Source: a virus
Taxonomy: Duplodnaviria > Caudoviricetes
IMG/VR virus record: IMGVR_UViG_3300002597_000001
Location: 1 to 64,000 of that record
Strand: one strand, 5' to 3'
DNA: 64,000 nucleotides
Shown: piece after piece, positions 1 through 64,000 of the stretch
Layout of the letters: each line of letters opens with the position of its first letter
How positions within the stretch are numbered: position 1 is the stretch's first letter
Notes under the pieces: generated by a model
What the model was told of the DNA's origin: nothing
Database searches by the model: none
Seen by the model: the letters and a program-made list of their open reading frames with translations, nothing else
Program-made: the position numbers and the translations under genes

Positions 1-226
1 GTTGAACCTTCTCCTGTTCGGAGCTTGGCTGCTGATTACCTATTTTCCAGTGTTTAGGGTTTAACCTTGCACCATCCAACAGATTCTTTCTACTTTCGTC
101 ACCATCACGCTTTGGCATTTTTCATCCATACGTTGTGGTCCTGTTGGCTTTAAGGATTTCCAGCAATTCAATGCGTCAATTTCTCATGCCGCTCACGCGA
201 CACGCAGGCTATAAAAATAAATGTTA
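1..226 (-). ncRNA. Group I intron (5' part; runs off the window) interrupting the capsid gene
   Basis: The minus strand has the core elements P (GAATTGCTGGAAATCC), Q (AATCAGCAGCCAAGC) and the start of R (AAGGTTCAAC). In P1, exon CAGGU pairs with the guide GCCUG, with a U.G wobble at the splice site after nt 227. Confidence 0.88.
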
Positions 227-621
227 ACCTGACGATTTTTCCAGGTTGGCTTCAGCTCGGTGAAGTCAATGAAGCTGCGATCCACGTTGCCACCCTTAGC
301 CGCCTCATAAGCAACCAGAGTGTTCTTTGGGTTCTTGGTAGCAAAGTAGTCATCGTTCTCATCAACGGAGCCGCGATCAAAGATCTGATCCAGCAGCTCA
401 TCGGGAGCATTCACGATCTCCTCGTTGATGGTCCGACGGATAAAAGCGGCGATCTCGTGATTGGGATCATGACCCTCTTCGCCGATCTTCTTAAACTGAC
501 GATCCAGCTCGGCAACAGCCGTGCTCTCGTTATCAGTCATCACATAGCCAGCGTTGGTCTTGCAAGCCAGCTCATACATATCCACGCCGTTCAGGATCTC
601 GGCAATTTCGACAGTATTCAT
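227..621 (-). CDS. Probable major capsid protein, exon 1
   Basis: Strong RBS (AAGGAAAGGAG). Follows the protease/scaffold and a small head gene, as in SPbeta-like gene order. The frame is broken by the intron after ...KNRQ(V). Confidence 0.65.
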
Positions 622-653
622 AACGTCTTGATCTCCTTTCCTTAAATATTCAA

Positions 654-1136
654 TTAGGACTCAGTGCTGGCAGCACCGGGTTCAACCACTTCGATATGAA
701 GCAGAGCGTGGCCAGCATCGTCATAAATCTTTGTGGCAAGATATTTGGAATTGCCAGAGGCGGTAGTCCACTTACCATCGGTGCCAACCTCGACATACAC
801 AGGGGAAGTCAGAGTGGAAGTGGTGAACTCAGTATCGTCGTACTGATCAGTGCCGAAAGCAGAGTCATCACGATAGCTATACAGAACAACACAATCACCC
901 TTGGGGACGGTGTTGTACTCCTCAAAGTAATCACTCAGGTCTGCTCCGGCATAAATGCCAGTAGCGATAGGCTGCTTGGCGACGAGGAAAATACCCTCGG
1001 CAGTAGCGGCGGTAGGCAGCTTGGCCAGACCAGTAGCATAATCCTTCACAACGCCCATGCCGGTCTTCAGTTCGACATCAGCCTTGAAGTAAGCGGCGGG
1101 AGCGTCCGCGCCATTTACACGAAATTCACGAAGCAT
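654..1136 (-). CDS. Putative head decoration/structural protein
   Basis: 160 aa, RBS GAAAGGA, lies between the scaffold and capsid genes. Confidence 0.55.
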   Translation of the reverse strand: MLREFRVNGADAPAAYFKADVELKTGMGVVKDYATGLAKLPTAATAEGIFLVAKQPIATGIYAGADLSDYFEEYNTVPKGDCVVLYSYRDDSAFGTDQYDDTEFTTSTLTSPVYVEVGTDGKWTTASGNSKYLATKIYDDAGHALLHIEVVEPGAASTES

Positions 1137-1152
1137 TCGTAATCATCCTTTC

Positions 1153-2676
1153 TTAATAGCTTTTATTGATATAAGCGGAGAGGATGGACACATCCTCGTC
1201 ATCGCTGATTTCCAGATTCAGCTCCGCAGTTTCTGGCTCCGTCTTTGTCTCGGATACCTCGACCTCAGCGGGCTTCTCGTTCTGGAGAGATGCCATGAAC
1301 CGGTCTGCAATCAGCTGTTTAATACCAACCTCATTAAGCTCGGAAATCATGGTCTTAATATCGCCATCCTCAGAAATCTCCTCGGATGTGACAAAACCGC
1401 TCTTGAGCGCATATTGCGCCAGAGCGGAAACCTTAACCTGCCGCTCGGCCTCAAGCTTCTCAGCCTCAGCCTTTTCGGCAGCCTCTTTATAGGGACGCAA
1501 CTCAGTAAGTTCTGCTTCCAGACCTTTGATTCGTTGACTCGCCTCAACAAGCGCCTCATTCTTTTCAGCGATCATCTGGCTCATCGCTACAGGAGTTGCC
1601 TCCAACCGTACCTTGATACCATCGTCTACAGTGACTTCTTCACCGTTCACGGCGTAGGAGAACTGCATAAACTCCAGCTCGCCATAACTGCAATCCCATA
1701 CATGAACAAGAGCAATATGCTCCTCTGGAAGCAGGAATGCAACATGTCCGTCAATGTGCTTATCTCTAGCAAGCGTCATGCTGATTTTCTCGTGTAAGTC
1801 ACGATCAGTCAGCGCACTGACCTCAGTCTCCGGCTCTGTGGGGGCTTCCTCAGAAGCCTCAGTTTCGGCCTCTGCCTCCGGTTCGCTGGCTTCTACACTC
1901 TCGGTATCTTCAGAAACCTCGGTCTCTTCGGACGTAGGTTCCTCAACAACAGGTTCGGCAGTATCTACGACAGGCTCCTCGGAAATTTCGGGAGTCTGAA
2001 CCTCAATCTCTTCCGAGATCACGGTTTCCATGTCCATAGAACTTTCCTCCTTTTTGTAGTTTGCTACATCACTTGAAATTGCCTGCTCCAATTCAATGTC
2101 TTCCTCGGATTCAGCAACCTCAAGCAATTGCGAACTGTCATAAGCGGGAGGATGGTTCCGACCAAGTGCGCAAAGGGCAGTAAATGTACCGTTGTCAATT
2201 ACTTTGATATCTCCATCCATATGGGATTCAGAAACAATGATTTCCCAGCTTGTATGAAGCGTCCCTTCTGCAACTCGTTCCGCAATCAGGTTACACACAT
2301 TCGGGTAGCGCCGCCAGATTTCAGCAGTACCGACAACATATTCTTGTCCTTCAATGCTCTCAATCCCAGCAGATACAAAAGTTCCAATGGCCTCTGTATC
2401 AAAAACAACCTCCGTCTGTTGCTCACCTTGGGAGTTGGTAATGGTTGCCACACGCATGTTGTGGCCCGTGAAGTCTCCGTTAAAACCAATCCTTCCGACC
2501 AGTGGCTGGTTAATCAACGTGCTGACCCACGGTTCAATTGTCTCTCTATTCAATTTCACACCGTTGTGGTTAACGCCAAAATCACACAGACAAAACTTTG
2601 CTACAAGATTGCCATTCGAAGCGTTTTCGGCAAGTTCCACACGGTTAGAAATATAAGAGACATTTTCATTTCCCAT
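1153..2676 (-). CDS. Putative prohead protease/scaffold protein
   Basis: N-terminal protease-like region (F.GH..., TSWEI, ALCALG..PAY), a very acidic linker and a coiled-coil C-terminus. Follows the portal gene. Confidence 0.65.
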   Translation of the reverse strand: MGNENVSYISNRVELAENASNGNLVAKFCLCDFGVNHNGVKLNRETIEPWVSTLINQPLVGRIGFNGDFTGHNMRVATITNSQGEQQTEVVFDTEAIGTFVSAGIESIEGQEYVVGTAEIWRRYPNVCNLIAERVAEGTLHTSWEIIVSESHMDGDIKVIDNGTFTALCALGRNHPPAYDSSQLLEVAESEEDIELEQAISSDVANYKKEESSMDMETVISEEIEVQTPEISEEPVVDTAEPVVEEPTSEETEVSEDTESVEASEPEAEAETEASEEAPTEPETEVSALTDRDLHEKISMTLARDKHIDGHVAFLLPEEHIALVHVWDCSYGELEFMQFSYAVNGEEVTVDDGIKVRLEATPVAMSQMIAEKNEALVEASQRIKGLEAELTELRPYKEAAEKAEAEKLEAERQVKVSALAQYALKSGFVTSEEISEDGDIKTMISELNEVGIKQLIADRFMASLQNEKPAEVEVSETKTEPETAELNLEISDDEDVSILSAYINKSY

Positions 2677-2872
2677 CGCTTACACCTCCTTCCGTTTTGA
2701 CAGTTCCGAATTCATAGCCGTGATCTCTAAGTATTTTCACGGTTTCAGAATTCTCTTGTATATCAAAAGACCGGAGGGCCACCCCACCGGTCTTACTGAT
2801 AATAACATCCAATATCATCCCGCAATGGGGACAATTCACCTTGATGATATCTGGGTCACAATTGTTCATCAT
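2666..2872 (-). CDS. Small hypothetical protein with CPHC motif
   Basis: Fills the gap between portal and protease with short overlaps. Confidence 0.45.
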   Translation of the reverse strand: MMNNCDPDIIKVNCPHCGMILDVIISKTGGVALRSFDIQENSETVKILRDHGYEFGTVKTEGGVSDGK

Positions 2873-4472
2873 AGTGCTCCTCATCGTAGGACTGCTTGTC
2901 CTCGTCGTTGCTGTCTTCCTCTGGCGGGCGACCAGCATCGTTATCACCATTCGAAGGACTATATGTATAGGCGGTCGCGTGAGGTGTAAAGGTGGCGTGG
3001 TAATCCAGCCCTTCTTCCGCCTTACGTAATGCGGCCTCTGATTTAACATCCAAACCAACCAAGCCATATGCTGTCTCATACGAACAGCCAAGCGTATTGT
3101 AAAGGAACGCGGCAAGGTCAAGCCGGATATTCAGATCGTTAGACTCTGCATCATCAATGCGGAACTTCGGGCACAGATCCAGAGGAAATCCATTATCCTC
3201 AAGAAGAGCTTCATAAAAATGCTCGATCACACGATTTAAATCTGTGGCCACAGAATTAATCATTCGCAGAAGCAAAGACACGTTGGTTTTTGCAACGCTT
3301 GTAGTAGACCCAGAATCCAAGAATGGGAGTCCTAGAGCCCTGAGTAGGTCACCGGTATACATCTCATAAAGAGACTTATAGTCTGTCTCGGTAGACTTCG
3401 GCGTAACATATACCAAATCCTCTACAGCGGGCGCCGCTGTATATAAACATGAACTGGTCTTCAGCGCCGCAGCGGCTTCCGCGTGTGCGTGTTGCTGATC
3501 GACAAGCCCCTTCTTGCCATTCTCCAATAGTTCCTTGCGGAGCTTCTGAAAAATGATCTTTCTGGCCCGCGCCCTGGAATCGCTCAGATCTGCGGCTTGC
3601 AGATTGTTCAGAATAATCAGCGGCTTTAACCCCTTGAACAAATAAGAAACGCCATACAACCGCCCAAGGTCATCAATCTTCAGCATACCGCTATACTTTG
3701 TTGACAGTCTGCAAATGTTTTCTTTGGCGTTGTATGCAGTATATACCTCTGTTGGATAGTTAGCCTTAACCTCTGGCTTCATAGACTCAAAATAGATTTT
3801 CTTGTTCTTTCTTGTCTTCGGATAAACCTTCTGCAACTTAGCCTGTAATTGCTTGATATCAAATTGCAGAATATCGTTTCCCCTTGTTTTGTACCCAGAT
3901 GGCTGACATATATCCAGCGGGTAGTGATCAATAATGGCAGAATTGCCGCTAGTCATCCTCAAGTACAGGCTGTAGTTTCCCTCCGCAATGGTTCCGGCAA
4001 TTGCTTCCTGAATCACATCTTCAAGGCCAACATCTTTGTTAAATGACTCAATTAGATATTTGACATCTCTGAGTTGTTCTGCCCGAGACTCGTCCTGCTC
4101 AAGCTCCCCCCAGCTAAGATTATAGGTAGATGGCACGTTCTCTTTCATGATTTCGTAGCACCGACCAAAAATCCCATTTGCATGAATCTGCTGCCTGATT
4201 ATCGCATTTGCACGCTGAACCTTATCCAGAGAGCTGTTAATCCCCAGCGCCAGCTCGTCAACTAACGACAAAGTCAGATCATACTTACTCGTACTATCCT
4301 TGAGAATGGTGGAAGAAGTATCTATTTTCCGCCCATTGTAATTGCGGATCATCGCCAGTTCCAACTCTTTTTCATATTGATTAATCTCTTCCCACGAAGA
4401 AGCGGAGCTAATCAAATAGGTGTCTTGATCGATCTCGGTCGGCCCCAGAACCACCTCGAAATTATCTGCCAT
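2856..4472 (-). CDS. Putative portal protein
   Basis: 538 aa, directly after the large terminase; acidic C-terminus with AGRP, typical of portals. Confidence 0.75.
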   Translation of the reverse strand: MADNFEVVLGPTEIDQDTYLISSASSWEEINQYEKELELAMIRNYNGRKIDTSSTILKDSTSKYDLTLSLVDELALGINSSLDKVQRANAIIRQQIHANGIFGRCYEIMKENVPSTYNLSWGELEQDESRAEQLRDVKYLIESFNKDVGLEDVIQEAIAGTIAEGNYSLYLRMTSGNSAIIDHYPLDICQPSGYKTRGNDILQFDIKQLQAKLQKVYPKTRKNKKIYFESMKPEVKANYPTEVYTAYNAKENICRLSTKYSGMLKIDDLGRLYGVSYLFKGLKPLIILNNLQAADLSDSRARARKIIFQKLRKELLENGKKGLVDQQHAHAEAAAALKTSSCLYTAAPAVEDLVYVTPKSTETDYKSLYEMYTGDLLRALGLPFLDSGSTTSVAKTNVSLLLRMINSVATDLNRVIEHFYEALLEDNGFPLDLCPKFRIDDAESNDLNIRLDLAAFLYNTLGCSYETAYGLVGLDVKSEAALRKAEEGLDYHATFTPHATAYTYSPSNGDNDAGRPPEEDSNDEDKQSYDEEHYDEQL

Positions 4473-4483
4473 AATTCACCTCC

Positions 4484-6334
4484 TTACATAGGCAATACGG
4501 ACACACAGAGAGGTGCCCGCGTAATATCTTCTTCTTCAATTTTGCGCGACTCAAGGGCCGCGCCACGTCGCTTTTGGTATAAGCAATGAGCGAGCATAAT
4601 AGCGACATATGCCCGGTCATCATGTCCGGTGTTGGTTGATTCTCTCGTCATTGCATAGTTCGTAACTGTACGAGCAGCATTCTCTGTCTTGGAAATAGAT
4701 GTGAGCTCAGTCTTCATTAAATCTATATTTTTCAGACTGAGTATCTCCTCTTTTGACAAATCCTTAGTAACCCAGATGTCTTCGCCATTTTTATCTTGCC
4801 CAGAAATATAAGACACAGAATCGCCATCCAATTCTTTTGGGTATCTAATAAGTCCAGAGTTTGACAAATCAATAAATTCCTCGAACATTTGACTACGATA
4901 TTTCTTCGGGGATATTACACGAAGCTTGTCTATTGCATCTGGATACATCTCCAAATAATTTGAAGCCGAATAGATATCATATGTGGTGTCTATAAGACCA
5001 TGGTGTGTGTGGCCAGTGTCATCATTCCAATCATTCAGCAATCCGTCTGCATATGTTGAAACGCCACCACCACCAGAACCTGCATCAATCAAAACCTGAT
5101 TGATATATTCATAATCAACTGCGGTATTTCCGCTAAAATCAACAAGAATGTTCCTCAAGCCAGCCAACTGCCTGTTGCTGTCAAGTTTGACATTGATATC
5201 TGATTCTGTATCAATAAAGTTCACGCAATGACAGATCTCCCCGATCCAGCCGTAGTCGTGGTCTTGGTACATCCGCATAACTCCAGCTATGCTATTATCG
5301 CCGACTCTCGCCGGGTCGAATGCAATTGCATATTCATAGCCAGGTTCCCACGCAAGTGATGGCAAGGTGAATGTCTCGTTCTTCCTGATGGTACCCCAGC
5401 GAACAATAGCAGACGCACCAGCATCACTGGTGGCACAGTTATAATATTCCCTGTTAGCCTTTGATGGGTTCGCCTTCATAGCCTGGTCTACCTTGCTCTG
5501 CGTAAGCAAAGGGGCATATTGCTTCCCATACATAAAAGTATTCATAGCAACGTCGGCAGTATAATCAAGCACGAAATAATCTCTGTCACCAGCCAACATA
5601 CGTTTGGTATACTCAATATAGTGCCTATAGAAGGTAGTATTAATTGAATCCTGCGAAGAAGCATAGATTAGCTTAGTCGGCGGCTGGAGTTTTTCAAGAG
5701 AAGGGTCATAGTTGACGTCTGTAGACGTTGTAAATCCAGTATCCTGAACGGCAAAAGCTTCGCCAACAACAATTAACTCATCATCTGTAAATGCGGCCTC
5801 GTCAAAGAAGACGATAGACGCACGGCGAGATCTCGCACTGTCAGGGTTCGAGTTGAGCGTATGCAGCTTAGAGCCGTTATACCACCCAACGCTATACCCA
5901 GATGTATTATGACTAAAGCCGGTTTTATTAGTAGGAGACTTAACTGTCTCCTGTGCGGGAATATCTGTCAAGTCTCTAAAAGATGAAGCAGTTTTGCCAG
6001 ATCGCAGGACTAGTGATTCCAATTTGCTAAAAGTTTCTTTCGCCTGATCGCCAACGGAACTAAGGATAAACATCTCCTGATCAAAGAAAAGCAGACCCCA
6101 AAGTTGGAGGAATATATCCCCCCAAAAACTTTTGCCCAAATCTCGCCCCCAGCACAACACTATGTGAGACGCAAACCAAGCACCCATAAGAGCATATTTC
6201 TGGTAATCCAGCAATTCTACGCCTAGCAAATCTCTGGCGGCAATTATCGGATTCCTTCTCCAATAGGCAATAGTCTTCGCGTCAGCCTCATATACTTTGC
6301 GGCGAGCAGAACTTATATATGTTTTCTTAGCCAT
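4484..6334 (-). CDS. terL: Terminase large subunit
   Basis: Walker A-like GRDLGKS, Walker B FFDEAAF, nuclease motifs AFDPA and HDDRAY. ATG at 6334 has an RBS. Confidence 0.9.
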   Translation of the reverse strand: MAKKTYISSARRKVYEADAKTIAYWRRNPIIAARDLLGVELLDYQKYALMGAWFASHIVLCWGRDLGKSFWGDIFLQLWGLLFFDQEMFILSSVGDQAKETFSKLESLVLRSGKTASSFRDLTDIPAQETVKSPTNKTGFSHNTSGYSVGWYNGSKLHTLNSNPDSARSRRASIVFFDEAAFTDDELIVVGEAFAVQDTGFTTSTDVNYDPSLEKLQPPTKLIYASSQDSINTTFYRHYIEYTKRMLAGDRDYFVLDYTADVAMNTFMYGKQYAPLLTQSKVDQAMKANPSKANREYYNCATSDAGASAIVRWGTIRKNETFTLPSLAWEPGYEYAIAFDPARVGDNSIAGVMRMYQDHDYGWIGEICHCVNFIDTESDINVKLDSNRQLAGLRNILVDFSGNTAVDYEYINQVLIDAGSGGGGVSTYADGLLNDWNDDTGHTHHGLIDTTYDIYSASNYLEMYPDAIDKLRVISPKKYRSQMFEEFIDLSNSGLIRYPKELDGDSVSYISGQDKNGEDIWVTKDLSKEEILSLKNIDLMKTELTSISKTENAARTVTNYAMTRESTNTGHDDRAYVAIMLAHCLYQKRRGAALESRKIEEEDITRAPLCVSVLPM

Positions 6335-7415
6335 CTCGCAACTCCTTGTTCTCAATTTTAACAAGGCGCAATTCTTCTTTTGTATCATCAAGCTCTGTCT
6401 GTAACTTCTGAATCATCTCGCGTTGCATCATAAAGATCTCTTGGCGGTCATTCTCGTCAAACAAGCAATGTTCCATCAGCGCCTTGTTTGACTGCTCAAT
6501 CGCCCAAAGAGTCCCCGGAGATCGAAGCATGTCATAGAAATTTACTTCGGCCTCTCCAAAATCTTTATCCCTGAGATCTTTCATTAACGCAGTAAGAGTG
6601 CCTTTGCCCACTTGCTTCGTAGAGCGGTTTCTCACAGAGATTTCATTTTCTTTTGAGATGGAGTTTATGTTTGACACAAGATCCTTTTTTACTGCGGTTA
6701 ATGACTTGATTTCTGCCCCATCCTTTGCCGGATTCAACTTTGCCATCTGCAAATCCAACGCCCTGATCTGATTGTTGCTAATAACAATCTGTATAACCAT
6801 GTTGAGTTTAAAGGGATCTTCTAGCAAATCTTCGTCAAGATAATTCAACAAATCGCCATACAATATCTTGCGGTCCGCATCTGCAAAACCATCAAAGGGG
6901 TCGTACCCCAAAAGGTCAACACATTCTTTTTTATTTCGCTTGTCCTCTCTGCTCCATCGGGCTTCACGGTCATCATCGTACCTAGCTCCAAGTTCCTCGT
7001 TTCCCATCTCTCCCTCTATAATTGAGGTAATGAAAGACTTTTTTGTGTTCTGCTTTGCGTTAAGTTGCCGCATATAAAGTCCAAAGTCAAACTCAGCACC
7101 AGTGTTGATCCTCGACTCATAGACATCGCCGATAAATGGAGCATCAATAAAATGACAGAGCATCATTGTTGCGAGCCGCTCACCATGTCGTTCGCGGAGA
7201 ATCCTAAACTTTCCAGCAAGGCAATCCTTACAAAACAAGCACCTACCGTCATACTCTGTCCAAATCATAGACCCCTTGGTTTTATAGAAACCAGTCTCGT
7301 CCAGTTCCTGATGACAGATAAGACATTTATATTTTGGCTTAGGGGCTGAAGGCTTGCGTTTTGCTGCCTTGACCCCAATTTTTTTGCCAGAACTGTTTAA
7401 ACTCGTGGTAGCCAT
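6327..7415 (-). CDS. Zn-finger protein, putative terminase small subunit (SPbeta YonG-like position)
   Basis: CxxC...CxxC at the N-terminus; overlaps the terL start. Confidence 0.5.
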   Translation of the reverse strand: MATTSLNSSGKKIGVKAAKRKPSAPKPKYKCLICHQELDETGFYKTKGSMIWTEYDGRCLFCKDCLAGKFRILRERHGERLATMMLCHFIDAPFIGDVYESRINTGAEFDFGLYMRQLNAKQNTKKSFITSIIEGEMGNEELGARYDDDREARWSREDKRNKKECVDLLGYDPFDGFADADRKILYGDLLNYLDEDLLEDPFKLNMVIQIVISNNQIRALDLQMAKLNPAKDGAEIKSLTAVKKDLVSNINSISKENEISVRNRSTKQVGKGTLTALMKDLRDKDFGEAEVNFYDMLRSPGTLWAIEQSNKALMEHCLFDENDRQEIFMMQREMIQKLQTELDDTKEELRLVKIENKELRDG

Positions 7416-7549
7416 CTGCCGCCTCCTTAAAATCAAATATAAATAAGAATGGTGGCTGGGCAGGCGCCCAGCCACATATAGTCACCACGGCATATATAGA
7501 AAATATGAAAGGAGGTAGTGTAAGGAAGAGGTTTTGCCGTGGTATAAAA

Positions 7550-8377
7550 CTATTGTATGATACTTGCAAGTTCCGCCACAGCGGACCGCTCCGTCTTTTG
7601 AAGCTCTACATATCCAAAGAGCGGATTGCCAGCCAGTGATCTAACAATTGCTTCAATCCCACTATCGCGTTCAAACTTTTTATGATCAGTCTGTGCCGTA
7701 TCTCCATCTAACCATAACTGACTTCCTTCTCCTATACGGCTCAAAAGCAATGCCGCATGGGCGGCAGTGAGATTTTCCGCCTCCGAACACAACACGATTG
7801 AGTTTTTAATGTCTCGACCTCTGATGAATCCAAGGTGCTGAATCTCAACCCGACCGTCATCCATTGCATTGCGTAGTCCTTCTTCTCCGCCCAAATGATC
7901 AATGAGTGGAGCTGCCCATACAATCATCTTGTCAATGAATGACCCAGGCAAATATCCAATATCATTGCTGTCTTTGGTTACGTAGTTGTTACGTATCCAC
8001 ACAAGCCTATCAGCATCCCCACGCAACACCATGTTTAGGGCGTGGGTGACCATAAGCATTGTTTTACCAGACCCCCATCTGCCAGTAAGCAGACGGACCC
8101 CAAGGTGTGGATTTTGAAGCATGTCAAATGCAAGCTCCTGCTCAGTGTTTTTCGGAGCAATTTTACCGCTATGCTCATTTTTAAATCTTTTAAATGAGAG
8201 GGGAGTGTATTTCCCACCATCCCACCTTACTTTGTCCACGATTTTCCCAGAGGAATCCTTCAGAATAGCATACTCATTACACCTGAGTTGAAAAATATTT
8301 TCCGCCGGGTTCTCATAAAAGGCAACCATTTCAGCATCATCAACGAACTGAACCACCTCGAAGCCTTTATATTCCAA
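7550..8377 (-). CDS. phoH: PhoH family ATPase
   Basis: GRWGSGKT, IGYLPGS, GFIRGR, EAEN and GDTAQTD motifs. TTG start after GAGGTG. Confidence 0.9.
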   Translation of the reverse strand: MEYKGFEVVQFVDDAEMVAFYENPAENIFQLRCNEYAILKDSSGKIVDKVRWDGGKYTPLSFKRFKNEHSGKIAPKNTEQELAFDMLQNPHLGVRLLTGRWGSGKTMLMVTHALNMVLRGDADRLVWIRNNYVTKDSNDIGYLPGSFIDKMIVWAAPLIDHLGGEEGLRNAMDDGRVEIQHLGFIRGRDIKNSIVLCSEAENLTAAHAALLLSRIGEGSQLWLDGDTAQTDHKKFERDSGIEAIVRSLAGNPLFGYVELQKTERSAVAELASIIQ

Positions 8378-8390
8378 AGAACCACCTCGA

Positions 8391-9023
8391 TTATTTGATC
8401 TCTTCCAGCGTATCAATTACCTTGTGAGCAATCCCATACTCAAGCTGTTCGTCTGTACTCAGATACCAGTCCTGCGCTTTGCGCTTTGCGAAAGTTTTTT
8501 CCGGGATACTTGTCCGGCTCATGATATACTCACGCATATGCTTAACCTCACGGTCGTAGGCCGCTTGTGCCTGGGCCATTTGCTCATATGTTCCAGCCAT
8601 ACCAGCAACAGAGCCAGAGTGAATCAGTGCTTGACTATGTTTGAAAGCGTACCGGCGCTCACCGGCAAGAAAGATCAGAAGTCCGGCACTCATAGCAACG
8701 CCGACATTTACGGTGATAACTGGCGTAACGCTTGCTTCACACGCGGCGATTAGCGCAAATGCCGCAGACAGTTCGCCACCATAGCTGTAAATATACAGCG
8801 TAATTGGCTTGCGATCCTCGGCTGGCTTTCCGGCGTCCTGCATGTTGATATAAATAATGCTTTTGATAAATTCGGTAAGTGTTTCGTCAATATCAGTATC
8901 TATAAAGAAAGATCGCTCCTCTGCAAGCCTCCAATAATTCACCATCTCTGGAGACGGCAGCTGTAGATTTTCAAGATTTGCAGGGAGCTGAAGTTCAAAA
9001 AGATCCAATAATAAATCCTCCAT
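8391..9023 (-). CDS. clpP: ClpP-like protease
   Basis: LYIYSYGG, catalytic Ser in AMSAG, His in LIHS, DWYLS...YG. Confidence 0.85.
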   Translation of the reverse strand: MEDLLLDLFELQLPANLENLQLPSPEMVNYWRLAEERSFFIDTDIDETLTEFIKSIIYINMQDAGKPAEDRKPITLYIYSYGGELSAAFALIAACEASVTPVITVNVGVAMSAGLLIFLAGERRYAFKHSQALIHSGSVAGMAGTYEQMAQAQAAYDREVKHMREYIMSRTSIPEKTFAKRKAQDWYLSTDEQLEYGIAHKVIDTLEEIK

Positions 9024-10228
9024 TAGTTCAAGATAAATGTTTCTGTTGTGGTGTGACCGAACTCAGAATCAAAACCATAAATACGAGCCGCAGATTTTGC
9101 GCCCTTTCTAAGCTTGTCTGAATAAGGATCAGATCCAACAATCCCCGGAGCAACCAAAACCTCTACGTTGTGTCCATCGCGCTCACCAACAATCAGTTCT
9201 TCTCCGGCATGAAAGTGTCCGCAGAAAATTACTGAATACCAGCATTGATGTAACCCGGAATAGTCCTTTATGGCCGTGTTAAGATTGGAGACTTGATGCC
9301 CATGTAGTGCCAAACACTTTTCATCAAAAATATCAAATGCCACATAGTCCCGGCTTAGATCTGTATGCACGGAGACACGGTCATTCATTATAAGCATATC
9401 GCTGATGTAGCTGATAATAATCCGCTCCATATCTTCCGTAGCAAGTTCGTTTGCCTTGCTTCCTAGCGGCCTCGTCTGGGTATGGTTTGCAGCAGACACA
9501 GCATAGAAGTCTATAGTGCAATAAGCCGAGAGTTCGTTTAAGAACTGTGCTAATATGCGTGATATTTCCACCACACAATCAACGACCGGGATATCATTAA
9601 GATTAATATCTGTATATCTCAGTAACCCCTGGATTGAGTCGCCCAATGACAGAACATACAAATGTGTGAGTTCGTTCCTTTGTACATAGTCAATCACTTG
9701 CCCACAGAGATCTTCAAGCCGCTCTTTCGCAATTTGTCTGGAATAACAATTATTCTCGGACTCAAACGTAGATCCATAATGTATATCAGATATAGTCAGC
9801 ACATACTCCCTCTCATTATCAGGCGCGGGGAGGGGGCGAAAATTCGGAATGGGGAGCGCCTCTACGGCCTCAGCAATCTTTTCATAAAACGCGGAGAACC
9901 TAGACTGAACACGAAGTTGCCTTGTCAGTTCAAGCTTCTCTGCTTGAAGTTTCTGACGTTCCATCGCCAACTCTGTCTTGGCCCGCATCATCTGATCCAG
10001 AGATTCTGTGTCAACAACGAAACCCGCACCGAGGGCTTGGGAACCTCCCACATTGCCAACGGTACGGGCGTATTGTTTTCTATATCTGCTTTCGGAATAA
10101 TCCTGTCCGAGCTCGTCATTAATGATCTGAGCGATTTCGTCCCACTTCTTGTCCAGAACATCCTTCATACTACACATACGAAGTTCGTATGCTTCTGCGG
10201 ACTCACCGGGGTTGCGATGCAGATTCAT
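9023..10228 (-). CDS. Metallophosphoesterase (calcineurin-like)
   Basis: SDIHYG, LGD, ANH, HGH and GHFH motifs. Confidence 0.85.
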   Translation of the reverse strand: MNLHRNPGESAEAYELRMCSMKDVLDKKWDEIAQIINDELGQDYSESRYRKQYARTVGNVGGSQALGAGFVVDTESLDQMMRAKTELAMERQKLQAEKLELTRQLRVQSRFSAFYEKIAEAVEALPIPNFRPLPAPDNEREYVLTISDIHYGSTFESENNCYSRQIAKERLEDLCGQVIDYVQRNELTHLYVLSLGDSIQGLLRYTDINLNDIPVVDCVVEISRILAQFLNELSAYCTIDFYAVSAANHTQTRPLGSKANELATEDMERIIISYISDMLIMNDRVSVHTDLSRDYVAFDIFDEKCLALHGHQVSNLNTAIKDYSGLHQCWYSVIFCGHFHAGEELIVGERDGHNVEVLVAPGIVGSDPYSDKLRKGAKSAARIYGFDSEFGHTTTETFILN

Positions 10229-10395
10229 CAGGCGGCACCGCCTTCCCGGAACCGCCTCAGATACTTCATTGCTGACGGGACCTCCGACATGTAGTAGCGA
10301 TGGCGCTTAGACTGTTGCTGAGAAGTACGGCGGATATGTACGTTTGGAAACTTTGACCGGATAGCATTGGCTTCCTCTTTAGTAATGAGAACTAT
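10228..10395 (-). CDS. Small basic protein, 55 aa, ATA start (absent from the ORF track)
   Basis: RBS GAAAGGT, then ATA GTT CTC ATT ACT AAA GAG...; the stop overlaps the next ATG (TGATG). Confidence 0.6.
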   Translation of the reverse strand: MVLITKEEANAIRSKFPNVHIRRTSQQQSKRHRYYMSEVPSAMKYLRRFREGGAA

Positions 10396-10528
10396 AGTAA
10401 TCTACCTTTCGTAATAAATTTGATATAAAACTCTCTTATATCATAAAAGGCAGAATCAAACTATTTTTTGTAGTCTTCAAAAGCGTTGCCTACCAGATTC
10501 TTCCAGAACGGTCTGTTTTATTTCTCTT

Positions 10529-11398
10529 TTAAACCGATGATGACAAAGCCTCTCGATGCCGCCGCTGGTTTTCTTTATTTGCCAACGCTCTCGCCCGTTT
10601 TTGACACTCAGGGCATCTGATCATTGATGAGTTTCTAGATACCACAAACATGTCTCTTCCACAGTCGATACACTTATAATGTCTCATTCCAACTTGCTTC
10701 TTTGCACAGTCAGCACAATACTTTTTATTCCCGCACTTGTTCTGTCTTGTGAGAACACCACACCTCTCACATTTAAAGTATGGTTCACCAATGTACTGTT
10801 GGTATCTGTGTCCAACAGCCCTGAGATCATCCACATATAGCTCTGGATCTGTATCGTCTAGGATTAAGACCCTAGCATTGGTGTTACCGACCTTTTTAGA
10901 AAACTCTATAATACCAGCATCAATCAATGCCCGGTAAGAGTCTGCCTGTTCAATCACTGGCATACTGATGCAGGCCATTTTAAATAAATCCTTCCATGCA
11001 AGATTGATCCAATGGTTGTTACTCTGGTTAATCATATCGAAATATCTTGCCACAACCACCATCGTAAACGCAAGCCGTCTAAGGCGTGGGAGTTTCAATT
11101 CTTCTATCTTGGAAAGCTCTCCTTTGTTTACCGGGATTCTTTCTATCTCAATTAATGGTCGTTTCTTCGCTCGAAGCGACACCTTATCAAGCAGATTCTC
11201 CCATGCAACCGGATTATAGTCTGTAATCAATTGTGAGAACAGGTCGTTCAGTTTGTCGAATATCTTTTTGTGCTTCAGTCCCTCAACATGGTAAAAATAT
11301 CTTGCCAACACCGCCGCTGCCAGCCCTACGTTATCTCCAAGCTGCCCGGTTTCCAGAATTGACTCCGCCCAACTGCGCTCATTAATAACAATCATCAC
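10529..11398 (-). CDS. Hypothetical protein with C-terminal Zn fingers, coupled to the RNA polymerase gene
   Basis: 289 aa, four CxxC pairs. Confidence 0.7.
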   Translation of the reverse strand: MMIVINERSWAESILETGQLGDNVGLAAAVLARYFYHVEGLKHKKIFDKLNDLFSQLITDYNPVAWENLLDKVSLRAKKRPLIEIERIPVNKGELSKIEELKLPRLRRLAFTMVVVARYFDMINQSNNHWINLAWKDLFKMACISMPVIEQADSYRALIDAGIIEFSKKVGNTNARVLILDDTDPELYVDDLRAVGHRYQQYIGEPYFKCERCGVLTRQNKCGNKKYCADCAKKQVGMRHYKCIDCGRDMFVVSRNSSMIRCPECQKRARALANKENQRRHREALSSSV

Positions 11399-14114
11399 AT
11401 TCCTCCTCTTTTAGATCCATAACGACCTTGTTAAATCTCTCACCTTTGTATTCTATGGTGCCATCTTTTGCCCGCTCATAGTACGCAACCTGTCCATTCG
11501 ACAGCCTTAACAGGTTTTGGATAATCATGTCACCACATAAATCCCAGGCAATTTGGTATCTGTGGCCTCGCCCGTATGTCAGATCCAACACAATAGAAGC
11601 CAGCTCTTTCGCGCTCGAACAATTGCAATAGCAGTCAGCCTTCGCCTCCTCTATTAACTGGGATTCATATTCCGCAATCTGCGCATCATTCATTTTATTT
11701 GCTTTTGCAAAACCCGGAAGTTTTTTGAGCGCCTCATCATACCGGTCTAATATCTGAAGGATTTCGACAAAGTCCTCCACCTTATACTTCTTATCAGACG
11801 AACGATAAATCGAGTATGAGAACCCACTTCCGGCCTGCTTCCATTCGTTTTTAATACACGCAATCTGCGCCTCGATTTTCCTAGCTATTCGATTGCACGT
11901 ACAGTTGCCGAGCGACACCGGAGAATTTTTATGATACCACTGCAAAAACTCGGTCTCTGCGTCAGATAAATTATCTTTTGCGAGAAGATCATCCACGAAG
12001 CACCCGAATTGTACCCGACAGCACTTATTCACATTGACCTTGTACGTATTGAATTTGCCAGCAATATCTTTGTACCGGAACGTCATAAACCACGGCTTCT
12101 TTGAAATGCAAAGCTTTCTGTCAAACTCGCCGCGTTGTGCAGCATCGTGCTCCCTATAAAAATAGGTCGGCATAGGGGTTGACATGACGCCTTTCGGCCT
12201 GTCGATGGAGTTTTGCTGAAAATGTTGGAAATACGACAAGCGCTTTGACGCTTCTCTGTACTCAGCAGAATCTTTCTCAAAATAAGATCGAACATCAAAA
12301 AGGGCTGTCGCTCTATTTGTAATTGTCCCAATATCATCACCGAAGGACAGGATATTGGATTGGATAACGTCATCCTCTGTTACAATCTTCTTCACAGCAG
12401 TCTTCTGTTCGCAACGTATGGCAAGCTGATCTGGTACATGGTTAATGAAGACGGGATTGTCCGTGGTTAACATGATATCCCCGTCATAATCGGCCCCATT
12501 CGCGCAGGCTGCCGTCAAATCCCACGCATTCAGCAACAGAACATTAGGCAAATAGCGATACCAATATTGTGCCTCCTCTGAATATGACACCCGCCGCTTA
12601 CAAAGATTATTTAGGATTGTCATTGGTGCCCGCATGAGCACCACTTCCTCCACGTTGCGATCTATCCAGTACTTAGAATATATCTCTCCAGAGCGCAGAA
12701 GTCCGACTGGTTCCAACCCAAAGACTGCCTCCAATAATATGTACGGGTCACATCCAATGATCTGAAAGTCACCCCGAGTTCTCAACCGACCGAGCTTGGC
12801 GCGAATAAAGCGTTTACGCAAAAGCTGTTGTATCTTCTGCCGCACATATGGGTCATTCTTTACAGACTCATTAATTAAGAGGGCTTTAATCCAATCGTTA
12901 TTCATAGCGCGGACAGATGATTCTGTCATGCCTTCTCCGCAAAGGTAGATAATCATCTTATCTACATCTTCGCCACACACACCGCTAAGGTCTTCCATCG
13001 TTGGCGCAATCAGTTCGTCAATATCCTCATCGCTCAAATCGAGAGGATTAATGAATTGATAATTTAATTCACGACTCTCCCGCTGCCGTGGTTCCGCTGT
13101 TTTGGTCACAGAGAACCCAGAATGGTTTTGTTTCGTGTGTTCCCAATATTCCTCCCATGAATTATAGCTACCGGCAAGCTTCAACATAGATTCTGTCAGA
13201 ATAATATCTACATCAAGGATATTACGCTCCTGCCCCCAGAAATCTTTAACGATATAGCTCCCTGCTACTTTCTGAGCAAACTCCACAAAGTCCATCGTAA
13301 ACAACATACCCTTTGTGAACGGCGCCCTGACGCATAGCGCACTTGCCGTTTGCGGAAGGTCAAGTTCCGCCGACCATATTTCCATCAGCTCTGGACTGAT
13401 AATACCGTAACCGTCAGATGCGTCGTTGGTACATTCTCCGCTGTACACTTCTTTATAAATTGGCTCACCAGACCCGTCCGGGTTATCACTTAGTGATATG
13501 TAGTCTGCCACAAAGTGTGTCATTACATCTGGTACCACAAGAACACCACGCGGGTCAGAAACGGGGAGGGAGGCACTACAGGCAAGACTACGGTACGCCT
13601 CAAGTTTGGCGGGGACGAATGCCTTGGACATATCTCTGCCATTCTCCATCCTGCGCTTCAGCTCATCCAGCATGACCACGCCGCCATCCCCGGTCGTGGA
13701 CGCGAACACTACCACATTCATTTTGACACCATTGCTGGTGGACACCAGACGCTTATACTCACGCCCATTCAGGACGAACCCCTTACAGGCACGAAGATAG
13801 TCTTTGTCCGATTCTACGATAATTAATAGATATTCCTTTATGAATAACAGATCATTCAGCCGATTATACAGCTTTTTGAGCTTTACAGCATTCTCCTGCG
13901 ATGCATCCTCTCGTTTTATTCTGCGTATTTTACGCCGTATTTCCCTGACATCATCATATAGAGTAACTGAATCCACACCGTTGATATCGTCAATCCATCG
14001 TATCATAGAGCTCTCGGCCAGAGAAACAACCCACCCGTTGCGGGTGGCCTCCGCCTGATCAAGCTCTAGGTTCCAATTATTCTTTCGCAACAATGATGTC
14101 GGTATCTTGAACAC
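11382..14114 (-). CDS. YonO-like single-subunit RNA polymerase (eukaryotic RdRP-like fold)
   Basis: Catalytic NGADYDGD, plus SDGYG, RAPFTKG and RAP motifs; 910 aa. The start may be ATT at 14138. Confidence 0.85.
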   Translation of the reverse strand: MFKIPTSLLRKNNWNLELDQAEATRNGWVVSLAESSMIRWIDDINGVDSVTLYDDVREIRRKIRRIKREDASQENAVKLKKLYNRLNDLLFIKEYLLIIVESDKDYLRACKGFVLNGREYKRLVSTSNGVKMNVVVFASTTGDGGVVMLDELKRRMENGRDMSKAFVPAKLEAYRSLACSASLPVSDPRGVLVVPDVMTHFVADYISLSDNPDGSGEPIYKEVYSGECTNDASDGYGIISPELMEIWSAELDLPQTASALCVRAPFTKGMLFTMDFVEFAQKVAGSYIVKDFWGQERNILDVDIILTESMLKLAGSYNSWEEYWEHTKQNHSGFSVTKTAEPRQRESRELNYQFINPLDLSDEDIDELIAPTMEDLSGVCGEDVDKMIIYLCGEGMTESSVRAMNNDWIKALLINESVKNDPYVRQKIQQLLRKRFIRAKLGRLRTRGDFQIIGCDPYILLEAVFGLEPVGLLRSGEIYSKYWIDRNVEEVVLMRAPMTILNNLCKRRVSYSEEAQYWYRYLPNVLLLNAWDLTAACANGADYDGDIMLTTDNPVFINHVPDQLAIRCEQKTAVKKIVTEDDVIQSNILSFGDDIGTITNRATALFDVRSYFEKDSAEYREASKRLSYFQHFQQNSIDRPKGVMSTPMPTYFYREHDAAQRGEFDRKLCISKKPWFMTFRYKDIAGKFNTYKVNVNKCCRVQFGCFVDDLLAKDNLSDAETEFLQWYHKNSPVSLGNCTCNRIARKIEAQIACIKNEWKQAGSGFSYSIYRSSDKKYKVEDFVEILQILDRYDEALKKLPGFAKANKMNDAQIAEYESQLIEEAKADCYCNCSSAKELASIVLDLTYGRGHRYQIAWDLCGDMIIQNLLRLSNGQVAYYERAKDGTIEYKGERFNKVVMDLKEEECDDCY

Positions 14115-14253
14115 ATTCCTCAGCTTAGAATTTCTAATTAGGCATCACTCCGATTATTAATTTGAAATTACTCATCAATTCCCATCCATACATTTCTGCA
14201 AATAACTTGTATAACCAGATACTATTCTCCAAGAATCATTACAAAATGCACAG

Positions 14254-14520
14254 TTATTTACTAGAGCGCATTTCGCGCATTCTCTCCCGAAGCGCCTCTC
14301 GCTGTTCCTCTGTCATACTCCGCTTCGCTTTCGGCTTGATCCGCATCCACTCATACGGGACGTGAGCCACCAAGGAACCATCAGAATTCACATGAGCGAT
14401 CTTCACCTCATCCGGGTGCCGCTCCTTTAGTTTCTTGATCATGTTGATACTCCAGCGTTCAGCCGCCGTTACCGTAAAGGTTTTATCTCCCGCCACATGC
14501 TCATATACTGTTTCGATCAT
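14254..14520 (-). CDS. Hypothetical protein
   Basis: 88 aa; overlaps the upstream gene; MTEEQRE...RMR tail. Confidence 0.7.
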   Translation of the reverse strand: MIETVYEHVAGDKTFTVTAAERWSINMIKKLKERHPDEVKIAHVNSDGSLVAHVPYEWMRIKPKAKRSMTEEQREALRERMREMRSSK

Positions 14521-14810
14521 TTAAGCTCTCCGTTCTTGTATTTGTTTTTCAGGAGGCGGAACAGCGCCAAACTCCCAACACTCTCGTACTCTTCGAGTTT
14601 CATGGCATACCTGAGACACTCGTCTTTGAGCATGCCAATTTCTGATTCAAGGACCCTAGTTGTATTATCCTGCTGATCTAGCAGATAGGACACGGCTTCA
14701 GGTGTTAGACCGGTTTCCACATATTTAGCGTACTCCCGGATAATCTGTTGAAACGCGACCCCGCTCTTACGAACTGGTACCCCATGAACATATGTAATTA
14801 AATCAGTCAT
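14517..14810 (-). CDS. Hypothetical protein
   Basis: 97 aa, RBS GGAGGAAAG. Confidence 0.65.
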   Translation of the reverse strand: MTDLITYVHGVPVRKSGVAFQQIIREYAKYVETGLTPEAVSYLLDQQDNTTRVLESEIGMLKDECLRYAMKLEEYESVGSLALFRLLKNKYKNGELK

Positions 14811-14979
14811 TTCTTTCCTCCTGGCTCTGTTTTATTTCCCGTCTATATCCTACCGTAAGTAGAAAATCCAAGATTCCGATTATCTGTGCCGCAGCCTCGT
14901 ATTTTTCGTCGCCGCTCGACTCATAATATCCAGAGACAAACTCACTCAAAGTTGCGCATTCTTCTTTAGACAAAAACAT
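14803..14979 (-). CDS. Hypothetical protein
   Basis: RBS AAGGAGG, tightly packed with neighbours. Confidence 0.55.
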   Translation of the reverse strand: MFLSKEECATLSEFVSGYYESSGDEKYEAAAQIIGILDFLLTVGYRREIKQSQEERND

Positions 14980-14980
14980 A

Positions 14981-15166
14981 TTAGCCCTCCTTAAACTCAA
15001 TTACATCATCGCACCAGAGCTCCTCAAGCAGCAGTCTGGCCTGGAACTCGGGATCGTAGCGGTCAAAGTCCCAGCCGCCGTCTGAGTATTCCTCTATGTA
15101 TTCCAAATATGTCTCATAGTAAGAGTCCCGGTCTCGGGGCTCGTTTTTATTTTGCTTGTAAATCAT
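14981..15166 (-). CDS. Small acidic hypothetical protein
   Basis: RBS GAAAGGA. Confidence 0.55.
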   Translation of the reverse strand: MIYKQNKNEPRDRDSYYETYLEYIEEYSDGGWDFDRYDPEFQARLLLEELWCDDVIEFKEG

Positions 15167-15193
15167 GTCGCAATGTTGTTCCTTTCTTCATTA

Positions 15194-16798
15194 TCATTCC
15201 TCCTTATAGTCTTTTGGAGCATATATCACGGTACCGACCCGGCGCTTGCCGTCCATTCGGTACGGGACCTTCTTCTTTACGCGGCACCCGGCAGATTCAA
15301 AAGCTTTTGCCACCGACTTAATCGAATATGAATGTCTGCTTTTGCCATATATGATGTTTGCCTTGTATGCTGCATCCACAAGAGCTTTGCTATTCTCGCC
15401 ATATAAGCACACCTCGTGTTCGTCCGTACTGAGATACTTCATCACTTGAGGAATCAAACTCCAAACCAACACCCTATCAACCATCTTTTGTAACCGCGCA
15501 TTGGATTCATCTTTTTCAAACAGTTCTGGTCGCACCTCTACATCATCTGGCCCACAGGAGAACAGTGACTCCATGTTGACAAACCAACTATCATCCTTAC
15601 CGGCAACGAAGTCATCAAACTCCCACAATGACCTCATGTAGTATTCACGCATGAGCTGATCACCGTATACAACAGACGGCCTGACAACAACCAAATTGTC
15701 CACGTTGTATCTGGCCCTACCCAGAAACTGCGGGATGTTTAGATCATCCGTACCAAGTACGAAGACGTTCCTCACGCCGGAACCTTCTCTAAGTGTAAAA
15801 CCCTCCCGGAGGGTAGAAGTAGTCACCAGCGTGTTGACGTTCCTCACGGACTGCTTCTTCAGCAGAGTGTTCATGGTTGACACCGAGTCTGGTATCCGCC
15901 CGCTGTCAATAATGACGCCCCGAATGTAGTCCATATACTTCTGATATACGACATCGAATGGGGAGTCTCGGTCTTGTCTCGTCTTCAGATTTCGTTCACA
16001 TTGAATCTGTGCGTCCTTATTGTTCACGCCGATCACGATAGCCGAGTCTGGTACAAGCTGATAGACAATTCCGCACTCATCCTTCTTTGTGGTCATGAAG
16101 ATGTTCTTACCGGGGAGTTCATGGGTACGCAACATCTCAAGCGCACCCGGAAAGTCCGTACAGATCACATGCGCCGCTTTGTAGGGGACAAGCACTTCCT
16201 CGTTCACCACGTTAACAGGCATATTCACGGTTGCCTCATTGACGTATAGGAACGGCGCCGGTGTTGCTGTGATTCCTATAAAATATGTATCCTCACCGCT
16301 GACCACCCGTTCTTGCACCCAAGTACACAAATACTCCATTCCGTGAATATACCGGTCAACCATTAAGGCTTGGCACTCGTCAAATACGAACACCTTGATA
16401 TGACTCAGGACCTTCTTTCCATATTTCTTCTTCCGCCCGAACACTAGATGGATAAACCGGTCGTAGGTCATGATGGGGATCTTGGAAGCGTGGAGTTCCT
16501 CTAACCCAGCATCATCTCCATCGTTGAAGTATGACAGCAGATCTTCATCTCGGATATCCAACTCTTCTACGTTGTCATTGTCATTGGCGAACTGAGCTCT
16601 GGTAACAGCACGAGATGTCACCACCATGACCTCGCGCTCTTCTAATTGCACACCGAATGCCTCTCGATATTTTTCAATCAACCCCCTTGCGACAAACGTA
16701 CTTTTTCCGCAGCCACAGTTGCCGGTGATCAGGTTGAACCGGTCAGGACGCAACCTGTGAAGATCAACAACATCTGATAGATATTTTCTTTCGCCTAT
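15194..16798 (-). CDS. SF2 (DExD/H-like) helicase, possibly an origin-binding/replication initiator
   Basis: GNCGCGKST, FDECQ, ITAT, TSTLREG and QFLGRAR motifs. Likely ATA start at 16798 after GAAAGGAG. Confidence 0.75.
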   Translation of the reverse strand: MGERKYLSDVVDLHRLRPDRFNLITGNCGCGKSTFVARGLIEKYREAFGVQLEEREVMVVTSRAVTRAQFANDNDNVEELDIRDEDLLSYFNDGDDAGLEELHASKIPIMTYDRFIHLVFGRKKKYGKKVLSHIKVFVFDECQALMVDRYIHGMEYLCTWVQERVVSGEDTYFIGITATPAPFLYVNEATVNMPVNVVNEEVLVPYKAAHVICTDFPGALEMLRTHELPGKNIFMTTKKDECGIVYQLVPDSAIVIGVNNKDAQIQCERNLKTRQDRDSPFDVVYQKYMDYIRGVIIDSGRIPDSVSTMNTLLKKQSVRNVNTLVTTSTLREGFTLREGSGVRNVFVLGTDDLNIPQFLGRARYNVDNLVVVRPSVVYGDQLMREYYMRSLWEFDDFVAGKDDSWFVNMESLFSCGPDDVEVRPELFEKDESNARLQKMVDRVLVWSLIPQVMKYLSTDEHEVCLYGENSKALVDAAYKANIIYGKSRHSYSIKSVAKAFESAGCRVKKKVPYRMDGKRRVGTVIYAPKDYKEE

Positions 16799-16869
16799 AC
16801 ATATCGCTCCTTTCTGTCAGTAAAATTCTGGCGCGCTGAAACTACTCTCCAGCATCTAAAGTGTCAATT

Positions 16870-17330
16870 TTTGGAATATATATAATAGCTTATGTTCCAA
16901 AATCGAACAGCTTGGCATATAATTTTTGTCTCATCTGCCTCCTTCCCGCAAGCACCCTCTGGCCTCAATTCTCTAATCTCGTCGCTCACTGAGCCCTCTC
17001 CTCGGGGGACATAGCTGCGCTCTGTTTTACCCCCTGCGGTGAACGCTCGCTCCTCGACTTCGCTCCCTGTGGTCGCTTGCCAACCCTCGCGGGTTGATAA
17101 GAGAACCGGTGCCATCCCCATCACGCAGCCCTGACGGACTGACGTGTGGGGCCCCAGTCACCTTTGCGGCGGGTGACTAGGCTACGCCAACGAGGATGCT
17201 TGCTCTATATATAGGCCGCATGAGATTTAATTCCCGAGAAAAAGCTTCGTCAAGGCTTCGCACGGAAGGAGGTGTCCTTCCGAAGCCCCGGCACTAACCA
17301 TGATCCGTCACTGAGCTGCTTCCTTGTACG
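16870..17330 (-). ncRNA. Candidate structured RNA / 5' leader (or ssDNA origin structure)
   Basis: GC-rich with no credible ORF, downstream of a consensus promoter. Long-range stem GCAGCUCAGUGACGGA/UCCGUCAGGGCUGC and several hairpins. Confidence 0.5.
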
Positions 17331-17335
17331 CCCAC

Positions 17336-17364
17336 ATTATAGCACACACTCTGCGTTCTGTCAA
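17336..17364 (-). promoter_or_regulatory. Consensus sigmaA promoter
   Basis: TTGACA-17 bp-TATAAT on the minus strand. Confidence 0.85.
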
Positions 17365-18401
17365 TAGGCCGAATGAGACTAATACAAAACCGCGAAGATC
17401 TTGCTCAGATGACCAAGAAATTCACCACCCTTCAAGTTTTCCCTGTCTTGCAGTTGTTTTGGAGGGTGCCGTCTTTATTTGTGTGTTCGTTCATAAATAA
17501 TTTACAAATAAATCCAGTCTCTTGCAGCGGTTTTCTTGGGTTGAGATGGGTGGATTTTTAGGGGAGGAGGAGGACGGATTTTGAGGATTGCTGAGGATGA
17601 GAGGAGGAGAACAACTAACCGTCTTTCCTGGCTTTCGATTTCTTCCAGTGGGTGGAAATATGCCCCCGTGAAAACCGTTGTCCTGTACAGCTTTTGATAA
17701 TATCTGTACCATTTATTTGCTATCTAACATTCAGATATTCTAAGTATTGCTTTTTTACCAGTACAGGCTAGGATATAACCACAAGTTATAGATTCCTATG
17801 CTATAACCACAAAGAATATCGGATAGAAGAATGTTAAATATATTTGACATCTACCAAAAGTAGACAATTCCCTCAAATACTCCACTTAAAGTAGAGCGCC
17901 GTTTATACTCACATATTCCCATGTTCTACCATTCCCGCCATATGTCCAATAATCCACTATTCTGTTATTTCAATTCCCTATAATCAACTATGAATCAAGG
18001 CCGGGCAACAATCTATAATTCCTATAAATATAATATGACATATCAAGCTGCAAACTATCCAGGTATTCCCATATAAGACCGGGCGGGTGTGTGCTGCCTG
18101 TATTGGTACTATGTCCGGGCCGTCTATGCCCGTATGCTGTCTATCTGTTTATATGATGTATACCGTCAGCAGGGCGGGCAAGGGCTGACAGCGTGGGCGG
18201 GCTGTCTATGCTCATAGTACAGGCAAGGCAAGCGCAACTATACTTTATTATAAATAATTAAGGCAATATTTTACTTACTGAAAAAATTTTTTTGTAGCAA
18301 ATACTACCTTAATTTGTGGTAAAAGCTACTGTTTTATTGATTAAAAGTTTTGAATACGGCGGATTTCGGAAAATTGGTTTTCCTGGTTTGAAAATTTGTT
18401 G

Positions 18402-18430
18402 TTGACATATGATTGCATATGTGATACAAT
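18402..18430 (+). promoter_or_regulatory. sigmaA promoter with CATATG-N4-CATATG operator
   Basis: TTGACA-17-TACAAT with extended TG. Confidence 0.75.
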
Positions 18431-18499
18431 GCAGACAGTTCCAAGGGGAACACAAACCCGGTGGAACAAAAAAAAATAAAAGAACTTGAAAAAAAGTTC

Positions 18500-18528
18500 T
18501 TGACATATGCAAGCATATGTGATATAAT
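18500..18528 (+). promoter_or_regulatory. sigmaA promoter with CATATG-N4-CATATG operator
   Basis: TTGACA-17-TATAAT with extended TG. Confidence 0.85.
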
Positions 18529-19349
18529 CAAGGCGTAAACAAGAGATACCGAAAGCGCCGGTAAAGTTCCGGAAAAGCAATCAATCTTGAATTTACATTA
18601 AAGATTATGCATATGCAAGCATATGTAAAAAAGGGGGTGTAACTCTGGAACCGTTCCGAATGGGGGAATACTGGTACATAAGGGATAACAAGCGGCTGAT
18701 TCAGTTTGAGAGCTATTCGGCAGCATGGGATTATCTCAAGTAGTATTTCCCGCCGGGGGCGATAACATCAAACCCGGCCACGGTTCACAAAATTACACCA
18801 AAAGCATCATACCACAAAACCGACAGAAAAGCAACCACGCAGCCGGGATAAAGCAATATCTCACACAATGCACCTTGAAAAATTCACAAAGAGCCTGTTA
18901 CGGTATGGGACTTGTACAAGTCCAGCCTATACATAAAGTAACTTGTATAAGTTACACCGGGAACATACCAAAACGGGGACAGCGTGACATAAAGCCTGTA
19001 ACATCTAAGGGCGGCAACCTTGGTCACAGGTACGGACAGATCCCGCAATAGCTTAGCGACCTGTTACGGGATTGGTATAAGCAAGCCAGGATGCATATAT
19101 CCTCGGGGTGAGTAAGGCCGAAACACGAGCCGGACAACATAGAACCTTGCCGGAAAAATATGCCGATGTTTGCGAAACACCGCAGGACAGCTACGGTTGA
19201 ACACACGGCGGCGAACATCGTAACCAATCTGTAAAGGTTGGAATGTGTACACTTTGGCCCGCAAGGTGTATGCGTTCGAGCCTTTACGCTCCAATAATTC
19301 ACAGGCAAAAACGCCTCAAAGCATACGGCAAAACGCCGGGAAAGATGTT

Positions 19350-20072
19350 ATGAAAGCTACTGAAATTATCGCCACAATCAACGACAACATGACCATGACC
19401 GAAGTTACCGCAATCGTAGAACAGGCCAAAGCCGCCGCAAAGGAAGAGACAGCCGCCGCCAAAAAAGCCCGCATTGAAGAGCTGCTTGCGCTGGTTCCTG
19501 CCGATCAGCGGGACAAGTGCGCCCTTTTCACCGAGTACCTGAACAATCCATTCTATACCGGGACCGCCGTCAGCGGCCCGAACAAAGAAAACAAGTACAC
19601 CGTGAACAACACAAAGCGCCAACTGTCCTATGCGGAGCTTGACAGCGCATACCGCAAGAGCGACCGCAAGGGGACTCTGTACACGTCCAAGGACTACGCC
19701 GCAGCTATGACCGACTTTGTAAAGGCTATGTATGCCTATACCGCCGCCCGGTATAACAAGGACAAGGCACAGGGCGCCGTAACAACCAGCCTTGGAACGC
19801 TCCAGGAGCGCTTGCAGGTTGTCTTTAACGCCATGTTCCCGGCTGAAATGAAGATCATGGCCCGCCGTGCGGATGTTCGGGCAATCGCCGCCGCCTGCTA
19901 CAATGAAAAGTTTATGGACTTCACGCAGCGCAATGATACCGCCGTAAAGAACAAGGTCACGCTGGCCGCTGGCAAGTCCTACCGCAAGGAAAGCTACGAC
20001 GTGGACGGCTCCAAGTCCAAGGCTCTGGCCGAGAAAAACGACCAGAAAAAGGAGGTCAAGGCCGCAGCATGA
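19350..20072 (+). CDS. Hypothetical protein, first large gene of the rightward arm
   Basis: 240 aa, strongly biased codon usage (GCC/AAG/ACC). Confidence 0.75.
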   Translation: MKATEIIATINDNMTMTEVTAIVEQAKAAAKEETAAAKKARIEELLALVPADQRDKCALFTEYLNNPFYTGTAVSGPNKENKYTVNNTKRQLSYAELDSAYRKSDRKGTLYTSKDYAAAMTDFVKAMYAYTAARYNKDKAQGAVTTSLGTLQERLQVVFNAMFPAEMKIMARRADVRAIAAACYNEKFMDFTQRNDTAVKNKVTLAAGKSYRKESYDVDGSKSKALAEKNDQKKEVKAAA

Positions 20073-20331
20073 CATGAAAAAAGTCTCTTGAAGGGCCGGA
20101 CTATAACTGACCCTATCCCAAATGTACATGACCGAACAGCGGGATAGGTGTACCCAAATGGGAATGCAGAATCCTGGCCGGGTGTGCAGGAAAGCGAAAT
20201 CTGAATTCTATTACATACGCAATCTAAAACAGGAGGTGAAACAGAAATCAACATCAGAATCAGGAGGTGATTTGACGAGAAAACCGAAACGTGATACAAT
20301 GCCCATAGTGAAATCACAGGAGGAGTTTGCT

Positions 20332-20520
20332 ATGGGCGATTTTGACCAGATCAAATATATCAACGAATTTAATAGACAGAATTACGATGCTATTACGTTC
20401 CGTGTGCCAAAGGGAACAAAAGCAAAATGGAAAGAGGCGATAGATAAAACTGGCAAATCCCTAAACGCTTTCATTGTAGAAGCCGTAGAGGATAAAATCG
20501 AATCCCTAACCCAAAAGTAA
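20332..20520 (+). CDS. Small ribbon-helix-helix (Arc-like) DNA-binding protein
   Basis: NYDAITFRVPKG...G.SLNAFI.EAV; RBS AGGAGG. Confidence 0.75.
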   Translation: MGDFDQIKYINEFNRQNYDAITFRVPKGTKAKWKEAIDKTGKSLNAFIVEAVEDKIESLTQK

Positions 20521-20547
20521 ACCAAACCCCAATTTGGCCGTAGCCGA

Positions 20548-20580
20548 GCCGCTCATTCTGAAATGGAATGGGCGGTTTTA
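20548..20580 (+). terminator. Intrinsic terminator
   Basis: GCCGCTCATTC/GAATGGGCGGT stem followed by a T run. Confidence 0.6.
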
Positions 20581-20715
20581 CTATGCCCAAAAGGCAAATT
20601 GAAAACTGGAGGTATCCGAACATGGAAACTGTAATCACCATCGCCCTGGCTCTGGTATGGGCTGGAACCGCCTGTAAACTCACCGACAAAATCTATCACT
20701 GAGGAGGAATCTAAA

Positions 20716-20874
20716 ATGGGAGACGAAATCAGAAGAGTGAAGAAAGTCATGCGGGAATTCTGCGTCCCGAAATTTCTGGTGGACAGCGTGAACTGGAAAG
20801 CACTGAAAACAGAAATCGAAATCGAAAACCATATGCACGACCTGATTCAGACCTGGCTTGAAATCTGTGCATAA
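20716..20874 (+). CDS. Small hypothetical protein (52 aa)
   Basis: RBS GAGGAGG. Confidence 0.55.
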   Translation: MGDEIRRVKKVMREFCVPKFLVDSVNWKALKTEIEIENHMHDLIQTWLEICA

Positions 20875-20876
20875 AA

Positions 20877-20934
20877 TCTCATTCAGCCTATTGACAGGTG
20901 AATTTTAATCATGTTATAATCTCATCTGACCTAC
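20877..20934 (+). promoter_or_regulatory. sigmaA promoter flanked by two CTCAT-N4-CCTA boxes
   Basis: TTGACA 20891-18 bp-TATAAT 20915. Confidence 0.75.
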
Positions 20935-20962
20935 ATACAAACTGAAAGGAGAATTTCAAATC

Positions 20963-21445
20963 ATGAGTTGCTTTGTTATGGATGCGAAACCTGTTGCTGC
21001 TTTGGCCGACTATATCGCCGATCTGCTGAACCGTGGGTGGAATGCATTCCAAATGGACGCGCCGGACGAGTTAAAAAACGAATTGCAAATCTGCGTTGTT
21101 GCGGGACGCTTTGACGAAACCGAAATCTATAACATCCTATACGCTCTGAACATTGCCGCCTATCGTGGGCGGTATCTGGAGAATCATCCCGAAGTGGAAG
21201 AGGAAACCGAAACTTTCGAGGCATACAAACCTAACCGCCAACACGGATTGCTGTATGGATGCCTTGCAAATGAAGGATGGGAAGAACGGATGCTGAAACG
21301 GCTTGACTGTTTCCTGTACCAGTGTGCTGAGGACCCGGTTTATGGATGCCCTCTGTATAGGGCGCTGGATAAGCTGGCTGACATTCTGGCCGGACATATT
21401 GCAAGGTCAAAACCTGAATACAAAAATGCGGAATGGGGTGAGTGA
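20963..21445 (+). CDS. Hypothetical protein
   Basis: 160 aa, RBS GAAAGGAG. Confidence 0.75.
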   Translation: MSCFVMDAKPVAALADYIADLLNRGWNAFQMDAPDELKNELQICVVAGRFDETEIYNILYALNIAAYRGRYLENHPEVEEETETFEAYKPNRQHGLLYGCLANEGWEERMLKRLDCFLYQCAEDPVYGCPLYRALDKLADILAGHIARSKPEYKNAEWGE

Positions 21446-22280
21446 AGATGAAAATCGATTTGTGGTACAAGGGTGAAAAGATTGCCTATGCGGATTGCTG
21501 CTTCTACCCACATGACGGGGAGTATAGGGGCAACGTGTATAACGCAGATGGAATGGCAAACCGCAAACGAAGATATGAGGATAACCAGTGGAATTCTGAT
21601 CACATCTACGAAGCAATTTGGAACGTGATAGATGATTACAAAGAAGGCAAAGTCAATGAGAGAGGGGAGCGAATCGCAAAATGAAAACCATAAACGTGTT
21701 GGGCGATACCCAGAGAGAGCAGTGGCACAACGTAGTCAATATGCTTCGTCAGCTTGGCGGGGACATGACCCGCGAGGGCCGGTCTGCGCTCTGTGATGAA
21801 CTGGATCGGTACATTGATGCGGTCGAGGATGTGTTCGATGAAATGCGAAAGGAGAATACACATGAATAAGCGCAAGAGATCGGAACTCAAATCCATCATT
21901 GAAATCCTGGAGGATGCGAACTCCAGACTGGAAACCGTCAAGGACGAAGAACAGGAGGCCTTCGACAATCTGCCGGAGGGAATCCAGTACAGCGAGCGTG
22001 GCGAACAGATGGAGGAATACGTCAGCCAGATGGATGAAGCGTATGATTCCATTCAGGAAGCGATAGACACCCTAACCGAGATTGCGGAAACTTGAAAGGA
22101 GAATGCGGTATGGCATGGTTCACAGTGAAGTATCTGAAGACGATTCTGGCCGAGGAGGAAATCGAGGCCGACAGCGCGGAGGAAGCTGCGGAGCTTTGGG
22201 AATCCGAATCGTGGCGGCAGGATGATGATGACCTGTTTTTCATCGAAGACGAAGACGGAGATCAGTTCTTCTTAGACTGA
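21442..22280 (+). CDS. Four small hypothetical proteins (21442-21684, 21681-21869, 21862-22095, 22110-22280)
   Basis: Overlapping stops/starts, each with an RBS. Confidence 0.65.
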
Positions 22281-22321
22281 AAACTGAAAACCAAAACTGA
22301 ATTTGATAGGAGGAAATCACG

Positions 22322-25300
22322 ATGGAGCGAGTGATTTTTAGAACGGAGTACGACCCGTATATGAAAATGGAAAAGTATCTGGCTGTGTTCCCTGATGACC
22401 AGGCGTTTCCGGGAAGAATCGCTTATGTTCCGCTGTACTTCACGGGGCACGGCACAACATTTGAGTGCTATGACGAAATGGACTTGGATTACTACTACAG
22501 TGAAACCAAGATCGTACACAAGAACGACGAAATCGTAACGCGGCTTTTGAATTCGCTCCGAGACTTTTATGGGGATGAATTCCGGGCTGTGGAAAAGAGA
22601 TAATCAAATACGGATTTGAAAGGGGAAATCAATATGGGACGGATGACCATTCTGGAACGGGAATGCGAATGGCTACGCAAAAGAGCGTATCTAATTTGTT
22701 ACTCCAATGCCGACTGCAAAAAGGTGGACAAAATCATTGATGAAATTGCCGCCGGGAAGATCAACAAATCGAACTTGTATGACGAAATCAGGAAGATGAC
22801 ACGGCGAGTTACAAGCGACCATTCGATTAAGAGATGGCAGGTAATTGCTGAATGGTTCGACAGAGAACCGTGGATGATATGAAACGCCCATTTGGAAAGG
22901 AGATTCCTATGTACATGGATCGTGAAACCTATAACGAAATCATCGACATCATAGACGATGTCTTGAAGGCGGAGCACGAACGAGCTAACAGATTCATTGA
23001 ACTGAATCCGGCGTGGAAGGTGACTAGGCAACACGACGTGGATGTGTTCTATAATGCGGTGAGTGAGGTCGCAGACGAAATCAACAGGCGATTTCGCGTT
23101 GAATGAAACTTTAATTTGGAAAGGAGAATTCAAATCATGATCAACACGGATCTCTATAACAAAATCATCCGCAATGGAGGGACCTACGACACGAAGAAGT
23201 ACCGTTACAGAATTGATGACCGGGGCAGAGTGCTTCGGTGTAGGCTGGATTACCTAGACAGCCTGATGCCACTCCACTATGAGAGATGGCAACCGCACGA
23301 CAAAAAATATATGGATCTGTTTTGAAAGGAGAATTGAAAATGGATTACGGGTATATATTCCAAACAATTTGTGAGAACTTACCGCATGAACCTCAAGAGG
23401 GCAGAATTTGGACCCCCGACGAAGAAGAAATCCTTTGTCCAAATAAGGAGGCGGCGTATGCTATTTGTGATTTCCTTGGCGCGATGGCAGGGGAACCACA
23501 GATAGCAACGTGTGGGTATTACGATCCAGAGTATGATGCCAAACACGGACAAACAGACAGTCGAACCGGATTTTGGTATGTGAGTATGTGGTAAATGAAA
23601 CTTGGATTTGAACAACAAGGAGGAATTTGATTGGGTATTTTTATTAAAGGTCTGGAACTTCCCAAGAATGAGGATGGAACATTTGCCCATCTGCATGGCG
23701 ATATTCAAATTGCCTATGTTATGACGGTGTTTGCATATGATGATGGGCGTATTGAAGTACAACCTTGGAACTCTTCGCAATCAGAATATCGTTTTAAGGA
23801 GACATATCACGCCTTCGAGGTTAGCGATGTAACCAAACTTTAATTTGGAAAGGAAGTTGAGATATGAAAATCATCATTGACACACGTCCAGACGCGGACG
23901 GGAAATTCGTTTATGAAATTCGTAATGCTCGTGGAGGCATTGAGATTATGGGGCAGGGACGAACGATTGGGGAGGCCGCTAAAGAAGCAATAGTGGATTA
24001 CTATGATTGCTTCGCAGACGAGTTTGACACACCACTCAACCCATGTATGTACTAATAATACAAATCTGATTTTGGAGGTTCGACATATGGAAAAACACAA
24101 ATGGATTACAGGATTTCCTAAGATGTACCTGTTTGATATAAGCGCAGATGGAGGCAAAACATGGACGGCTCAGTGGCTTACCGAAGAGGAGGCCGACGAA
24201 CACCGGCGTGAACATGGATACATTCTGGAAGAACACGATGTGAAAAGGTTTCTTCTGACTATGGACGATATGTAAATAAAATGCGAATTTGGAAAGGAGT
24301 GTTGCAAAATGGTGGTGATGAAATTGGCGATGATCATTCTGTGCCTGTATGTTATCTTTAAGTGAAATCCAAACCCAACATCCAATACATATGGAAAGGA
24401 AAATGTAAAATGAAATTCTATCTGACTGACCTGAACAAGTACGTCGAGATCACGTGCCGCCCGTGGATTCCCGGCAGTGGTTACGGGCCGGATTGCTTCA
24501 GTGATCTGGAAGATAATCTTACGATTGACTACACGAAAGAGGAGGGCGGCGACGCCTGGATTATGCCAGCCGAGGACTATATGGAGATCGCCGAGTGGTG
24601 GGCAGAGGAAGTTCGCTGCATGAATGCCCATATTCAGGGTGAGATCTGCGACTACAGCGAATGCGACCCAAATGCGAACGAACTAATCCTGGATTACGAC
24701 CGTGTCTAAAATCCCTTTTATGGGACATTACATATGAGAGAATTTAAACGCAAAAGGATTTCAAAATACCAAAAACTGTGATATACTGAAACAAAAAGTG
24801 AAAGGAGAATTATTATGAATCGTTATAGCTACGAGGAACTGAGAAACGCCGCAAAGTCCGGCAAGAAAGCCGATATTAATGCGCTAGGCGAGTGGTTTTC
24901 CACTTATGGAACTGAATATTGGAATGGTGAATATTACGATGCGGACGGCATGGAGGTTTGGCCTGTCTACAAAGAAGTGAATGAAGATGAATTTGAGCTG
25001 GCCGGATACAGTCTGGATCGTCCTGAAGTGTGAGTGAACCATTAACAAGATTGAAGGGAGAATTATCATGGAGAATGCTTATTGGACGCTGGAAAGCTGG
25101 GGCGTAGATTACCCGCCCGAAAACGCCAACGAAATTATCGACGCCGCGAATGAGATGATTGATAAGTTTATGGCCGACAACCCAGACGCAGATGAACTTG
25201 AACTTGCAAACTACAGTGATACACTTTGGGATTATTACTGCACAAATAATAAACTGCCAGGATGACATGACACCGGAAGTCCAAAACTAAAATCGCCGCC

Positions 25301-25840
25301 CGGGTGGGGCGGCGTTCCAATATCAAATTTGAAAGGAGATTATATATGCATCTGATATTCGGTCTGCTATTACTGCTGTTTGCCGCTGTCTGTGCCAGCC
25401 TAGACAGCTTCACAAAGTGGAAGAAATCTGATAATTATCAGAAATCAAAGCGCCCCTGCGGTGCCGCCACGGAGTATATGATCGCTTGGGAATTGTATAA
25501 AAAGTACCGCGACCTCACGGAAAAGCCGGACTTCAGAGAGCGTGTTTTGTCTGAGCTGAATTCCTGGCCTGATGTGCGATCTAAAATCTCAAATCAGTAT
25601 TACCGGGACCCCGAACTCCTGATGGATTCCGTGATCACAGCCGCAGCCCGTCTGCGGACAGCCCAGCAGGGGAAAGCACCTGTCTGCCTGACCCATGGAA
25701 CATCGGCTGCATTCCCGATTCCAGACGGAAATGACTGGGCCGTGCAAGTTGGGCAGAACCCCATGACTTATATTTCTAGGCTCGGATTTGAACAGAGCCG
25801 CTATGATGAATATTTGGACATGGAAAGAAGATCTCAATAA
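22322..25840 (+). CDS. Array of small accessory genes (22322-22603, 22634-22882, 22879-23106, 23137-23325, 23340-23594, 23631-23843, 23864-24055, 24087-24275, 24410-24709, 24815-25033, 25068-25265, 25346-25840)
   Basis: Most have an AGGAG-type RBS; many are separated by AAA-N6-TTTG sites. Confidence 0.7.
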
Positions 25841-25883
25841 GGCCGACCGCCTAACTCTGGCGGTTTGCTTAATAAGAAATAAA

Positions 25884-25926
25884 TATCATCCGACCTATTG
25901 ACAGATTTTGAAATCCGTGTTATATT
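25884..25926 (+). promoter_or_regulatory. sigmaA promoter with upstream TCAT-N4-CCTAT box
   Basis: TTGACA 25898-17-TATATT; would drive the 26004 gene and the recombinase. Confidence 0.7.
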
Positions 25927-26003
25927 GCTGATAGAAAATCTAATCGAACCTACAAACGGAATCGCAAAACAAAAATGCATAATCCAAAGGAGGGCTTTTA
26001 CAT

Positions 26004-26351
26004 ATGAAAAACATTATCGTCCAGCAAACCTATTATACAATCCCCGAGCTTTACCGCATTGCCTCCGGTTCCAAAGCCCGCCGTGGTTTGGCCGGGTACA
26101 TGATCAAAACCGGCAGGGCGGATAACACTGTATTTGGCGGAGCCATGTATCTCCTATGCGGTCTGGAATCATTGGAGAAGAATGAACTCTACAATCTGGA
26201 CCGCCGGGAGAACGCCAAAACCAATAAGGAAATCATGTCTCTGGCAGAAACCGCTCTGGCTGGCGGTTTTCATGTGGACTTTGAGATCCCAGAGAGGGAA
26301 TGCAGACGGATGATTCAGACGCTTGACAAGCTTCCGCCACTGGAAGGCTGA
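26004..26351 (+). CDS. Hypothetical protein
   Basis: 115 aa, RBS AAGGAGG. Confidence 0.7.
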   Translation: MKNIIVQQTYYTIPELYRIASGSKARRGLAGYMIKTGRADNTVFGGAMYLLCGLESLEKNELYNLDRRENAKTNKEIMSLAETALAGGFHVDFEIPERECRRMIQTLDKLPPLEG

Positions 26352-26364
26352 AAGGAGAATTACT

Positions 26365-27303
26365 ATGACCAATGTCCTGTATCCCGATTTCAATTCCAAT
26401 TTCAAAATCAAAAACAGCGCCATGCAGGAACCCAATTTCAAAATCGTTTCCACCAAAATGGACGTAGAGCCGCTGGAATGGAAATCTCAGAAAGCTACCC
26501 CAATCAAGAGCAAGGACGACATTGCCATGGTCAGCAATTATCTGCTGGATCGCGGCCTCCGCGGAGACGAAAAGGCCATACGCAACAACCTGATGTTTGT
26601 GTGTGGGATCAACTTTGGCCTTCGATGCTCCGACCTGACCCAGCTTCGCTTCGGACACCTGCTTCGCCCGGACGGCAGCGTAAAGGATGCGATTTGGATC
26701 CGGGAGATCAAAACCGAGCGTAAGCGCGGGGCGAATGCAAAAACGGTTTTGGAGAGCGGCGAGATCAAATACAAGCTGAAGGACCCGAGGAAGGTGTTCG
26801 TCACGGATTCTGTCCGTCAGGCCCTGATGCTCTACTGTGCCGGGAGGGAAATCGATCTGAACGACTTCCTGTTTCCGGGACAAAAAGATGGAAAGCCATT
26901 GAGCTATGACGCGGTGTACGACATTTTTACAAAGCTATTAAGTTGGAATCGGAAAAAGAAAAAGCCCGGTGTCCTGGCGTCCAAACTCTCCCGCCCTGTG
27001 CATGCCAGCACCCATATGCTCCGCAAGACTTTCGCCTATCACTTCATTATGAGTGCCCCGGAACGAAATCGGGCGGTCGAATATCTTCAGATCTGCATGG
27101 GCCACTCCAGTCAGCTTACCACCCTGCGCTATGCCGGTATCACGGATGATGAGATTCAAGACGTGGTTCTGAATATGAATCTTGGCGGCGAAGCCATGGA
27201 TGTTCATACCTCGGAGATCCTTTCCGGCAAAAATGAAATCAACGAGGACGACGTGGTCTATCTGGAAGTGTTCGCGGATGACGATGACGAAGATGCTTGC
27301 TGA
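26365..27303 (+). CDS. Tyrosine recombinase (catalytically complete, short N-terminus)
   Basis: Arg in NFGLRCSDL, Lys in EIKT, HxxR in THMLRKTF, His and Tyr in MGHSSQLTTLRY. Confidence 0.92.
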   Translation: MTNVLYPDFNSNFKIKNSAMQEPNFKIVSTKMDVEPLEWKSQKATPIKSKDDIAMVSNYLLDRGLRGDEKAIRNNLMFVCGINFGLRCSDLTQLRFGHLLRPDGSVKDAIWIREIKTERKRGANAKTVLESGEIKYKLKDPRKVFVTDSVRQALMLYCAGREIDLNDFLFPGQKDGKPLSYDAVYDIFTKLLSWNRKKKKPGVLASKLSRPVHASTHMLRKTFAYHFIMSAPERNRAVEYLQICMGHSSQLTTLRYAGITDDEIQDVVLNMNLGGEAMDVHTSEILSGKNEINEDDVVYLEVFADDDDEDAC

Positions 27304-29394
27304 GGAGGTGCTTTGTGGTATTAACAAAAAACTTATGGGCATATCAGTCACCGTGGAAACTGTATGCCGAATTCAAATTCGGTTCTGGGTTTTACTTCTA
27401 CGGAGATTCCGAATCGGAATGTCTGCATGAAGCAGTGCTAATGCAGGACTTCCATGGTGACATCACCGCCCTCATATGGATCACGGACGATTACTATACC
27501 GACGGCCAGCACATTGTTCGGAAGAGGAGAGATGAAACATGAGTTCGGTCAAGATTATTACTTCAAAAAGACAGACAGATTTTGAGTACCGGGTTTCCCG
27601 GTTTCTCAATTCTGTTTTGGAATCATATGGCAAGATTCGCTCTATCCATTACAGCGCTGGGTGGAATGGGGCCGAAGGTATTTACACTGCGATGATCATT
27701 TATGAAGAGGAGGACCTCCATGGTGAATAAAACGAAAATCAAAAACCCGGACGATGCAGTTTGCGTTCTTGCTTTGGACCCACACACCCGCCTAAGTGTG
27801 ACATCTACGAGCTGCGACCGTAAGGATGCCGCTCATTACGCCAAGTACTACAGTTCCATTGGTTACCGCGTCAAAACTCTGGAGTACGGTGAGGAACTGG
27901 GCGCCTATCTGGAACGGGAATCCCGTGTCCGGCAAATGGAAATTCGAAATCTGAATTTGGCTATGGCGGAAGGAGGAATTTGACATGGCAAAACGCACAC
28001 TGCATGAATGGGGAACCGTAGATGGGAAGGACTGGGAGCTGTACAGGGAACGCGGACACTACTTTTTGTATGTGAACGGTGAGTTTTATTGCACATGTGA
28101 ATCGATTAGAGAGTTTAAAGAGGAACTGATCGGTCTGTCCGACTGCTAATTTGAAAGGAGATTATTTTATATGATTATTGAAAAAGATACTAAGATGCTG
28201 ATCCACAGCACCACTCGCGGCAAGTTCTATGCCAAAGCCCGCCGCACATTCTCTCTGGATGATGATATGTATCCTGTCATCATCACTGATCCGCTGGAAT
28301 CTCACGCTGTGAGGAATCAGGAGGCGGATCTCCGTGCCGAGATGTCCAAAATCGAATTGCTGGAGATGGAATTGGAAACAGATCCAGAATCCGAGCCTGT
28401 CGTGGACTGCGATGTGGTGACACAGCCCATGGCTGTGGAAATTGAACCGGAAGAGGAGATGCGTCCGTTCGTGGGAATCAAAATGGATTCCGGTAAATAA
28501 AATAGTTCTTTTATGGAGGTGTTGATTACTTGTCGGAAACATATGTACATTACGGCAGTCAAAAATATGACCCTGAGATATTCCAGCCAATACGCAACAT
28601 CAATTCATTCAGTAAACCTCATGGTGGCTTGTGGGCATCCAGAGATAACGCTGAGTATGGTTGGCGCGACTGGTGCAAAGACAATGATTACGGAACGATT
28701 GTAGAAGAGAATTCATTTCGGTTCATTGTTTCTGATACAGCCAATATCCTGTATCTAAAAACAGAAAACGACTTGCTTAACCTTCCATTGCAAAGAGATT
28801 CAAGACCGGCTTACCAGTGGTATTTTCCCGACTTTGAAAAGCTACTGGCCGATGGTATAGACGCTGTGGAGGTTATAGATATAGATCAACTTTATTACCC
28901 TTTATACGGATGGGACTGTGAAAGTATCGTGGTAATGAACCCGGATATTATAATCCCGTTGGAAAAATGAAGTTACTCTTTGATAGGGGAGATTTATTAT
29001 GAGTTCTATTCTTTTTAGGCCGACGTGTGAAAAGTGTGGGACTGTGATTTGGGATCACATTGACTGCAAGACATTTTCAGAAACGGTGGATCGTTTCAGC
29101 ACCCGTCATTATTGTATTGAGCCATATCAATGCATGGAATGTGGCGCAATTTTCGACAATGTTGTAATGCCAACGCGATTGCCTTTTGATAATTCCCGTC
29201 ACAATAACTTTTGGGAGGAAGTGTAAATGATACTCAAAATTATCGCAGCAATTGTAATTGCTTTGCAAATATGGGTCATGGGGCTTTTTGTAATCGGGTA
29301 TTCCAAGGATGACAATATCGCAGCCGCGTCTGCATACATTGTTGCTATTTGTGTCGTTGCTGTTCTGGGCGGCTACGCGATAATTGCGATGTAA
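27297..29394 (+). CDS. Small accessory genes (27297-27542, 27539-27730, 27720-27983, 28171-28500, 28530-28970, 28999-29226, and others)
   Basis: Co-oriented ORFs with RBSs. Confidence 0.6.
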
Positions 29395-29423
29395 ATGAAA
29401 TAAAACAGGACTTTGGCAAAAGA

Positions 29424-29446
29424 AATCCCTCCCCAAACGGGGAGGG
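29424..29446. terminator. Hairpin between convergent genes
   Basis: TCCCTCCCC-AAAC-GGGGAGGGA. Confidence 0.6.
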
Positions 29447-29454
29447 AGAGTCAT

Positions 29455-29772
29455 CTAAGAAGCCCACGCGAGCGACTCATTCTTTATGATGACCCAACTG
29501 AAATCATCCGCAAACACAACATTCGGGTCATCATCATTGTCGGCCTCTGCTTCTCTGGACTGCCGATCCTTGTGATCGCAATAGGCGTGGTCATAAACGA
29601 AATGACGAAGCTCGTGCCGTATGGCCTTCTCCTGTAAATGGAAATCGTATAGCGTATTGATGTAAATATCAGCTGTGCAGTCTATATTCCAGAAAATTGC
29701 TCCGGCTACGCCCATGTGCGGGAAATCGAGCATATTGATATAGTAGTCTACTCCAAGATAATACTTTTTCAA
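29455..29772 (-). CDS. ImmA/IrrE-like Zn metallopeptidase (anti-repressor)
   Basis: IYIN...IRHELRH (HExxH), E.EA; directly downstream of an XRE repressor. Confidence 0.75.
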   Translation of the reverse strand: MKKYYLGVDYYINMLDFPHMGVAGAIFWNIDCTADIYINTLYDFHLQEKAIRHELRHFVYDHAYCDHKDRQSREAEADNDDDPNVVFADDFSWVIIKNESLAWAS

Positions 29773-30137
29773 TGTCCATTTCTCCTTTGCTGCTCACGGA
29801 GAAAGTCCATCACCTCCATCAAATCATCATTTGAGATGTCGCGATTTGTGATGGACAGATGTACACCGCCAACCGTGATGGAATCCAGGATTTCATCAGG
29901 ATCCACGGTGGCAACTTCAGGCGAATCGGTATTCCCCAGCAAATAATCTACCGACACACCAAAATGAGAAGCCAACCTTTCAAGGTTTTCTCCGCGAGGA
30001 ACTGCAACACCGTTTGCCCAGCGGCCAACAACAGCATCGCTGATTCCCAGGTTTCTTGCAAGACGATACTTTGTCAAGCTTTCTTTTCGCATCAGTTCTT
30101 GAAGCCTTTCGTAAAATTGCATAATTTTCACTCCCAA
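29769..30137 (-). CDS. XRE-family HTH repressor (ImmR-like)
   Basis: LARNLGIS...RW.NG...P....L..LA..FGVSVDYLLG. Confidence 0.9.
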   Translation of the reverse strand: MGVKIMQFYERLQELMRKESLTKYRLARNLGISDAVVGRWANGVAVPRGENLERLASHFGVSVDYLLGNTDSPEVATVDPDEILDSITVGGVHLSITNRDISNDDLMEVMDFLREQQRRNGH

Positions 30138-30167
30138 ATTTGTGCATCTCCTCTAGTGCTGTAGGGC

Positions 30168-30196
30168 TTGACTACTAACTGAAAAGATGCTATTAT
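30168..30196 (+). promoter_or_regulatory. sigmaA promoter divergent from the repressor
   Basis: TTGACT-17-TATTAT. Confidence 0.6.
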
Positions 30197-30417
30197 ACTT
30201 TTGCGACGGTAGCAACATAAAAGACGGTAACATCTAATCGTAGGTTAGCATATTGGAGCGAGAATGTCAAGAACTTTTTGCAAGAGAATAATAACTATTT
30301 TAATGTACCATTACATGGACACAAATAGGAAAATCATTCCTGCACAGGAAAGTATTTTGCATGGAAAATATTCTTTCAGAATATTAAAATGTAACTATAT
30401 GGGAGGTATTACAGAAA

Positions 30418-30792
30418 ATGTTTCGAGTGATCATCGCTGGCGGGAGAGACTTCGACAACTACGATCTTCTAAAACGCAAAATGGATCACCTGTTATCAGA
30501 AACTGTGGAGCCGATTCAGGTTGTCTGCGGACAGGCCCGAGGGGCAGACAGTCTTGGACAACTCTACGCCAAAGAGCGTGGCTACGAAGTCCGTTATTAC
30601 CCAGCAAATTGGGATTATTATGGAAAGAAGGCTGGAATGCTGCGTAATGAACAGATGGCGCAGAATGCAGATGCCTTAGTTGCGTTTTGGGATGGCAAGA
30701 GTCGCGGCACGAAGAACATGATTGAGAATGCTGAGAAGTACAATCTTAAAATCCGCGTCATCAAATACGAAAGGAGGGCGATGCCATGTTAA
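30418..30792 (+). CDS. SLOG/YspA-like (DUF2493) protein
   Basis: IIAGGRDF, GQARGAD, AG.LRN..M, AFWDGKSRGT. Confidence 0.85.
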   Translation: MFRVIIAGGRDFDNYDLLKRKMDHLLSETVEPIQVVCGQARGADSLGQLYAKERGYEVRYYPANWDYYGKKAGMLRNEQMAQNADALVAFWDGKSRGTKNMIENAEKYNLKIRVIKYERRAMPC

Positions 30793-30967
30793 GTTCAGAA
30801 TACATGCATGGGTTTCGAGCTGCCATGGATGTTGTACTTGAATACTTCGAAGGGAGGAATACGCAGCAGGAATTCTGTGATAAGTACGGTTTGAAACCAA
30901 AGTGGGGCGATTCCGTTATGGAGGAGATTCGCGACCATGCCTTAGCGGTAGCGGAGATACACTTTGC

Positions 30968-32273
30968 AGAGTCCGCGAAGTGAAGAAATGCCGCCGCACT
31001 CTCGTGACTTCAGTCATGAGTTAGGCGGCGAGGAGGTGAGAATATAAATAAGGCATTCAAATATCGAATCTATCCAAATCGAGAACAGGAAATCCTTATT
31101 CAGAAAACATTCGGATGCGTACGGTTTGTATACAATCACTTTTTAGCAGAGCGGATTCAATTATATGAGAAAACGAAAACGGGAACGACATTCTTTAAAC
31201 AGAACAAATCTCTTACTGATCTCAAGAAAGAATATGAGTGGCTTCAAGAGCCAGATAAGAATGCCCTCCAATGTGCGTTGCGAGATCTGAACCAAGCCTA
31301 TCAGAACTTCTTCCGCAGAGTGAAGCAAGGTGGCCCACCTGGGTTCCCGAGGTTCAAGAGCAAGAAGCATAGTAAGAAGTCTTATTCGACTGCTAATAAT
31401 AACGGCGATGGTATCAGGTTTGACGGCAACCGAATTCGATTGCCGAAATTGGGATTCGTCAAAGCAAAAATCAGCAGAACGATTCCAGACGGATACAGAA
31501 TTATTTCTGCGACGATCAGCCAAGAGCCGAGCGGGAAATATTATGCCTCGCTTCTGACCGAGTTTGAGTATGATCTGCCTGAGATTGAGTTGAATCCAGA
31601 CACCGCGCTTGGTTTAGACTACAGTTCACCGCATTTCTATGTGGATAGCAACGGAGTGATTGCCGATATGCCACACTTCTACCGGATTGCGGAGCAGAAG
31701 CTGGCAAGAGAACAGAGAAAGTTGTCTAAGATGGTCAAGGGTAGCAACAACTGGTACAAGCAAAAACGAAAAGTGGCTGTAGCGTATGAGAAAATTCGTA
31801 ATCAGCGGAAGGATTGGCAACACAAGTTGAGTACCAAACTAGCAGATGAACACGACATTATCTGTTTAGAAGATATCAATTTGCAAAACATGGCGCAGGG
31901 ATTACACCTTGCCAAAGCTACAAATGATAATGGATTCGGTCAGTTCCGAGAATTCCTCAAGTATAAGATGGCATGGCGTGGGAAGATGGTGGTCACGATA
32001 GACAAGTGGTTTCCATCCTCTAAGACCTGTCGTTACTGCGGATATGTGAATTCGGAATTGACTTTGGGAAATCGCGTTTGGACCTGTCCGAGTTGCGGAA
32101 ACGAAATTAACAGAGATCTGAACGCCGCAATCAATATAAGAGAGGCAGGATTAAATCTTGTATATGTATAACGAAACCAAGAACCGTGGGGACCACGGGG
32201 ATAGCCTGTCTGATACTTCGCGGGTTTCCGCGATTGAGCAGGAATCCCGTGACTTTAGTCATGGAAGGTTCAA
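30968..32273 (+). mobile_element. IS200/IS605-family TnpB-only element (IS1341-like)
   Basis: Similar subterminal hairpins at both ends (CGTGACTTCAGTCATG / CGTGACTTTAGTCATG); right end ...GGTTCAA; no tnpA. Confidence 0.85.
31044..32171 (+). CDS. tnpB: RNA-guided endonuclease TnpB
   Basis: N-terminal KAFKYRIYPN from an ATA start after GGAGGTG. RuvC LGLD, LEDI and RDLNAA; Zn ribbon CxxC...CxxC. Confidence 0.93.
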   Translation: MNKAFKYRIYPNREQEILIQKTFGCVRFVYNHFLAERIQLYEKTKTGTTFFKQNKSLTDLKKEYEWLQEPDKNALQCALRDLNQAYQNFFRRVKQGGPPGFPRFKSKKHSKKSYSTANNNGDGIRFDGNRIRLPKLGFVKAKISRTIPDGYRIISATISQEPSGKYYASLLTEFEYDLPEIELNPDTALGLDYSSPHFYVDSNGVIADMPHFYRIAEQKLAREQRKLSKMVKGSNNWYKQKRKVAVAYEKIRNQRKDWQHKLSTKLADEHDIICLEDINLQNMAQGLHLAKATNDNGFGQFREFLKYKMAWRGKMVVTIDKWFPSSKTCRYCGYVNSELTLGNRVWTCPSCGNEINRDLNAAINIREAGLNLVYV

Positions 32274-32521
32274 TGTACGTGTGGAGTTGAGTGATTTGGA
32301 TTTGGAAAATGCGTGGCTGTTGGACGAGAATCTGGCTACGGTTCCGATGGATTCCGGTTTCGAACTGCTTGTTGGGCGTGTGGCACCGAGTGGAATGCTT
32401 GTAGATAAAGAGCGAGAATACCTTGTGGAGGAGGGATTGTTAAATTGGGAGGACATCGAAGATGAGGTCATGTTGGACACCACTCTGCACAACCACATCT
32501 TTGCATACTTGGAGGGACACT

Positions 32522-32728
32522 ATGGGGAATAAACAGCTTTCTTTGGCGCGGGATATCATGTATCACAATCTGATTTCCATGTTCCCCGACGTCACGGTGA
32601 TCAGCGACCACTTGCAGGATGAGGCATACCTCGGAACGTGGGATTCTGAGGATGCCCAGCTGATCCTGTACACGTTTTGCGATCACATTTTCGATCACGG
32701 AGCAGACATCATGATCACGCCTGTTTAA
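32522..32728 (+). CDS. Hypothetical protein
   Basis: RBS GGAGG; overlaps the upstream stop. Confidence 0.55.
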   Translation: MGNKQLSLARDIMYHNLISMFPDVTVISDHLQDEAYLGTWDSEDAQLILYTFCDHIFDHGADIMITPV

Positions 32729-32744
32729 AAAATATTTACAATTA

Positions 32745-32787
32745 TCTCATTTAACCTATTGACAGATTCCAAATTATGTGATATATT
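32745..32787 (+). promoter_or_regulatory. sigmaA promoter with CTCAT-N4-CCTAT box
   Basis: TTGACA 32759-17-TATATT with TG. Confidence 0.75.
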
Positions 32788-32817
32788 GTAGACACAGACG
32801 AAAGGAGGTGCGACGAT

Positions 32818-33177
32818 ACGAACGTCATTAATGTAAAACGAGGGGATATTTTCTTCGCCAATCTGTCTGGCAGCAAAGAAGACAGCTCGGTGCAGTGTGG
32901 ACGCCGACCGGTGATTATCATTCAGAACAACGTGGGTAATCGCCATTCGCCGACCACAATCATCGCTCCGCTGACATCCAAAATGAAAAAGCGGAATCTT
33001 CCAACACATGCATTCATTCGGGCGGATGAGGTAAATGGTTTAAGGCGGGACAGCGTTGCCCTCCTCGAACAGGTCCAGGCTATGGATAAAACCGATCTGT
33101 GTGAGTATGTGGGTTCCATTGAGGATATGACCAGTGTTGATAAGGCCCTGATGGTTTCAGTTGGCCTTACAAGTTGA
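32818..33177 (+). CDS. mazF: MazF/PemK-family endoribonuclease toxin
   Basis: VKRGDIFFANL...Q.G.RPVIIIQN..GN..SPT.I.APLTS...DS.ALLEQ. The only RBS-spaced start is ACG 32818. Confidence 0.85.
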   Translation, partial: TNVINVKRGDIFFANLSGSKEDSSVQCGRRPVIIIQNNVGNRHSPTTIIAPLTSKMKKRNLPTHAFIRADEVNGLRRDSVALLEQVQAMDKTDLCEYVGSIEDMTSVDKALMVSVGLTS

Positions 33178-33186
33178 AACAAAAAA

Positions 33187-33229
33187 CCTCATAGAGCCTG
33201 TTGACTGAACGTTGTACATATGATAGAAT
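33187..33229 (+). promoter_or_regulatory. sigmaA promoter with CTCAT-N4-CCT box
   Basis: TTGACT 33201-17-TAGAAT. Confidence 0.7.
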
Positions 33230-33251
33230 AATATGCATGGAGGTGCTTCAT

Positions 33252-34175
33252 ATGTACAACGAAGAAACCAAGGAGAAGTATCTGTCTGCCAAGGAAGCTG
33301 ACAATCACAAGGGCAGAAACCGTCAGACAGTCTTCTTTAACAAGATTGCGCCGTATGAGGAAAAGCTCGGCAAGGATCTTGGCCAGATGACCAAAGAGGA
33401 AATCATTGGTGGGCTCCAGTTTATCGGCAGCTCCTATTCTACGATTCAGGTACAGTCCGTATTTGCAAGGCAGTATCTCCTGTGGTATGACGAGGCGGTT
33501 GCTCCGGTCCGCAGAAGCACGACGGAGTTTTCGTGGGACGATGTGGACCTGACTGAAACCTATCGGCGTGATTACATCCGTGACATCACGCAGATTGGAG
33601 AGGATTGGAGCCAATGCGACCCCATCAACGGAGACTATATCCAGCCATATCTCGTCCTGATCTGGTATGGATTTGCACCGAAGGATTTTCTGAAGCTAAA
33701 GAAAACTGAAGTGGAAATCGGCAAAGATCGAGTGACGCTGACATTTGACGGGATACGCTATACAATCGAGGATTCTGTTGTAGCTCACACGCTGAGGGAT
33801 TATGATGCTTTTACAGAATACCGAGCGGAGAACTCCATGGTGACATGGCACAAGCCGGATACGGAGTTGTTCTTCTACAACAAAGTGTCCGAGGATAGCG
33901 TGAAGGTGAAGAAAACAGTCACCTCTATTGACGCTTCTAGTCGCCTCCAGTGGTATAAGAAGCATAGTATCTATGGTTCCGCTCGCCCTTATGATTACGC
34001 TTCTGTCAGATTGTCTGGGTTGTATCACAGGGTGATTGAACTGCAAGAGCAGGGCGCCACACAGAAAGAGATTGAAACGCTTATGGATTTCTATGGCGTG
34101 TCTAGCAAGAGCAAAGCTATGCGGGCTATCTTTCAGAAGTCGTTTGAGTCCTATCGGAAGGCATTCGGTCTATAA
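33252..34175 (+). CDS. MrpR/YopR-like repressor (degenerate tyrosine-recombinase fold)
   Basis: MYNEE.KEKYL...F....YEE.LGKDL...T.EE N-terminus, LIWYG, VRLSG; catalytic residues not evident. Confidence 0.6.
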   Translation: MYNEETKEKYLSAKEADNHKGRNRQTVFFNKIAPYEEKLGKDLGQMTKEEIIGGLQFIGSSYSTIQVQSVFARQYLLWYDEAVAPVRRSTTEFSWDDVDLTETYRRDYIRDITQIGEDWSQCDPINGDYIQPYLVLIWYGFAPKDFLKLKKTEVEIGKDRVTLTFDGIRYTIEDSVVAHTLRDYDAFTEYRAENSMVTWHKPDTELFFYNKVSEDSVKVKKTVTSIDASSRLQWYKKHSIYGSARPYDYASVRLSGLYHRVIELQEQGATQKEIETLMDFYGVSSKSKAMRAIFQKSFESYRKAFGL

Positions 34176-34247
34176 AAGGGAACGGTGCGCTACTGCGCAC
34201 CTTCTCCTTGAGAAGAAAATCTCATACAGCCTATAGGAGGAACACGA

Positions 34248-35019
34248 ATGAAGATTCCTAAGTCCGAAATCTTATGGAAAACAGACAACACTCCAAACGG
34301 AACCTTCCTTATCACATCAGATAAGATACGAAGTAAATACACGCTGTGGAGGCAGGACGAAGAAGGGGTGACCAAACTAAAAACCGCCGCCACACCAATC
34401 AAGTTAGACGAGGTGCTGGCCCCATATTGGGACCCCGCCTCTGAAAATAAACCAAAACGCAAGAGAAAGGGGAAAATTTAAATTGTACAATCGTTGGTTT
34501 GATAATTTGCCGGTTGAGGAACTTATTTGTGCCTACAATTACCCAAAGGTCAGTGAACTCAGCACAAACGCCACGAAAGACAGCAAGCCGGTTAATACGA
34601 AAGTGTCCAATGTGAAAACCATCTATCACGAAGGACAGCCCGTTGGCGTCAAGGTCTACTTCACGGACGGCACGGCAGAGAAAGCCATCTGTGAGGAAGG
34701 CGACCGCCCGAACTTCAATCTGGATTTCGGCATCACCATCTGCCTTTGTAAGAAGCTCATGGGTGGTAGCCACCAGTATAACAACGCGATTCACAAGATC
34801 CGCAAAGACATGGAAGCTAGGGCTTACGCAACTGCTCTTGCCGAGGAGAAGAAGCGGGAAGCAAATGAGGCCAAGCAGAAAGCCAGACAGGAAAAGGCTC
34901 GCAAGAAGCGCGAAGCCCGCGAACGGGAAATCGAAATCCAGAAGGAAGCATATCTCCGGGCTATGAGAGAGTTTCAGAGCGAAAAGCTACCTGACATGCA
35001 GCTCCCGGACCACGGATAA
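34248..35019 (+). CDS. Two hypothetical proteins (34248-34481, 34483-35019)
   Basis: RBSs; the second has V.F.DGT...C.EGD and a coiled-coil tail. Confidence 0.65.
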
Positions 35020-35038
35020 AATAACAGTTTTGTTAATA

Positions 35039-35116
35039 GGGGCGGTATCCCAACTGGAAGCAGGAAGCGGACTTAAAATCCGTTCAGTGCGGGTTCGAAT
35101 CCCGTCCGCCCTACCA
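35039..35116 (+). tRNA. tRNA-Leu(UAA)
   Basis: Acceptor GGGGCGG/CCGCCCT, anticodon arm GCGGA-CTTAAAA-TCCGT, T loop TTCGAAT, encoded CCA. Confidence 0.9.
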
Positions 35117-35141
35117 TCTATAAATTTAAGGAGGAATGCAA

Positions 35142-35918
35142 ATGGCAGATACAGTAACAACAACTGCTACATACGATGGTGATTTTGTAACAGGAATGGA
35201 CGTGATTATGGGGTCACTCGATGTGGGTGCAATCCCACTTTCTGCCCCTGCAACCGAGGAGCAGAAGAAGAAACTTGCCGAGGTTTGGGATGAACTCTAC
35301 AAAGTAGACGTTAGCGATTACACCGAAACCAAGAACAATCTAACCTATCTTCCGTGGTCAGACGCAATGACCGAAGTGTACAAGCGTTACCCTGACATGG
35401 AATATAACATTCTTTGGTTCGACGGGGATCCCTATCTGTATCGCGAAGGGCTTGGATATATGGTTTTCACCACTGTCACTATCGAAGGGAAAACCAAAAT
35501 TATGTGGCTCCCGGTTCTGGATTACAGAAACCAGATCCTAAAGAATCCCACATGGTACGAGATCAATAAATCCCTGATGCGTTGCCTGGTCAAAAACTTT
35601 GCGGCATTTGGTCTCGGCATGTACATCTATAAGAAGGACAGCCTCCCGGAGGATGCCTTGGAAGCCCAGAAGCAAGAGGCGGCTGCGGCTCAGGAATTGG
35701 AAGCCAAGCGCAAAGAGATTACCGAGCTGGGCAAGGATGCCATTGGCAAAAAGAAAATCACCGGCCCGAAACTGCGCGAGCTGATCACTAGTTTGAACCC
35801 GGCGGGCGGTGCTCCAGGCGATATCGAGGATGTCGAAACGGCAGAAGCTGTCATTGCGGCCATTAAGAAGTTGAAGGCGCCGCCAAAGAAGAAAGAGGAG
35901 GTATCCGATGAAAAGTAA
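35142..35918 (+). CDS. sak: Sak/Rad52-like single-strand annealing protein (DUF1071)
   Basis: LTYLPW..A, MWLPVLD.RN, INKSLMRCLVK..A.FGLG.YIY. Confidence 0.85.
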   Translation: MADTVTTTATYDGDFVTGMDVIMGSLDVGAIPLSAPATEEQKKKLAEVWDELYKVDVSDYTETKNNLTYLPWSDAMTEVYKRYPDMEYNILWFDGDPYLYREGLGYMVFTTVTIEGKTKIMWLPVLDYRNQILKNPTWYEINKSLMRCLVKNFAAFGLGMYIYKKDSLPEDALEAQKQEAAAAQELEAKRKEITELGKDAIGKKKITGPKLRELITSLNPAGGAPGDIEDVETAEAVIAAIKKLKAPPKKKEEVSDEK

Positions 35919-36123
35919 CAACAACTCATCCACAACATCTGGCGGCATCGGATTCTTTGGTCTTTTGACCATTGTGTTCATTGTGCTAAAGCTCCTTGGG
36001 AAGATCTCTTGGAGCTGGTTATGGGTGCTGTCCCCGCTATGGATTTCTCTGGCGCTGGTCGTTCTGGTGGCCGTTATTGTTGCGGTGATAACCATTGTCA
36101 AGACAAAGAAAGAGTATAGGTAA
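35908..36123 (+). CDS. Small membrane protein
   Basis: GGIGFFGLLTIVFIVLKL.G.I.WSW.WVLSPLWI. Confidence 0.8.
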   Translation: MKSNNNSSTTSGGIGFFGLLTIVFIVLKLLGKISWSWLWVLSPLWISLALVVLVAVIVAVITIVKTKKEYR

Positions 36124-36154
36124 CCCAAACGATGCTTTCAAGGAGGAATGTGCA

Positions 36155-36685
36155 ATAGATATCTGGACAACAGAAGTATGGAAAGATATTCCTGGATACG
36201 TTGGAGAATATCAAGTTAGCAATTTAGGGAATGTTAAAAGCTTAGAAAGAAAAATACTAAAATCCAATGGCGTGGTATCCACTATCAGAGAAAGAGTTTT
36301 ACGTCAAAATACAGTCAATGGGTATCCTTATGTGAACTTAGGCAATGGCAACTCTAAGAAGGTTCATGTGTTAGTGGCGCTGGCATTTCTTGGCGAAAGA
36401 CCGGATGGAATGGACGTAAGGCACAAAGATGGGAACAAAAGTAATAATAACGTAGATAATCTTGAATATGGTACACGAAGCGAGAACAATCTTGATAATT
36501 ATAAACATTATGGGTATTTCTGCAAAACTCAAAAACTAAACCGAGAAAAGGCTAAGGAAATCAAAAATTTAATACAGCAAGGCGTTCCATTAAAAAAGAT
36601 AGCCAGTCAATACGACGTTGCAAGATCCACGATTTCTGCAATTAAGCGCGGTGATCTTTATGCAGAGGTTGGTGATACCACATGA
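36155..36685 (+). CDS. NUMOD4-HNH homing endonuclease
   Basis: WKDIPGY.G.YQVSNLG.VKS, VH.LVA.AF, HKDGNK.NN...NLE; ATA start. Confidence 0.88.
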   Translation: MDIWTTEVWKDIPGYVGEYQVSNLGNVKSLERKILKSNGVVSTIRERVLRQNTVNGYPYVNLGNGNSKKVHVLVALAFLGERPDGMDVRHKDGNKSNNNVDNLEYGTRSENNLDNYKHYGYFCKTQKLNREKAKEIKNLIQQGVPLKKIASQYDVARSTISAIKRGDLYAEVGDTT

Positions 36686-37387
36686 ATATTCTCGTTGCTT
36701 GTGAAGAAAGTCAAGCGGTATGTATTGAGCTGTTGGCCCTTGGCCATAATGCCTTTTCTTGCGATATTCAACCATGCTCCGGTAGTAGACCAGATCGGCA
36801 CATTCACGCGAATGTTCTCCCGCTGTTGAATGGGAATTGCCATTTCTTGACAGTGGGGGGGGGTAGAACGACTGCATAGTATAGATGGTCCGTGGGACAT
36901 GATCTTTGCATTCCCGCCGTGTACACACATCGCAGTCAGCGGCGCGAGACATTTTGAGAAGAAGCGCGAGGATGGGCGGCAGAGGTTGGCAATCGAATTC
37001 TTCTGCCGCTTCCTCGAAGCTGATTGCGAGAAGATCTGCGTTGAAAATCCAATCAACATTATCAATGGCGAGTATGTCATGAGGTGGTTCCCGGATTTGG
37101 TCGAGAAGCATCATCTTCCGGTGCCACCATCACAGACTGTCCAGCCATACTGGTTTGGAGATCCATATAAGAAGACCACAAATTTGTGGCTCAAGGGTCT
37201 GCCGCTTCTGGAACCAACCAATATGGTGGAGCCGAAGCTGGTCCATTACACCAGCGGCGATGGTAAACAGCTTACATTCTCCGCCGACTACGGTGTTGGA
37301 TTTAACACCCAGCATGGTAGCCGCAGGAGTAAAACTTACCCCGGCTTTGCAAAAGCACTTGCTACCCAGCTTGCTGGGCCAGCTTAA
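36682..37387 (+). pseudogene. DNA cytosine methyltransferase-like gene frameshifted at a G9 tract
   Basis: ILVACEES at the N-terminus; FPPCT and ENP in the +1 frame; G9 at 36855-36863. Confidence 0.75.
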
Positions 37388-37445
37388 TAATATAGAAGGA
37401 GGATGAGGTTGAGCGCTCACAATACCATGGTTCCTCCTGTACTGA

Positions 37446-37908
37446 ATGGACAACAGCAACAAGATCATCCTGGACCTCTGCGGAGGAACAGGAAGTTGGT
37501 CCCGGCCATGGAAGCTTGCCGGGTATGATGTGCGGAATATCACACTGCCAGACTATGATGTGCTCACCTACGAGCCGCCTGACAACGTCTACGGCATACT
37601 CGCTGCCCCCCCCCATGCACGGAGTTTAGTGTACTGAACTGCATTGCGGAGAACCGACACCGAGACTTTGATTCTGGTATGGAAATTGTGAACGCAAGAA
37701 GTATGAGAAGTGGGAAGAGGTTCCCGACAAGTTGCCGCTCTATACAAGACCCGGCAGAGGGAAACCAAATTTTGCTTACCTACATAAAAGCGCATGGGAG
37801 AATGTCCCACAGCTCCAGTGGCACAAGCCGGAGACAGATGCCGAGTTCCGAGCCATGACACCGCCCGGTTTCGCTTGGGCGTTTTATGAAGCAAACAAAG
37901 ACAGATAA
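37446..37908 (+). pseudogene. DNA methyltransferase-like gene with C9 slip and probable internal deletion
   Basis: ILDLCGGTGSWS, AAPP|CTEFS split at C9 (37606-37614), no ENP; the C-terminal RAMTPPGFA lies in a different frame from CTEFS. Confidence 0.7.
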
Positions 37909-37939
37909 CAAACTACGATTTGATGAGGAGCAAATTTAG

Positions 37940-38233
37940 ATGACCCCACGAGAGGCAATTGAAGTAATCAATAAGAACTGGCCATCAACTTCGCTGGGAC
38001 AACACACAGAATTGATTGAGGCGCTGAGAACGGCTGTCAAAGCCTTGATGTGGCGTATCCCTTTGAGTGTCACACATGAAGCTACTCTGCCACGATATTG
38101 TACTTGTCCGAGATGCAAGAATGTAGTGGACTCTTTTATGGATTTCAATGAGGAAAGAGTTAGAGTTAAACCGTCAATCTGCCGACACTGTGGGCAGGTA
38201 TTAGACTGGTCGGATGTAAAAGATGAAAACTAG
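37940..38233 (+). CDS. Zn-ribbon hypothetical protein
   Basis: CPRC...CRHCGQ.LDWS. Confidence 0.7.
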   Translation: MTPREAIEVINKNWPSTSLGQHTELIEALRTAVKALMWRIPLSVTHEATLPRYCTCPRCKNVVDSFMDFNEERVRVKPSICRHCGQVLDWSDVKDEN

Positions 38234-38256
38234 ATTTAATAGATAGGAGGAATTCA

Positions 38257-38799
38257 ATGTATCAGATTCGATCAAATGTGTTCGAAACAAACTCCAGTTC
38301 TACCCACAGCATCGTAATTTCAAAGGAGCCGGTGACCCGGTTTCCGACGACGCTTTACTTGAAGTTTGGAGAATATGGGTGGGAGTTTGACAATTATAGC
38401 CTACCGGATTATCTGTACACAGCAATTTATGAGGTGTTGTCCAGAGAAGAAGCCGAAGAGGCATGCCGCCATATTGAGAAAGTCCTCAGCCAACACGGTG
38501 TTGCCTGTGTGTTTGAGCCTCCGAAATACACCCAATACAGTGGTGGTGAGTACTTCGACAGCGGGTATGTAGACCATGGATATGAACTCGCTGACCTGGT
38601 TGAGGCCGTGCTTTCGAATGATGATCTACTGATTCGGGCTTTCTGCGGCGACGCAACGGTATATACAGGCAATGACAACTCTTATGCCGAGGATGATATG
38701 TGTAATTGTGCAGATGAATACCTGTGGACAGACTATGGAAAAGTACCAAATCCAAATCATGACCCCGAACACTACGACTATTTCTACAAAGGAAACTAA
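38257..38799 (+). CDS. FETNSSS-motif protein 1
   Basis: MYQIRSNVFETNSSSTHS. Confidence 0.8.
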   Translation: MYQIRSNVFETNSSSTHSIVISKEPVTRFPTTLYLKFGEYGWEFDNYSLPDYLYTAIYEVLSREEAEEACRHIEKVLSQHGVACVFEPPKYTQYSGGEYFDSGYVDHGYELADLVEAVLSNDDLLIRAFCGDATVYTGNDNSYAEDDMCNCADEYLWTDYGKVPNPNHDPEHYDYFYKGN

Positions 38800-38811
38800 G
38801 GAGGCGACAAA

Positions 38812-39189
38812 ATGATCCAGATCAGACCCAAGGTGTTTGAAACAAATTCTAGCTCGGTTCACAGTCTGATTATGTGTACGGGTGACGAATACGAACGTCT
38901 TAAAGAAGAAGAATTACTGATCGTTGTTGACCCGTGGGGATCGAGTTCTGAATATGCAGATCAAGACTTCGTAACCCCGGATCAGGCAAGAGACATTGCC
39001 GCGAAAGATAAATACTACACAGGGCCAGATCCATACAGGCTGTCTATTGGAGAGCTTCTTGAGTCATACAGAGATATCAAGACGCTGGAAGATTACTGTG
39101 ATACAGAATGGTTCGAAGGTTTTGAAGAGAGTTATACAACTCCTGGCGGAGAAAAGGTGGTAGCATTTGGGTACTATGGTCACGACTAA
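38812..39189 (+). CDS. FETNSSS-motif protein 2
   Basis: MIQIRPKVFETNSSSVHS. Confidence 0.8.
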   Translation: MIQIRPKVFETNSSSVHSLIMCTGDEYERLKEEELLIVVDPWGSSSEYADQDFVTPDQARDIAAKDKYYTGPDPYRLSIGELLESYRDIKTLEDYCDTEWFEGFEESYTTPGGEKVVAFGYYGHD

Positions 39190-40114
39190 AGGCGTTGTTA
39201 CAGACGGCATTCTTGGAGTATACAGGAATGGGAATTATAGTGTAATGATCTGTTCTGACGGCACCAAGATTCGCTTTGCGGATGTAGACGAATTCCGCCC
39301 GACACACCCCGAGAGTATTGACCTTCTGATTACAAAATCCTGTGACCTCGGGTGTCCTATGTGTCATGAGGATGCCAGACCGGACGGGAAGCACGGAGAT
39401 ATCCTGAATCTTCCGTTCCTTGACACGATGCTTCCTCATACTGAAATCGCCATCGGCGGCGGCAACCCTCTGGAGCATCCTGACTTGAATGAATTCCTTG
39501 TCTCGTTGCGGGATAGACGGTTAATTGCCAACATGACCGTGAATCAAAAGCATTTCATGATGCCAGAGAATCAGAAGCGGCTGCACGATTTTGTTCATAA
39601 CGGTTTGCTTTACGGTATTGGTGTCTCCCTGACCGAAGGAAGTTCTGACCTGATAGAAGCTCTGGCTGAGTTTCCGAATGCTGTGGTCCACGTCATTGAA
39701 GGATACACTCCAATCGAAGAAATAAGGAAACTTTATGGAACCGGTGTAAAGATCTTGATTCTTGGATACAAAACCTTCCGTCGCGGCGGCGCCTTGTATT
39801 TAAACGATCCAAGCATTGCACTGAATCAGACGCGGTGGAATGATGAATACATCGGAGAAATTGTGAACGATGGGGAGTTTGCGGCAGTCAGCTTCGACAA
39901 TCTGGCGATCCGTCATTTGAATCTCAAAGACCGGATGGGCGATTCCGAGTGGGCTAAATTCTATATGGGCGACGATGGTCAGTTCACCATGTACGTTGAT
40001 GCGGTAAACCGGCAGTTCTCTAAGAACTCAACAAGCTCTACGAGACACGCTATGCTGGATGATATCAAAGATATGTTCGCGGTTGTCAAAACCAAAAGAG
40101 TGAATGAAAACTAA
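39167..40114 (+). CDS. Radical SAM protein
   Basis: CDLGCPMC (CxxxCxxC), GGGNPL. Confidence 0.9.
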   Translation: MGTMVTTKGVVTDGILGVYRNGNYSVMICSDGTKIRFADVDEFRPTHPESIDLLITKSCDLGCPMCHEDARPDGKHGDILNLPFLDTMLPHTEIAIGGGNPLEHPDLNEFLVSLRDRRLIANMTVNQKHFMMPENQKRLHDFVHNGLLYGIGVSLTEGSSDLIEALAEFPNAVVHVIEGYTPIEEIRKLYGTGVKILILGYKTFRRGGALYLNDPSIALNQTRWNDEYIGEIVNDGEFAAVSFDNLAIRHLNLKDRMGDSEWAKFYMGDDGQFTMYVDAVNRQFSKNSTSSTRHAMLDDIKDMFAVVKTKRVNEN

Positions 40115-40137
40115 GTTTGGTGTGAGGAGGTGAAGAC

Positions 40138-41502
40138 ATGCCTGGATATATCGACAAAGACGCCTTGATCAAAACGACCGAAGAGGCTCCGTTTACAATG
40201 TCAATGTGCGTGTCAGTTGAAGAGTGTAACGGAATGAACAGAGCCAGAAAACTATTCGTTGAAATATTTAAGACCCTCCCTACCTCCGATGTAGCACCAG
40301 TGATACATGGGGAATGGATTGATATGCAACCTCCTGATGCGGATGGGAATGTGCAATGTTGGTGCTCTGTTTGTGGGGCCGGAGAGTTACATGCCGAAAA
40401 TCAAGTAGTCCCATATTGTTGGAAGTGCGGGGCGAAGATGTCCCCGACATCAATGTCGGGGACAAGTGGAGGTGCGAACAATGCGGCTGATTGATGGCAA
40501 CGCCCTGTACGAAAAGACGGCAGAGTGGGAGTCGCTTGCGATGGAAACGCTAAAGGTACAGGAGGACAATGCCGAATGGCAACGTTGGCAAACAATTCTG
40601 ACCGAGCGGACGGCGTTCAAGTATGACGTGGCAGATGCTCCCACCATCGATGCCGTTCCAGTGGTACATGGTAACTGGATCACAAAAGAGTATATGTACG
40701 GAGATCCCGATGTCGGACTAGAAGATATGTGGGTTGATCGGCTTGCCGAAGCAACAGATTATTATGCGGAGTGTTCTATGTGCGGTAAAAACGCGGGATA
40801 TGATGGCGAGGGGAGCCTTATACTTTCCGATTTCTGCCCTTCGTGCGGAGCGAAGATGGATGGAGGTGACAGCAGTGACTGACTACATAAGCCGGGAAGC
40901 GGCGGTTAAAGCTGCTCAAGATGGCGCGGACAAGTGGGATGGTGGGTTTAATAGAAATCGAGATTCTTATATTGAGTGCGCCATTGATCTGATTCCCGCC
41001 GCTGACGTTGTCGAGGTGGTACATGGGAAGTGGAGGCAAGACAAACAAGGTAAATGGCGATGCTCTGTGTGCAAAGCCGGAAACAACTATGCGTATGCGT
41101 GGGTATTGCAAGACAACTACTGCCCCAACTGCGGTGCGAAGATGAGACCGACATCAATGTCGGGGACAAATGGAGGTGCTGAAAATGGCTGAGTATGTAA
41201 AAAGATCTGACGTGCTGGACGCCTCGAAAATCGTGTACATCGAGTACATAGAAGTAGACAGTGAAGGGTATGAGGAAGGCGACGCTGACGACATCCCTGT
41301 TGTTTTCAAACGAGATATCGAGGCCATCCCCGCCGCCGATGTGGTGGAGGTGGTGCATGGGGAGTGGCTATGGTTCGAGGACTGCTCAAATAGCGGACTA
41401 TACTGTTCTGCCTGCCACAAACTCATTCATAAAGTGATGACACCGAAAAAGAAGTTATCTAACTACTGCCCAAACTGCGGAGCAAAGATGGATAAAACCT
41501 AA
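40138..41502 (+). CDS. Four tandem paralogous Zn-ribbon proteins (40138-40494, 40481-40882, 40875-41192, 41185-41502)
   Basis: Shared P..DV.(P/E)V.HG.W ... CS.C ... (Y/F)C..CGAKM. Confidence 0.8.
40439..40464. repeat. 26-bp palindrome, partly repeated at 41148-41168
   Basis: TGTCCCCGACAT-CA-ATGTCGGGGACA. Confidence 0.8.
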
Positions 41503-41526
41503 ATTTGATTATAAGGAGGAGCGATA

Positions 41527-44500
41527 ATGCCGACTGGATATACAGCGGGAATTGAAGAAGGGAAGATTACTTCCGGGGCTGAGTTTCTTATGCTATGTGC
41601 TAGGGGTTTTGGAGCTTGTATTGATATGAGGGACGAACCGCTGTCTAAGCCCATCCCTGACAAGTTTCAGCCTAGTGGCTATTACGCAGAAAGTCTGCTT
41701 CGTGCCCAGAGAAAACTCGCAGAATATAAAGCTATGACTCCGACCGAAATACATGAGCAAAACGAGGCTGAATACCAGAAGCGAGTAGAGCAAGAGAAAG
41801 CTCGTCAAGAGAAATATGCGGAGATGTTCTCCAAATATCAAAGCGTCCGTGACGAAGTTGAGCGATGGGTGCCTCCAACGGCTGACCACGATGGGCTTAA
41901 AAAATTCGCACTAGAACAGATTGATATGTGCATGCCTGATTTTAGACCGAGACAAGAGAATATTGAACGTATTTCAGATGATGAGTGGATCACTCAGCGC
42001 ATCGATATGTATTCAAGAGATATTCCGTACTACGAGGAGAGAATCGAAGAAGAGCGAAAGAACTATGAGTCTAAGAATAAATGGATTCGTGATCTTAGAA
42101 AAAGTCTTAACATGAAATAGTCTTTTGATAGGAGGATGGTATGCAACTAATTCCAAACGACGCCAGAGGGCCTAAAGAGCCTGATCGATGAAATTGTCGA
42201 GATCTCTATTAAGGCAAGGGGCTGCCTGCGTGAAGGAAGACTATTTGCAGACAACACAATCTGATGAAACATAATTTTGGTGGAGGACATAATGAATTCA
42301 GAAGAAATGGCCGTTATTGAATTTCTTGAGGATGTATATACTGAGGCACACGATGAAGGTGACTGGGTGATGCAGATCAGACTTGCGAGAGCAATCGCCG
42401 CATTCAAAAGCAATCCAGGGGATGCACAGGAGGCTGTGTTCACGGGTGATTTCATCGAAAAATACTACGATGGAGTCTTAGATAAAACGTAACTTTGGTG
42501 AGGTGGAGTAATGAACCTGTATTGGAGAATTTGGTGGTTGCTACGTGATCGGCACATGCGGAAGTATGCCAAACAGCCGCCGTCGATTCAATACGACAGG
42601 CGGTATCACACACATGTCGCCACGGTAAACCCGTCTGAAGATGGCTATATTGAGTATGTTTTGGGAGAGATTACGCAGGGCGGCTTGGTTTATCATTTTA
42701 TGGTTGCTGGAATCGGGCCATTAGGACTGGTGCATATGCATTCGTTTGATGCAGTGCTGAAAATCGCATACGAGGAAGCCGACACGTTCCAGATCCCAGA
42801 TGATTGCCTTGATGAATACAGCCAACAAGAGCTTGAGTTTCTCAAAGCAGTTGTACAGCGGGGGAAATTGGATATGGCAAATTATAAATCAGGAGAACAG
42901 CGATGATGAATGTGTGGAAGGGGATGTTTCTCCGGTGGAGGTATCCGTCTAATTGGTTGGAAAACATCAGGCAAATCCCACGGTCAATTAGATGGAGTTA
43001 CCAGAGAATTACTCGTGGGTTTGCAGATGTTGATGTGTTCAATCTCGATTGTTATCTTTCTGGTGTCATCATTGGCACTTTAAACCATCTTGCCGACCAC
43101 CACTTCGGAGTGCCTTACAGTTTCAAAGACAGTCCGGACGAATGGACAGCCTGGCTCCGAGAGACCGCAAACAAATTTGAAGAAGCTAATAAAATTGAAG
43201 AAGATTCATACTCTGTTGAATTTGAGCAAGTCAAAGCAGAACATGATAAAGCTGCGGGTTTGCGTAAAGAAGGACTTGAGCGGCTCTCGGAATACTGGGG
43301 ATGTCTATGGGATTGACGTAGTTAGAGGTGTGTAATGACAAAAGAAGAATTTTTCATAGAGTTTGGAATGCTGCGGCAGAGGCTGGCTAAGGCAATTAAA
43401 TCCACGCTTGCAGAAGACCCGTATTGCAAATCTTACGAGGGCACATGGGAATTGCTTGTCGGATATCCCAGCTACTTTGATGACAAGACAGGAACTGCCC
43501 AGCCTGAATTCTATAGAATCTCCCTTCACTGTTACGTCCTTGGCCCGTATAGACATTATGACTGGGACGGCAGGAGTTGGGGTGAAGCTTTCGAGCAATG
43601 CAAAGCACAGGTTGAAGAATGGATTAAACCATACGAGGAGGATGCAGATGCAATATAAAAAGGGTGACAAGTTCACCATTGAAATCACAGATGTCATGAC
43701 CGGAGAGGATGGCAAGACCGTCTACCGGATGAATGACTTCTCCAGTCTGGTGTTTGATGATAAGGGACTGGATCGGCTGGAGAAAAAGGTTGTGGAGCCG
43801 GAGAAGAAAAGCCCGTTTGAGCGAGCTATTGGGGAGCATTATTGGAATATAGGTGGCAATGGAGCTGTAAACCAAGAGTATGACAATGAAACAGAGTACG
43901 AAGACGAAGCACTCAAGGTTGCCAACTACTGCACAGACAGATCCATGATGAAGCAACGCGCACTACATGAAACTCTGAACCGTCTGCTGTGGCGGTATTC
44001 GGAGGAGCATGGTGGAGATCCTGAGTGGGACGGGGAAGCATACCATTGGTATATATATTGTCCTTCAACTGGTGGGCTATTATATACGAACGTTTGGAGC
44101 GCCAAGATTCCTGGGATTGTTTATTTCGGTTCTAAGCAAATTGCAGAGTCAGCCATTAACGACATCATAAAGCCGTTCTTAGCCGACCACCCAGAATTCG
44201 TATGGTGAGGTGTCCATTGTGGTATGTGTAAGCTACGATTGCCCAAGGTACGTAGACTGTGCAAGAACAGAAGGATACGGACAAGTCGAGGCGTTTGCAA
44301 CACATGGCTATGGGTATATTTCGGCAGAAGGAATCGTCGAGCACAATGATTGTGGACCGCTTGGAGGTTATGCGATGTTTAAACCAAAACCAAAGAATAT
44401 GCCCGATTTGAGGGAGGCTGAGTGGATAGATGATCCACACGGCAGCACATACAGAGACGGAAGAAGAATTTTTGTCAAGGTGTGCTCAAAATGCGGCGGC

Positions 44501-45556
44501 GCAAATCCGTTCAACATAGTTGGAGAACCGTACTATCCGCAATACTGCTCCGATTGCGGCAGGGCAATGAGAAACAGCCCTGAACTGACGATGAAAGAGA
44601 TATTTGCAGGAGGTGGTTGCGATAGACAGGCTTACAATTCCTAACTGGGATTATAACGATATGTCATTGGGGACGATTGGGCCATGCCTAGCTCGCCTCG
44701 CAGAATACGAAGATATTGGACTGGAGCCGGATAGAGTTAGGCGATTGGAGCTTGCGTTGCTCTCAATGGTTTACCAGTATTGCAAGGTCGATGATGCTAA
44801 TGGAGACTATTTGAGCCACCGATGGATGGAGGCCGGAGAGGAAGCGTTCGACGTGCTTGAGATAACGAACTTCTCTCCGGCAGAGGATGTTTGGAAGCGA
44901 ATCGAGGAGGCCGAAGCGGCGCTGGGAGGTGATACCAATGTATGAGCTGTTATTCAGATCCAGCGACGGTTCTGAGCGTATGATAGCGCAAGTGGAAAAT
45001 GAGGGCAAAGCAACAGAATATATCCACGCTTTCTGCGAGGAGCGAGACTTTAAAATCTACTACACAAGAATGTGGACGGAAGAAGACGGGCGAAAGTGGT
45101 TCGACGTAGGGAGTCACACGGAGTTCTTCATCTTGAGTCCTATACAAGACGTTGTTGGAGGTGGCGAGGATGAACAAAAGTAATCTCTGGTTGGCAATTG
45201 CCGGATACATAGTCGCATTGATGTATATTGGGTTGGGAATCCTGCAGGTCGTAGCTGATGAATTCCAGTATGGTTTTATCTTTGCAGTCGCGTGGATTGT
45301 TATTGGCTCAGTTTGGATGCGGCTTTATAAAAAATACAAAACAGATGTTTGATGGAGGCGTAGGAAGATGAACACATGGAAAGTATTTTTAGCAAACGCA
45401 TTGGAGAATGTCGCTATCGCCATCTGTATAACTTGTGCAGCTATTCATTTTGAAAAATGGAGACTGCTTTGGTTCTTGATAATCATACTGCTTAATTCCG
45501 TCACGACGACAAACTATAAGGTATCAAAAGTCAGAGGAGGTGATGAACATCAGTAA
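41527..45556 (+). CDS. Accessory hypothetical genes (41527-42120, 42292-42492, 42511-42906, 42903-43316, 43335-43658, 43648-44208, 44210-44644, 44622-44945, 44938-45183, 45170-45352, 45368-45556)
   Basis: Co-oriented, tightly packed, RBSs present. Confidence 0.65.
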
Positions 45557-46370
45557 ATGGGTTTGCGAATCTTGTATTTATTACCCGCCGAGTTCAGCAA
45601 ATGGGAAGCCATGCACCCAGTGCAACCCTGACGATCCGTTCTGGAGTTGTTATAGCGAAAAATCGAGCAATCTGAGCCAGATGGATATTGTTTACTTCGT
45701 TAAAGAAGAACCAATCAACGAAGAACTGCGATACTCTCTAAGGTCTGTAGAAAAGAACTTCCCGCACCGGAGGGTATGGTTCTACGGCGGATGCCCCGAT
45801 GATTTACAGCCAGACAGATGGGCCCATATCAAACAGAACGCCAGAAGCAAATGGGGAAACACATCTGGGCTCTTGAGAAACGCTTGTGCCAACGAAGGAA
45901 TCTCTGAGAACTTTGTGCTGTTCAATGACGATTTCTTCGCGATGAGGCCAGTGAATTCTTTGTCATACTACTCTGACGGGCCGCTGGAGGACAGGATTAG
46001 AGAACTATGGTCTCATCATCCAACTGGTTCAGTCTATACAACCAGATTGCAACTCACAAAGAAGATGCTGATGCGGGAACAGCTTCCTACTGAGAACTAT
46101 GCCATGCATATTCCGATGATTATCAATCGCCGTGAGATGCAAGAGACGTTCAAGAAATTTCCCGACGGCGAGATGTGGCGGTCTTTGTATGGCAACCATC
46201 ACAATAAGCCGGTGGAGTACATGAAGGACTGTAAAATCTATAGCCGAGACGAGATGCCGCCCACAGACACGCCGTTTCTCTCCACGACAGACGCAAGTTT
46301 CCTATATGGGAAAGTCGGCGAGTACATCAGAGAGAGATTCCCGAAGCCAAGCAGATTCGAGGAGGTGTGA
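45543..46370 (+). CDS. Stealth-like sugar-phosphotransferase/glycosyltransferase with N-terminal Cys cluster
   Basis: EELRYSLRS..KN.P and FVLFNDDFF motifs. Confidence 0.6.
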   Translation: MNISKWVCESCIYYPPSSANGKPCTQCNPDDPFWSCYSEKSSNLSQMDIVYFVKEEPINEELRYSLRSVEKNFPHRRVWFYGGCPDDLQPDRWAHIKQNARSKWGNTSGLLRNACANEGISENFVLFNDDFFAMRPVNSLSYYSDGPLEDRIRELWSHHPTGSVYTTRLQLTKKMLMREQLPTENYAMHIPMIINRREMQETFKKFPDGEMWRSLYGNHHNKPVEYMKDCKIYSRDEMPPTDTPFLSTTDASFLYGKVGEYIRERFPKPSRFEEV

Positions 46371-46696
46371 ACATAGACATCAAGACTAATATCTTTGATA
46401 AAGAAGAGCTACATACAAATTGCACAGTTCAGATACTTTCGAACTCGGCCACGGGGGAAGTTTCCGTTGGCTGGTGGGAGAATCCAGGGTGGGTTAGAGT
46501 GGAAGACCAGCTCCCCGAGATGGGCAAACATGTACTAGTGATGTTTGACGCAGGAGATATGGCCGTAGCGTTTGTATTTGAACGGGATGAGTACTGGTCA
46601 TACTGGAGAGCAGTCACTGATGATGGTTGGACAGCAGATTGTGATTGCGAGCCAATCTGGTGGATGCCATTACCAGAACCGCCAGAGGAGAGATAA
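46367..46696 (+). CDS. DUF551-like protein
   Basis: WV.VED.LPE...VLV...WMPLPEPP. Confidence 0.8.
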   Translation: MNIDIKTNIFDKEELHTNCTVQILSNSATGEVSVGWWENPGWVRVEDQLPEMGKHVLVMFDAGDMAVAFVFERDEYWSYWRAVTDDGWTADCDCEPIWWMPLPEPPEER

Positions 46697-46720
46697 TGTC
46701 ACAGTTTGTTTACATTTATA

Positions 46721-46790
46721 TCTCATTTGACCTATTGACGAAACACGAAAGATGTGATATATTATACGCAGGAAACCTCATATAGCCTAT
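46721..46790 (+). promoter_or_regulatory. sigmaA promoter flanked by two CTCAT-N4-CCTAT boxes
   Basis: TTGACG 46735-17-TATATT; second box at 46776. Confidence 0.75.
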
Positions 46791-46819
46791 ACAGAATCAA
46801 AGATAAAGGAGGAATGCAA

Positions 46820-47242
46820 ATGGGTTTTCGTACAGGAGCTTATGCAACAGTTTGGGAGGTGACTCCTGAGAAGGAATTTAGCACGAAGTTGCAGATTTCG
46901 ATCAGTCGGAAGAATAAGGACGGCGAATACGAACAGGACTTCTCTGGATTTGTGTATGCCAATGGAACCGGCGCGGCGAAGAAGGCAGCGCAGCTTCAGA
47001 AGCAGGATCGTATTCGGCTTGGTGATGTGGATGTGACCACAACCTACAATAAAGAAAAGAAGGTTACCTATACAAATTATAAGGTATACAGCTTCGCCAC
47101 ATCGGATGACGAGAGGTTCAATCTCGGCGCAAAGGAGTTTGTCGCGGCGATCAATAACAACTCTCAGAGCACTGCTGCCAAGCCCGCAAGCAAGCCCGTG
47201 AATGTAGAACCGGAAGTTTCCACAGAAGATGTGCCATGGTGA
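46820..47242 (+). CDS. ssb: Single-stranded DNA-binding protein
   Basis: OB-fold-like sequence (SRKNKDGEYEQDFSGFV), acidic-aromatic tail EDVPW. Confidence 0.7.
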   Translation: MGFRTGAYATVWEVTPEKEFSTKLQISISRKNKDGEYEQDFSGFVYANGTGAAKKAAQLQKQDRIRLGDVDVTTTYNKEKKVTYTNYKVYSFATSDDERFNLGAKEFVAAINNNSQSTAAKPASKPVNVEPEVSTEDVPW

Positions 47243-48108
47243 GACACGGAGAATCAAAAACAAAGCTCCACAATGTATGGAATTCAATGATCATGAGGTG
47301 TCATAACCCAAATTCCACTGCTTATGCGCACTACGGAGGAAGGGGTATATCCGTATGTGAGGAGTGGAGAGAATATTTGCCATTTGCTGAATGGGCTAAA
47401 TCGAACGGATATCACGAAGGGTTAACAATAGATCGTATAGATGCAAATGGCGATTATTGCCCAGAAAACTGTAGGTGGGCCACGTTTAAAGAACAGGCAA
47501 ATAACAAAACTAATAATCGATACATCACATATTTAGGTGAAACCAAGACGATGTCTCAGTGGAGCGAAATAGTAGGCGTAGATCCAGGAACTATAGCTTT
47601 TAGGCTAGATAATGGTTGGAGCGTTGAAAAAGCTTTGACAACCACACCTCAACACACAGATATAACGTATCGTGGCAAAACAATGTCTGCCGAAGCTTGG
47701 GGGAAAGAAATTGGAATCTCCCCAACAACATTGAGGGGTAGAATGTTACTGGGGTGGAGCGATGATGCTATCATCGAGACTCCTCCAATGTTCAAACAAG
47801 AGGTTGAATACGGCGGGCAGGAAAAACAGGTGTCAGCATGGGCTAGAGCTGTGGGAATGAATCCACAGACACTTTGGAGCAGATTGCGCAAAGGGACCAG
47901 CCTTGAAATTGCGCTTACAACTCCTGTGCAACCCACAACGCACGTCCTCACTACGTCGGACGGAGAATCCCACACGGTTACTGAGTGGAGTAAGATCAGT
48001 AATGTAGACCGCCATACTATTCGAAACAGGCTCAAACGAGGGTGGACTATTGACGAAGCTGTAAGAACGCCTGGGAGAAAGTCAAAAGATGGTGAATCGG
48101 ATGAATAA
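47236..48108 (+). CDS. HNH-type putative homing endonuclease with four C-terminal repeats
   Basis: YGGRGI.VC.EW, TIDRID.NG.Y.PENCRWAT. Confidence 0.8.
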   Translation: MVRHGESKTKLHNVWNSMIMRCHNPNSTAYAHYGGRGISVCEEWREYLPFAEWAKSNGYHEGLTIDRIDANGDYCPENCRWATFKEQANNKTNNRYITYLGETKTMSQWSEIVGVDPGTIAFRLDNGWSVEKALTTTPQHTDITYRGKTMSAEAWGKEIGISPTTLRGRMLLGWSDDAIIETPPMFKQEVEYGGQEKQVSAWARAVGMNPQTLWSRLRKGTSLEIALTTPVQPTTHVLTTSDGESHTVTEWSKISNVDRHTIRNRLKRGWTIDEAVRTPGRKSKDGESDE

Positions 48109-48859
48109 TACAAAAGAATGTTATTCGTTTAGTCGCCTTTCGTCTTTCGAAAATTGCCCATATGGATACTACGAAAGATATATAGGACATAAACCAAGTC
48201 AGAACAACAGCTTCGCCGAATTTGGATCGTATTGTCATTCACTGTTTGAAGCCTATGCCAAAGGAGAATATGAGCTCGACAGTTTAGCTGATATCTATGA
48301 GTTCGGATACTCGGATGCCATTACATGCAAATGGCCTAACAATCGTTTTGTTGACCTTGAATCTAGCTACTACAACGCCGGGAAGAAATTCTTTGAGGAG
48401 TGGGAGGGGTATGACGACTCCTACCACATCCTCGGAGTGGAAGAGGAGTTCACGATTCAGATAGCCGATTTCGATATGACAGGATTCCTTGACCTTGTAT
48501 ACGAAAGAGACTCCAAACTGATCATCCGGGACTACAAATCCAAGGGCGAGATTAAGAAGACGGAGCAACAGCACTACGCTCGGCAACTCTACATATATTC
48601 TGCCTACGTCAAGGAGAAATACGGGAGGTTCCCAGACAAGATCGAGTTCTTCTGCTTCAGAAAAAACCACGTCTTGGAGATTCCGTTCTGTATGGAAGAT
48701 TATTGCGAGGCTATCCAGTGGGCAATTGATATGGTGGCGAAGATACGGAATGAATGGGAGTTTAACAAGACGCCATCGCAATTTTTCTGCTTGAATTTAT
48801 GCAATGTCCGTGGCGAATGTCCCTACGGAAAGTATTGGAGGTGGATGAAAAATAAATAG
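48101..48859 (+). CDS. PD-(D/E)XK exonuclease (RecB/Cas4-like)
   Basis: SFSRL..F..CP, G...H, D...DYKS, QL.IY, C-terminal Cys cluster. Confidence 0.85.
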   Translation: MNNTKECYSFSRLSSFENCPYGYYERYIGHKPSQNNSFAEFGSYCHSLFEAYAKGEYELDSLADIYEFGYSDAITCKWPNNRFVDLESSYYNAGKKFFEEWEGYDDSYHILGVEEEFTIQIADFDMTGFLDLVYERDSKLIIRDYKSKGEIKKTEQQHYARQLYIYSAYVKEKYGRFPDKIEFFCFRKNHVLEIPFCMEDYCEAIQWAIDMVAKIRNEWEFNKTPSQFFCLNLCNVRGECPYGKYWRWMKNK

Positions 48860-48890
48860 AGAACAGAGACGTGCTATCGAGAGGAAAACC

Positions 48891-49211
48891 ATGAAAGAGC
48901 AGAACATTTCTCGTAGCACAGCCAAGAAACTAGTGTATCTTTCTGAGCTGCGAGATAAAGCCAATGCCCCAGAGATCCCAGATGGAACGGCGGTTAAGAT
49001 TGACGCCGCCAGAATCCTAGCGAACCACGGAAATAAGCTGACCAACTACTTGACATATGTCAAGGAGCATCGGGGAGAGGTATTCCATGTGAGTCGGGAT
49101 GACCCGAAAGCAAATAATGCCATGGTGGTACTTACCGAGGACAAGACTCCGGTGAAGTGGTTATGGCACACTAGCGATTTGATTGTAGTAAAGGAGGGAA
49201 ATGATGTATAG
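48891..49211 (+). CDS. Hypothetical protein
   Basis: 106 aa, RBS GAGG. Confidence 0.65.
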   Translation: MKEQNISRSTAKKLVYLSELRDKANAPEIPDGTAVKIDAARILANHGNKLTNYLTYVKEHRGEVFHVSRDDPKANNAMVVLTEDKTPVKWLWHTSDLIVVKEGNDV

Positions 49212-49252
49212 CGGAACTGCAACGCTCTTTTTCTTCATACTCGGGGTGATTT

Positions 49253-49666
49253 TTGGAATTATTGCGCACAAACTGTATTCTGAAACGAATGATGATGGCG
49301 GTGATTGGATTGAATGATATCAAAGTTACGCTCCCGCCAATCAATAGATGGAAAGAAAATATCATCTATGCCGTGGATTTTGACGGGACGCTTTGTTCAA
49401 AGATGTGGCCTATCATCGGGAGCCCAAATCTGGCATTGATTTCCGATTTAATTCTAGCCAGAGAGCTTGGAGATAAGGTGATTCTCTGGACCATGCGGGA
49501 GGGTCAATTGCTGGAAGAAGCAGTTGAATGGTGCATGGAATACGGGCTGGAATTCGACGCCGTGAACGACAACCTCCAGGAACAGCAGGAACTATACGGT
49601 AACAACCCAAGAAAGATTTATGCGGATGTATACATAGATGATCATAACGCATGGATGGAGTGGTAA
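49253..49666 (+). CDS. HAD-superfamily hydrolase
   Basis: AVDFDGT, WT.R, K..ADVYIDD; the start is uncertain. Confidence 0.85.
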   Translation: MELLRTNCILKRMMMAVIGLNDIKVTLPPINRWKENIIYAVDFDGTLCSKMWPIIGSPNLALISDLILARELGDKVILWTMREGQLLEEAVEWCMEYGLEFDAVNDNLQEQQELYGNNPRKIYADVYIDDHNAWMEW

Positions 49667-49696
49667 GTATGAAAACGATGTTTGGTGGGTGGTAAT

Positions 49697-50086
49697 TTGA
49701 GGACGAATCTTCTCGAAGAAACAAAAGCAACGCTGGCCGAGTACAACCTTGATCTCAAGGATGTTAGCTGGGTTGGAATTGGTTTGTACCGCATCCCGTG
49801 GGAGGTATTTCGTCGGGTTGCTGACCAGTTCTATGACAATGGTTATGGCGGTGCTGAGGTGAACGAAAACCTAATCGTGTGCGGCGATGATTGGTGGCTT
49901 GAACGCCATGAATATGACGGATCTGAATGGTGGGAGTATAAGACGATGCCAGTGAAACCCGAGTTAGAGCTGGAACGCCCAGAACTACATATATTCCCAA
50001 GCTTCCACCGTAGATTCTATTTTAATTACGATTCTCCGAATGCCGAGATGGAGTTCAAATCCATCTGCTCAGATGAAGATGAATAA
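49697..50086 (+). CDS. Hypothetical protein
   Basis: YDNGYG...WWLER.EYDGSEWW; bounded by AAA-N6-TTTG sites. Confidence 0.75.
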   Translation: MRTNLLEETKATLAEYNLDLKDVSWVGIGLYRIPWEVFRRVADQFYDNGYGGAEVNENLIVCGDDWWLERHEYDGSEWWEYKTMPVKPELELERPELHIFPSFHRRFYFNYDSPNAEMEFKSICSDEDE

Positions 50087-50114
50087 TAAAAGACTTATTT
50101 GATAAAGGAGATGA

Positions 50115-50321
50115 TTGCTATTGGCAGTGACGTTGTTTTCGACTGGGTGCCCTAAGTGTAATGTCCTAAAGCAGAAACTTGATGAAAGTGGCGTCCAGTA
50201 CGAGGTTTGCTCTGATACGGACAAGATGATGGAACTTGGCTTTTTGGCTGCACCGATCCTCGAAGTGGACGGCAATTATATGGAGTTCTCCGAAGCGATT
50301 AAATGGGTTAATGCCCAGTAA
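50115..50321 (+). CDS. nrdH: NrdH/glutaredoxin-like protein
   Basis: GCPKC, AP.L.VDG; upstream of nrdD. Confidence 0.8.
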   Translation: MLLAVTLFSTGCPKCNVLKQKLDESGVQYEVCSDTDKMMELGFLAAPILEVDGNYMEFSEAIKWVNAQ

Positions 50322-50332
50322 GGAGGAATGAG

Positions 50333-53300
50333 ATGGAAGTTAATATCCGGTTGAATAAGAATTTTACAACGCAGTACAACAAACTACAGGCTGAGTTCGG
50401 TACAGAGATAGCGGCGATTAATGGGTTTGATGACGGGCAGCTTTCCTATACGGATTTCATAGATAATTTTGCGGCTAAGGATGTTGTTGCAGATGCGAGC
50501 ATTGACGGGAATTCCAATGTATCACATAAGGACATCGTCACGCTGGAACGAGAAATGTCCAAGCCTCACGAAAAGCTGATTGCGTTCAGTAAAATCTATC
50601 AGGAGATCCAGGACAAATACGGATTCAAAGCCGCTAATGAGTGGTTGCGACTGGAGTGGATCGGCGCTCTGTATCTGCATGATGCCAGTACCAGCACCCT
50701 CAAGAGCTATTGTTTTGCCTATGATTTGAAGGATCTTGCTGAGAAGGGAATGTACTTCGAAGAAGGTCGGAACGCAAAACCGGCACAGCACTTGATCACA
50801 TTTGTGGATTTTGTGAAAGAATTTGTCAGCTTCACATCCAACCGTACAAGCGGAGCCGTGGGACTCCCGAATCTCATTCCCTATATGTTCTACTTCTGGA
50901 AGAAGGATATTACAGAAGGATATATGGGACTGACGGAAGAGATGGGGGAGCGGTACGCAAAAAGCAATATCCAGAGATTCATCTATGCAGTCAATCAAAG
51001 CCACTGCCGCGATGGTTCGCAATCGGCCTTTACGAATACTTCGATTTTCGACCATCCTTATTTTGAAGCGCTGTTCGGCGGGGCAGTATTTCCAGACGGA
51101 TCATTCATGATCGACTACGAGGAGGAGATCATTGAATTCCAAAAATGGTATCTGGAAGAAATGGCGGCAATCCATTCGGAAAACATGTTCACGTTCCCTG
51201 TTAATTCTATCAGTCTTCTCCGGCAGAACGGGAAATTTGTAGATGAGGAATTTGCCAAATATGCTGTGCGACACAATATGGAATGGTCTGATTCAAATCT
51301 CTTTGTGGACAGTTCTGTTAACAGTTTGAGTAACTGCTGTAGACTCAAGTCCAATATCCAAGACCTCGGCTATTTCAACAGTATTGGCGGAACGGCGCTC
51401 AAGGTCGGTTCTGTAAAGGTGAATACTGTGAATCTCGCAAGAATCGCGCTGGATTGCACAACTGAAGAGGAATATCTGGACGAGCTTTATCACAGGACGA
51501 CTGTCTGCCTCCGCGCTCTGGATGTGGTCAGGAGCATCATCCGCAGTAATGTCAGGAAGGGGCTCCTCCCGAATTTCTCCAAGGGCCTCATTGATTTCGA
51601 GCACCTTTATAATACAGTGGGCTTCCTGGGTATCTATGAGACAATGAAGAAATTCGGATATACCAAGGTCGATCCGTTTGGAAATACATACTACACGCCG
51701 CTGGCGTCTACTTTCGGTCAGAAGATTTTCCAGACGATGCGGAAAGCAGCAGACGATTTTATCGCAGCAGATCCCACGGTGGATTACCAAATCAACACCG
51801 AACAGATCCCAGGCGAATCAGCGGCTGCGAAGCTGATGAAAAAGGACAAGTTCTTCTATCCTGACGCCAACATCTACGATTTGCCGTTGTATGGAAACCA
51901 GTTCATTCCGCTGGGGATCCAGACCACGTTACAGGAACGTGTGCGGATCGCCGCCGAGTTCGACGGCTACTGCAACGGAGGCTCGATCCTCCATGCCAAT
52001 ATCGACGCGCCGTTTGACAGTTTTGAGAAGGCGTGGAAGATGGTAAACTACATCGCTGATGCCGGTGTAACGTATTTCGCATTCAATACCAAAATTCAGT
52101 CGTGCGAAGACAACCATGCGTTCTACGGAGATACTTGCCCAGTGTGCGGGAAACCTGTAGATGCGGAGTTCACGAGGATCGTAGGGTAAAGTGGTGTACT
52201 GCCCAATGCTTTGGCAACAAGGTAACGCGATCTAAAACAAGAAACCTCGAATATGCGGGGACCCCCTTAGAGACTTCAATACTAACCCACAGGGAAACCG
52301 AGTGGCGGCGGAACTAATCACTCCGGGACAGTAATAAGTTGAAGTATTGGGAAATCCGCAGGCATAGCTGAAATGCGATGGCCCCAACGACTACCAAGAG
52401 GCGTCCGATCACGGACGAAGGTATAGTCTATTCCGATTAGAAATAAGGAGAAATACATATGACTAATAGAGAAGATTTCACAGGACAGATATTTGGCAAA
52501 AGAAAAGTAATTCGTAATTATTGTGTTGAAGAAGATTGGATTAATATTGGAAAGCCGATACCGAATGATATCCGCAAGTACAGATTGTCAGAATGCCTGA
52601 ACTGCGGCGCAAAAGTTCCAGTGCTTATGAAAAACCTCTTTGAGCGCCCTCCAAAAAGGTGTTGTTTTTGCTCCAATATTCGGAATACCAGTACGACAAT
52701 TCAGTCTTCCACAAATACTTGGACATTGTATGACGATTATGCGGCTGTCAATGTTACTTATAAAGATGGCGTCGTGACCGGATACGTCAGTAAAGAAGAT
52801 TATGAGGATGTTTCAAATCGTATGTGGCGGGTAAGCAAAAAGAAGAACAAATATTATTTGCTCAGTGGCTCCAAATACAAAGACGATGTCATCTATCTGC
52901 ACAGATTTATCCTACGAGATAAGGAAATCCTGTCTGGGCACGAAGTTGATCACATTGATGGGAATTCGCTGAATAACCGCCGAGAAAATCTTCGGGTTGT
53001 AACGAGGCTTGAGAACATACAAAATGTGTCTCAACGAATCGATAACCAGATTGGAATCAGAGGTATTGCGCCGGATGGGCGTGGTAAATACACGGTGGAT
53101 TTTTCTCATAATAATAAACGGTATTACTTTAAGCCATGGGACACATTGGCCGAAGCCGTCTGCTGCCGAGGTGTTTTGGAAGATTACTTCGGTCTTGAAA
53201 TGATTAGGCGAAATCCAAAAGCGCAGGCAGTTGACGTTCTGCCTCTATGTCAGGTAAGTGAAATCAAACAATATGTATTATCCAAAATATCGTGAAAGCG

Positions 53301-53410
53301 ACGGTATTAAAGTTTACACCAGAGTTAGCACATGGTCCAGCGAGAGAGCTGACGAATACAAGCTCCGTCGCTGGGAGGAGATCAACGCGACTGCGGAGAA
53401 GATCGAATGA
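50333..53410 (+). CDS. nrdD: Anaerobic ribonucleotide reductase, spliced: join(50333..52187, 53313..53410)
   Basis: YLHD, SYC, SNCCRL, EQIPGES, CPVCG; the spliced end reads TRIVG-FYTRVSTWS...EKIE* (glycyl-radical motif restored). Confidence 0.92.
52188..53312 (+). ncRNA. Group I intron in nrdD
   Basis: P1 GGGU/GCCC, P AATATGCGGGGA, Q AATCCGCAG, R CAACGACTA, S AAGGTATAGTCT, terminal G53312; removal restores the frame. Confidence 0.92.
52459..53295 (+). CDS. Intron-encoded HNH homing endonuclease (AP2-like C-terminus)
   Basis: LHRFI...VDHIDGN.LNNRRENLR. Confidence 0.9.
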   Translation: MTNREDFTGQIFGKRKVIRNYCVEEDWINIGKPIPNDIRKYRLSECLNCGAKVPVLMKNLFERPPKRCCFCSNIRNTSTTIQSSTNTWTLYDDYAAVNVTYKDGVVTGYVSKEDYEDVSNRMWRVSKKKNKYYLLSGSKYKDDVIYLHRFILRDKEILSGHEVDHIDGNSLNNRRENLRVVTRLENIQNVSQRIDNQIGIRGIAPDGRGKYTVDFSHNNKRYYFKPWDTLAEAVCCRGVLEDYFGLEMIRRNPKAQAVDVLPLCQVSEIKQYVLSKIS

Positions 53411-53883
53411 AATTAAAGGGCATTATTTTTGAGGACTTCGTCAACTACAAAAAGCCATGCATGACCCTTGAGTTCCCAAACTGCTCATTCAAATGCGACA
53501 AGGAGGCAGGGGTGCCAGTTTGCCAGAACAGTGAACTGGCCTCCGCGCCAACGCGAGAGTTTGACGTTCACGATATTTGCGAGGCGTATCTCTCCAACGA
53601 TATAACAAGTGCAATCTGTTTACAGGGGCTTGAGCCGCTTGACAGCATTGGAGATGTAATGTCTCTGGTCTGGGCAATGCGCAAGCATTATAACTGCCAT
53701 GATGATATTGTGATTTATACAGGATACAACGAGTATGAAATTAGCTCAGAGCTCCTCCTACTGTCTAAATATGACAATATCATCGTGAAGTTTGGGCGCT
53801 TTATTCCTAACAGACCACATATCTATGACGAAGTTCTCGGCGTTGAGCTTTCGTCAGATAATCAGTATGCGAGGAGGTTATAA
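53407..53883 (+). CDS. nrdG: Anaerobic RNR activase
   Basis: CSFKC...CQN, GLEP, YTGY, S.NQY; overlaps the nrdD stop. Confidence 0.85.
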   Translation: MKLKGIIFEDFVNYKKPCMTLEFPNCSFKCDKEAGVPVCQNSELASAPTREFDVHDICEAYLSNDITSAICLQGLEPLDSIGDVMSLVWAMRKHYNCHDDIVIYTGYNEYEISSELLLLSKYDNIIVKFGRFIPNRPHIYDEVLGVELSSDNQYARRL

Positions 53884-55423
53884 ATGACCATTTGTTCGGG
53901 CAAATATGAGCGCCATCCGTCTTATACGGTAGCCGACATTCTCACCGGAACGCCCCCAATCGATCTCATAATGGTCCGCACTAACGACCATAATGGCGGT
54001 GACATGTTGTTTGGTTACTGCCAGTGGGACGGGGAGAGGTTGATCCCGCTTGACGGAGATGATTACCGCATGGATGAATGCGTTATGAAACATGAGTATC
54101 CTTTTTGCGGACCAGTCGATCTGATTTACTGGATTCACTCTAACTGGACTGTGGAGGAAGAAACATGATTATTATTGAGACGTGCCCAAGGTGTGGTGGA
54201 GATTTACGAGACGAGGTAATTGCAACATACCCTCCGGTCCCGAGAAAGTCCTGCCCAAAATGCGGCTGGTTTTGGGAAGGTGTGAGGGAACGGGTGATGA
54301 GAGTACCATTCAGAGAACCAGGTGTTCCTTATATGGAGGCTCCTACAGCGATATCTAGCCTAAATGTATCAACGCCTCCGTGTGCGACCTGCGGATCAAA
54401 TCCGAAGAATGGCGGCTCTGGGAACTGTCATTGTATTCTTGGGACACCGACTATTACATAAAAGGAGGTCAGATATGGCTATAATTTTGAAAGAAAAGAG
54501 TATGAATGAGTGTCTCTGCCAGAAATGCGGCAGCACGATTGGATATACGGATGACGATATATGTATGGCAAAAGACGACTATGGAAAGACCGGGCAGGGA
54601 CTAGAATGCCCGAAGTGTGGCAGTATTATCTTGGTCAAAGAAATGGCACAGGATGAGTGGCCGGAAGCCTTTTATCACTTCGGAGACGGGGTTCATCTTA
54701 CCGACCAGGAAATTCAGCGATATGTTGACGAATGCATACGCAAGTTGCGTAACGGCGAGACAGATTATACATATGTTGGATCCGGTGACACATTCGTTAT
54801 GGCAAGTTGGGATGGTGGGGATATCGTCGTTCGTGTTTGCCGTGACTATTACGAGGCGTATGTATATGGGACTTGAGTGGAATGTTTGGGTGGGGAACTG
54901 GAATCGCAAGACCGTTGAACCGCATAACATTTTCGATCATGGCGGGTTTTCGGAAGACTGCCGCAAGATATATAACAAATACGGCAAAGGAAGGAACCCC
55001 GACAAGGGGTCGTTCCTCGAAGAAATCCGCCAGAGCTTAATGTATTACTATTGGAGCAAGTCAGAGTGGGAGATCGTATTACAGCATTGGCCTCCGTATT
55101 CAGACGGAGACGGGGAAAAGATCGATGTATATCAGCAAGTTAGGATGAACTGGAATCAGTTCTGCGAATACCTGTGGGACCACCGGTCCAGTCTAAACTA
55201 TTTTTAAGGAGAGATAATGAGACTCTTTGAAATCGAAGCGGACTACCGCCCGAACAATCAGGACAAGCCGCGCTATTATGTGCTGGCAAAATCCAAGAGT
55301 GATGCGAAGCGTAAGTTTAAGAACCGTATAACATGGCTTGACATTTATGGTTGCGAAGAAGTCACGGACGAAGCTCAGGCCACCTATATTTATGATCACC
55401 CAGAGAAATATATCCTGTGCTAG
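53884..55423 (+). CDS. Five hypothetical proteins (53884-54168, 54165-54461, 54475-54876, 54866-55207, 55217-55423)
   Basis: Packed co-oriented ORFs with RBSs, two with Zn ribbons. Confidence 0.65.
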
Positions 55424-55428
55424 GAGGA

Positions 55429-55962
55429 ATGCAAGTGAATCGAGTTGGAAAGTTTAGCAAAGTTTCATACGATCAGTGGGCGGCGGCGATTAGATCGCAG
55501 ACCGACGCCATTACCGAGGATGCAATTCTCGACCTGTATCACCAGATTAAGTTGCCTCAGCGAGCAACGGCAGGAAGCGCCGGTTATGATATATACTCTC
55601 CGATTTGGGTAAGTCTGGAGTGTGGAGAATCTATCAAAATCCCGACCGGCATTCGCTGTGAGATGGACGAAGGTTGGGTGCTGACGATCTATCCAAGAAG
55701 CGGACTTGGAACAAAGCATAGATTTGTGCCGGACAACCTTGTTGGAGTTGTGGATGAGGATTATTTTTATTCCGACAACGAGGGGCATATCTGGTGCATG
55801 ATGACCTATAACGGTCATGAAGATCGCGAGAATAGAACACTGGAGATCAATCGCGGCGACGCTATTGCTCAGGCAATCTTCCTGCCGTATGGAATCACGA
55901 AAGATGATAACGCCACCGGCGTTCGCAACGGCGGGTTCGGAAGTACTGGAGGTGCCCAGTGA
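55429..55962 (+). CDS. dut: dUTPase (trimeric)
   Basis: SAGYD, PRSG, GVVD.DY, AQ, R.GGFGSTG. Confidence 0.93.
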   Translation: MQVNRVGKFSKVSYDQWAAAIRSQTDAITEDAILDLYHQIKLPQRATAGSAGYDIYSPIWVSLECGESIKIPTGIRCEMDEGWVLTIYPRSGLGTKHRFVPDNLVGVVDEDYFYSDNEGHIWCMMTYNGHEDRENRTLEINRGDAIAQAIFLPYGITKDDNATGVRNGGFGSTGGAQ

Positions 55963-56642
55963 CAAGAGTTGAAATACACAAGCAGTTCTGCGATGGGCTT
56001 TCTGATTTGTATGCCGCGAAGAATGCGGACTATGGTGACAGCTATGCCAAACTCCGGGCTAAATATCCTGAGAGCATCTGCATCAGACTTGAGGACAAGC
56101 TATCGCGGCTAGAGCAGTTGATGAAGCCGGGATATGAGGCACAGATAAAAGATGAGAGTATCTGCGACACTCTTCGAGATCTTGCCAACTACAGCCTCAT
56201 GGAACTCACTGAGCGGGAATATGAGAAGCAGAATTGCAATATTGCTCAGGATGATAATCAGGAAACAGATTGGGATGAATTTGTTCCTGTCTGGTCGCTC
56301 GATCAGGATGGTGTCACTGAGAGATACAACATCAGCGGCGGGCTGAATGATATTGAGCTGACTTATGACAAAGACACTGATATGTATGAGTTGTGGGTGG
56401 AGACCCTCTACGACTTCGAGAATAAAAAGTCCATCATCCGCTGGCTGGACAACATGGAAGTTGCGCTGTGGAAATATGTAAATGCGGCGGAGCCTGACGT
56501 TACATATAAAATCACTCTGGAAGACGCCCTCAATATCTCAAACACATTTACGGGGAAGACCATGCATGAGTGTGCTGAAAAGTTTTCGTTCCGCGTGAGC
56601 TGCATTGTAGACTTCTTGGAGGGCAACGATAGTGATTTGTGA
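55959..56642 (+). CDS. DUF1599-like (nucleotide-modification-associated) domain protein with C-terminal extension
   Basis: KNADYGDSY...R..DK..R...ES..DTL.DLANY. Confidence 0.75.
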   Translation: MTRVEIHKQFCDGLSDLYAAKNADYGDSYAKLRAKYPESICIRLEDKLSRLEQLMKPGYEAQIKDESICDTLRDLANYSLMELTEREYEKQNCNIAQDDNQETDWDEFVPVWSLDQDGVTERYNISGGLNDIELTYDKDTDMYELWVETLYDFENKKSIIRWLDNMEVALWKYVNAAEPDVTYKITLEDALNISNTFTGKTMHECAEKFSFRVSCIVDFLEGNDSDL

Positions 56643-58771
56643 TAGATGCGATGGCGGTGTTTATCTTGACGGATTTGCAGTAACTAAATGCAAGGTCTGC
56701 GGTTACAAAATTGTGACCCCGCATACACCGGGTGGGAGGGTTTGCCCCTCCTGCTCGGTAACGCAGGGGCTGTGTGAACAGTGCGGCGAGAAACTAGAGG
56801 AGGTGCCTGATGGCGAAAACAATTTATCTGCCAGACGGTGAGAGCTGGACGGTGTTTGGAGAAATCGATGCGGAGCGCAGCCTACGGCGAATCATCCAAG
56901 AATACTTGGGTGATGATTGCGTCGAACTGTTGGACGATGTGATTGCAGAGGCCTTCGAGCGTGGTGCTTGTTATGAGCCGGAATAAAAGACCAGTTTGGT
57001 GAGGTGAACTATGGCAAAACATAAGAATTGCCCGAACTGTGCGGCTCCATATGACCCGGCTCTGAGCAAGTGTCCATACTGCGGGACGATCTACTTTGAT
57101 ATGTCTGTGATTGACTTCGATCATCATGAGCCATTCTGGCTGAAGATCCGTGTGGATGGGTGCGAGATCACCCAATTCGTTGTGCCAGAGATGGGGGAGA
57201 TGACAATCAGTCATAGTCCTGTTTACTGTGATTGGTCCGGGCAGAGGAAGATGGTGTTTGGTGGTCCCCCAGATGTGACCACGGACATTTCGTTCCATGC
57301 GGTTGCTGCACCAGACACAAATATAATGGCTACAGTAACCAGAATTGGAGGTACATAAATGAGAAATATAATTCCTTTTGATCTGACTCAGAAAACCGAG
57401 GAGCTGCGGCAACTCATTCTCAACAACCCAGATCTGCCCATCGTGGTGCTGGCAGGTGAAGAGGCCAACTGCGGAGGAGATTACTATTGGATGTATTGCT
57501 CCAGCATTAGCTTTCGTATTACAGAAATCCTGGATTGCGAGACCCCATATAGTGACTGCGTATGTTCAGACAGAGATAGCTTCGAGGAGGACTTCGAGGA
57601 GTGGCTCTGGGATGAGATGGCCACAGAACTGAGAGATCGCGGCATCTCTGATGCAGAGCCAAGCGAGGATGAGTTTCAGGCGCGGCTAAAAGAAGAGAAG
57701 GAGAGGTACGGGCCGTATTGGAAGAAGGTGATTGCTATCTATGCAGACAACTAAGTGGATCAATGTTGACGATAGATTGCCAGATCCGCCGGAGGTGAAG
57801 TAATGGCAGTAGCCTTTATCGCTGGGATATTAGTTGGAGGGGGTTTGTGCTCTGTTTTCTGGATTATCCAAAAACAAAAGCAAAGCACGACAGACATGCT
57901 GGAACGCACACATTTTGTTGAGATACAGGAAGCACCTGTGGTTACGCTTATGGCTGAATCGGCTTTTGCTATAGAGGACATGGATCGGTATGGCGAGGAT
58001 ACAGTTAGTAGGTTTGCCCGAGAGAGCGTTATGAGAAAAATAACAGATGATCTGGAGAATTATGTGAGATTTGAAACCTACGAAGACCCGTGTGCGCATA
58101 CTGTAACACTTCGCGGATCGATACGCGTTGCACAACCACAGATATAAAACCCGAATTTGATGGGAGGCAAAATGGACAAAGTTAAAGTTATCACCGTCAC
58201 TAAGCAGGAACGAATGCACATGTTTTATTGTGACGAGTGCGGAGAATTTATACAACACCAGCTCGAATATGATGACGGATGGACTCCTGAGCCTTCTGGT
58301 TTCGAAGCGAAGATATGCATCGGGAAGACGTGGTATGTATACAAGAAAAGGCACCTATGTGAAGAATGCAGAGAGCATGCTTGGATTAATCTTGTAGAAA
58401 AGCTACAAGCAATAGGATTCGAGGTGGAAGATTAGATGGGTTTTGAGAATGCAACCCCGTTGTCTGTTGTGGCTTATGACAGCGAGACGGGAGAACGAGT
58501 GATGGGATTTGATTTGGCGAGTTGTCCAGACATTACTTGCGAGACGCAGACAGTTCCAAGCGATTATATCTCAGGACTAAATGAATTGTCTGGTGGATTC
58601 ACAATGACCATTACATATCCGAAATTTTCTCGCAAGCGATTTATAAAGAAGCTGATGGGAATTGGAGTTCCTAGAAATGCGGCAAATAAATATGCGAGAT
58701 ACTGCGCTGAAACCAGAAGTCCATACGGGCGGCAATGGAACCGGATTTGTTGGATGGGTATATTTGGATAA
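56632..58771 (+). CDS. Hypothetical proteins (56632-56841, 57011-57358, 57359-57754, 57803-58147, 58172-58435, 58436-58771)
   Basis: Co-oriented ORFs with RBSs. Confidence 0.6.
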
Positions 58772-58783
58772 TTAAAGGGGGAA

Positions 58784-60727
58784 ATGCCTACGGATAAGGC
58801 GAAATTGAGAGAGTTGATCTTGAGGGCCAAGGAGAAGCTTGGAGACCAGAATGCTGAGATTATTGCCGAGTCCTACGGCGTCGCTCAGTGGAATCCAAAT
58901 AAACTGAATGGGTTGTGCCCATTCCATAATGAATCACATCCCAGTTTTAGTTATAACAGGAAAGACTATTCCGCTCATTGTTTCAGCTGTGGAGAGTCTA
59001 CGGATGTTATTCGCGCCCTGATGGATGGTCAAAACCTGAGTTTCGTTGACGCGGCTAAAAAGCTATTTGAGATGGCTGAGATGGATGTGCTGTGGGACAA
59101 GGTTCATGTGGATAGGAAATATAGGTACCCACACGAGGAGCAGGAACCAGCAGAGGATGTCATTGATTATTTGGGTTGGCGAAAGATCTCCGAAGATACA
59201 ATACGAAAATGTGGGATTCAGTCCGATGGCAAAGGCAATATCGCGTTTCCTTATCGTGATGAAAATAACCAACTTCTCACCATGAAATACCGTCCTGCAC
59301 GGAAGGTTAATAAGGATAACGGAGAACAAAAAAGCTGGGTGCAGAAAGACACAGACACAACTCCGATCCTATTCAATATGAATAGGTGCAATCCAGATTA
59401 TCCTCTCGTGATCTGCGAAGGGGAAATTGATTGCCTATCCGTGTATGAAGCAGGGTGGAAAAATGTTGTAAGTATCCCCTTTGGGGCGCAATCCATGACG
59501 TTTATAGACCGTTGTTATGATTGGCTGGATATGTACAAAGAGATTATTCTCGCCGGAGACATGGATGAAGCTGGTCAGAAATTCAACAAAGAAGCGACGA
59601 CCAGACTTGGAGCATGGCGTTGTAAGACCATGGAAATCCCAGATAAGTATATGGGTCACATCGCGCAGCTCGACAGAGATATCAAGGATATCAATGAGGT
59701 GCTTTTCTATTTTGGGAAAGATGCCGTCATGGATATGATCCATAATGCTCGTGAGACACCTATTGCGTCAGTTGTAGACATCATGGATGTCAAACCAGTG
59801 GATTTGCAAGAGCTTGATGGAGTTACTACTGGCATCAAACCGTTAGATAAGATGCTTGGCAAACTTTATTATGGGACCGTCACTTTGGTCTCTGGAAAGG
59901 CCGCATCCGGTAAATCTAGTTTAGTCAGCACAATTCTCTGTAATGCTATGGACGCAGGAATAAACTCGTGGATTTATTCTGGAGAATTGAATGAACAAAC
60001 AAACCGTAACTGGATTGATTACATATTTGCTGGCCCGAGAAATGTGAGTCAAAGCAACGCTCCTGACGGCTCTGATTATTATCAGATTAACCCAGGTGTG
60101 TCAAATAAAATAAGCAAAGCCTATAGGGGTCGATGCTTTATCTATAAAGATGGTCAAACATCTGACATTGATTCGCTGCTCAAATCTGCGGAGGATGTGG
60201 TTCGGAGATATGATTGTAAGGTTCTTGTATTAGACAATCTTATGACAATCATGGATTCTAGCGATGAGGAACTGGAATCTCAGAAAAACATCATGGTCAA
60301 AACCGTAGCTTTTGCTACAAAATATAACGTGGCGATTCTATTGGTGTGCCATCTCCGTAAAGTCGCAAAGGGACAACAGATTACGCTCGATGACATTAGC
60401 GGAACTGCGAAATTGGGCAATCTGTGCCACCGAAATATCACGTTGGCAAGGATCACGGATGAAGAAAAAAGCGGCGAAGCTGAATATTCTCATACACCCA
60501 AGGAGTTACTTAAATATGATGTTCAGATTTCGTGTTCAAAAGACCGCATGAGAGGTAAGGTGGGCTCTATAGGGGTCTGGTACGATACTTGGAGCCGGAG
60601 GTTCTATAGCAGCCCAGAAGAATATGATCGAGTATATTCGTGGGATAAGAAGAAATATGATGAACCACTGGATTGGCCACACGCCGACACCAATGATGTG
60701 TTGGGGCCAGAGCAAGGGGGTGCTTGA
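58784..60727 (+). CDS. Primase-helicase (CHC2 Zn finger, TOPRIM, SF4 helicase)
   Basis: CPFH...CFSC, ICEGEID, D.DEAG, GKAASGKS, LDNL, CHLRK. Confidence 0.92.
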   Translation: MPTDKAKLRELILRAKEKLGDQNAEIIAESYGVAQWNPNKLNGLCPFHNESHPSFSYNRKDYSAHCFSCGESTDVIRALMDGQNLSFVDAAKKLFEMAEMDVLWDKVHVDRKYRYPHEEQEPAEDVIDYLGWRKISEDTIRKCGIQSDGKGNIAFPYRDENNQLLTMKYRPARKVNKDNGEQKSWVQKDTDTTPILFNMNRCNPDYPLVICEGEIDCLSVYEAGWKNVVSIPFGAQSMTFIDRCYDWLDMYKEIILAGDMDEAGQKFNKEATTRLGAWRCKTMEIPDKYMGHIAQLDRDIKDINEVLFYFGKDAVMDMIHNARETPIASVVDIMDVKPVDLQELDGVTTGIKPLDKMLGKLYYGTVTLVSGKAASGKSSLVSTILCNAMDAGINSWIYSGELNEQTNRNWIDYIFAGPRNVSQSNAPDGSDYYQINPGVSNKISKAYRGRCFIYKDGQTSDIDSLLKSAEDVVRRYDCKVLVLDNLMTIMDSSDEELESQKNIMVKTVAFATKYNVAILLVCHLRKVAKGQQITLDDISGTAKLGNLCHRNITLARITDEEKSGEAEYSHTPKELLKYDVQISCSKDRMRGKVGSIGVWYDTWSRRFYSSPEEYDRVYSWDKKKYDEPLDWPHADTNDVLGPEQGGA

Positions 60728-63700
60728 TGCCTAATATCGTACAACTTCACAACCATACAGACATCAGTCTTCTCGACTCTGCTACTAAAACTTCCGACTA
60801 CATAGCAAAGTGTCTCGAATATGGACAGACCGCTCTCGCCATCACTAATCATGGATACCTCAAGAACTGGGTCGAGAACAAAATCCTCTGTGACAAAGCT
60901 GGAATCAAGTACATCCACGGTGTGGAAACGTACATCACGAAGACATTGCTTCAGCCTGTGGACGGCGAGATGAAGAAAGTCCGTGACAATATGCACTGTA
61001 TTCTTCTTGCCAAGAACTATGACGGAGTATTGGAACTCAATCAGCTTATCAGCACAGCTTGCGATGATGATCACTTTTATTTCGCGCCGAGAATCAGCGG
61101 GCAGGAATTCATCAATCTCTCTGATAACATAATCGCTTTGTCAGCCTGTCTGGCTGGCCCTCTCAACAAGCTGGACCCAGATGACGAAATGTTCCTGCCT
61201 ATCCTAAAGCGCATGGACTATTTGGAGATCCAGCCTCACAACTGCCAGTCTCAGGCAGATTACAATATATGGCTTGCGAGTCTCGCTCAGAAGTATCACA
61301 AGCCCCTAGTTGCCACAACAGATTCCCACAGCTCTGATTACTATAAGAATGAGTGCCGGGACATTCTGATGCTATATAAAGGTCAGCACTATGAGTCCGA
61401 AGACGAGTTGGATCTCGTATTCAAAAGCTATGACCAGATGGTAGAAGCCTTCCGTGTGCAAGATGCACTCCCAGAGAAACTGTGGATGGAGGCTATTGAG
61501 AACACCAATGATATTGCGGATTCAGTGGAGGACTTCGGACTGGACTTCTCTATGAAATACCCCATCTTATACGGGAGTCCGGAAGCAGATGAGGAGGCGT
61601 ATCGCAAAAACGTCTGGTCCGGCCTTGATGATAAGCTGAGAAAGGGCATCATCCCCAAAGAAGAGGAAGCCCAGTATAGAGAGGACGCCGCTTACGAACT
61701 GGAGGTGTTCTCAAAAATAGGAATGGCAGGCTTCATGCAGGCCGAATCTGAAATCATCTCCTGGTGTAAGGAACAGGGAATGCCCATTGGTCCGTCCCGT
61801 GGATCTGTGGCCGGAAGCCGCTGTGCCTATCTGACAGACATCATCGATCTGGACCCCGTAAGGTGGAACACAAACTTCGCTCGTTTTGCGAATTCCGACC
61901 GTATCGTGGCTGGTGATATCGATGTGGATTGTCGTGAAAAAGACCGCCCTAAAATCTTTCAACACATCATTGAAAAATTCGGGCGCGACAAAGTGGCGCG
62001 AGTCAGTTCATTTGGGACCCTTCAAGACAAGGGGACAATTAAGTTGATTGTCGGAGCGTTGGGAAAGCGTTGGAAAATAGAACACGAGGCTGAAGATGAG
62101 GGCAAATATACGCTCAAGTATGCAGAGTCTATAATAAAAGAATACGAGGCAGACCCTGATAGTTGCCGCACAGCGCACCCGGATATATTCTATTACTTCG
62201 ACGGTTTAGTCGGTACATATATATCACAGTCATTCCACCCGGCAGGCGTTATCATCTCACCAATCACGTTACCAGATCACTATGGGACATTCATCAAAGA
62301 TGGAGAAGTGGTTCTGAATCTGGATATGCTCTGGAGCCACGAGATCGAATTGGTGAAATTCGACATGCTTGTGCTCCGAAACATCGATATCATCTTCGAT
62401 ACTTGTAAATTGGCGGGGATCCCATACCCAAAGAGCCATGAGGTCAACTGGGATGACGAAAAGGTCTGGGAGAACATGATTCAAAGCCCGGTTGGGGTAT
62501 TCCAGATGGAGGGAGATTACGCATTCCAGTGCCTGAAGAAGTATAAGCCACACTCCATCTATGATATGTCCCTTGTAACCGCGAGTATCAGACCGTCAGG
62601 TGCGTCATACAGGGATCAGGTCATGGAGCACAAGATGAACAAGAACCCAACGCCGCTTATTGATGAGATTTTTAAGGACAGCCTTGGATACTGCGTCTAT
62701 CAGGAGCAGGTTATTGCGTTCCTTCAACAGGCTTGTGGGTTCCCAGGTTCCAAAGCCGACACAGTGCGTCGTGCAATTGCAGATAAAGATCCTGCTAAAT
62801 TGGAGTCCATGATGCAGGATGTGATTGATGGATACTGTGAGCTGTCGGACAAACCTAGAGCAGAAGCTGAGGAAGAGGTCAAGGATTTCGTACAAGTCCT
62901 GCGTGATGCATCTGGATACTCATTTGGTTATAACCATAGCGTCGGCTATAGCATGATTGGCTATTTGTGTACGATGCTTCGGACATATTATCCATATGAA
63001 TTCATCGTGGCATTGCTCAATAATGCAGCCAATGAATCAGATGTGGCAAATGCCAAATCGCTTGCCTCTCAGCTCCATATCAAAATCCTTCCACCGAAGT
63101 ACGGCGTCTCCTCAGACACATATGTGTTCAACAAGGACACCAAAGAAATTGCAAAAGGGGCCGCAGACATCAAATATGTCGGCAAAAAGGTTGCGCTTGC
63201 CTTATATAAGATGGCCCACGATGGAAAGCAACGGGCATTCGTGGATGTGATTCTGGATTCCACAAATGGCATCCGCGATATGAACAAACGTCGCATGGAC
63301 GCTCTTATTTCAGTCGGCTATTTCTCAGACTTTGGTAATATTTCCGAGCTATCAAGAATCTACAGCATGGTGGAGGAATTCAAATTTGGCGAGACCAAGT
63401 CCTACAAATGCGACAAAGTTGGCGAACGCCTAAAGTTCATCGAAAAGTACGCCAGCAACCTAAAAAAGGACGGCACCCCCGGAAGCTCATACAAGTTTGA
63501 GTCCAAAGATGCCGTCATAGCATTCCTGCGAGAGGCTGAGCAAGTGATTCTTTCGCTCGGAATCCCTGATGTTTCCTTCAAAGTGAAGGCCGAGAATCAG
63601 CAGGAGTATCTCGGATATATAGATCTGGTCACTGGCCGCGAGGAAGACCGCCGTAAACTCTACATCATGGACTACTATGAGATTATGAACAAGTGGGGCG

Positions 63701-63894
63701 GCAAGGGCGTGTGGAAGGTGCGCATTAAAACCAGATCGATTGGCTCCGGCAAGGAAGCCTCACTAAGTTTGTCTCCAGTATTGGTCCAGAGAAATCCTAT
63801 AGAGAAGGGGAGTGTCATTGAGGTCAAAGAAGAATGGCTCTCGCTCGACAAGGGTCAGTACTGGGTTCTATATAAATACAAAGTTATAGAGTAG
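60724..63894 (+). CDS. dnaE: DNA polymerase III alpha subunit
   Basis: PHP HNHT..S.LD, RGSVAGS, GDIDVD, HPAGV, KFD.L.L, GVFQ.E, YQEQ, Y.F...HS. Confidence 0.95.
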   Translation: MMPNIVQLHNHTDISLLDSATKTSDYIAKCLEYGQTALAITNHGYLKNWVENKILCDKAGIKYIHGVETYITKTLLQPVDGEMKKVRDNMHCILLAKNYDGVLELNQLISTACDDDHFYFAPRISGQEFINLSDNIIALSACLAGPLNKLDPDDEMFLPILKRMDYLEIQPHNCQSQADYNIWLASLAQKYHKPLVATTDSHSSDYYKNECRDILMLYKGQHYESEDELDLVFKSYDQMVEAFRVQDALPEKLWMEAIENTNDIADSVEDFGLDFSMKYPILYGSPEADEEAYRKNVWSGLDDKLRKGIIPKEEEAQYREDAAYELEVFSKIGMAGFMQAESEIISWCKEQGMPIGPSRGSVAGSRCAYLTDIIDLDPVRWNTNFARFANSDRIVAGDIDVDCREKDRPKIFQHIIEKFGRDKVARVSSFGTLQDKGTIKLIVGALGKRWKIEHEAEDEGKYTLKYAESIIKEYEADPDSCRTAHPDIFYYFDGLVGTYISQSFHPAGVIISPITLPDHYGTFIKDGEVVLNLDMLWSHEIELVKFDMLVLRNIDIIFDTCKLAGIPYPKSHEVNWDDEKVWENMIQSPVGVFQMEGDYAFQCLKKYKPHSIYDMSLVTASIRPSGASYRDQVMEHKMNKNPTPLIDEIFKDSLGYCVYQEQVIAFLQQACGFPGSKADTVRRAIADKDPAKLESMMQDVIDGYCELSDKPRAEAEEEVKDFVQVLRDASGYSFGYNHSVGYSMIGYLCTMLRTYYPYEFIVALLNNAANESDVANAKSLASQLHIKILPPKYGVSSDTYVFNKDTKEIAKGAADIKYVGKKVALALYKMAHDGKQRAFVDVILDSTNGIRDMNKRRMDALISVGYFSDFGNISELSRIYSMVEEFKFGETKSYKCDKVGERLKFIEKYASNLKKDGTPGSSYKFESKDAVIAFLREAEQVILSLGIPDVSFKVKAENQQEYLGYIDLVTGREEDRRKLYIMDYYEIMNKWGGKGVWKVRIKTRSIGSGKEASLSLSPVLVQRNPIEKGSVIEVKEEWLSLDKGQYWVLYKYKVIE

Positions 63895-63899
63895 GAGGA

Positions 63900-64000
63900 A
63901 TGCTTACGAATAAGTTCGAACTAATTCAAACAGCTGCGGTCAGAGCCAACTTCACCCAGGCCGCGATGAAGAAGGCGCTCGAAGCAATCATGTCTACCAT
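63900..64000 (+). CDS. HU-like DNA-binding protein (partial)
   Basis: MLTNKFELIQTAA....TQ......LEA; RBS AGGAGG. Confidence 0.55.
   Translation, partial: MLTNKFELIQTAAVRANFTQAAMKKALEAIMST

Follow-up and report, generated by a model that had tools for sequence, protein, structure and literature searches.

T4-type phages carry promoter-early stem-loops (PeSLs), mobile regulatory cassettes (PMC2839356, PMC4122927) tens of nucleotides long that combine a sigma-70 promoter with a terminator hairpin. In Acinetobacter plasmids, pdif/dif modules, accessory units shuffled between replicons, are delimited by short sites of recombinase type, which have 11-bp XerC and XerD arms and a 6-bp spacer and alternate in orientation (PMC6449649). 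Integrons hold one-orientation arrays of promoterless single-gene units, each bounded by an attC site, an imperfect palindrome of 57-141 nt that folds single-stranded and recombines at one fixed position. Laboratory recombinase-mediated cassette exchange uses heterospecific lox and FRT spacer variants, engineered sites with 13-bp arms in which only like sites recombine; we know of no natural phage counterpart. The element described here lies in the window, the whole 64,000-nt stretch of DNA that was analysed, which belongs to a 109-kb temperate rumen Bacillota phage with a YonO-type RNA polymerase.

A sequence-only reading had reported a recurrent 16-bp imperfect inverted repeat with an exactly 6-bp core at gene boundaries, and all 14 of its quoted examples were found at their coordinates (Table 1). 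The recurrence is real and stronger than described: with the shared arms AYNAAA-N6-TTTGR, 21 copies lie on the + strand and one on the - strand, versus 0.42 expected (maximum of 4 in 300 local shuffles), which also upholds the single polarity first reported. Only a spacing of 6 is enriched, the same arms giving 0-1 matches at each spacing of 3-5 and 7-10. The proposed comparison with shuffled DNA gave the same answer for the looser AAA-N6-TTTG: the window contains 47 copies, dinucleotide-preserving shuffles 15.7 +/- 4.4. In the early region, the sense strand yields 31 AAA/TTTG matches at spacing 6 and 2-16 at other spacings, with spacing-6 controls of 10 on the early antisense strand and 6-7 in the late region; roughly 8 of these 31 strict matches fall within genes by chance. 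The consensus is longer than first given (A-T-R-AAA ... TTTG-R-W), for a whole element of 18 nt. Although the arms are indeed nearly inverted, pairing is limited to A3/T3 rather than 5 bp, and no RNA hairpin or fold was found in any of the eight sites folded (z about 0 in 8/8). Aligned sites show no conservation to the left of the 6-bp arm. The site is asymmetric, with R at position 3 where symmetry would need C, and can be read on both strands in only 1 of 22 copies.

This geometry bears on whether a phage protein docks at the copies on double-stranded DNA, candidates being the Cro/CI-type HTH proteins encoded at 29455-30137 or the HU-like protein also present. The near-palindromic arms and exact 6-nt spacing recall 434-type operators (4-6-bp half-sites, 6-bp spacer), and HTH_3 proteins are encoded; yet the site is asymmetric, its orientation always follows transcription, and some 20 operators within operons and away from promoters would have no obvious use. 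Docking is thus very unlikely. Strict spacing, arm asymmetry and strand lock together suggest a sequence-specific factor as the element's reader.

Positionally, the motif belongs to accessory operons driven by host promoters, where it usually follows the end of one ORF and precedes the next Shine-Dalgarno (SD). It occurs at -50 to -8 from the start codon in 17 of 98 early genes versus 1 of 62 late genes (mean 0.31 for shuffled upstream segments); apart from that single match it was not found in late genes, nor in first-cistron leaders, and its reported absence from the structural operon and the primase/dnaE junction was confirmed. Intergenic gaps of 15-41 nt consist of motif plus SD, and among the gaps of 13-45 nt, 14 of 24 contain the motif and three more have it with one mismatch. 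Perfect sigma-A promoters stand at operon heads only, so the sites inside are intercistronic. The sites had also been said to contain or abut the upstream stop codon, with the next ribosome-binding site close behind. Their closeness to both stands, but in-frame stops occur at positions between -15 and +11 counted from AAA, and the TGA or TAA of the left arm is thus mostly not a real stop. An SD is missing behind three sites: 20521, 29400, which a terminator follows, and the CCTAAA site, which in relatives is followed by a tRNA-like segment. Together with the motif-free first-cistron leaders, these sites do not fit a plain translation-initiation enhancer.

Table 1. Copies of the element and other features of the window (G001 and L204 are related contigs; N6, the 6-nt core)
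Feature	Coordinates	Strand	Remarks
Host-type promoter, perfect, TTGACA-18-TATAAT with TG	20891..20920	+	Heads operon with sites 22290-24292
Further host-type promoters	18500, 25898, 32759, 33201, 46735		
Site ACCAAA-CCCCAA-TTTGG	20521..20537	+	Upstream gene ends 20520, stop at -6; next gene from 20716
Site, N6 ACTGAA	22290..22306	+	Precedes gene 22322-22603
Site ATCAAA-TACGGA-TTTGA	22603..22619	+	Sole fully palindromic copy; precedes gene 22634-22882
Site, N6 CGCCCA	22879..22895	+	Precedes gene 22909-23106; left-arm TGA is a true stop
Site, N6 CTTTAA	23103..23119	+	Precedes gene 23137-23325
Site, N6 CTTGGA	23595..23611	+	Precedes gene 23631-23843
Site ACCAAA-CTTTAA-TTTGG	23832..23848	+	Second CTTTAA copy; precedes gene 23864-24055
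Site TACAAA-TCTGAT-TTTGG	24059..24075	+	Variant left arm; precedes gene 24087-24275
Site, N6 TGCGAA	24276..24292	+	Then SD and hydrophobic mini-ORF (18 codons) at 24309
Weaker copy TCGAAA-TCTGAA-TTTGG	27944..27960	+	Within end of upstream ORF; gene 27985 is 25 nt on
One-mismatch copy, right arm TTTT	28497..28513	+	Precedes gene 28530
Other one-mismatch copies	28967-28983; 38223-38239		
Copy spaced by 7 nt	35016-35032		Precedes tRNA-Leu (35039-35116)
Site, N6 CAGGAC	29400..29416	+	3' of operon's last + strand gene; then hairpin 29426-29447, terminator of convergent - strand genes; G001 homology begins at left edge
Site AACAAA-CTACGA-TTTGA	37907..37923	+	Precedes gene 37940-38233; G001 homology stops at right edge
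Site, N6 ACTAAG	40104..40120	+	Stop TAA within N6; precedes gene 40138
Site, N6 CCTAAA	41492..41508	+	Stop within N6; left border of 197-aa cassette
197-aa gene, phrog_8905, function unknown	41527..42120	+	Cassette between sites 41492 and 42112
Site, N6 TAGTCT	42112..42128	+	Right border of 197-aa cassette
Site, N6 CATAAT	42264..42280	+	Precedes gene 42292; core also in contig L082, both flanks unrelated
Site, N6 CGTAAC	42482..42498	+	Precedes gene 42511; core at syntenic G001 place, both flanks unrelated
Degenerate site ATGAAA-GAGATA-TTTGC	44591..44607	+	G001 has intact site, same N6, at syntenic place
Site ACAAAA-CAGATG-TTTGA	45336..45352	+	Precedes gene 45368
Site, N6 ACGATG	49669..49685	+	Left border of three-allele slot
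Site, N6 GACTTA	50086..50102	+	Right border of three-allele slot; G001 and L204 homology begins at left edge
Site, N6 GACCAG	56983..56999	+	Precedes gene 57011
Site, N6 CCCGAA	58144..58160	+	Precedes gene 58172; G001 homology begins at left edge
Tyrosine recombinase, 312 aa, PF00589, phrog_216	26365..27303	+	Candidate enzyme of the sequence-only reading
Recombinase-like protein, 307 aa, MrpR core-binding domain	33252..34175	+	92% identical in G001; adjoins PemK-type toxin gene
Sak, Rad52-type single-strand annealing protein	35142..35918	+	Candidate driver of short-homology exchange
PD-(D/E)XK / Cas4-like exonuclease	48089..48859	+	Likely Sak partner

The same positions argue against the element being a short promoter, for the YonO-type or a phage-redirected host polymerase, that would serve each module as in PeSLs. 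The phage does encode a 910-aa YonO-like polymerase (PF05183), the promoter recognised by YonO is unknown in the literature (PMC5467207), host-type promoters are sparse in the 37-57 kb region, and in relatives the tRNA-like segment begins with the G of TTTG. However, the YonO of SPbeta serves late transcription, from a single start site (PMC5467207), and late genes are the very class in which the motif is nearly absent here; a start at TTTG would leave just 0-8 nt ahead of the SD, and the site-bearing operons already have perfect host promoters. A promoter function is therefore highly improbable.

Few relatives were found (the IMG/VR contig G001, L204 and short rumen contigs); all carry the same motif. 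They amount to about four independent relatives, and many comparisons are interdependent. G001 has 11 forward and 2 reverse copies (control 0/0), and L082 has the motif at almost every junction, with 8 sites in 4.2 kb. Across these genomes the motif marks module boundaries: N6 and order are kept while the genes between are replaced, lost or gained. The window and G001 share eight N6 cores in the same order, with differing genes in between, and identical-N6 pairs with unrelated flanks number 30 against 1.5 expected, at least six positions, in collinear order, having both flanks unrelated. At site 45336, L204 and G001 have an identical 21-nt island despite different flanks on both sides. Site 56983 is the one junction kept on both sides in G001 (97%; N6 different by 1 nt). 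Between the two sites that border the slot 49669-50102, the window, G001 and L204 each have a different gene. The 197-aa gene recurs, 98.5% identical, in unrelated contexts of four other contigs (L082, L083, L084 and L197); its homology runs from site 41492 to site 42112-42130, with two-site bounds in five contexts, and to its right follow three different contexts, starting 3-6 nt past TTTG. Relatives carry at the 41492 place a tRNA-like non-coding segment and a second site (N6 CAAAAA); the window has lost this segment by a precise site-to-site joint, the two N6 differing at 2 of 6 positions. Each N6 is unique within its genome except CTTTAA, which occurs twice in the window; there, core and following 7 nt are repeated, so that the two copies flank a three-gene block, and in L082 same-N6 duplicates (624 and 892) flank an inserted gene. 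The recurrent identical N6, the three-allele slot and the 197-aa cassette support module exchange at the sites. The units thus act as exchangeable modules, as first proposed for mobile cassettes moved by a phage recombinase; the integron-like catalysis attached to that proposal was not supported.

Breakpoints had been expected inside the 6-bp cores. They spread instead between the left arm and a point 9 nt past TTTG, inside the SD; homology breaks off at most about 4 nt to the left, or about 9 nt to the right, of AAA-N6-TTTG. Sites with G001 homology have one-sided breakpoints in 7 of 8 cases (6 of 7 without 53882, which is actually a start codon). Right-hand identity runs of at least 4 occur in 41% of pairs against a background of 6.5%; for 6 of 10 cores, identity linked to N6 continues into the SD by 4-9 nt, and left-hand linkers vary outside the arm. 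One single-gene deletion was joined SD to SD, not core to core. Gene junctions without the motif, including overlapping ATGA-type ones, are also one-sided breakpoints in about 16 of 31 cases. As these break about equally often, the motif may promote recombination or may simply coincide with gene borders.

These joints weigh on the possibility that the copies are site-specific sites of a small phage tyrosine recombinase, with arms for binding and N6 as overlap. Each position having its own N6, only like cores would recombine across genomes, and modules would swap with gene order kept, a natural cassette exchange through heterospecific spacers. Much fits: the A-tract, 6 nt and T-tract layout with near-inverted arms and strict spacing, the direct repetition of every site, cores unique within a genome yet conserved and collinear across genomes, islands surviving where both flanks were replaced, the same-N6 duplicates, the precise loss of the tRNA-like segment, sites present even without an SD, and two extra small recombinases encoded among the arrays, with the same synteny in relative L329. 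Still, the arms are just 6 bp and conservation on the left ends there, crossovers do not keep to the N6 borders, the segment loss joined unlike cores, the single-gene deletion used SD-SD homology, motif-less junctions break too, and no site enrichment was found beside recombinase genes or in their homologues' contigs, which are short. We consider this reading unlikely. The 312-aa recombinase scored 42 bits with XerC, XerD and integron-integrase profiles whose cut-offs are 220-335, with no IntI match. With no attC fold, scattered crossovers, the SD-SD deletion and motif-less breakpoints as well, the integron-like mechanism originally put forward is not sustained; no evidence shows an integron-like system.

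The motif-less breakpoints agree with a purely regulatory element, of RNA or DNA, without a causal role in recombination; breaks would gather there through selection for between-gene recombinants, the motif simply filling almost the whole gap. The 15-41-nt gaps made of motif plus SD fit this, and elsewhere in the intergenic part of conserved junctions, positions are likewise 85-95% conserved. Against it, identical N6 with unrelated flanks at six or more collinear positions would demand repeated two-sided breaks around islands of 13-25 nt, and same-core duplicates flank inserted genes. A purely regulatory role is accordingly rather doubtful.

Our preferred reading, to which we give about an even chance, is a PeSL-like intercistronic junction element, read by a putative factor, at which co-infecting relatives exchange modules. 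Motif and following SD form the standard short spacer from ORF end to next gene in polycistronic accessory operons, here and in the few relatives. The putative factor would most likely act on the unstructured transcript, making the element an intercistronic signal for processing or for translation release and restart. Because each junction shares arms and SD, co-infecting relatives could recombine at such short stretches, although shared islands of only 13-25 nt are short for homologous recombination. The route may involve the Sak annealing protein and the Cas4-like exonuclease, or illegitimate joining with later selection. Recombinases of the Rad52 type reportedly promote both relaxed recombination and mosaicism (PMC3945230).

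Like integrons, the locus strings together promoterless single-gene units, all oriented one way and each set off by a recurring site; unlike them, it belongs to a phage without an IntI-type integrase, attI or Pc, and its 18-nt sites are unstructured, with variable breaks. It shares with pdif modules the shuffling of accessory modules at short sites with a 6-bp spacer, but has 6-bp arms, all-direct orientation and no known Xer dependence. Constant arms with differing spacers, as in the lox and FRT variants, would explain a unique but conserved N6, whereas the crossover positions fit that model poorly. Unlike PeSLs, this much smaller element has neither promoter nor hairpin, is found within operons in the space from stop to SD, shows strict bipartite spacing with a position-specific 6-nt core, and occurs in a Bacillota phage. 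Like them, it is short, conserved and in a single orientation between small, mostly ORFan genes of plastic regions, and insertions, deletions and replacements between relatives end at it. With shared arms and SD as the recombination stretches, it may work as the 'mobile regulatory cassettes' of T4-type phages do, for which element-to-element recombination is likewise the proposed mechanism.

Many junctions between accessory genes of this temperate rumen Bacillota phage carry a strictly spaced element, AYNAAA-N6-TTTGR, in which a variable 6-nt spacer (the N6 core) separates two conserved arms. All sites quoted in the sequence-only reading are present in the window, where the looser pattern AAA-N6-TTTG occurs 47 times against 15.7 expected. 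On the early-region sense strand, a spacing of 6 gives 31 matches and other spacings give 2-16; matches at spacing 6 number 10 on the early-region antisense strand and 6-7 in the late region. Alignment of 17 clear sites yields the consensus A-T-R-AAA, c-n-t-n-a-a, TTTG-R-W, with a Shine-Dalgarno sequence (SD) 0-8 nt past it and the start codon 12-20 nt past TTTG. The full motif is found 21 times forward and once reverse (0.42 expected), and the same arms at spacings 3-5 and 7-10 return 0-1 matches, indicating a rigid spacing and an asymmetric site. The single polarity proposed earlier is thus upheld (21 forward, 1 reverse), as is the proposed enrichment at gene junctions, the motif lying upstream of 17/98 early genes versus 1/62 late genes.

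Within operons, the motif is a feature of intercistronic gaps: 14 of the 24 gaps of 13-45 nt contain it and three more do so with one mismatch, and it was not found in first-cistron leaders or at overlapping junctions. The sites had been described as containing or abutting the upstream stop codon. The proximity stands, with the true stop at -15 to +11 relative to AAA and several ORFs terminating within N6 or the right arm; with offsets this variable, the TGA or TAA of the left arm does not in most cases serve as the stop, and the reading of ATR as a stop was rejected on the same ground. The only universal association of the motif is with an upstream ORF end within an operon.

Rigid spacing, asymmetry and strand lock point to recognition of the element by a specific factor. 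Each site spans 18 nt, and its arms pair as A3/T3 only; an RNA hairpin was rejected, since eight of eight sites folded no better than shuffles (z about 0), and an Rfam search of the sites and of a tRNA-like segment found between sites in relatives returned no family. A host promoter was also rejected, promoter matches being confined to operon heads with none at sites. Extended anti-SD pairing of TTTG and an IHF-type consensus were weighed as well, and we take both to be poor fits. A general translation enhancer is a poor match, given the first cistrons that lack the motif and the sites with no SD after them. Because of this misfit and the universal tie to the upstream ORF end, we favor an intercistronic RNA-level signal, acting in processing or in release and restart of translation.

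The 108,778-bp source contig, JGI 3300003523, repeats its start sequence at its end and therefore represents a complete, circularly permuted phage genome, the window being its first 64 kb. Plus-strand genes at 19.2-68.2 kb comprise accessory, recombination, nucleotide metabolism and replication functions; the remaining genes, on the minus strand, are structural. DnaE is 44% identical to that of a gut 'Bacteriophage sp.' record and 40% identical to those of Clostridioides phages. The PF05183 match (two-barrel RdRP family) of a 910-aa protein identifies it as a single-chain RNA polymerase of the YonO type, as in Bacillus prophage SPbeta. Also encoded are NrdD, a Sak annealing protein, a Cas4-like exonuclease, several free-standing HNH endonucleases and two small tyrosine-recombinase-type proteins. 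One of the latter, MrpR-like, adjoins a PemK-type toxin gene; this pair recurs in relative L329 and may therefore be a maintenance module of the kind found on plasmids. Perfect host-type promoters (TTGACA, 17-18 nt, TGnTATAAT) are limited to operon heads.

Features of the phage and its relatives (window coordinates unless a contig is named)
Feature	Coordinates	Remarks
YonO-type RNA polymerase gene (-)	11382-14114	
DEAD-box helicase gene	15194-16753	adjoins the polymerase gene
Perfect host-type promoters	18500, 20891, 25898, 32759, 33201, 46735	
Site without SD after it	20521	
Site without SD after it	29400	followed by terminator hairpin of convergent genes
Site without SD after it, in relatives	CCTAAA site	followed by tRNA-like non-coding segment
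Mini-ORF, 18 codons	24309-24365	strongly hydrophobic; directly 3' of a motif site and SD
Tyrosine recombinase gene, 312 aa	26365-27303	
Hairpin between convergent operons	29426-29447	stem kept in G001 (L191 about 1240-1262); 4-nt loop AAAC in the window, GTTT (reverse complement) in G001
TnpB-like gene, short	31278-32171	OrfB_IS605 / Cas12f1-like
PemK-type toxin and MrpR-like recombinase genes	32983-34175	same pair in relative L329
Free-standing HNH-type homing-endonuclease gene between early genes	36095-36685	
Free-standing HNH-type homing-endonuclease gene between early genes	47236-48108	missing from G001; break points are overlapping gene junctions
Free-standing HNH-type homing-endonuclease gene between early genes	52459-53295	
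Four tandem paralogues of a small zinc-ribbon-type protein	40138-41502	common C-terminal coding end continues into the motif; single copy in L197 and G001, so copy number varies
197-aa cassette gene (+), phrog_8905	41527-42120	bounded by sites 41492 and 42112
ORF-less tRNA-like segment between two sites	L083:150-300; L191 (G001):9150-9290; L082:905-1180; L197:1573-1730	

Close relatives of the phage are rare. Queries with the primase, the exonuclease and a 275-aa protein returned only G001 from IMG/VR, only L204 from JGI metagenomes and nothing useful from GTDB genomes. NrdD itself is widespread, but just as an individual gene: the 80 loci of NrdD relatives in IMG/VR had nrdD alone in common and showed no spacing peak. 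Matches to exact DNA patterns in IMG/VR were mostly due to chance, with several copies in G001 only. G001 (IMG/VR 3300011005_000139, 63 kb), reached by motif search, is a mosaic relative, syntenic with the window and 65-95% identical to it in patches; it carries 11 forward and 2 reverse motifs and no copy of the control pattern. L204, a third relative, spans window positions 45.0-50.2 kb. An exact-protein look-up of the 197-aa product led to the short rumen contigs L082, L083 and L084, and later L197-L203, in which the identical protein has quite different neighbors. Applied to five other genes of the window or L082, the same look-up recovered no contig but their own, or none at all. Nearly all gene junctions of L082 carry the motif (8 sites in 4.2 kb).

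Comparison with these relatives supports exchange of modules at sites. The window, L082, L083, L084 and L197 share the 197-aa gene at 98.5% identity amid unrelated flanks, homology running from the left edge of site 41492 to 2-8 nt past site 42112. Of the eight sites with some homology in G001, seven are one-sided, a count that includes 53882, which is in fact a start codon rather than a copy of the motif; site 56983 is conserved on both sides. Sites 49669 (N6 ACGATG) and 50086 (N6 GACTTA) are both conserved, while the slot between them is occupied by a different, unrelated sequence in each of the window, G001 and L204. At 45336, L204 shares an identical 21-nt island (N6 CAGATG) despite differing flanks on both sides. 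Across 51 non-redundant instances, identical-N6 pairs number 30 versus 1.5 expected from position frequencies; at least six cores have unrelated flanks on both sides, and eight are collinear between the window and G001, three between the window and L082. One extra gene in L082 is bracketed by two CCTAAA-type sites, a three-gene block in the window by two CTTTAA sites, and the tRNA-like segment, which lies between CCTAAA and CAAAAA sites in relatives, is missing from the window exactly site to site. This segment begins with an acceptor strand and a tRNA-Leu-like D-arm and ends with a T-arm and the complementary acceptor strand around a variable middle; ARAGORN made no call on it.

Break points had been expected inside the 6-bp cores. 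Homology between aligned relatives does end at the sites, but the position is scattered from the left arm to the SD: N6 goes with downstream DNA at three sites (29400, 50086, 58144) and with the upstream gene at two (37907, 42112), and at 49669 the break falls past the SD. Around shared cores with unrelated flanks, identity extends 0-4 nt leftward and 0-9 nt rightward; on the right, runs of at least 4 occur in 41% of pairs versus 6.5% in the background, which places many breaks on that side in the SD. The 62-aa gene 45368-45556 is missing from L204, where the joint falls within GGAGG(T)G, common to two Shine-Dalgarno sequences. Motif-less junctions break too, about 16 of the 31 with homology on at least one side being one-sided, overlapping ones included, and some indels are due to free-standing HNH genes.

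Such scatter is a poor fit to the reading in which a phage tyrosine recombinase acts on the sites and the position-specific N6 cores serve as heterospecific spacers, so that co-infecting relatives swap single modules in register and leave gene order unscrambled. This would account neatly for several features, yet we consider it quite unlikely. The candidate 312-aa enzyme, whose homologues keep the same synteny in other, short rumen contigs, has a general PF00589 match only; it scores 42, 35 and 23 bits against the NCBIfam XerA/integron-integrase, XerC and XerD models (cut-offs 220-335), and solved-structure searches gave generic integrase matches only. Being below all three cut-offs, it does not qualify as an integron-type integrase (IntI) next to the array, and no better recombinase site (long inverted repeats) was found near either recombinase gene.

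With the intercistronic RNA-level signal as the favored reading, the conserved arms and the SD would provide short shared stretches at which related genomes join, as in the promoter-early stem-loops (PeSLs) of T4-type phages; the phage's Rad52-type Sak protein is a plausible joining agent (PMC3945230). The element is very small, strictly spaced and easily recognized, and its cores stay collinear while the intervening genes turn over. The accessory genes that phages shuffle serve defense, counter-defense and host takeover, and to our knowledge the way in which single ones are shuffled without damage to operons is poorly understood outside T4-type phages. The element offers a concrete, testable handle on such modular exchange in large Bacillota phages. 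If a recombinase did read the sites, they would constitute a new kind of phage gene-cassette system and a natural counterpart of laboratory recombinase-mediated cassette exchange.

The integron-like system suggested by the sequence-only reading was not borne out, there being no attC-like fold, no IntI and no fixed crossover position. Integron attC sites are imperfect inverted repeats of 57-141 nt that fold as single strands, whereas the phage site is 18 nt and unfolded; integron cassettes have one fixed crossover position, whereas breaks in the phage occur at either arm or as far as 9 nt into the SD. The pdif modules of Acinetobacter plasmids combine two 11-bp recombinase arms with a 6-bp spacer; the phage site has a 6-nt spacer and only six conserved positions per arm, and unlike pdif sites, which alternate in orientation around modules, its copies do not (21 forward, 1 reverse). 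PeSLs consist of a sigma-70-type early promoter and a terminator stem-loop, whereas the phage site has neither promoter match nor hairpin. Like PeSLs, however, it is a recurring conserved element in one orientation between non-essential small genes of a plastic region, and indel or replacement end points between relatives fall at the elements, with the caveat that motif-less junctions break too. In T4-type phages, joining of genomes at such short shared elements has been described (PMC2839356, PMC4122927); if no recombinase reads the sites, this principle would extend to a different phage lineage and to a different kind of signal.

Follow-up and report, generated by a model that had tools for sequence, protein, structure and literature searches.

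A recombinase in an SPbeta-like phage

What does a phage do with a short tyrosine recombinase that is not its integrase? The locus that raises this question lies in the window, by which we mean the whole stretch of 64,000 nucleotides analysed here (positions 1 to 64,000 of the IMG/VR virus record IMGVR_UViG_3300002597_000001). The complete record, of which the window is a part, is 108,778 bp long. Its contig is circular, since the 'terminal repeat' amounts to no more than a 30-bp assembly overlap. The phage is SPbeta-like, with a YonO-type RNA polymerase (909 aa, PF05183) and the pair of a MazF/PemK toxin gene followed by a gene for an MrpR-like repressor (33201-34175; 324 aa, with a match to MrpR_N_CB, which is the core-binding domain of the master repressor in SPbeta). 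Besides the 312-aa recombinase, the genome contains two further PF00589 genes, one of which encodes a Tn916-type integrase (Table 1), and a search of the genome for a serine recombinase found none. The initial annotation had judged the short recombinase unlikely to be the prophage integrase, and the presence of this separate enzyme bears the judgement out. As was also noted at that stage, phage genes continue on both sides of the locus and no att or host junction is seen; the gene is internal to the circular phage genome. A second integrase is disfavoured by the same observations, namely the lack of an att-like junction around an internal gene and a canonical integrase already in the genome. 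The locus gave no match to the PADLOC defence models, nor, in a nucleotide search, to any of 50,697 phage records.

Table 1. Features of the recombinase locus and the other PF00589 genes of the phage (window positions unless marked as genome)
Feature	Position	Strand	Remarks
Predicted membrane protein gene, 178 aa	25304-25840	+	directly upstream of the operon; hydrophobic N-terminal segment in the translation
Repeated box TCAT-N4-CCTATTGAC	25886-25902	+	joined to the -35 hexamer; candidate SPBRE analogue, to which the MrpR-like repressor would bind
sigmaA-type promoter TTGACA-17 nt-TATATT	25898-25926	+	extended -10 TG; 11/12 matches
115-aa gene	26004-26351	+	first gene of the operon; own GGAGG; no family match
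Tyrosine recombinase gene, 312 aa	26365-27303	+	catalytic domain only; PF00589 / PHROG 216; about 45 variable N-terminal residues, conserved A-x-P-I-K cap, catalytic domain, acidic tail
Tn916-type integrase gene, 405 aa	genome 66908-68125		Integrase_DNA arm-binding domain and catalytic domain
Xer-like PF00589 protein gene, 337 aa			elsewhere in the genome, adjoining a tail-fibre-like gene

The protein is a catalytic domain with a complete active site

The reading frame of the recombinase extends over 26323-27303(+) in the list of open reading frames. We assigned the start to the ATG at 26365, which is credible because AAAGGAGA ends 7 nt before it, and which yields the 312-aa product. The protein matches PF00589 (Phage_integrase) over residues 70-261 (1.5e-10; 41.6 bits against a cut-off of 27.1), and far more strongly the profile phrog_216, 'integrase' (2.5e-39), whose positions 48-282 of 301 align with residues 41-309. 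R87, K116, H217-x-x-R220, H247 and Y256 are invariant in an alignment of 25 homologues with 34-85% identity (residues are given in true protein numbering; the alignment numbering is one higher), in agreement with the full R-K-HxxR-H-Y set first noticed in the 312-aa protein. The 188-214 aa members from phiCD146 and the pneumococcal phage IPP67 retain the six residues too. As all of them remain invariant despite divergence to ~30% identity, catalysis, and not mere DNA binding, appears to be under selection, and the sequence suggests that the 312-aa recombinase is catalytically competent and apparently active. The same alignment shows that the A-x-P-I-K motif is conserved just ahead of the first helix of the catalytic domain.

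The initial annotation had seen no obvious arm-binding or core-binding domain, and this holds: the predicted structure is a catalytic domain alone, and PF00589 is the only Pfam match. Its count of about 60 aa ahead of the first catalytic Arg region does not hold, since the catalytic domain begins after ~45 residues and Arg I comes after 86. The AlphaFold2 model, built on the homologue alignment (pLDDT 78), places the catalytic domain from about residue 46-51 to 272, with residues 1-50 as coil without secondary structure and a disordered acidic C-terminal tail. The best Foldseek matches of the model are Tn1549 Int, XerH and Cre (E 4e-6 to 1e-4), and also XerA, which have the same active-site architecture in their catalytic cores. 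These enzymes have an N-terminal core-binding domain that forms a C-clamp, whereas the model of the window protein is without one, and both core-binding and arm-binding domains are thus predicted to be absent from it. With no core-binding domain there is no obvious means of DNA clamping or synapsis, so any statement on the type of reaction is a guess.

The relation to IntI, XerC/D and Tn916 Int was judged by profile scores, as trees of catalytic domains have poor resolution. The NCBIfam Xer models, among them weak XerA, XerC and XerD matches, gave 15-42 bits against cut-offs of 220-335, and identity as a Xer recombinase (XerC/D/S/H/A) was rejected on these scores, which lie far under the cut-offs, together with the missing core-binding domain. 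For IntI the sole relevant match was the XerA/integron model, which is sub-threshold (42 against 220 bits).

The recombinase belongs to a large phage family

A search of 5.8 billion proteins found 72 relatives of 188-379 aa, all with PF00589 as their sole domain. When 1.84 billion cluster representatives were searched with a profile, 819 scored E<=1e-30 and 5216 scored E<=1e-10, and nearly all of the best 150 representatives are 185-350 aa long. Over the family as a whole, nearly every protein has a length of 180-330 aa. The 80 homologues from IMG/VR (179-326 aa) fall into two size classes. The shortest members, the 214-aa phiCD146 gene product and the 188-aa product of the pneumococcal IPP67 gene, begin at the E-P-I-K/R cap and still retain the six catalytic residues. 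We also scanned the longest members and two fusions of >1100 aa with Pfam for a Rosetta-stone domain, and only PF00589 was found. The core-binding and arm-binding domains are thus missing across the family and not only in the window protein. A literature search returned no functional study of the family, nor any characterised catalytic-domain-only or 'second' phage recombinase. The recombinase is a new member of a known, functionally uncharacterised group of 'second' recombinases (PHROG 216, PF00589) of Firmicutes phages.

The whole catalytic domain can be aligned with the PHROG 216 proteins of phiCD146 (PHICD146_20051) and IPP67 (IPP67_00030), with which the window protein has the six catalytic residues and the E/A-P-I-K/R cap in common. 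Like the window protein, these relatives share their genome with other recombinase genes. The window protein differs from them in an additional N-terminal segment of ~45 aa, a long beta-hairpin insertion and the acidic C-terminal tail, and also in its setting, a 109-kb SPbeta-like phage as opposed to an HNH/terminase neighbourhood.

Family members are found both in SPbeta-like giant temperate phages and in small temperate siphophages. In the latter the gene separates early from packaging genes. It ends the early gene block in both of the annotated examples examined: in phiCD146 a transcriptional regulator gene precedes the recombinase gene, and in IPP67 the recombinase gene is followed by genes for an HNH endonuclease and the terminase. 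The more distant members come from temperate phages of 33-66 kb without MrpR. Nine loci from metagenomic homologues all belong to YonO/MrpR-type phages, with an MrpR_N_CB gene within ~8 kb in eight of them, and show two layouts. In type A, as in the window, the recombinase gene is located a few kb upstream of the MazF and MrpR-like pair on the same strand, and in the three loci nearest to the window a divergent HTH gene stands in between. In type B the recombinase gene is directly upstream of yonV-yonO and has non-coding flanks of 0.5-1.5 kb. In 30 of the 80 IMG/VR loci the recombinase gene is followed at ~2-5 kb by a YonO-like gene. Not every homologue is linked to the MrpR module: MrpR_N_CB is present in 32 of 50 homologue-bearing IMG/VR records and lacking in the other 18, and in several records tens of kb separate the two genes.

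A boxed promoter and a first gene of variable position

The 115-aa gene and, after it, the recombinase are driven by a strong sigmaA promoter with a TCAT-N4-CCTAT box that recurs in the phage, and the boxed promoter of its own that had been ascribed to the operon is thereby confirmed. It is the best promoter match within 25000-30500, and homologous promoters are located ahead of the recombinase operon in the related loci L005, L002 and L006. The box, TCAT-N4-CCTRTTGAC, has six exact copies in the window, where 0.19 would be expected. Copies are found at the promoters of the recombinase operon (25886), the MazF gene (32747), the MrpR-like gene (33189), the early array (20879) and the helicase leader (17360, minus strand), at the promoter at 46723, and at genome position 65097. 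In SPbeta, MrpR binds its element SPBRE at about ten promoters (PMC10516654). By analogy, the repeated box may be the operator of the MrpR-like repressor and is likely an SPBRE analogue.

The 178-aa gene upstream of the promoter adjoins the recombinase or its operon on the upstream side in L005, L006 and L007 as well (tblastn). The 115-aa gene, which had been proposed as a partner of the recombinase, is a real gene, as it is conserved at 70-78% identity in relatives; it is not a fixed partner. In L005 a copy lies directly upstream of the recombinase gene; in L002 it follows that gene at a distance of 1 kb, and in L006 and L007 at 2.1 kb. None was found in the recombinase flanks of L003, L004, L008, L009 and L010. 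Since L002 and L006 have the box-type promoter immediately ahead of the recombinase gene, the 115-aa gene of the window looks like an insertion between promoter and recombinase.

The protein itself gave no match to Pfam, PHROG, NCBIfam or PADLOC, and no usable match in the ESM Atlas. Its AlphaFold2 model is helical, reaching a pLDDT of 79 in only one of five models, and a Foldseek search with this model, confident in one of the five runs, returned no match. The suggestion that the gene encodes an accessory or directionality factor thus finds no support, given its variable position relative to the recombinase and the lack of any family or fold match. Nucleotide repeats that touch the 115-aa gene (6621, 35290) were dismissed as chance; the encoded proteins are unrelated, and one of them is a Sak annealing protein.

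Comparison with YopP and MrpR of SPbeta

The SPbeta operon yopMNOPQR (yopM-R, sroA-F) encodes an integrase-domain protein, YopP (SroD), and the repressor MrpR (YopR, SroF), a catalytically dead recombinase fold that binds the repeated SPBRE (PMC10516654; PMC8612738; bioRxiv 10.1101/2025.11.27.690993). The window recombinase resembles YopP in being an apparently intact tyrosine recombinase that is not the phage integrase and is encoded upstream of an MrpR-type repressor gene (PMC8612738). However, YopP has a SAM-like core-binding domain (PF02899, with a match also to PF13495) whereas the window protein has PF00589 only, and a direct comparison of the two found no specific similarity (BLASTP E 0.2; hhalign probability 0.5%). 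The settings differ as well. YopP is encoded in one operon with the DndB-like YopQ and MrpR, whereas the MrpR-like gene of the window is ~6 kb downstream of the recombinase in a different operon with its own promoters. Between the two are the divergent HTH gene, a TnpB gene and MazF, and no DndB/YopQ-like gene was seen there. The recombinase is thus a positional counterpart of SPbeta YopP and not a detectable orthologue.

Could the protein be a regulator of the lysis-lysogeny switch, binding DNA without cutting it as MrpR/SroF does? SPbeta-like phages have co-opted recombinase folds for repression (PMC10516654; bioRxiv 10.1101/2025.11.27.690993), the phage is of the same type, the gene is close to the MazF and MrpR-like module in the nearest relatives, and it shares the box-bearing type of promoter, with the likely SPBRE analogue in front of its own operon. 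In contrast to the dead MrpR, which lacks crucial catalytic residues, the window protein is catalytically intact by sequence, with its six residues invariant down to ~30% identity, and this invariance disfavours a purely regulatory role. MrpR moreover has two domains, with which it reads a long operator, where the window recombinase has one. Neither MrpR_N_CB nor MrpR_C_cat (Pfam) matches the recombinase, and comparisons with YopR and with the MrpR-like protein of the window found no similarity. We therefore consider a non-catalytic regulator improbable.

AAA-N6-TTTG sites and the cassette reading

The recombinase lies in a region rich in the motif AAA-N6-TTTG, and the initial annotation had named it as the best candidate for acting on these sites. 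If so, the enzyme would recognise the sites and swap gene cassettes in the fashion of an integron. The motif is a real one, over-represented in the window (47 copies, where 15.7 are expected), it occurs at many junctions between small accessory genes, and the recombinase gene is itself inside the site-bearing region. The genomes are also strongly mosaic, and a 42-nt junction block (22279-22319) is common to the window and the related phage L006 although the flanking genes differ.

The distribution of the motif across phages argues against this reading. We compared the occurrence of recombinase homologues and motif, and homologues are found in genomes without the sites. The form of the motif linked to a Shine-Dalgarno sequence (SD) has 12 forward-strand copies in this genome, with 0 for a reversed-pattern control, but only 0-3 copies, i.e. 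background, in each of 29 other recombinase-bearing phage records, of which 20 are rated at least 90% complete by CheckV and 14 of those 20 are ~100-140 kb. In L003, the motif is present at none of 22 gene junctions. L006 does have the motif at several gene junctions, in an early array that is mosaic and partly homologous to that of the window, but its recombinase is only 36% identical to the window's and no closer than the recombinases of motif-free phages. Since L006 keeps the motif and the early-gene blocks together with a divergent recombinase, the motif tracks the early-gene lineage and not the type of recombinase.

The anatomy of the sites is equally poor for recombination. Their arms are 4-6 bp long and the 6-bp spacers all differ, whereas strand exchange by tyrosine recombinases requires matching spacers, and a protein without a core-binding domain would be a poor reader of such short sites. 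Of the 39 plus-strand sites, 17 are followed after 0-7 nt by an SD and the start codon of an ORF with 40 codons or more, nine AAA-N6-TTTG sites overlap the stop codon of the preceding ORF, and the SD-linked sites are confined to 22.2-58.2 kb. A fixed register with respect to SD and start suggests that they serve expression, for instance as operators of translation or transcription, and not recombination, and on sequence grounds the elements point to a role in gene expression. Identity as an integron integrase IntI was rejected for the sub-threshold profile match, the background level of the motif in the 29 homologue-bearing genomes and the SD-linked, variable-spacer nature of the sites. The link between a cassette system and the recombinase is largely refuted by the motif distribution, and we give very little credence to cassette exchange by this enzyme. 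The companion finding of a 'cassette array' thereby loses its proposed enzyme.

Searches for a target site

We searched for other sites on which the recombinase could act. No lox- or dif-like inverted repeats were found near the gene, repeats in the large flanks of type-B relatives and long repeats across the window offered nothing convincing, and no flank k-mers were shared across 19 lineages. These searches bear on a Fim-like invertase that would flip a neighbouring DNA switch, a reading which we weighed together with the second integrase. FimB and FimE are of similar size to the window recombinase, and the non-coding flanks of 0.5-1.5 kb next to yonV-yonO in type-B relatives could be taken as room for such a switch. 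However, there are no conserved inverted repeats flanking the gene, and no matches in inverted orientation were seen among 25 related loci (one assembly per sample). A role as invertase or second integrase is very unlikely.

Possible reactions of the recombinase

We favour, with a probability of roughly 0.55, an arm-less 'second' recombinase consisting of the catalytic domain only, which would carry out a simple reaction of the Cre/Xer/Fim type at a single dedicated site or on a DNA structure. The enzyme would be produced early, under an MrpR-type lysis-lysogeny circuit, and would cut and rejoin DNA via a 3'-phosphotyrosyl link at Tyr256. Its task may be to resolve or cyclise replicating phage circles, or to remove junctions before packaging, and it would take no part in integration or in cassette exchange at the AAA-N6-TTTG junctions.

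A related alternative is a structure-specific Holliday-junction resolvase or type-IB-like topoisomerase that debranches or relaxes DNA before packaging, in place of RusA, RuvC or RecU. Junction resolution is known for tyrosine recombinases and for poxvirus topoisomerase IB. A catalytic domain alone fits a relaxed reading of sequence, the position of the gene in small phages, between the early genes and HNH/terminase, is the usual position of a resolvase gene, and the genome has no match to RusA, RuvC or RecU, the families that were searched. RusA is found in two of 50 homologue-bearing records, a count that covers recombinase-bearing records only, so that its rarity there hints weakly in the same direction and is no evidence by itself. 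The HxxR-H-Y motif, however, is of the recombinase and not the topoisomerase type. Such an enzyme is unlikely.

We regard as a long shot a novel tyrosine-recombinase reaction common to the whole clade, for example one targeted in trans by another protein such as the catalytically dead, two-domain MrpR-type repressor, or by DNA structure, in which the phage protein would handle junctions or DNA topology as part of the lysis-lysogeny or early-late switch. Less likely is a variant in which the recombinase of this lineage alone acts on the SD-linked AAA-N6-TTTG elements.

Implications for the family

As it stands, the finding is an ordinary annotation, that of a PHROG 216 member in an SPbeta-like gut phage, distinct from the true integrase. 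It draws attention to a very large family of phage recombinases with a perfect active site and yet no domain for clamping or reading DNA. In SPbeta-type phages, an apparently active recombinase has repeatedly been kept near a recombinase-fold repressor. Biochemistry on one member of the family would annotate thousands of phage genes.

The AAA-N6-TTTG element

The repeated AAA-N6-TTTG motif, which the initial annotation had proposed as the sites on which the short, catalytic-domain-only tyrosine recombinase acts, belongs to the translation-initiation region. Seventeen of its 39 plus-strand copies lie 0–7 nt 5′ of a Shine–Dalgarno sequence and start codon, and nine overlap the previous stop codon. 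In appearance, the element is closer to an operator of translation or transcription than to a recombination site, and the T4 RegA sites and the mycobacteriophage stoperators offer a comparison for such a role. One AAA-N6-TTTG site is found inside a 42-nt intergenic block that is 88% identical between this phage and a related one (L006:3055–3096), while the genes adjoining the block have no nucleotide similarity between the two; the block may be a mosaic boundary sequence.

Tyrosine recombinases and genome ends

Of 80 related phage loci from IMG/VR, 30 have a gene for a YonO-type RNA polymerase ~2–5 kb downstream of the short recombinase; the loci considered include L015–L056, together with L004 and L010. 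In the latter two loci, the recombinase and polymerase genes share a strand and are separated by a YonV_C-domain gene, and the short recombinase is flanked by 0.5–1.5 kb of non-coding DNA. The genome encodes two more tyrosine recombinases, a Tn916-type enzyme that is probably the prophage integrase and an Xer-like enzyme whose neighbouring gene has a match to Mtd_N (tropism determinant).

The 'direct terminal repeat' of the record is only 30 bp long (genome 1–30 and 108749–108778). We rejected it as a true phage terminal repeat: it represents an overlap from assembly and points to a circular contig.

Candidate repressor systems

Seven sigmaA-type promoters have their −35 element fused to the box TCTCAT-N4-CCTAT, of which three stand-alone copies also occur. 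From this analysis, the box is likely to be the counterpart of SPBRE, the repeated operator of SPbeta, and a candidate target of the protein resembling MrpR, the recombinase-fold master repressor of that phage. A TnpB/Cas12f-like gene is inserted between the MazF–MrpR-like pair and a second module, which consists of an Xre-type HTH gene (PF01381) and, downstream and overlapping with it, a 105-aa gene carrying an HExxH motif (HELRH). This second module, kept in the related loci L002, L005, and L006, resembles the ImmR/ImmA-type pairs of repressor and protease; therefore, the phage may have two repressor systems.

Coordinates of the features discussed
Feature	Position	Strand	Remark
AAA-N6-TTTG copies tied to translation starts	window 22293–58159	+	e.g. 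22882, 23106, 24279, 42115, 58147
42-nt block	window 22279–22319
Tn916-type integrase	genome 66908–68125 (L011:2908–4125)		arm-binding domain
Xer-like tyrosine recombinase	genome 79935–80948 (L011:15935–16948)		adjoins gene with Mtd_N match
TCTCAT-N4-CCTAT, promoter-fused	window 17360(−), 20879, 25886, 32747, 33189, 46723; genome 65097
TCTCAT-N4-CCTAT, stand-alone	window 17223(−), 34222, 46778
HTH and HELRH genes	window 29455–30137	−
TnpB/Cas12f-like gene	window 31278–32171		OrfB_IS605 and TNB domains
MrpR-like protein gene	window 33201–34175
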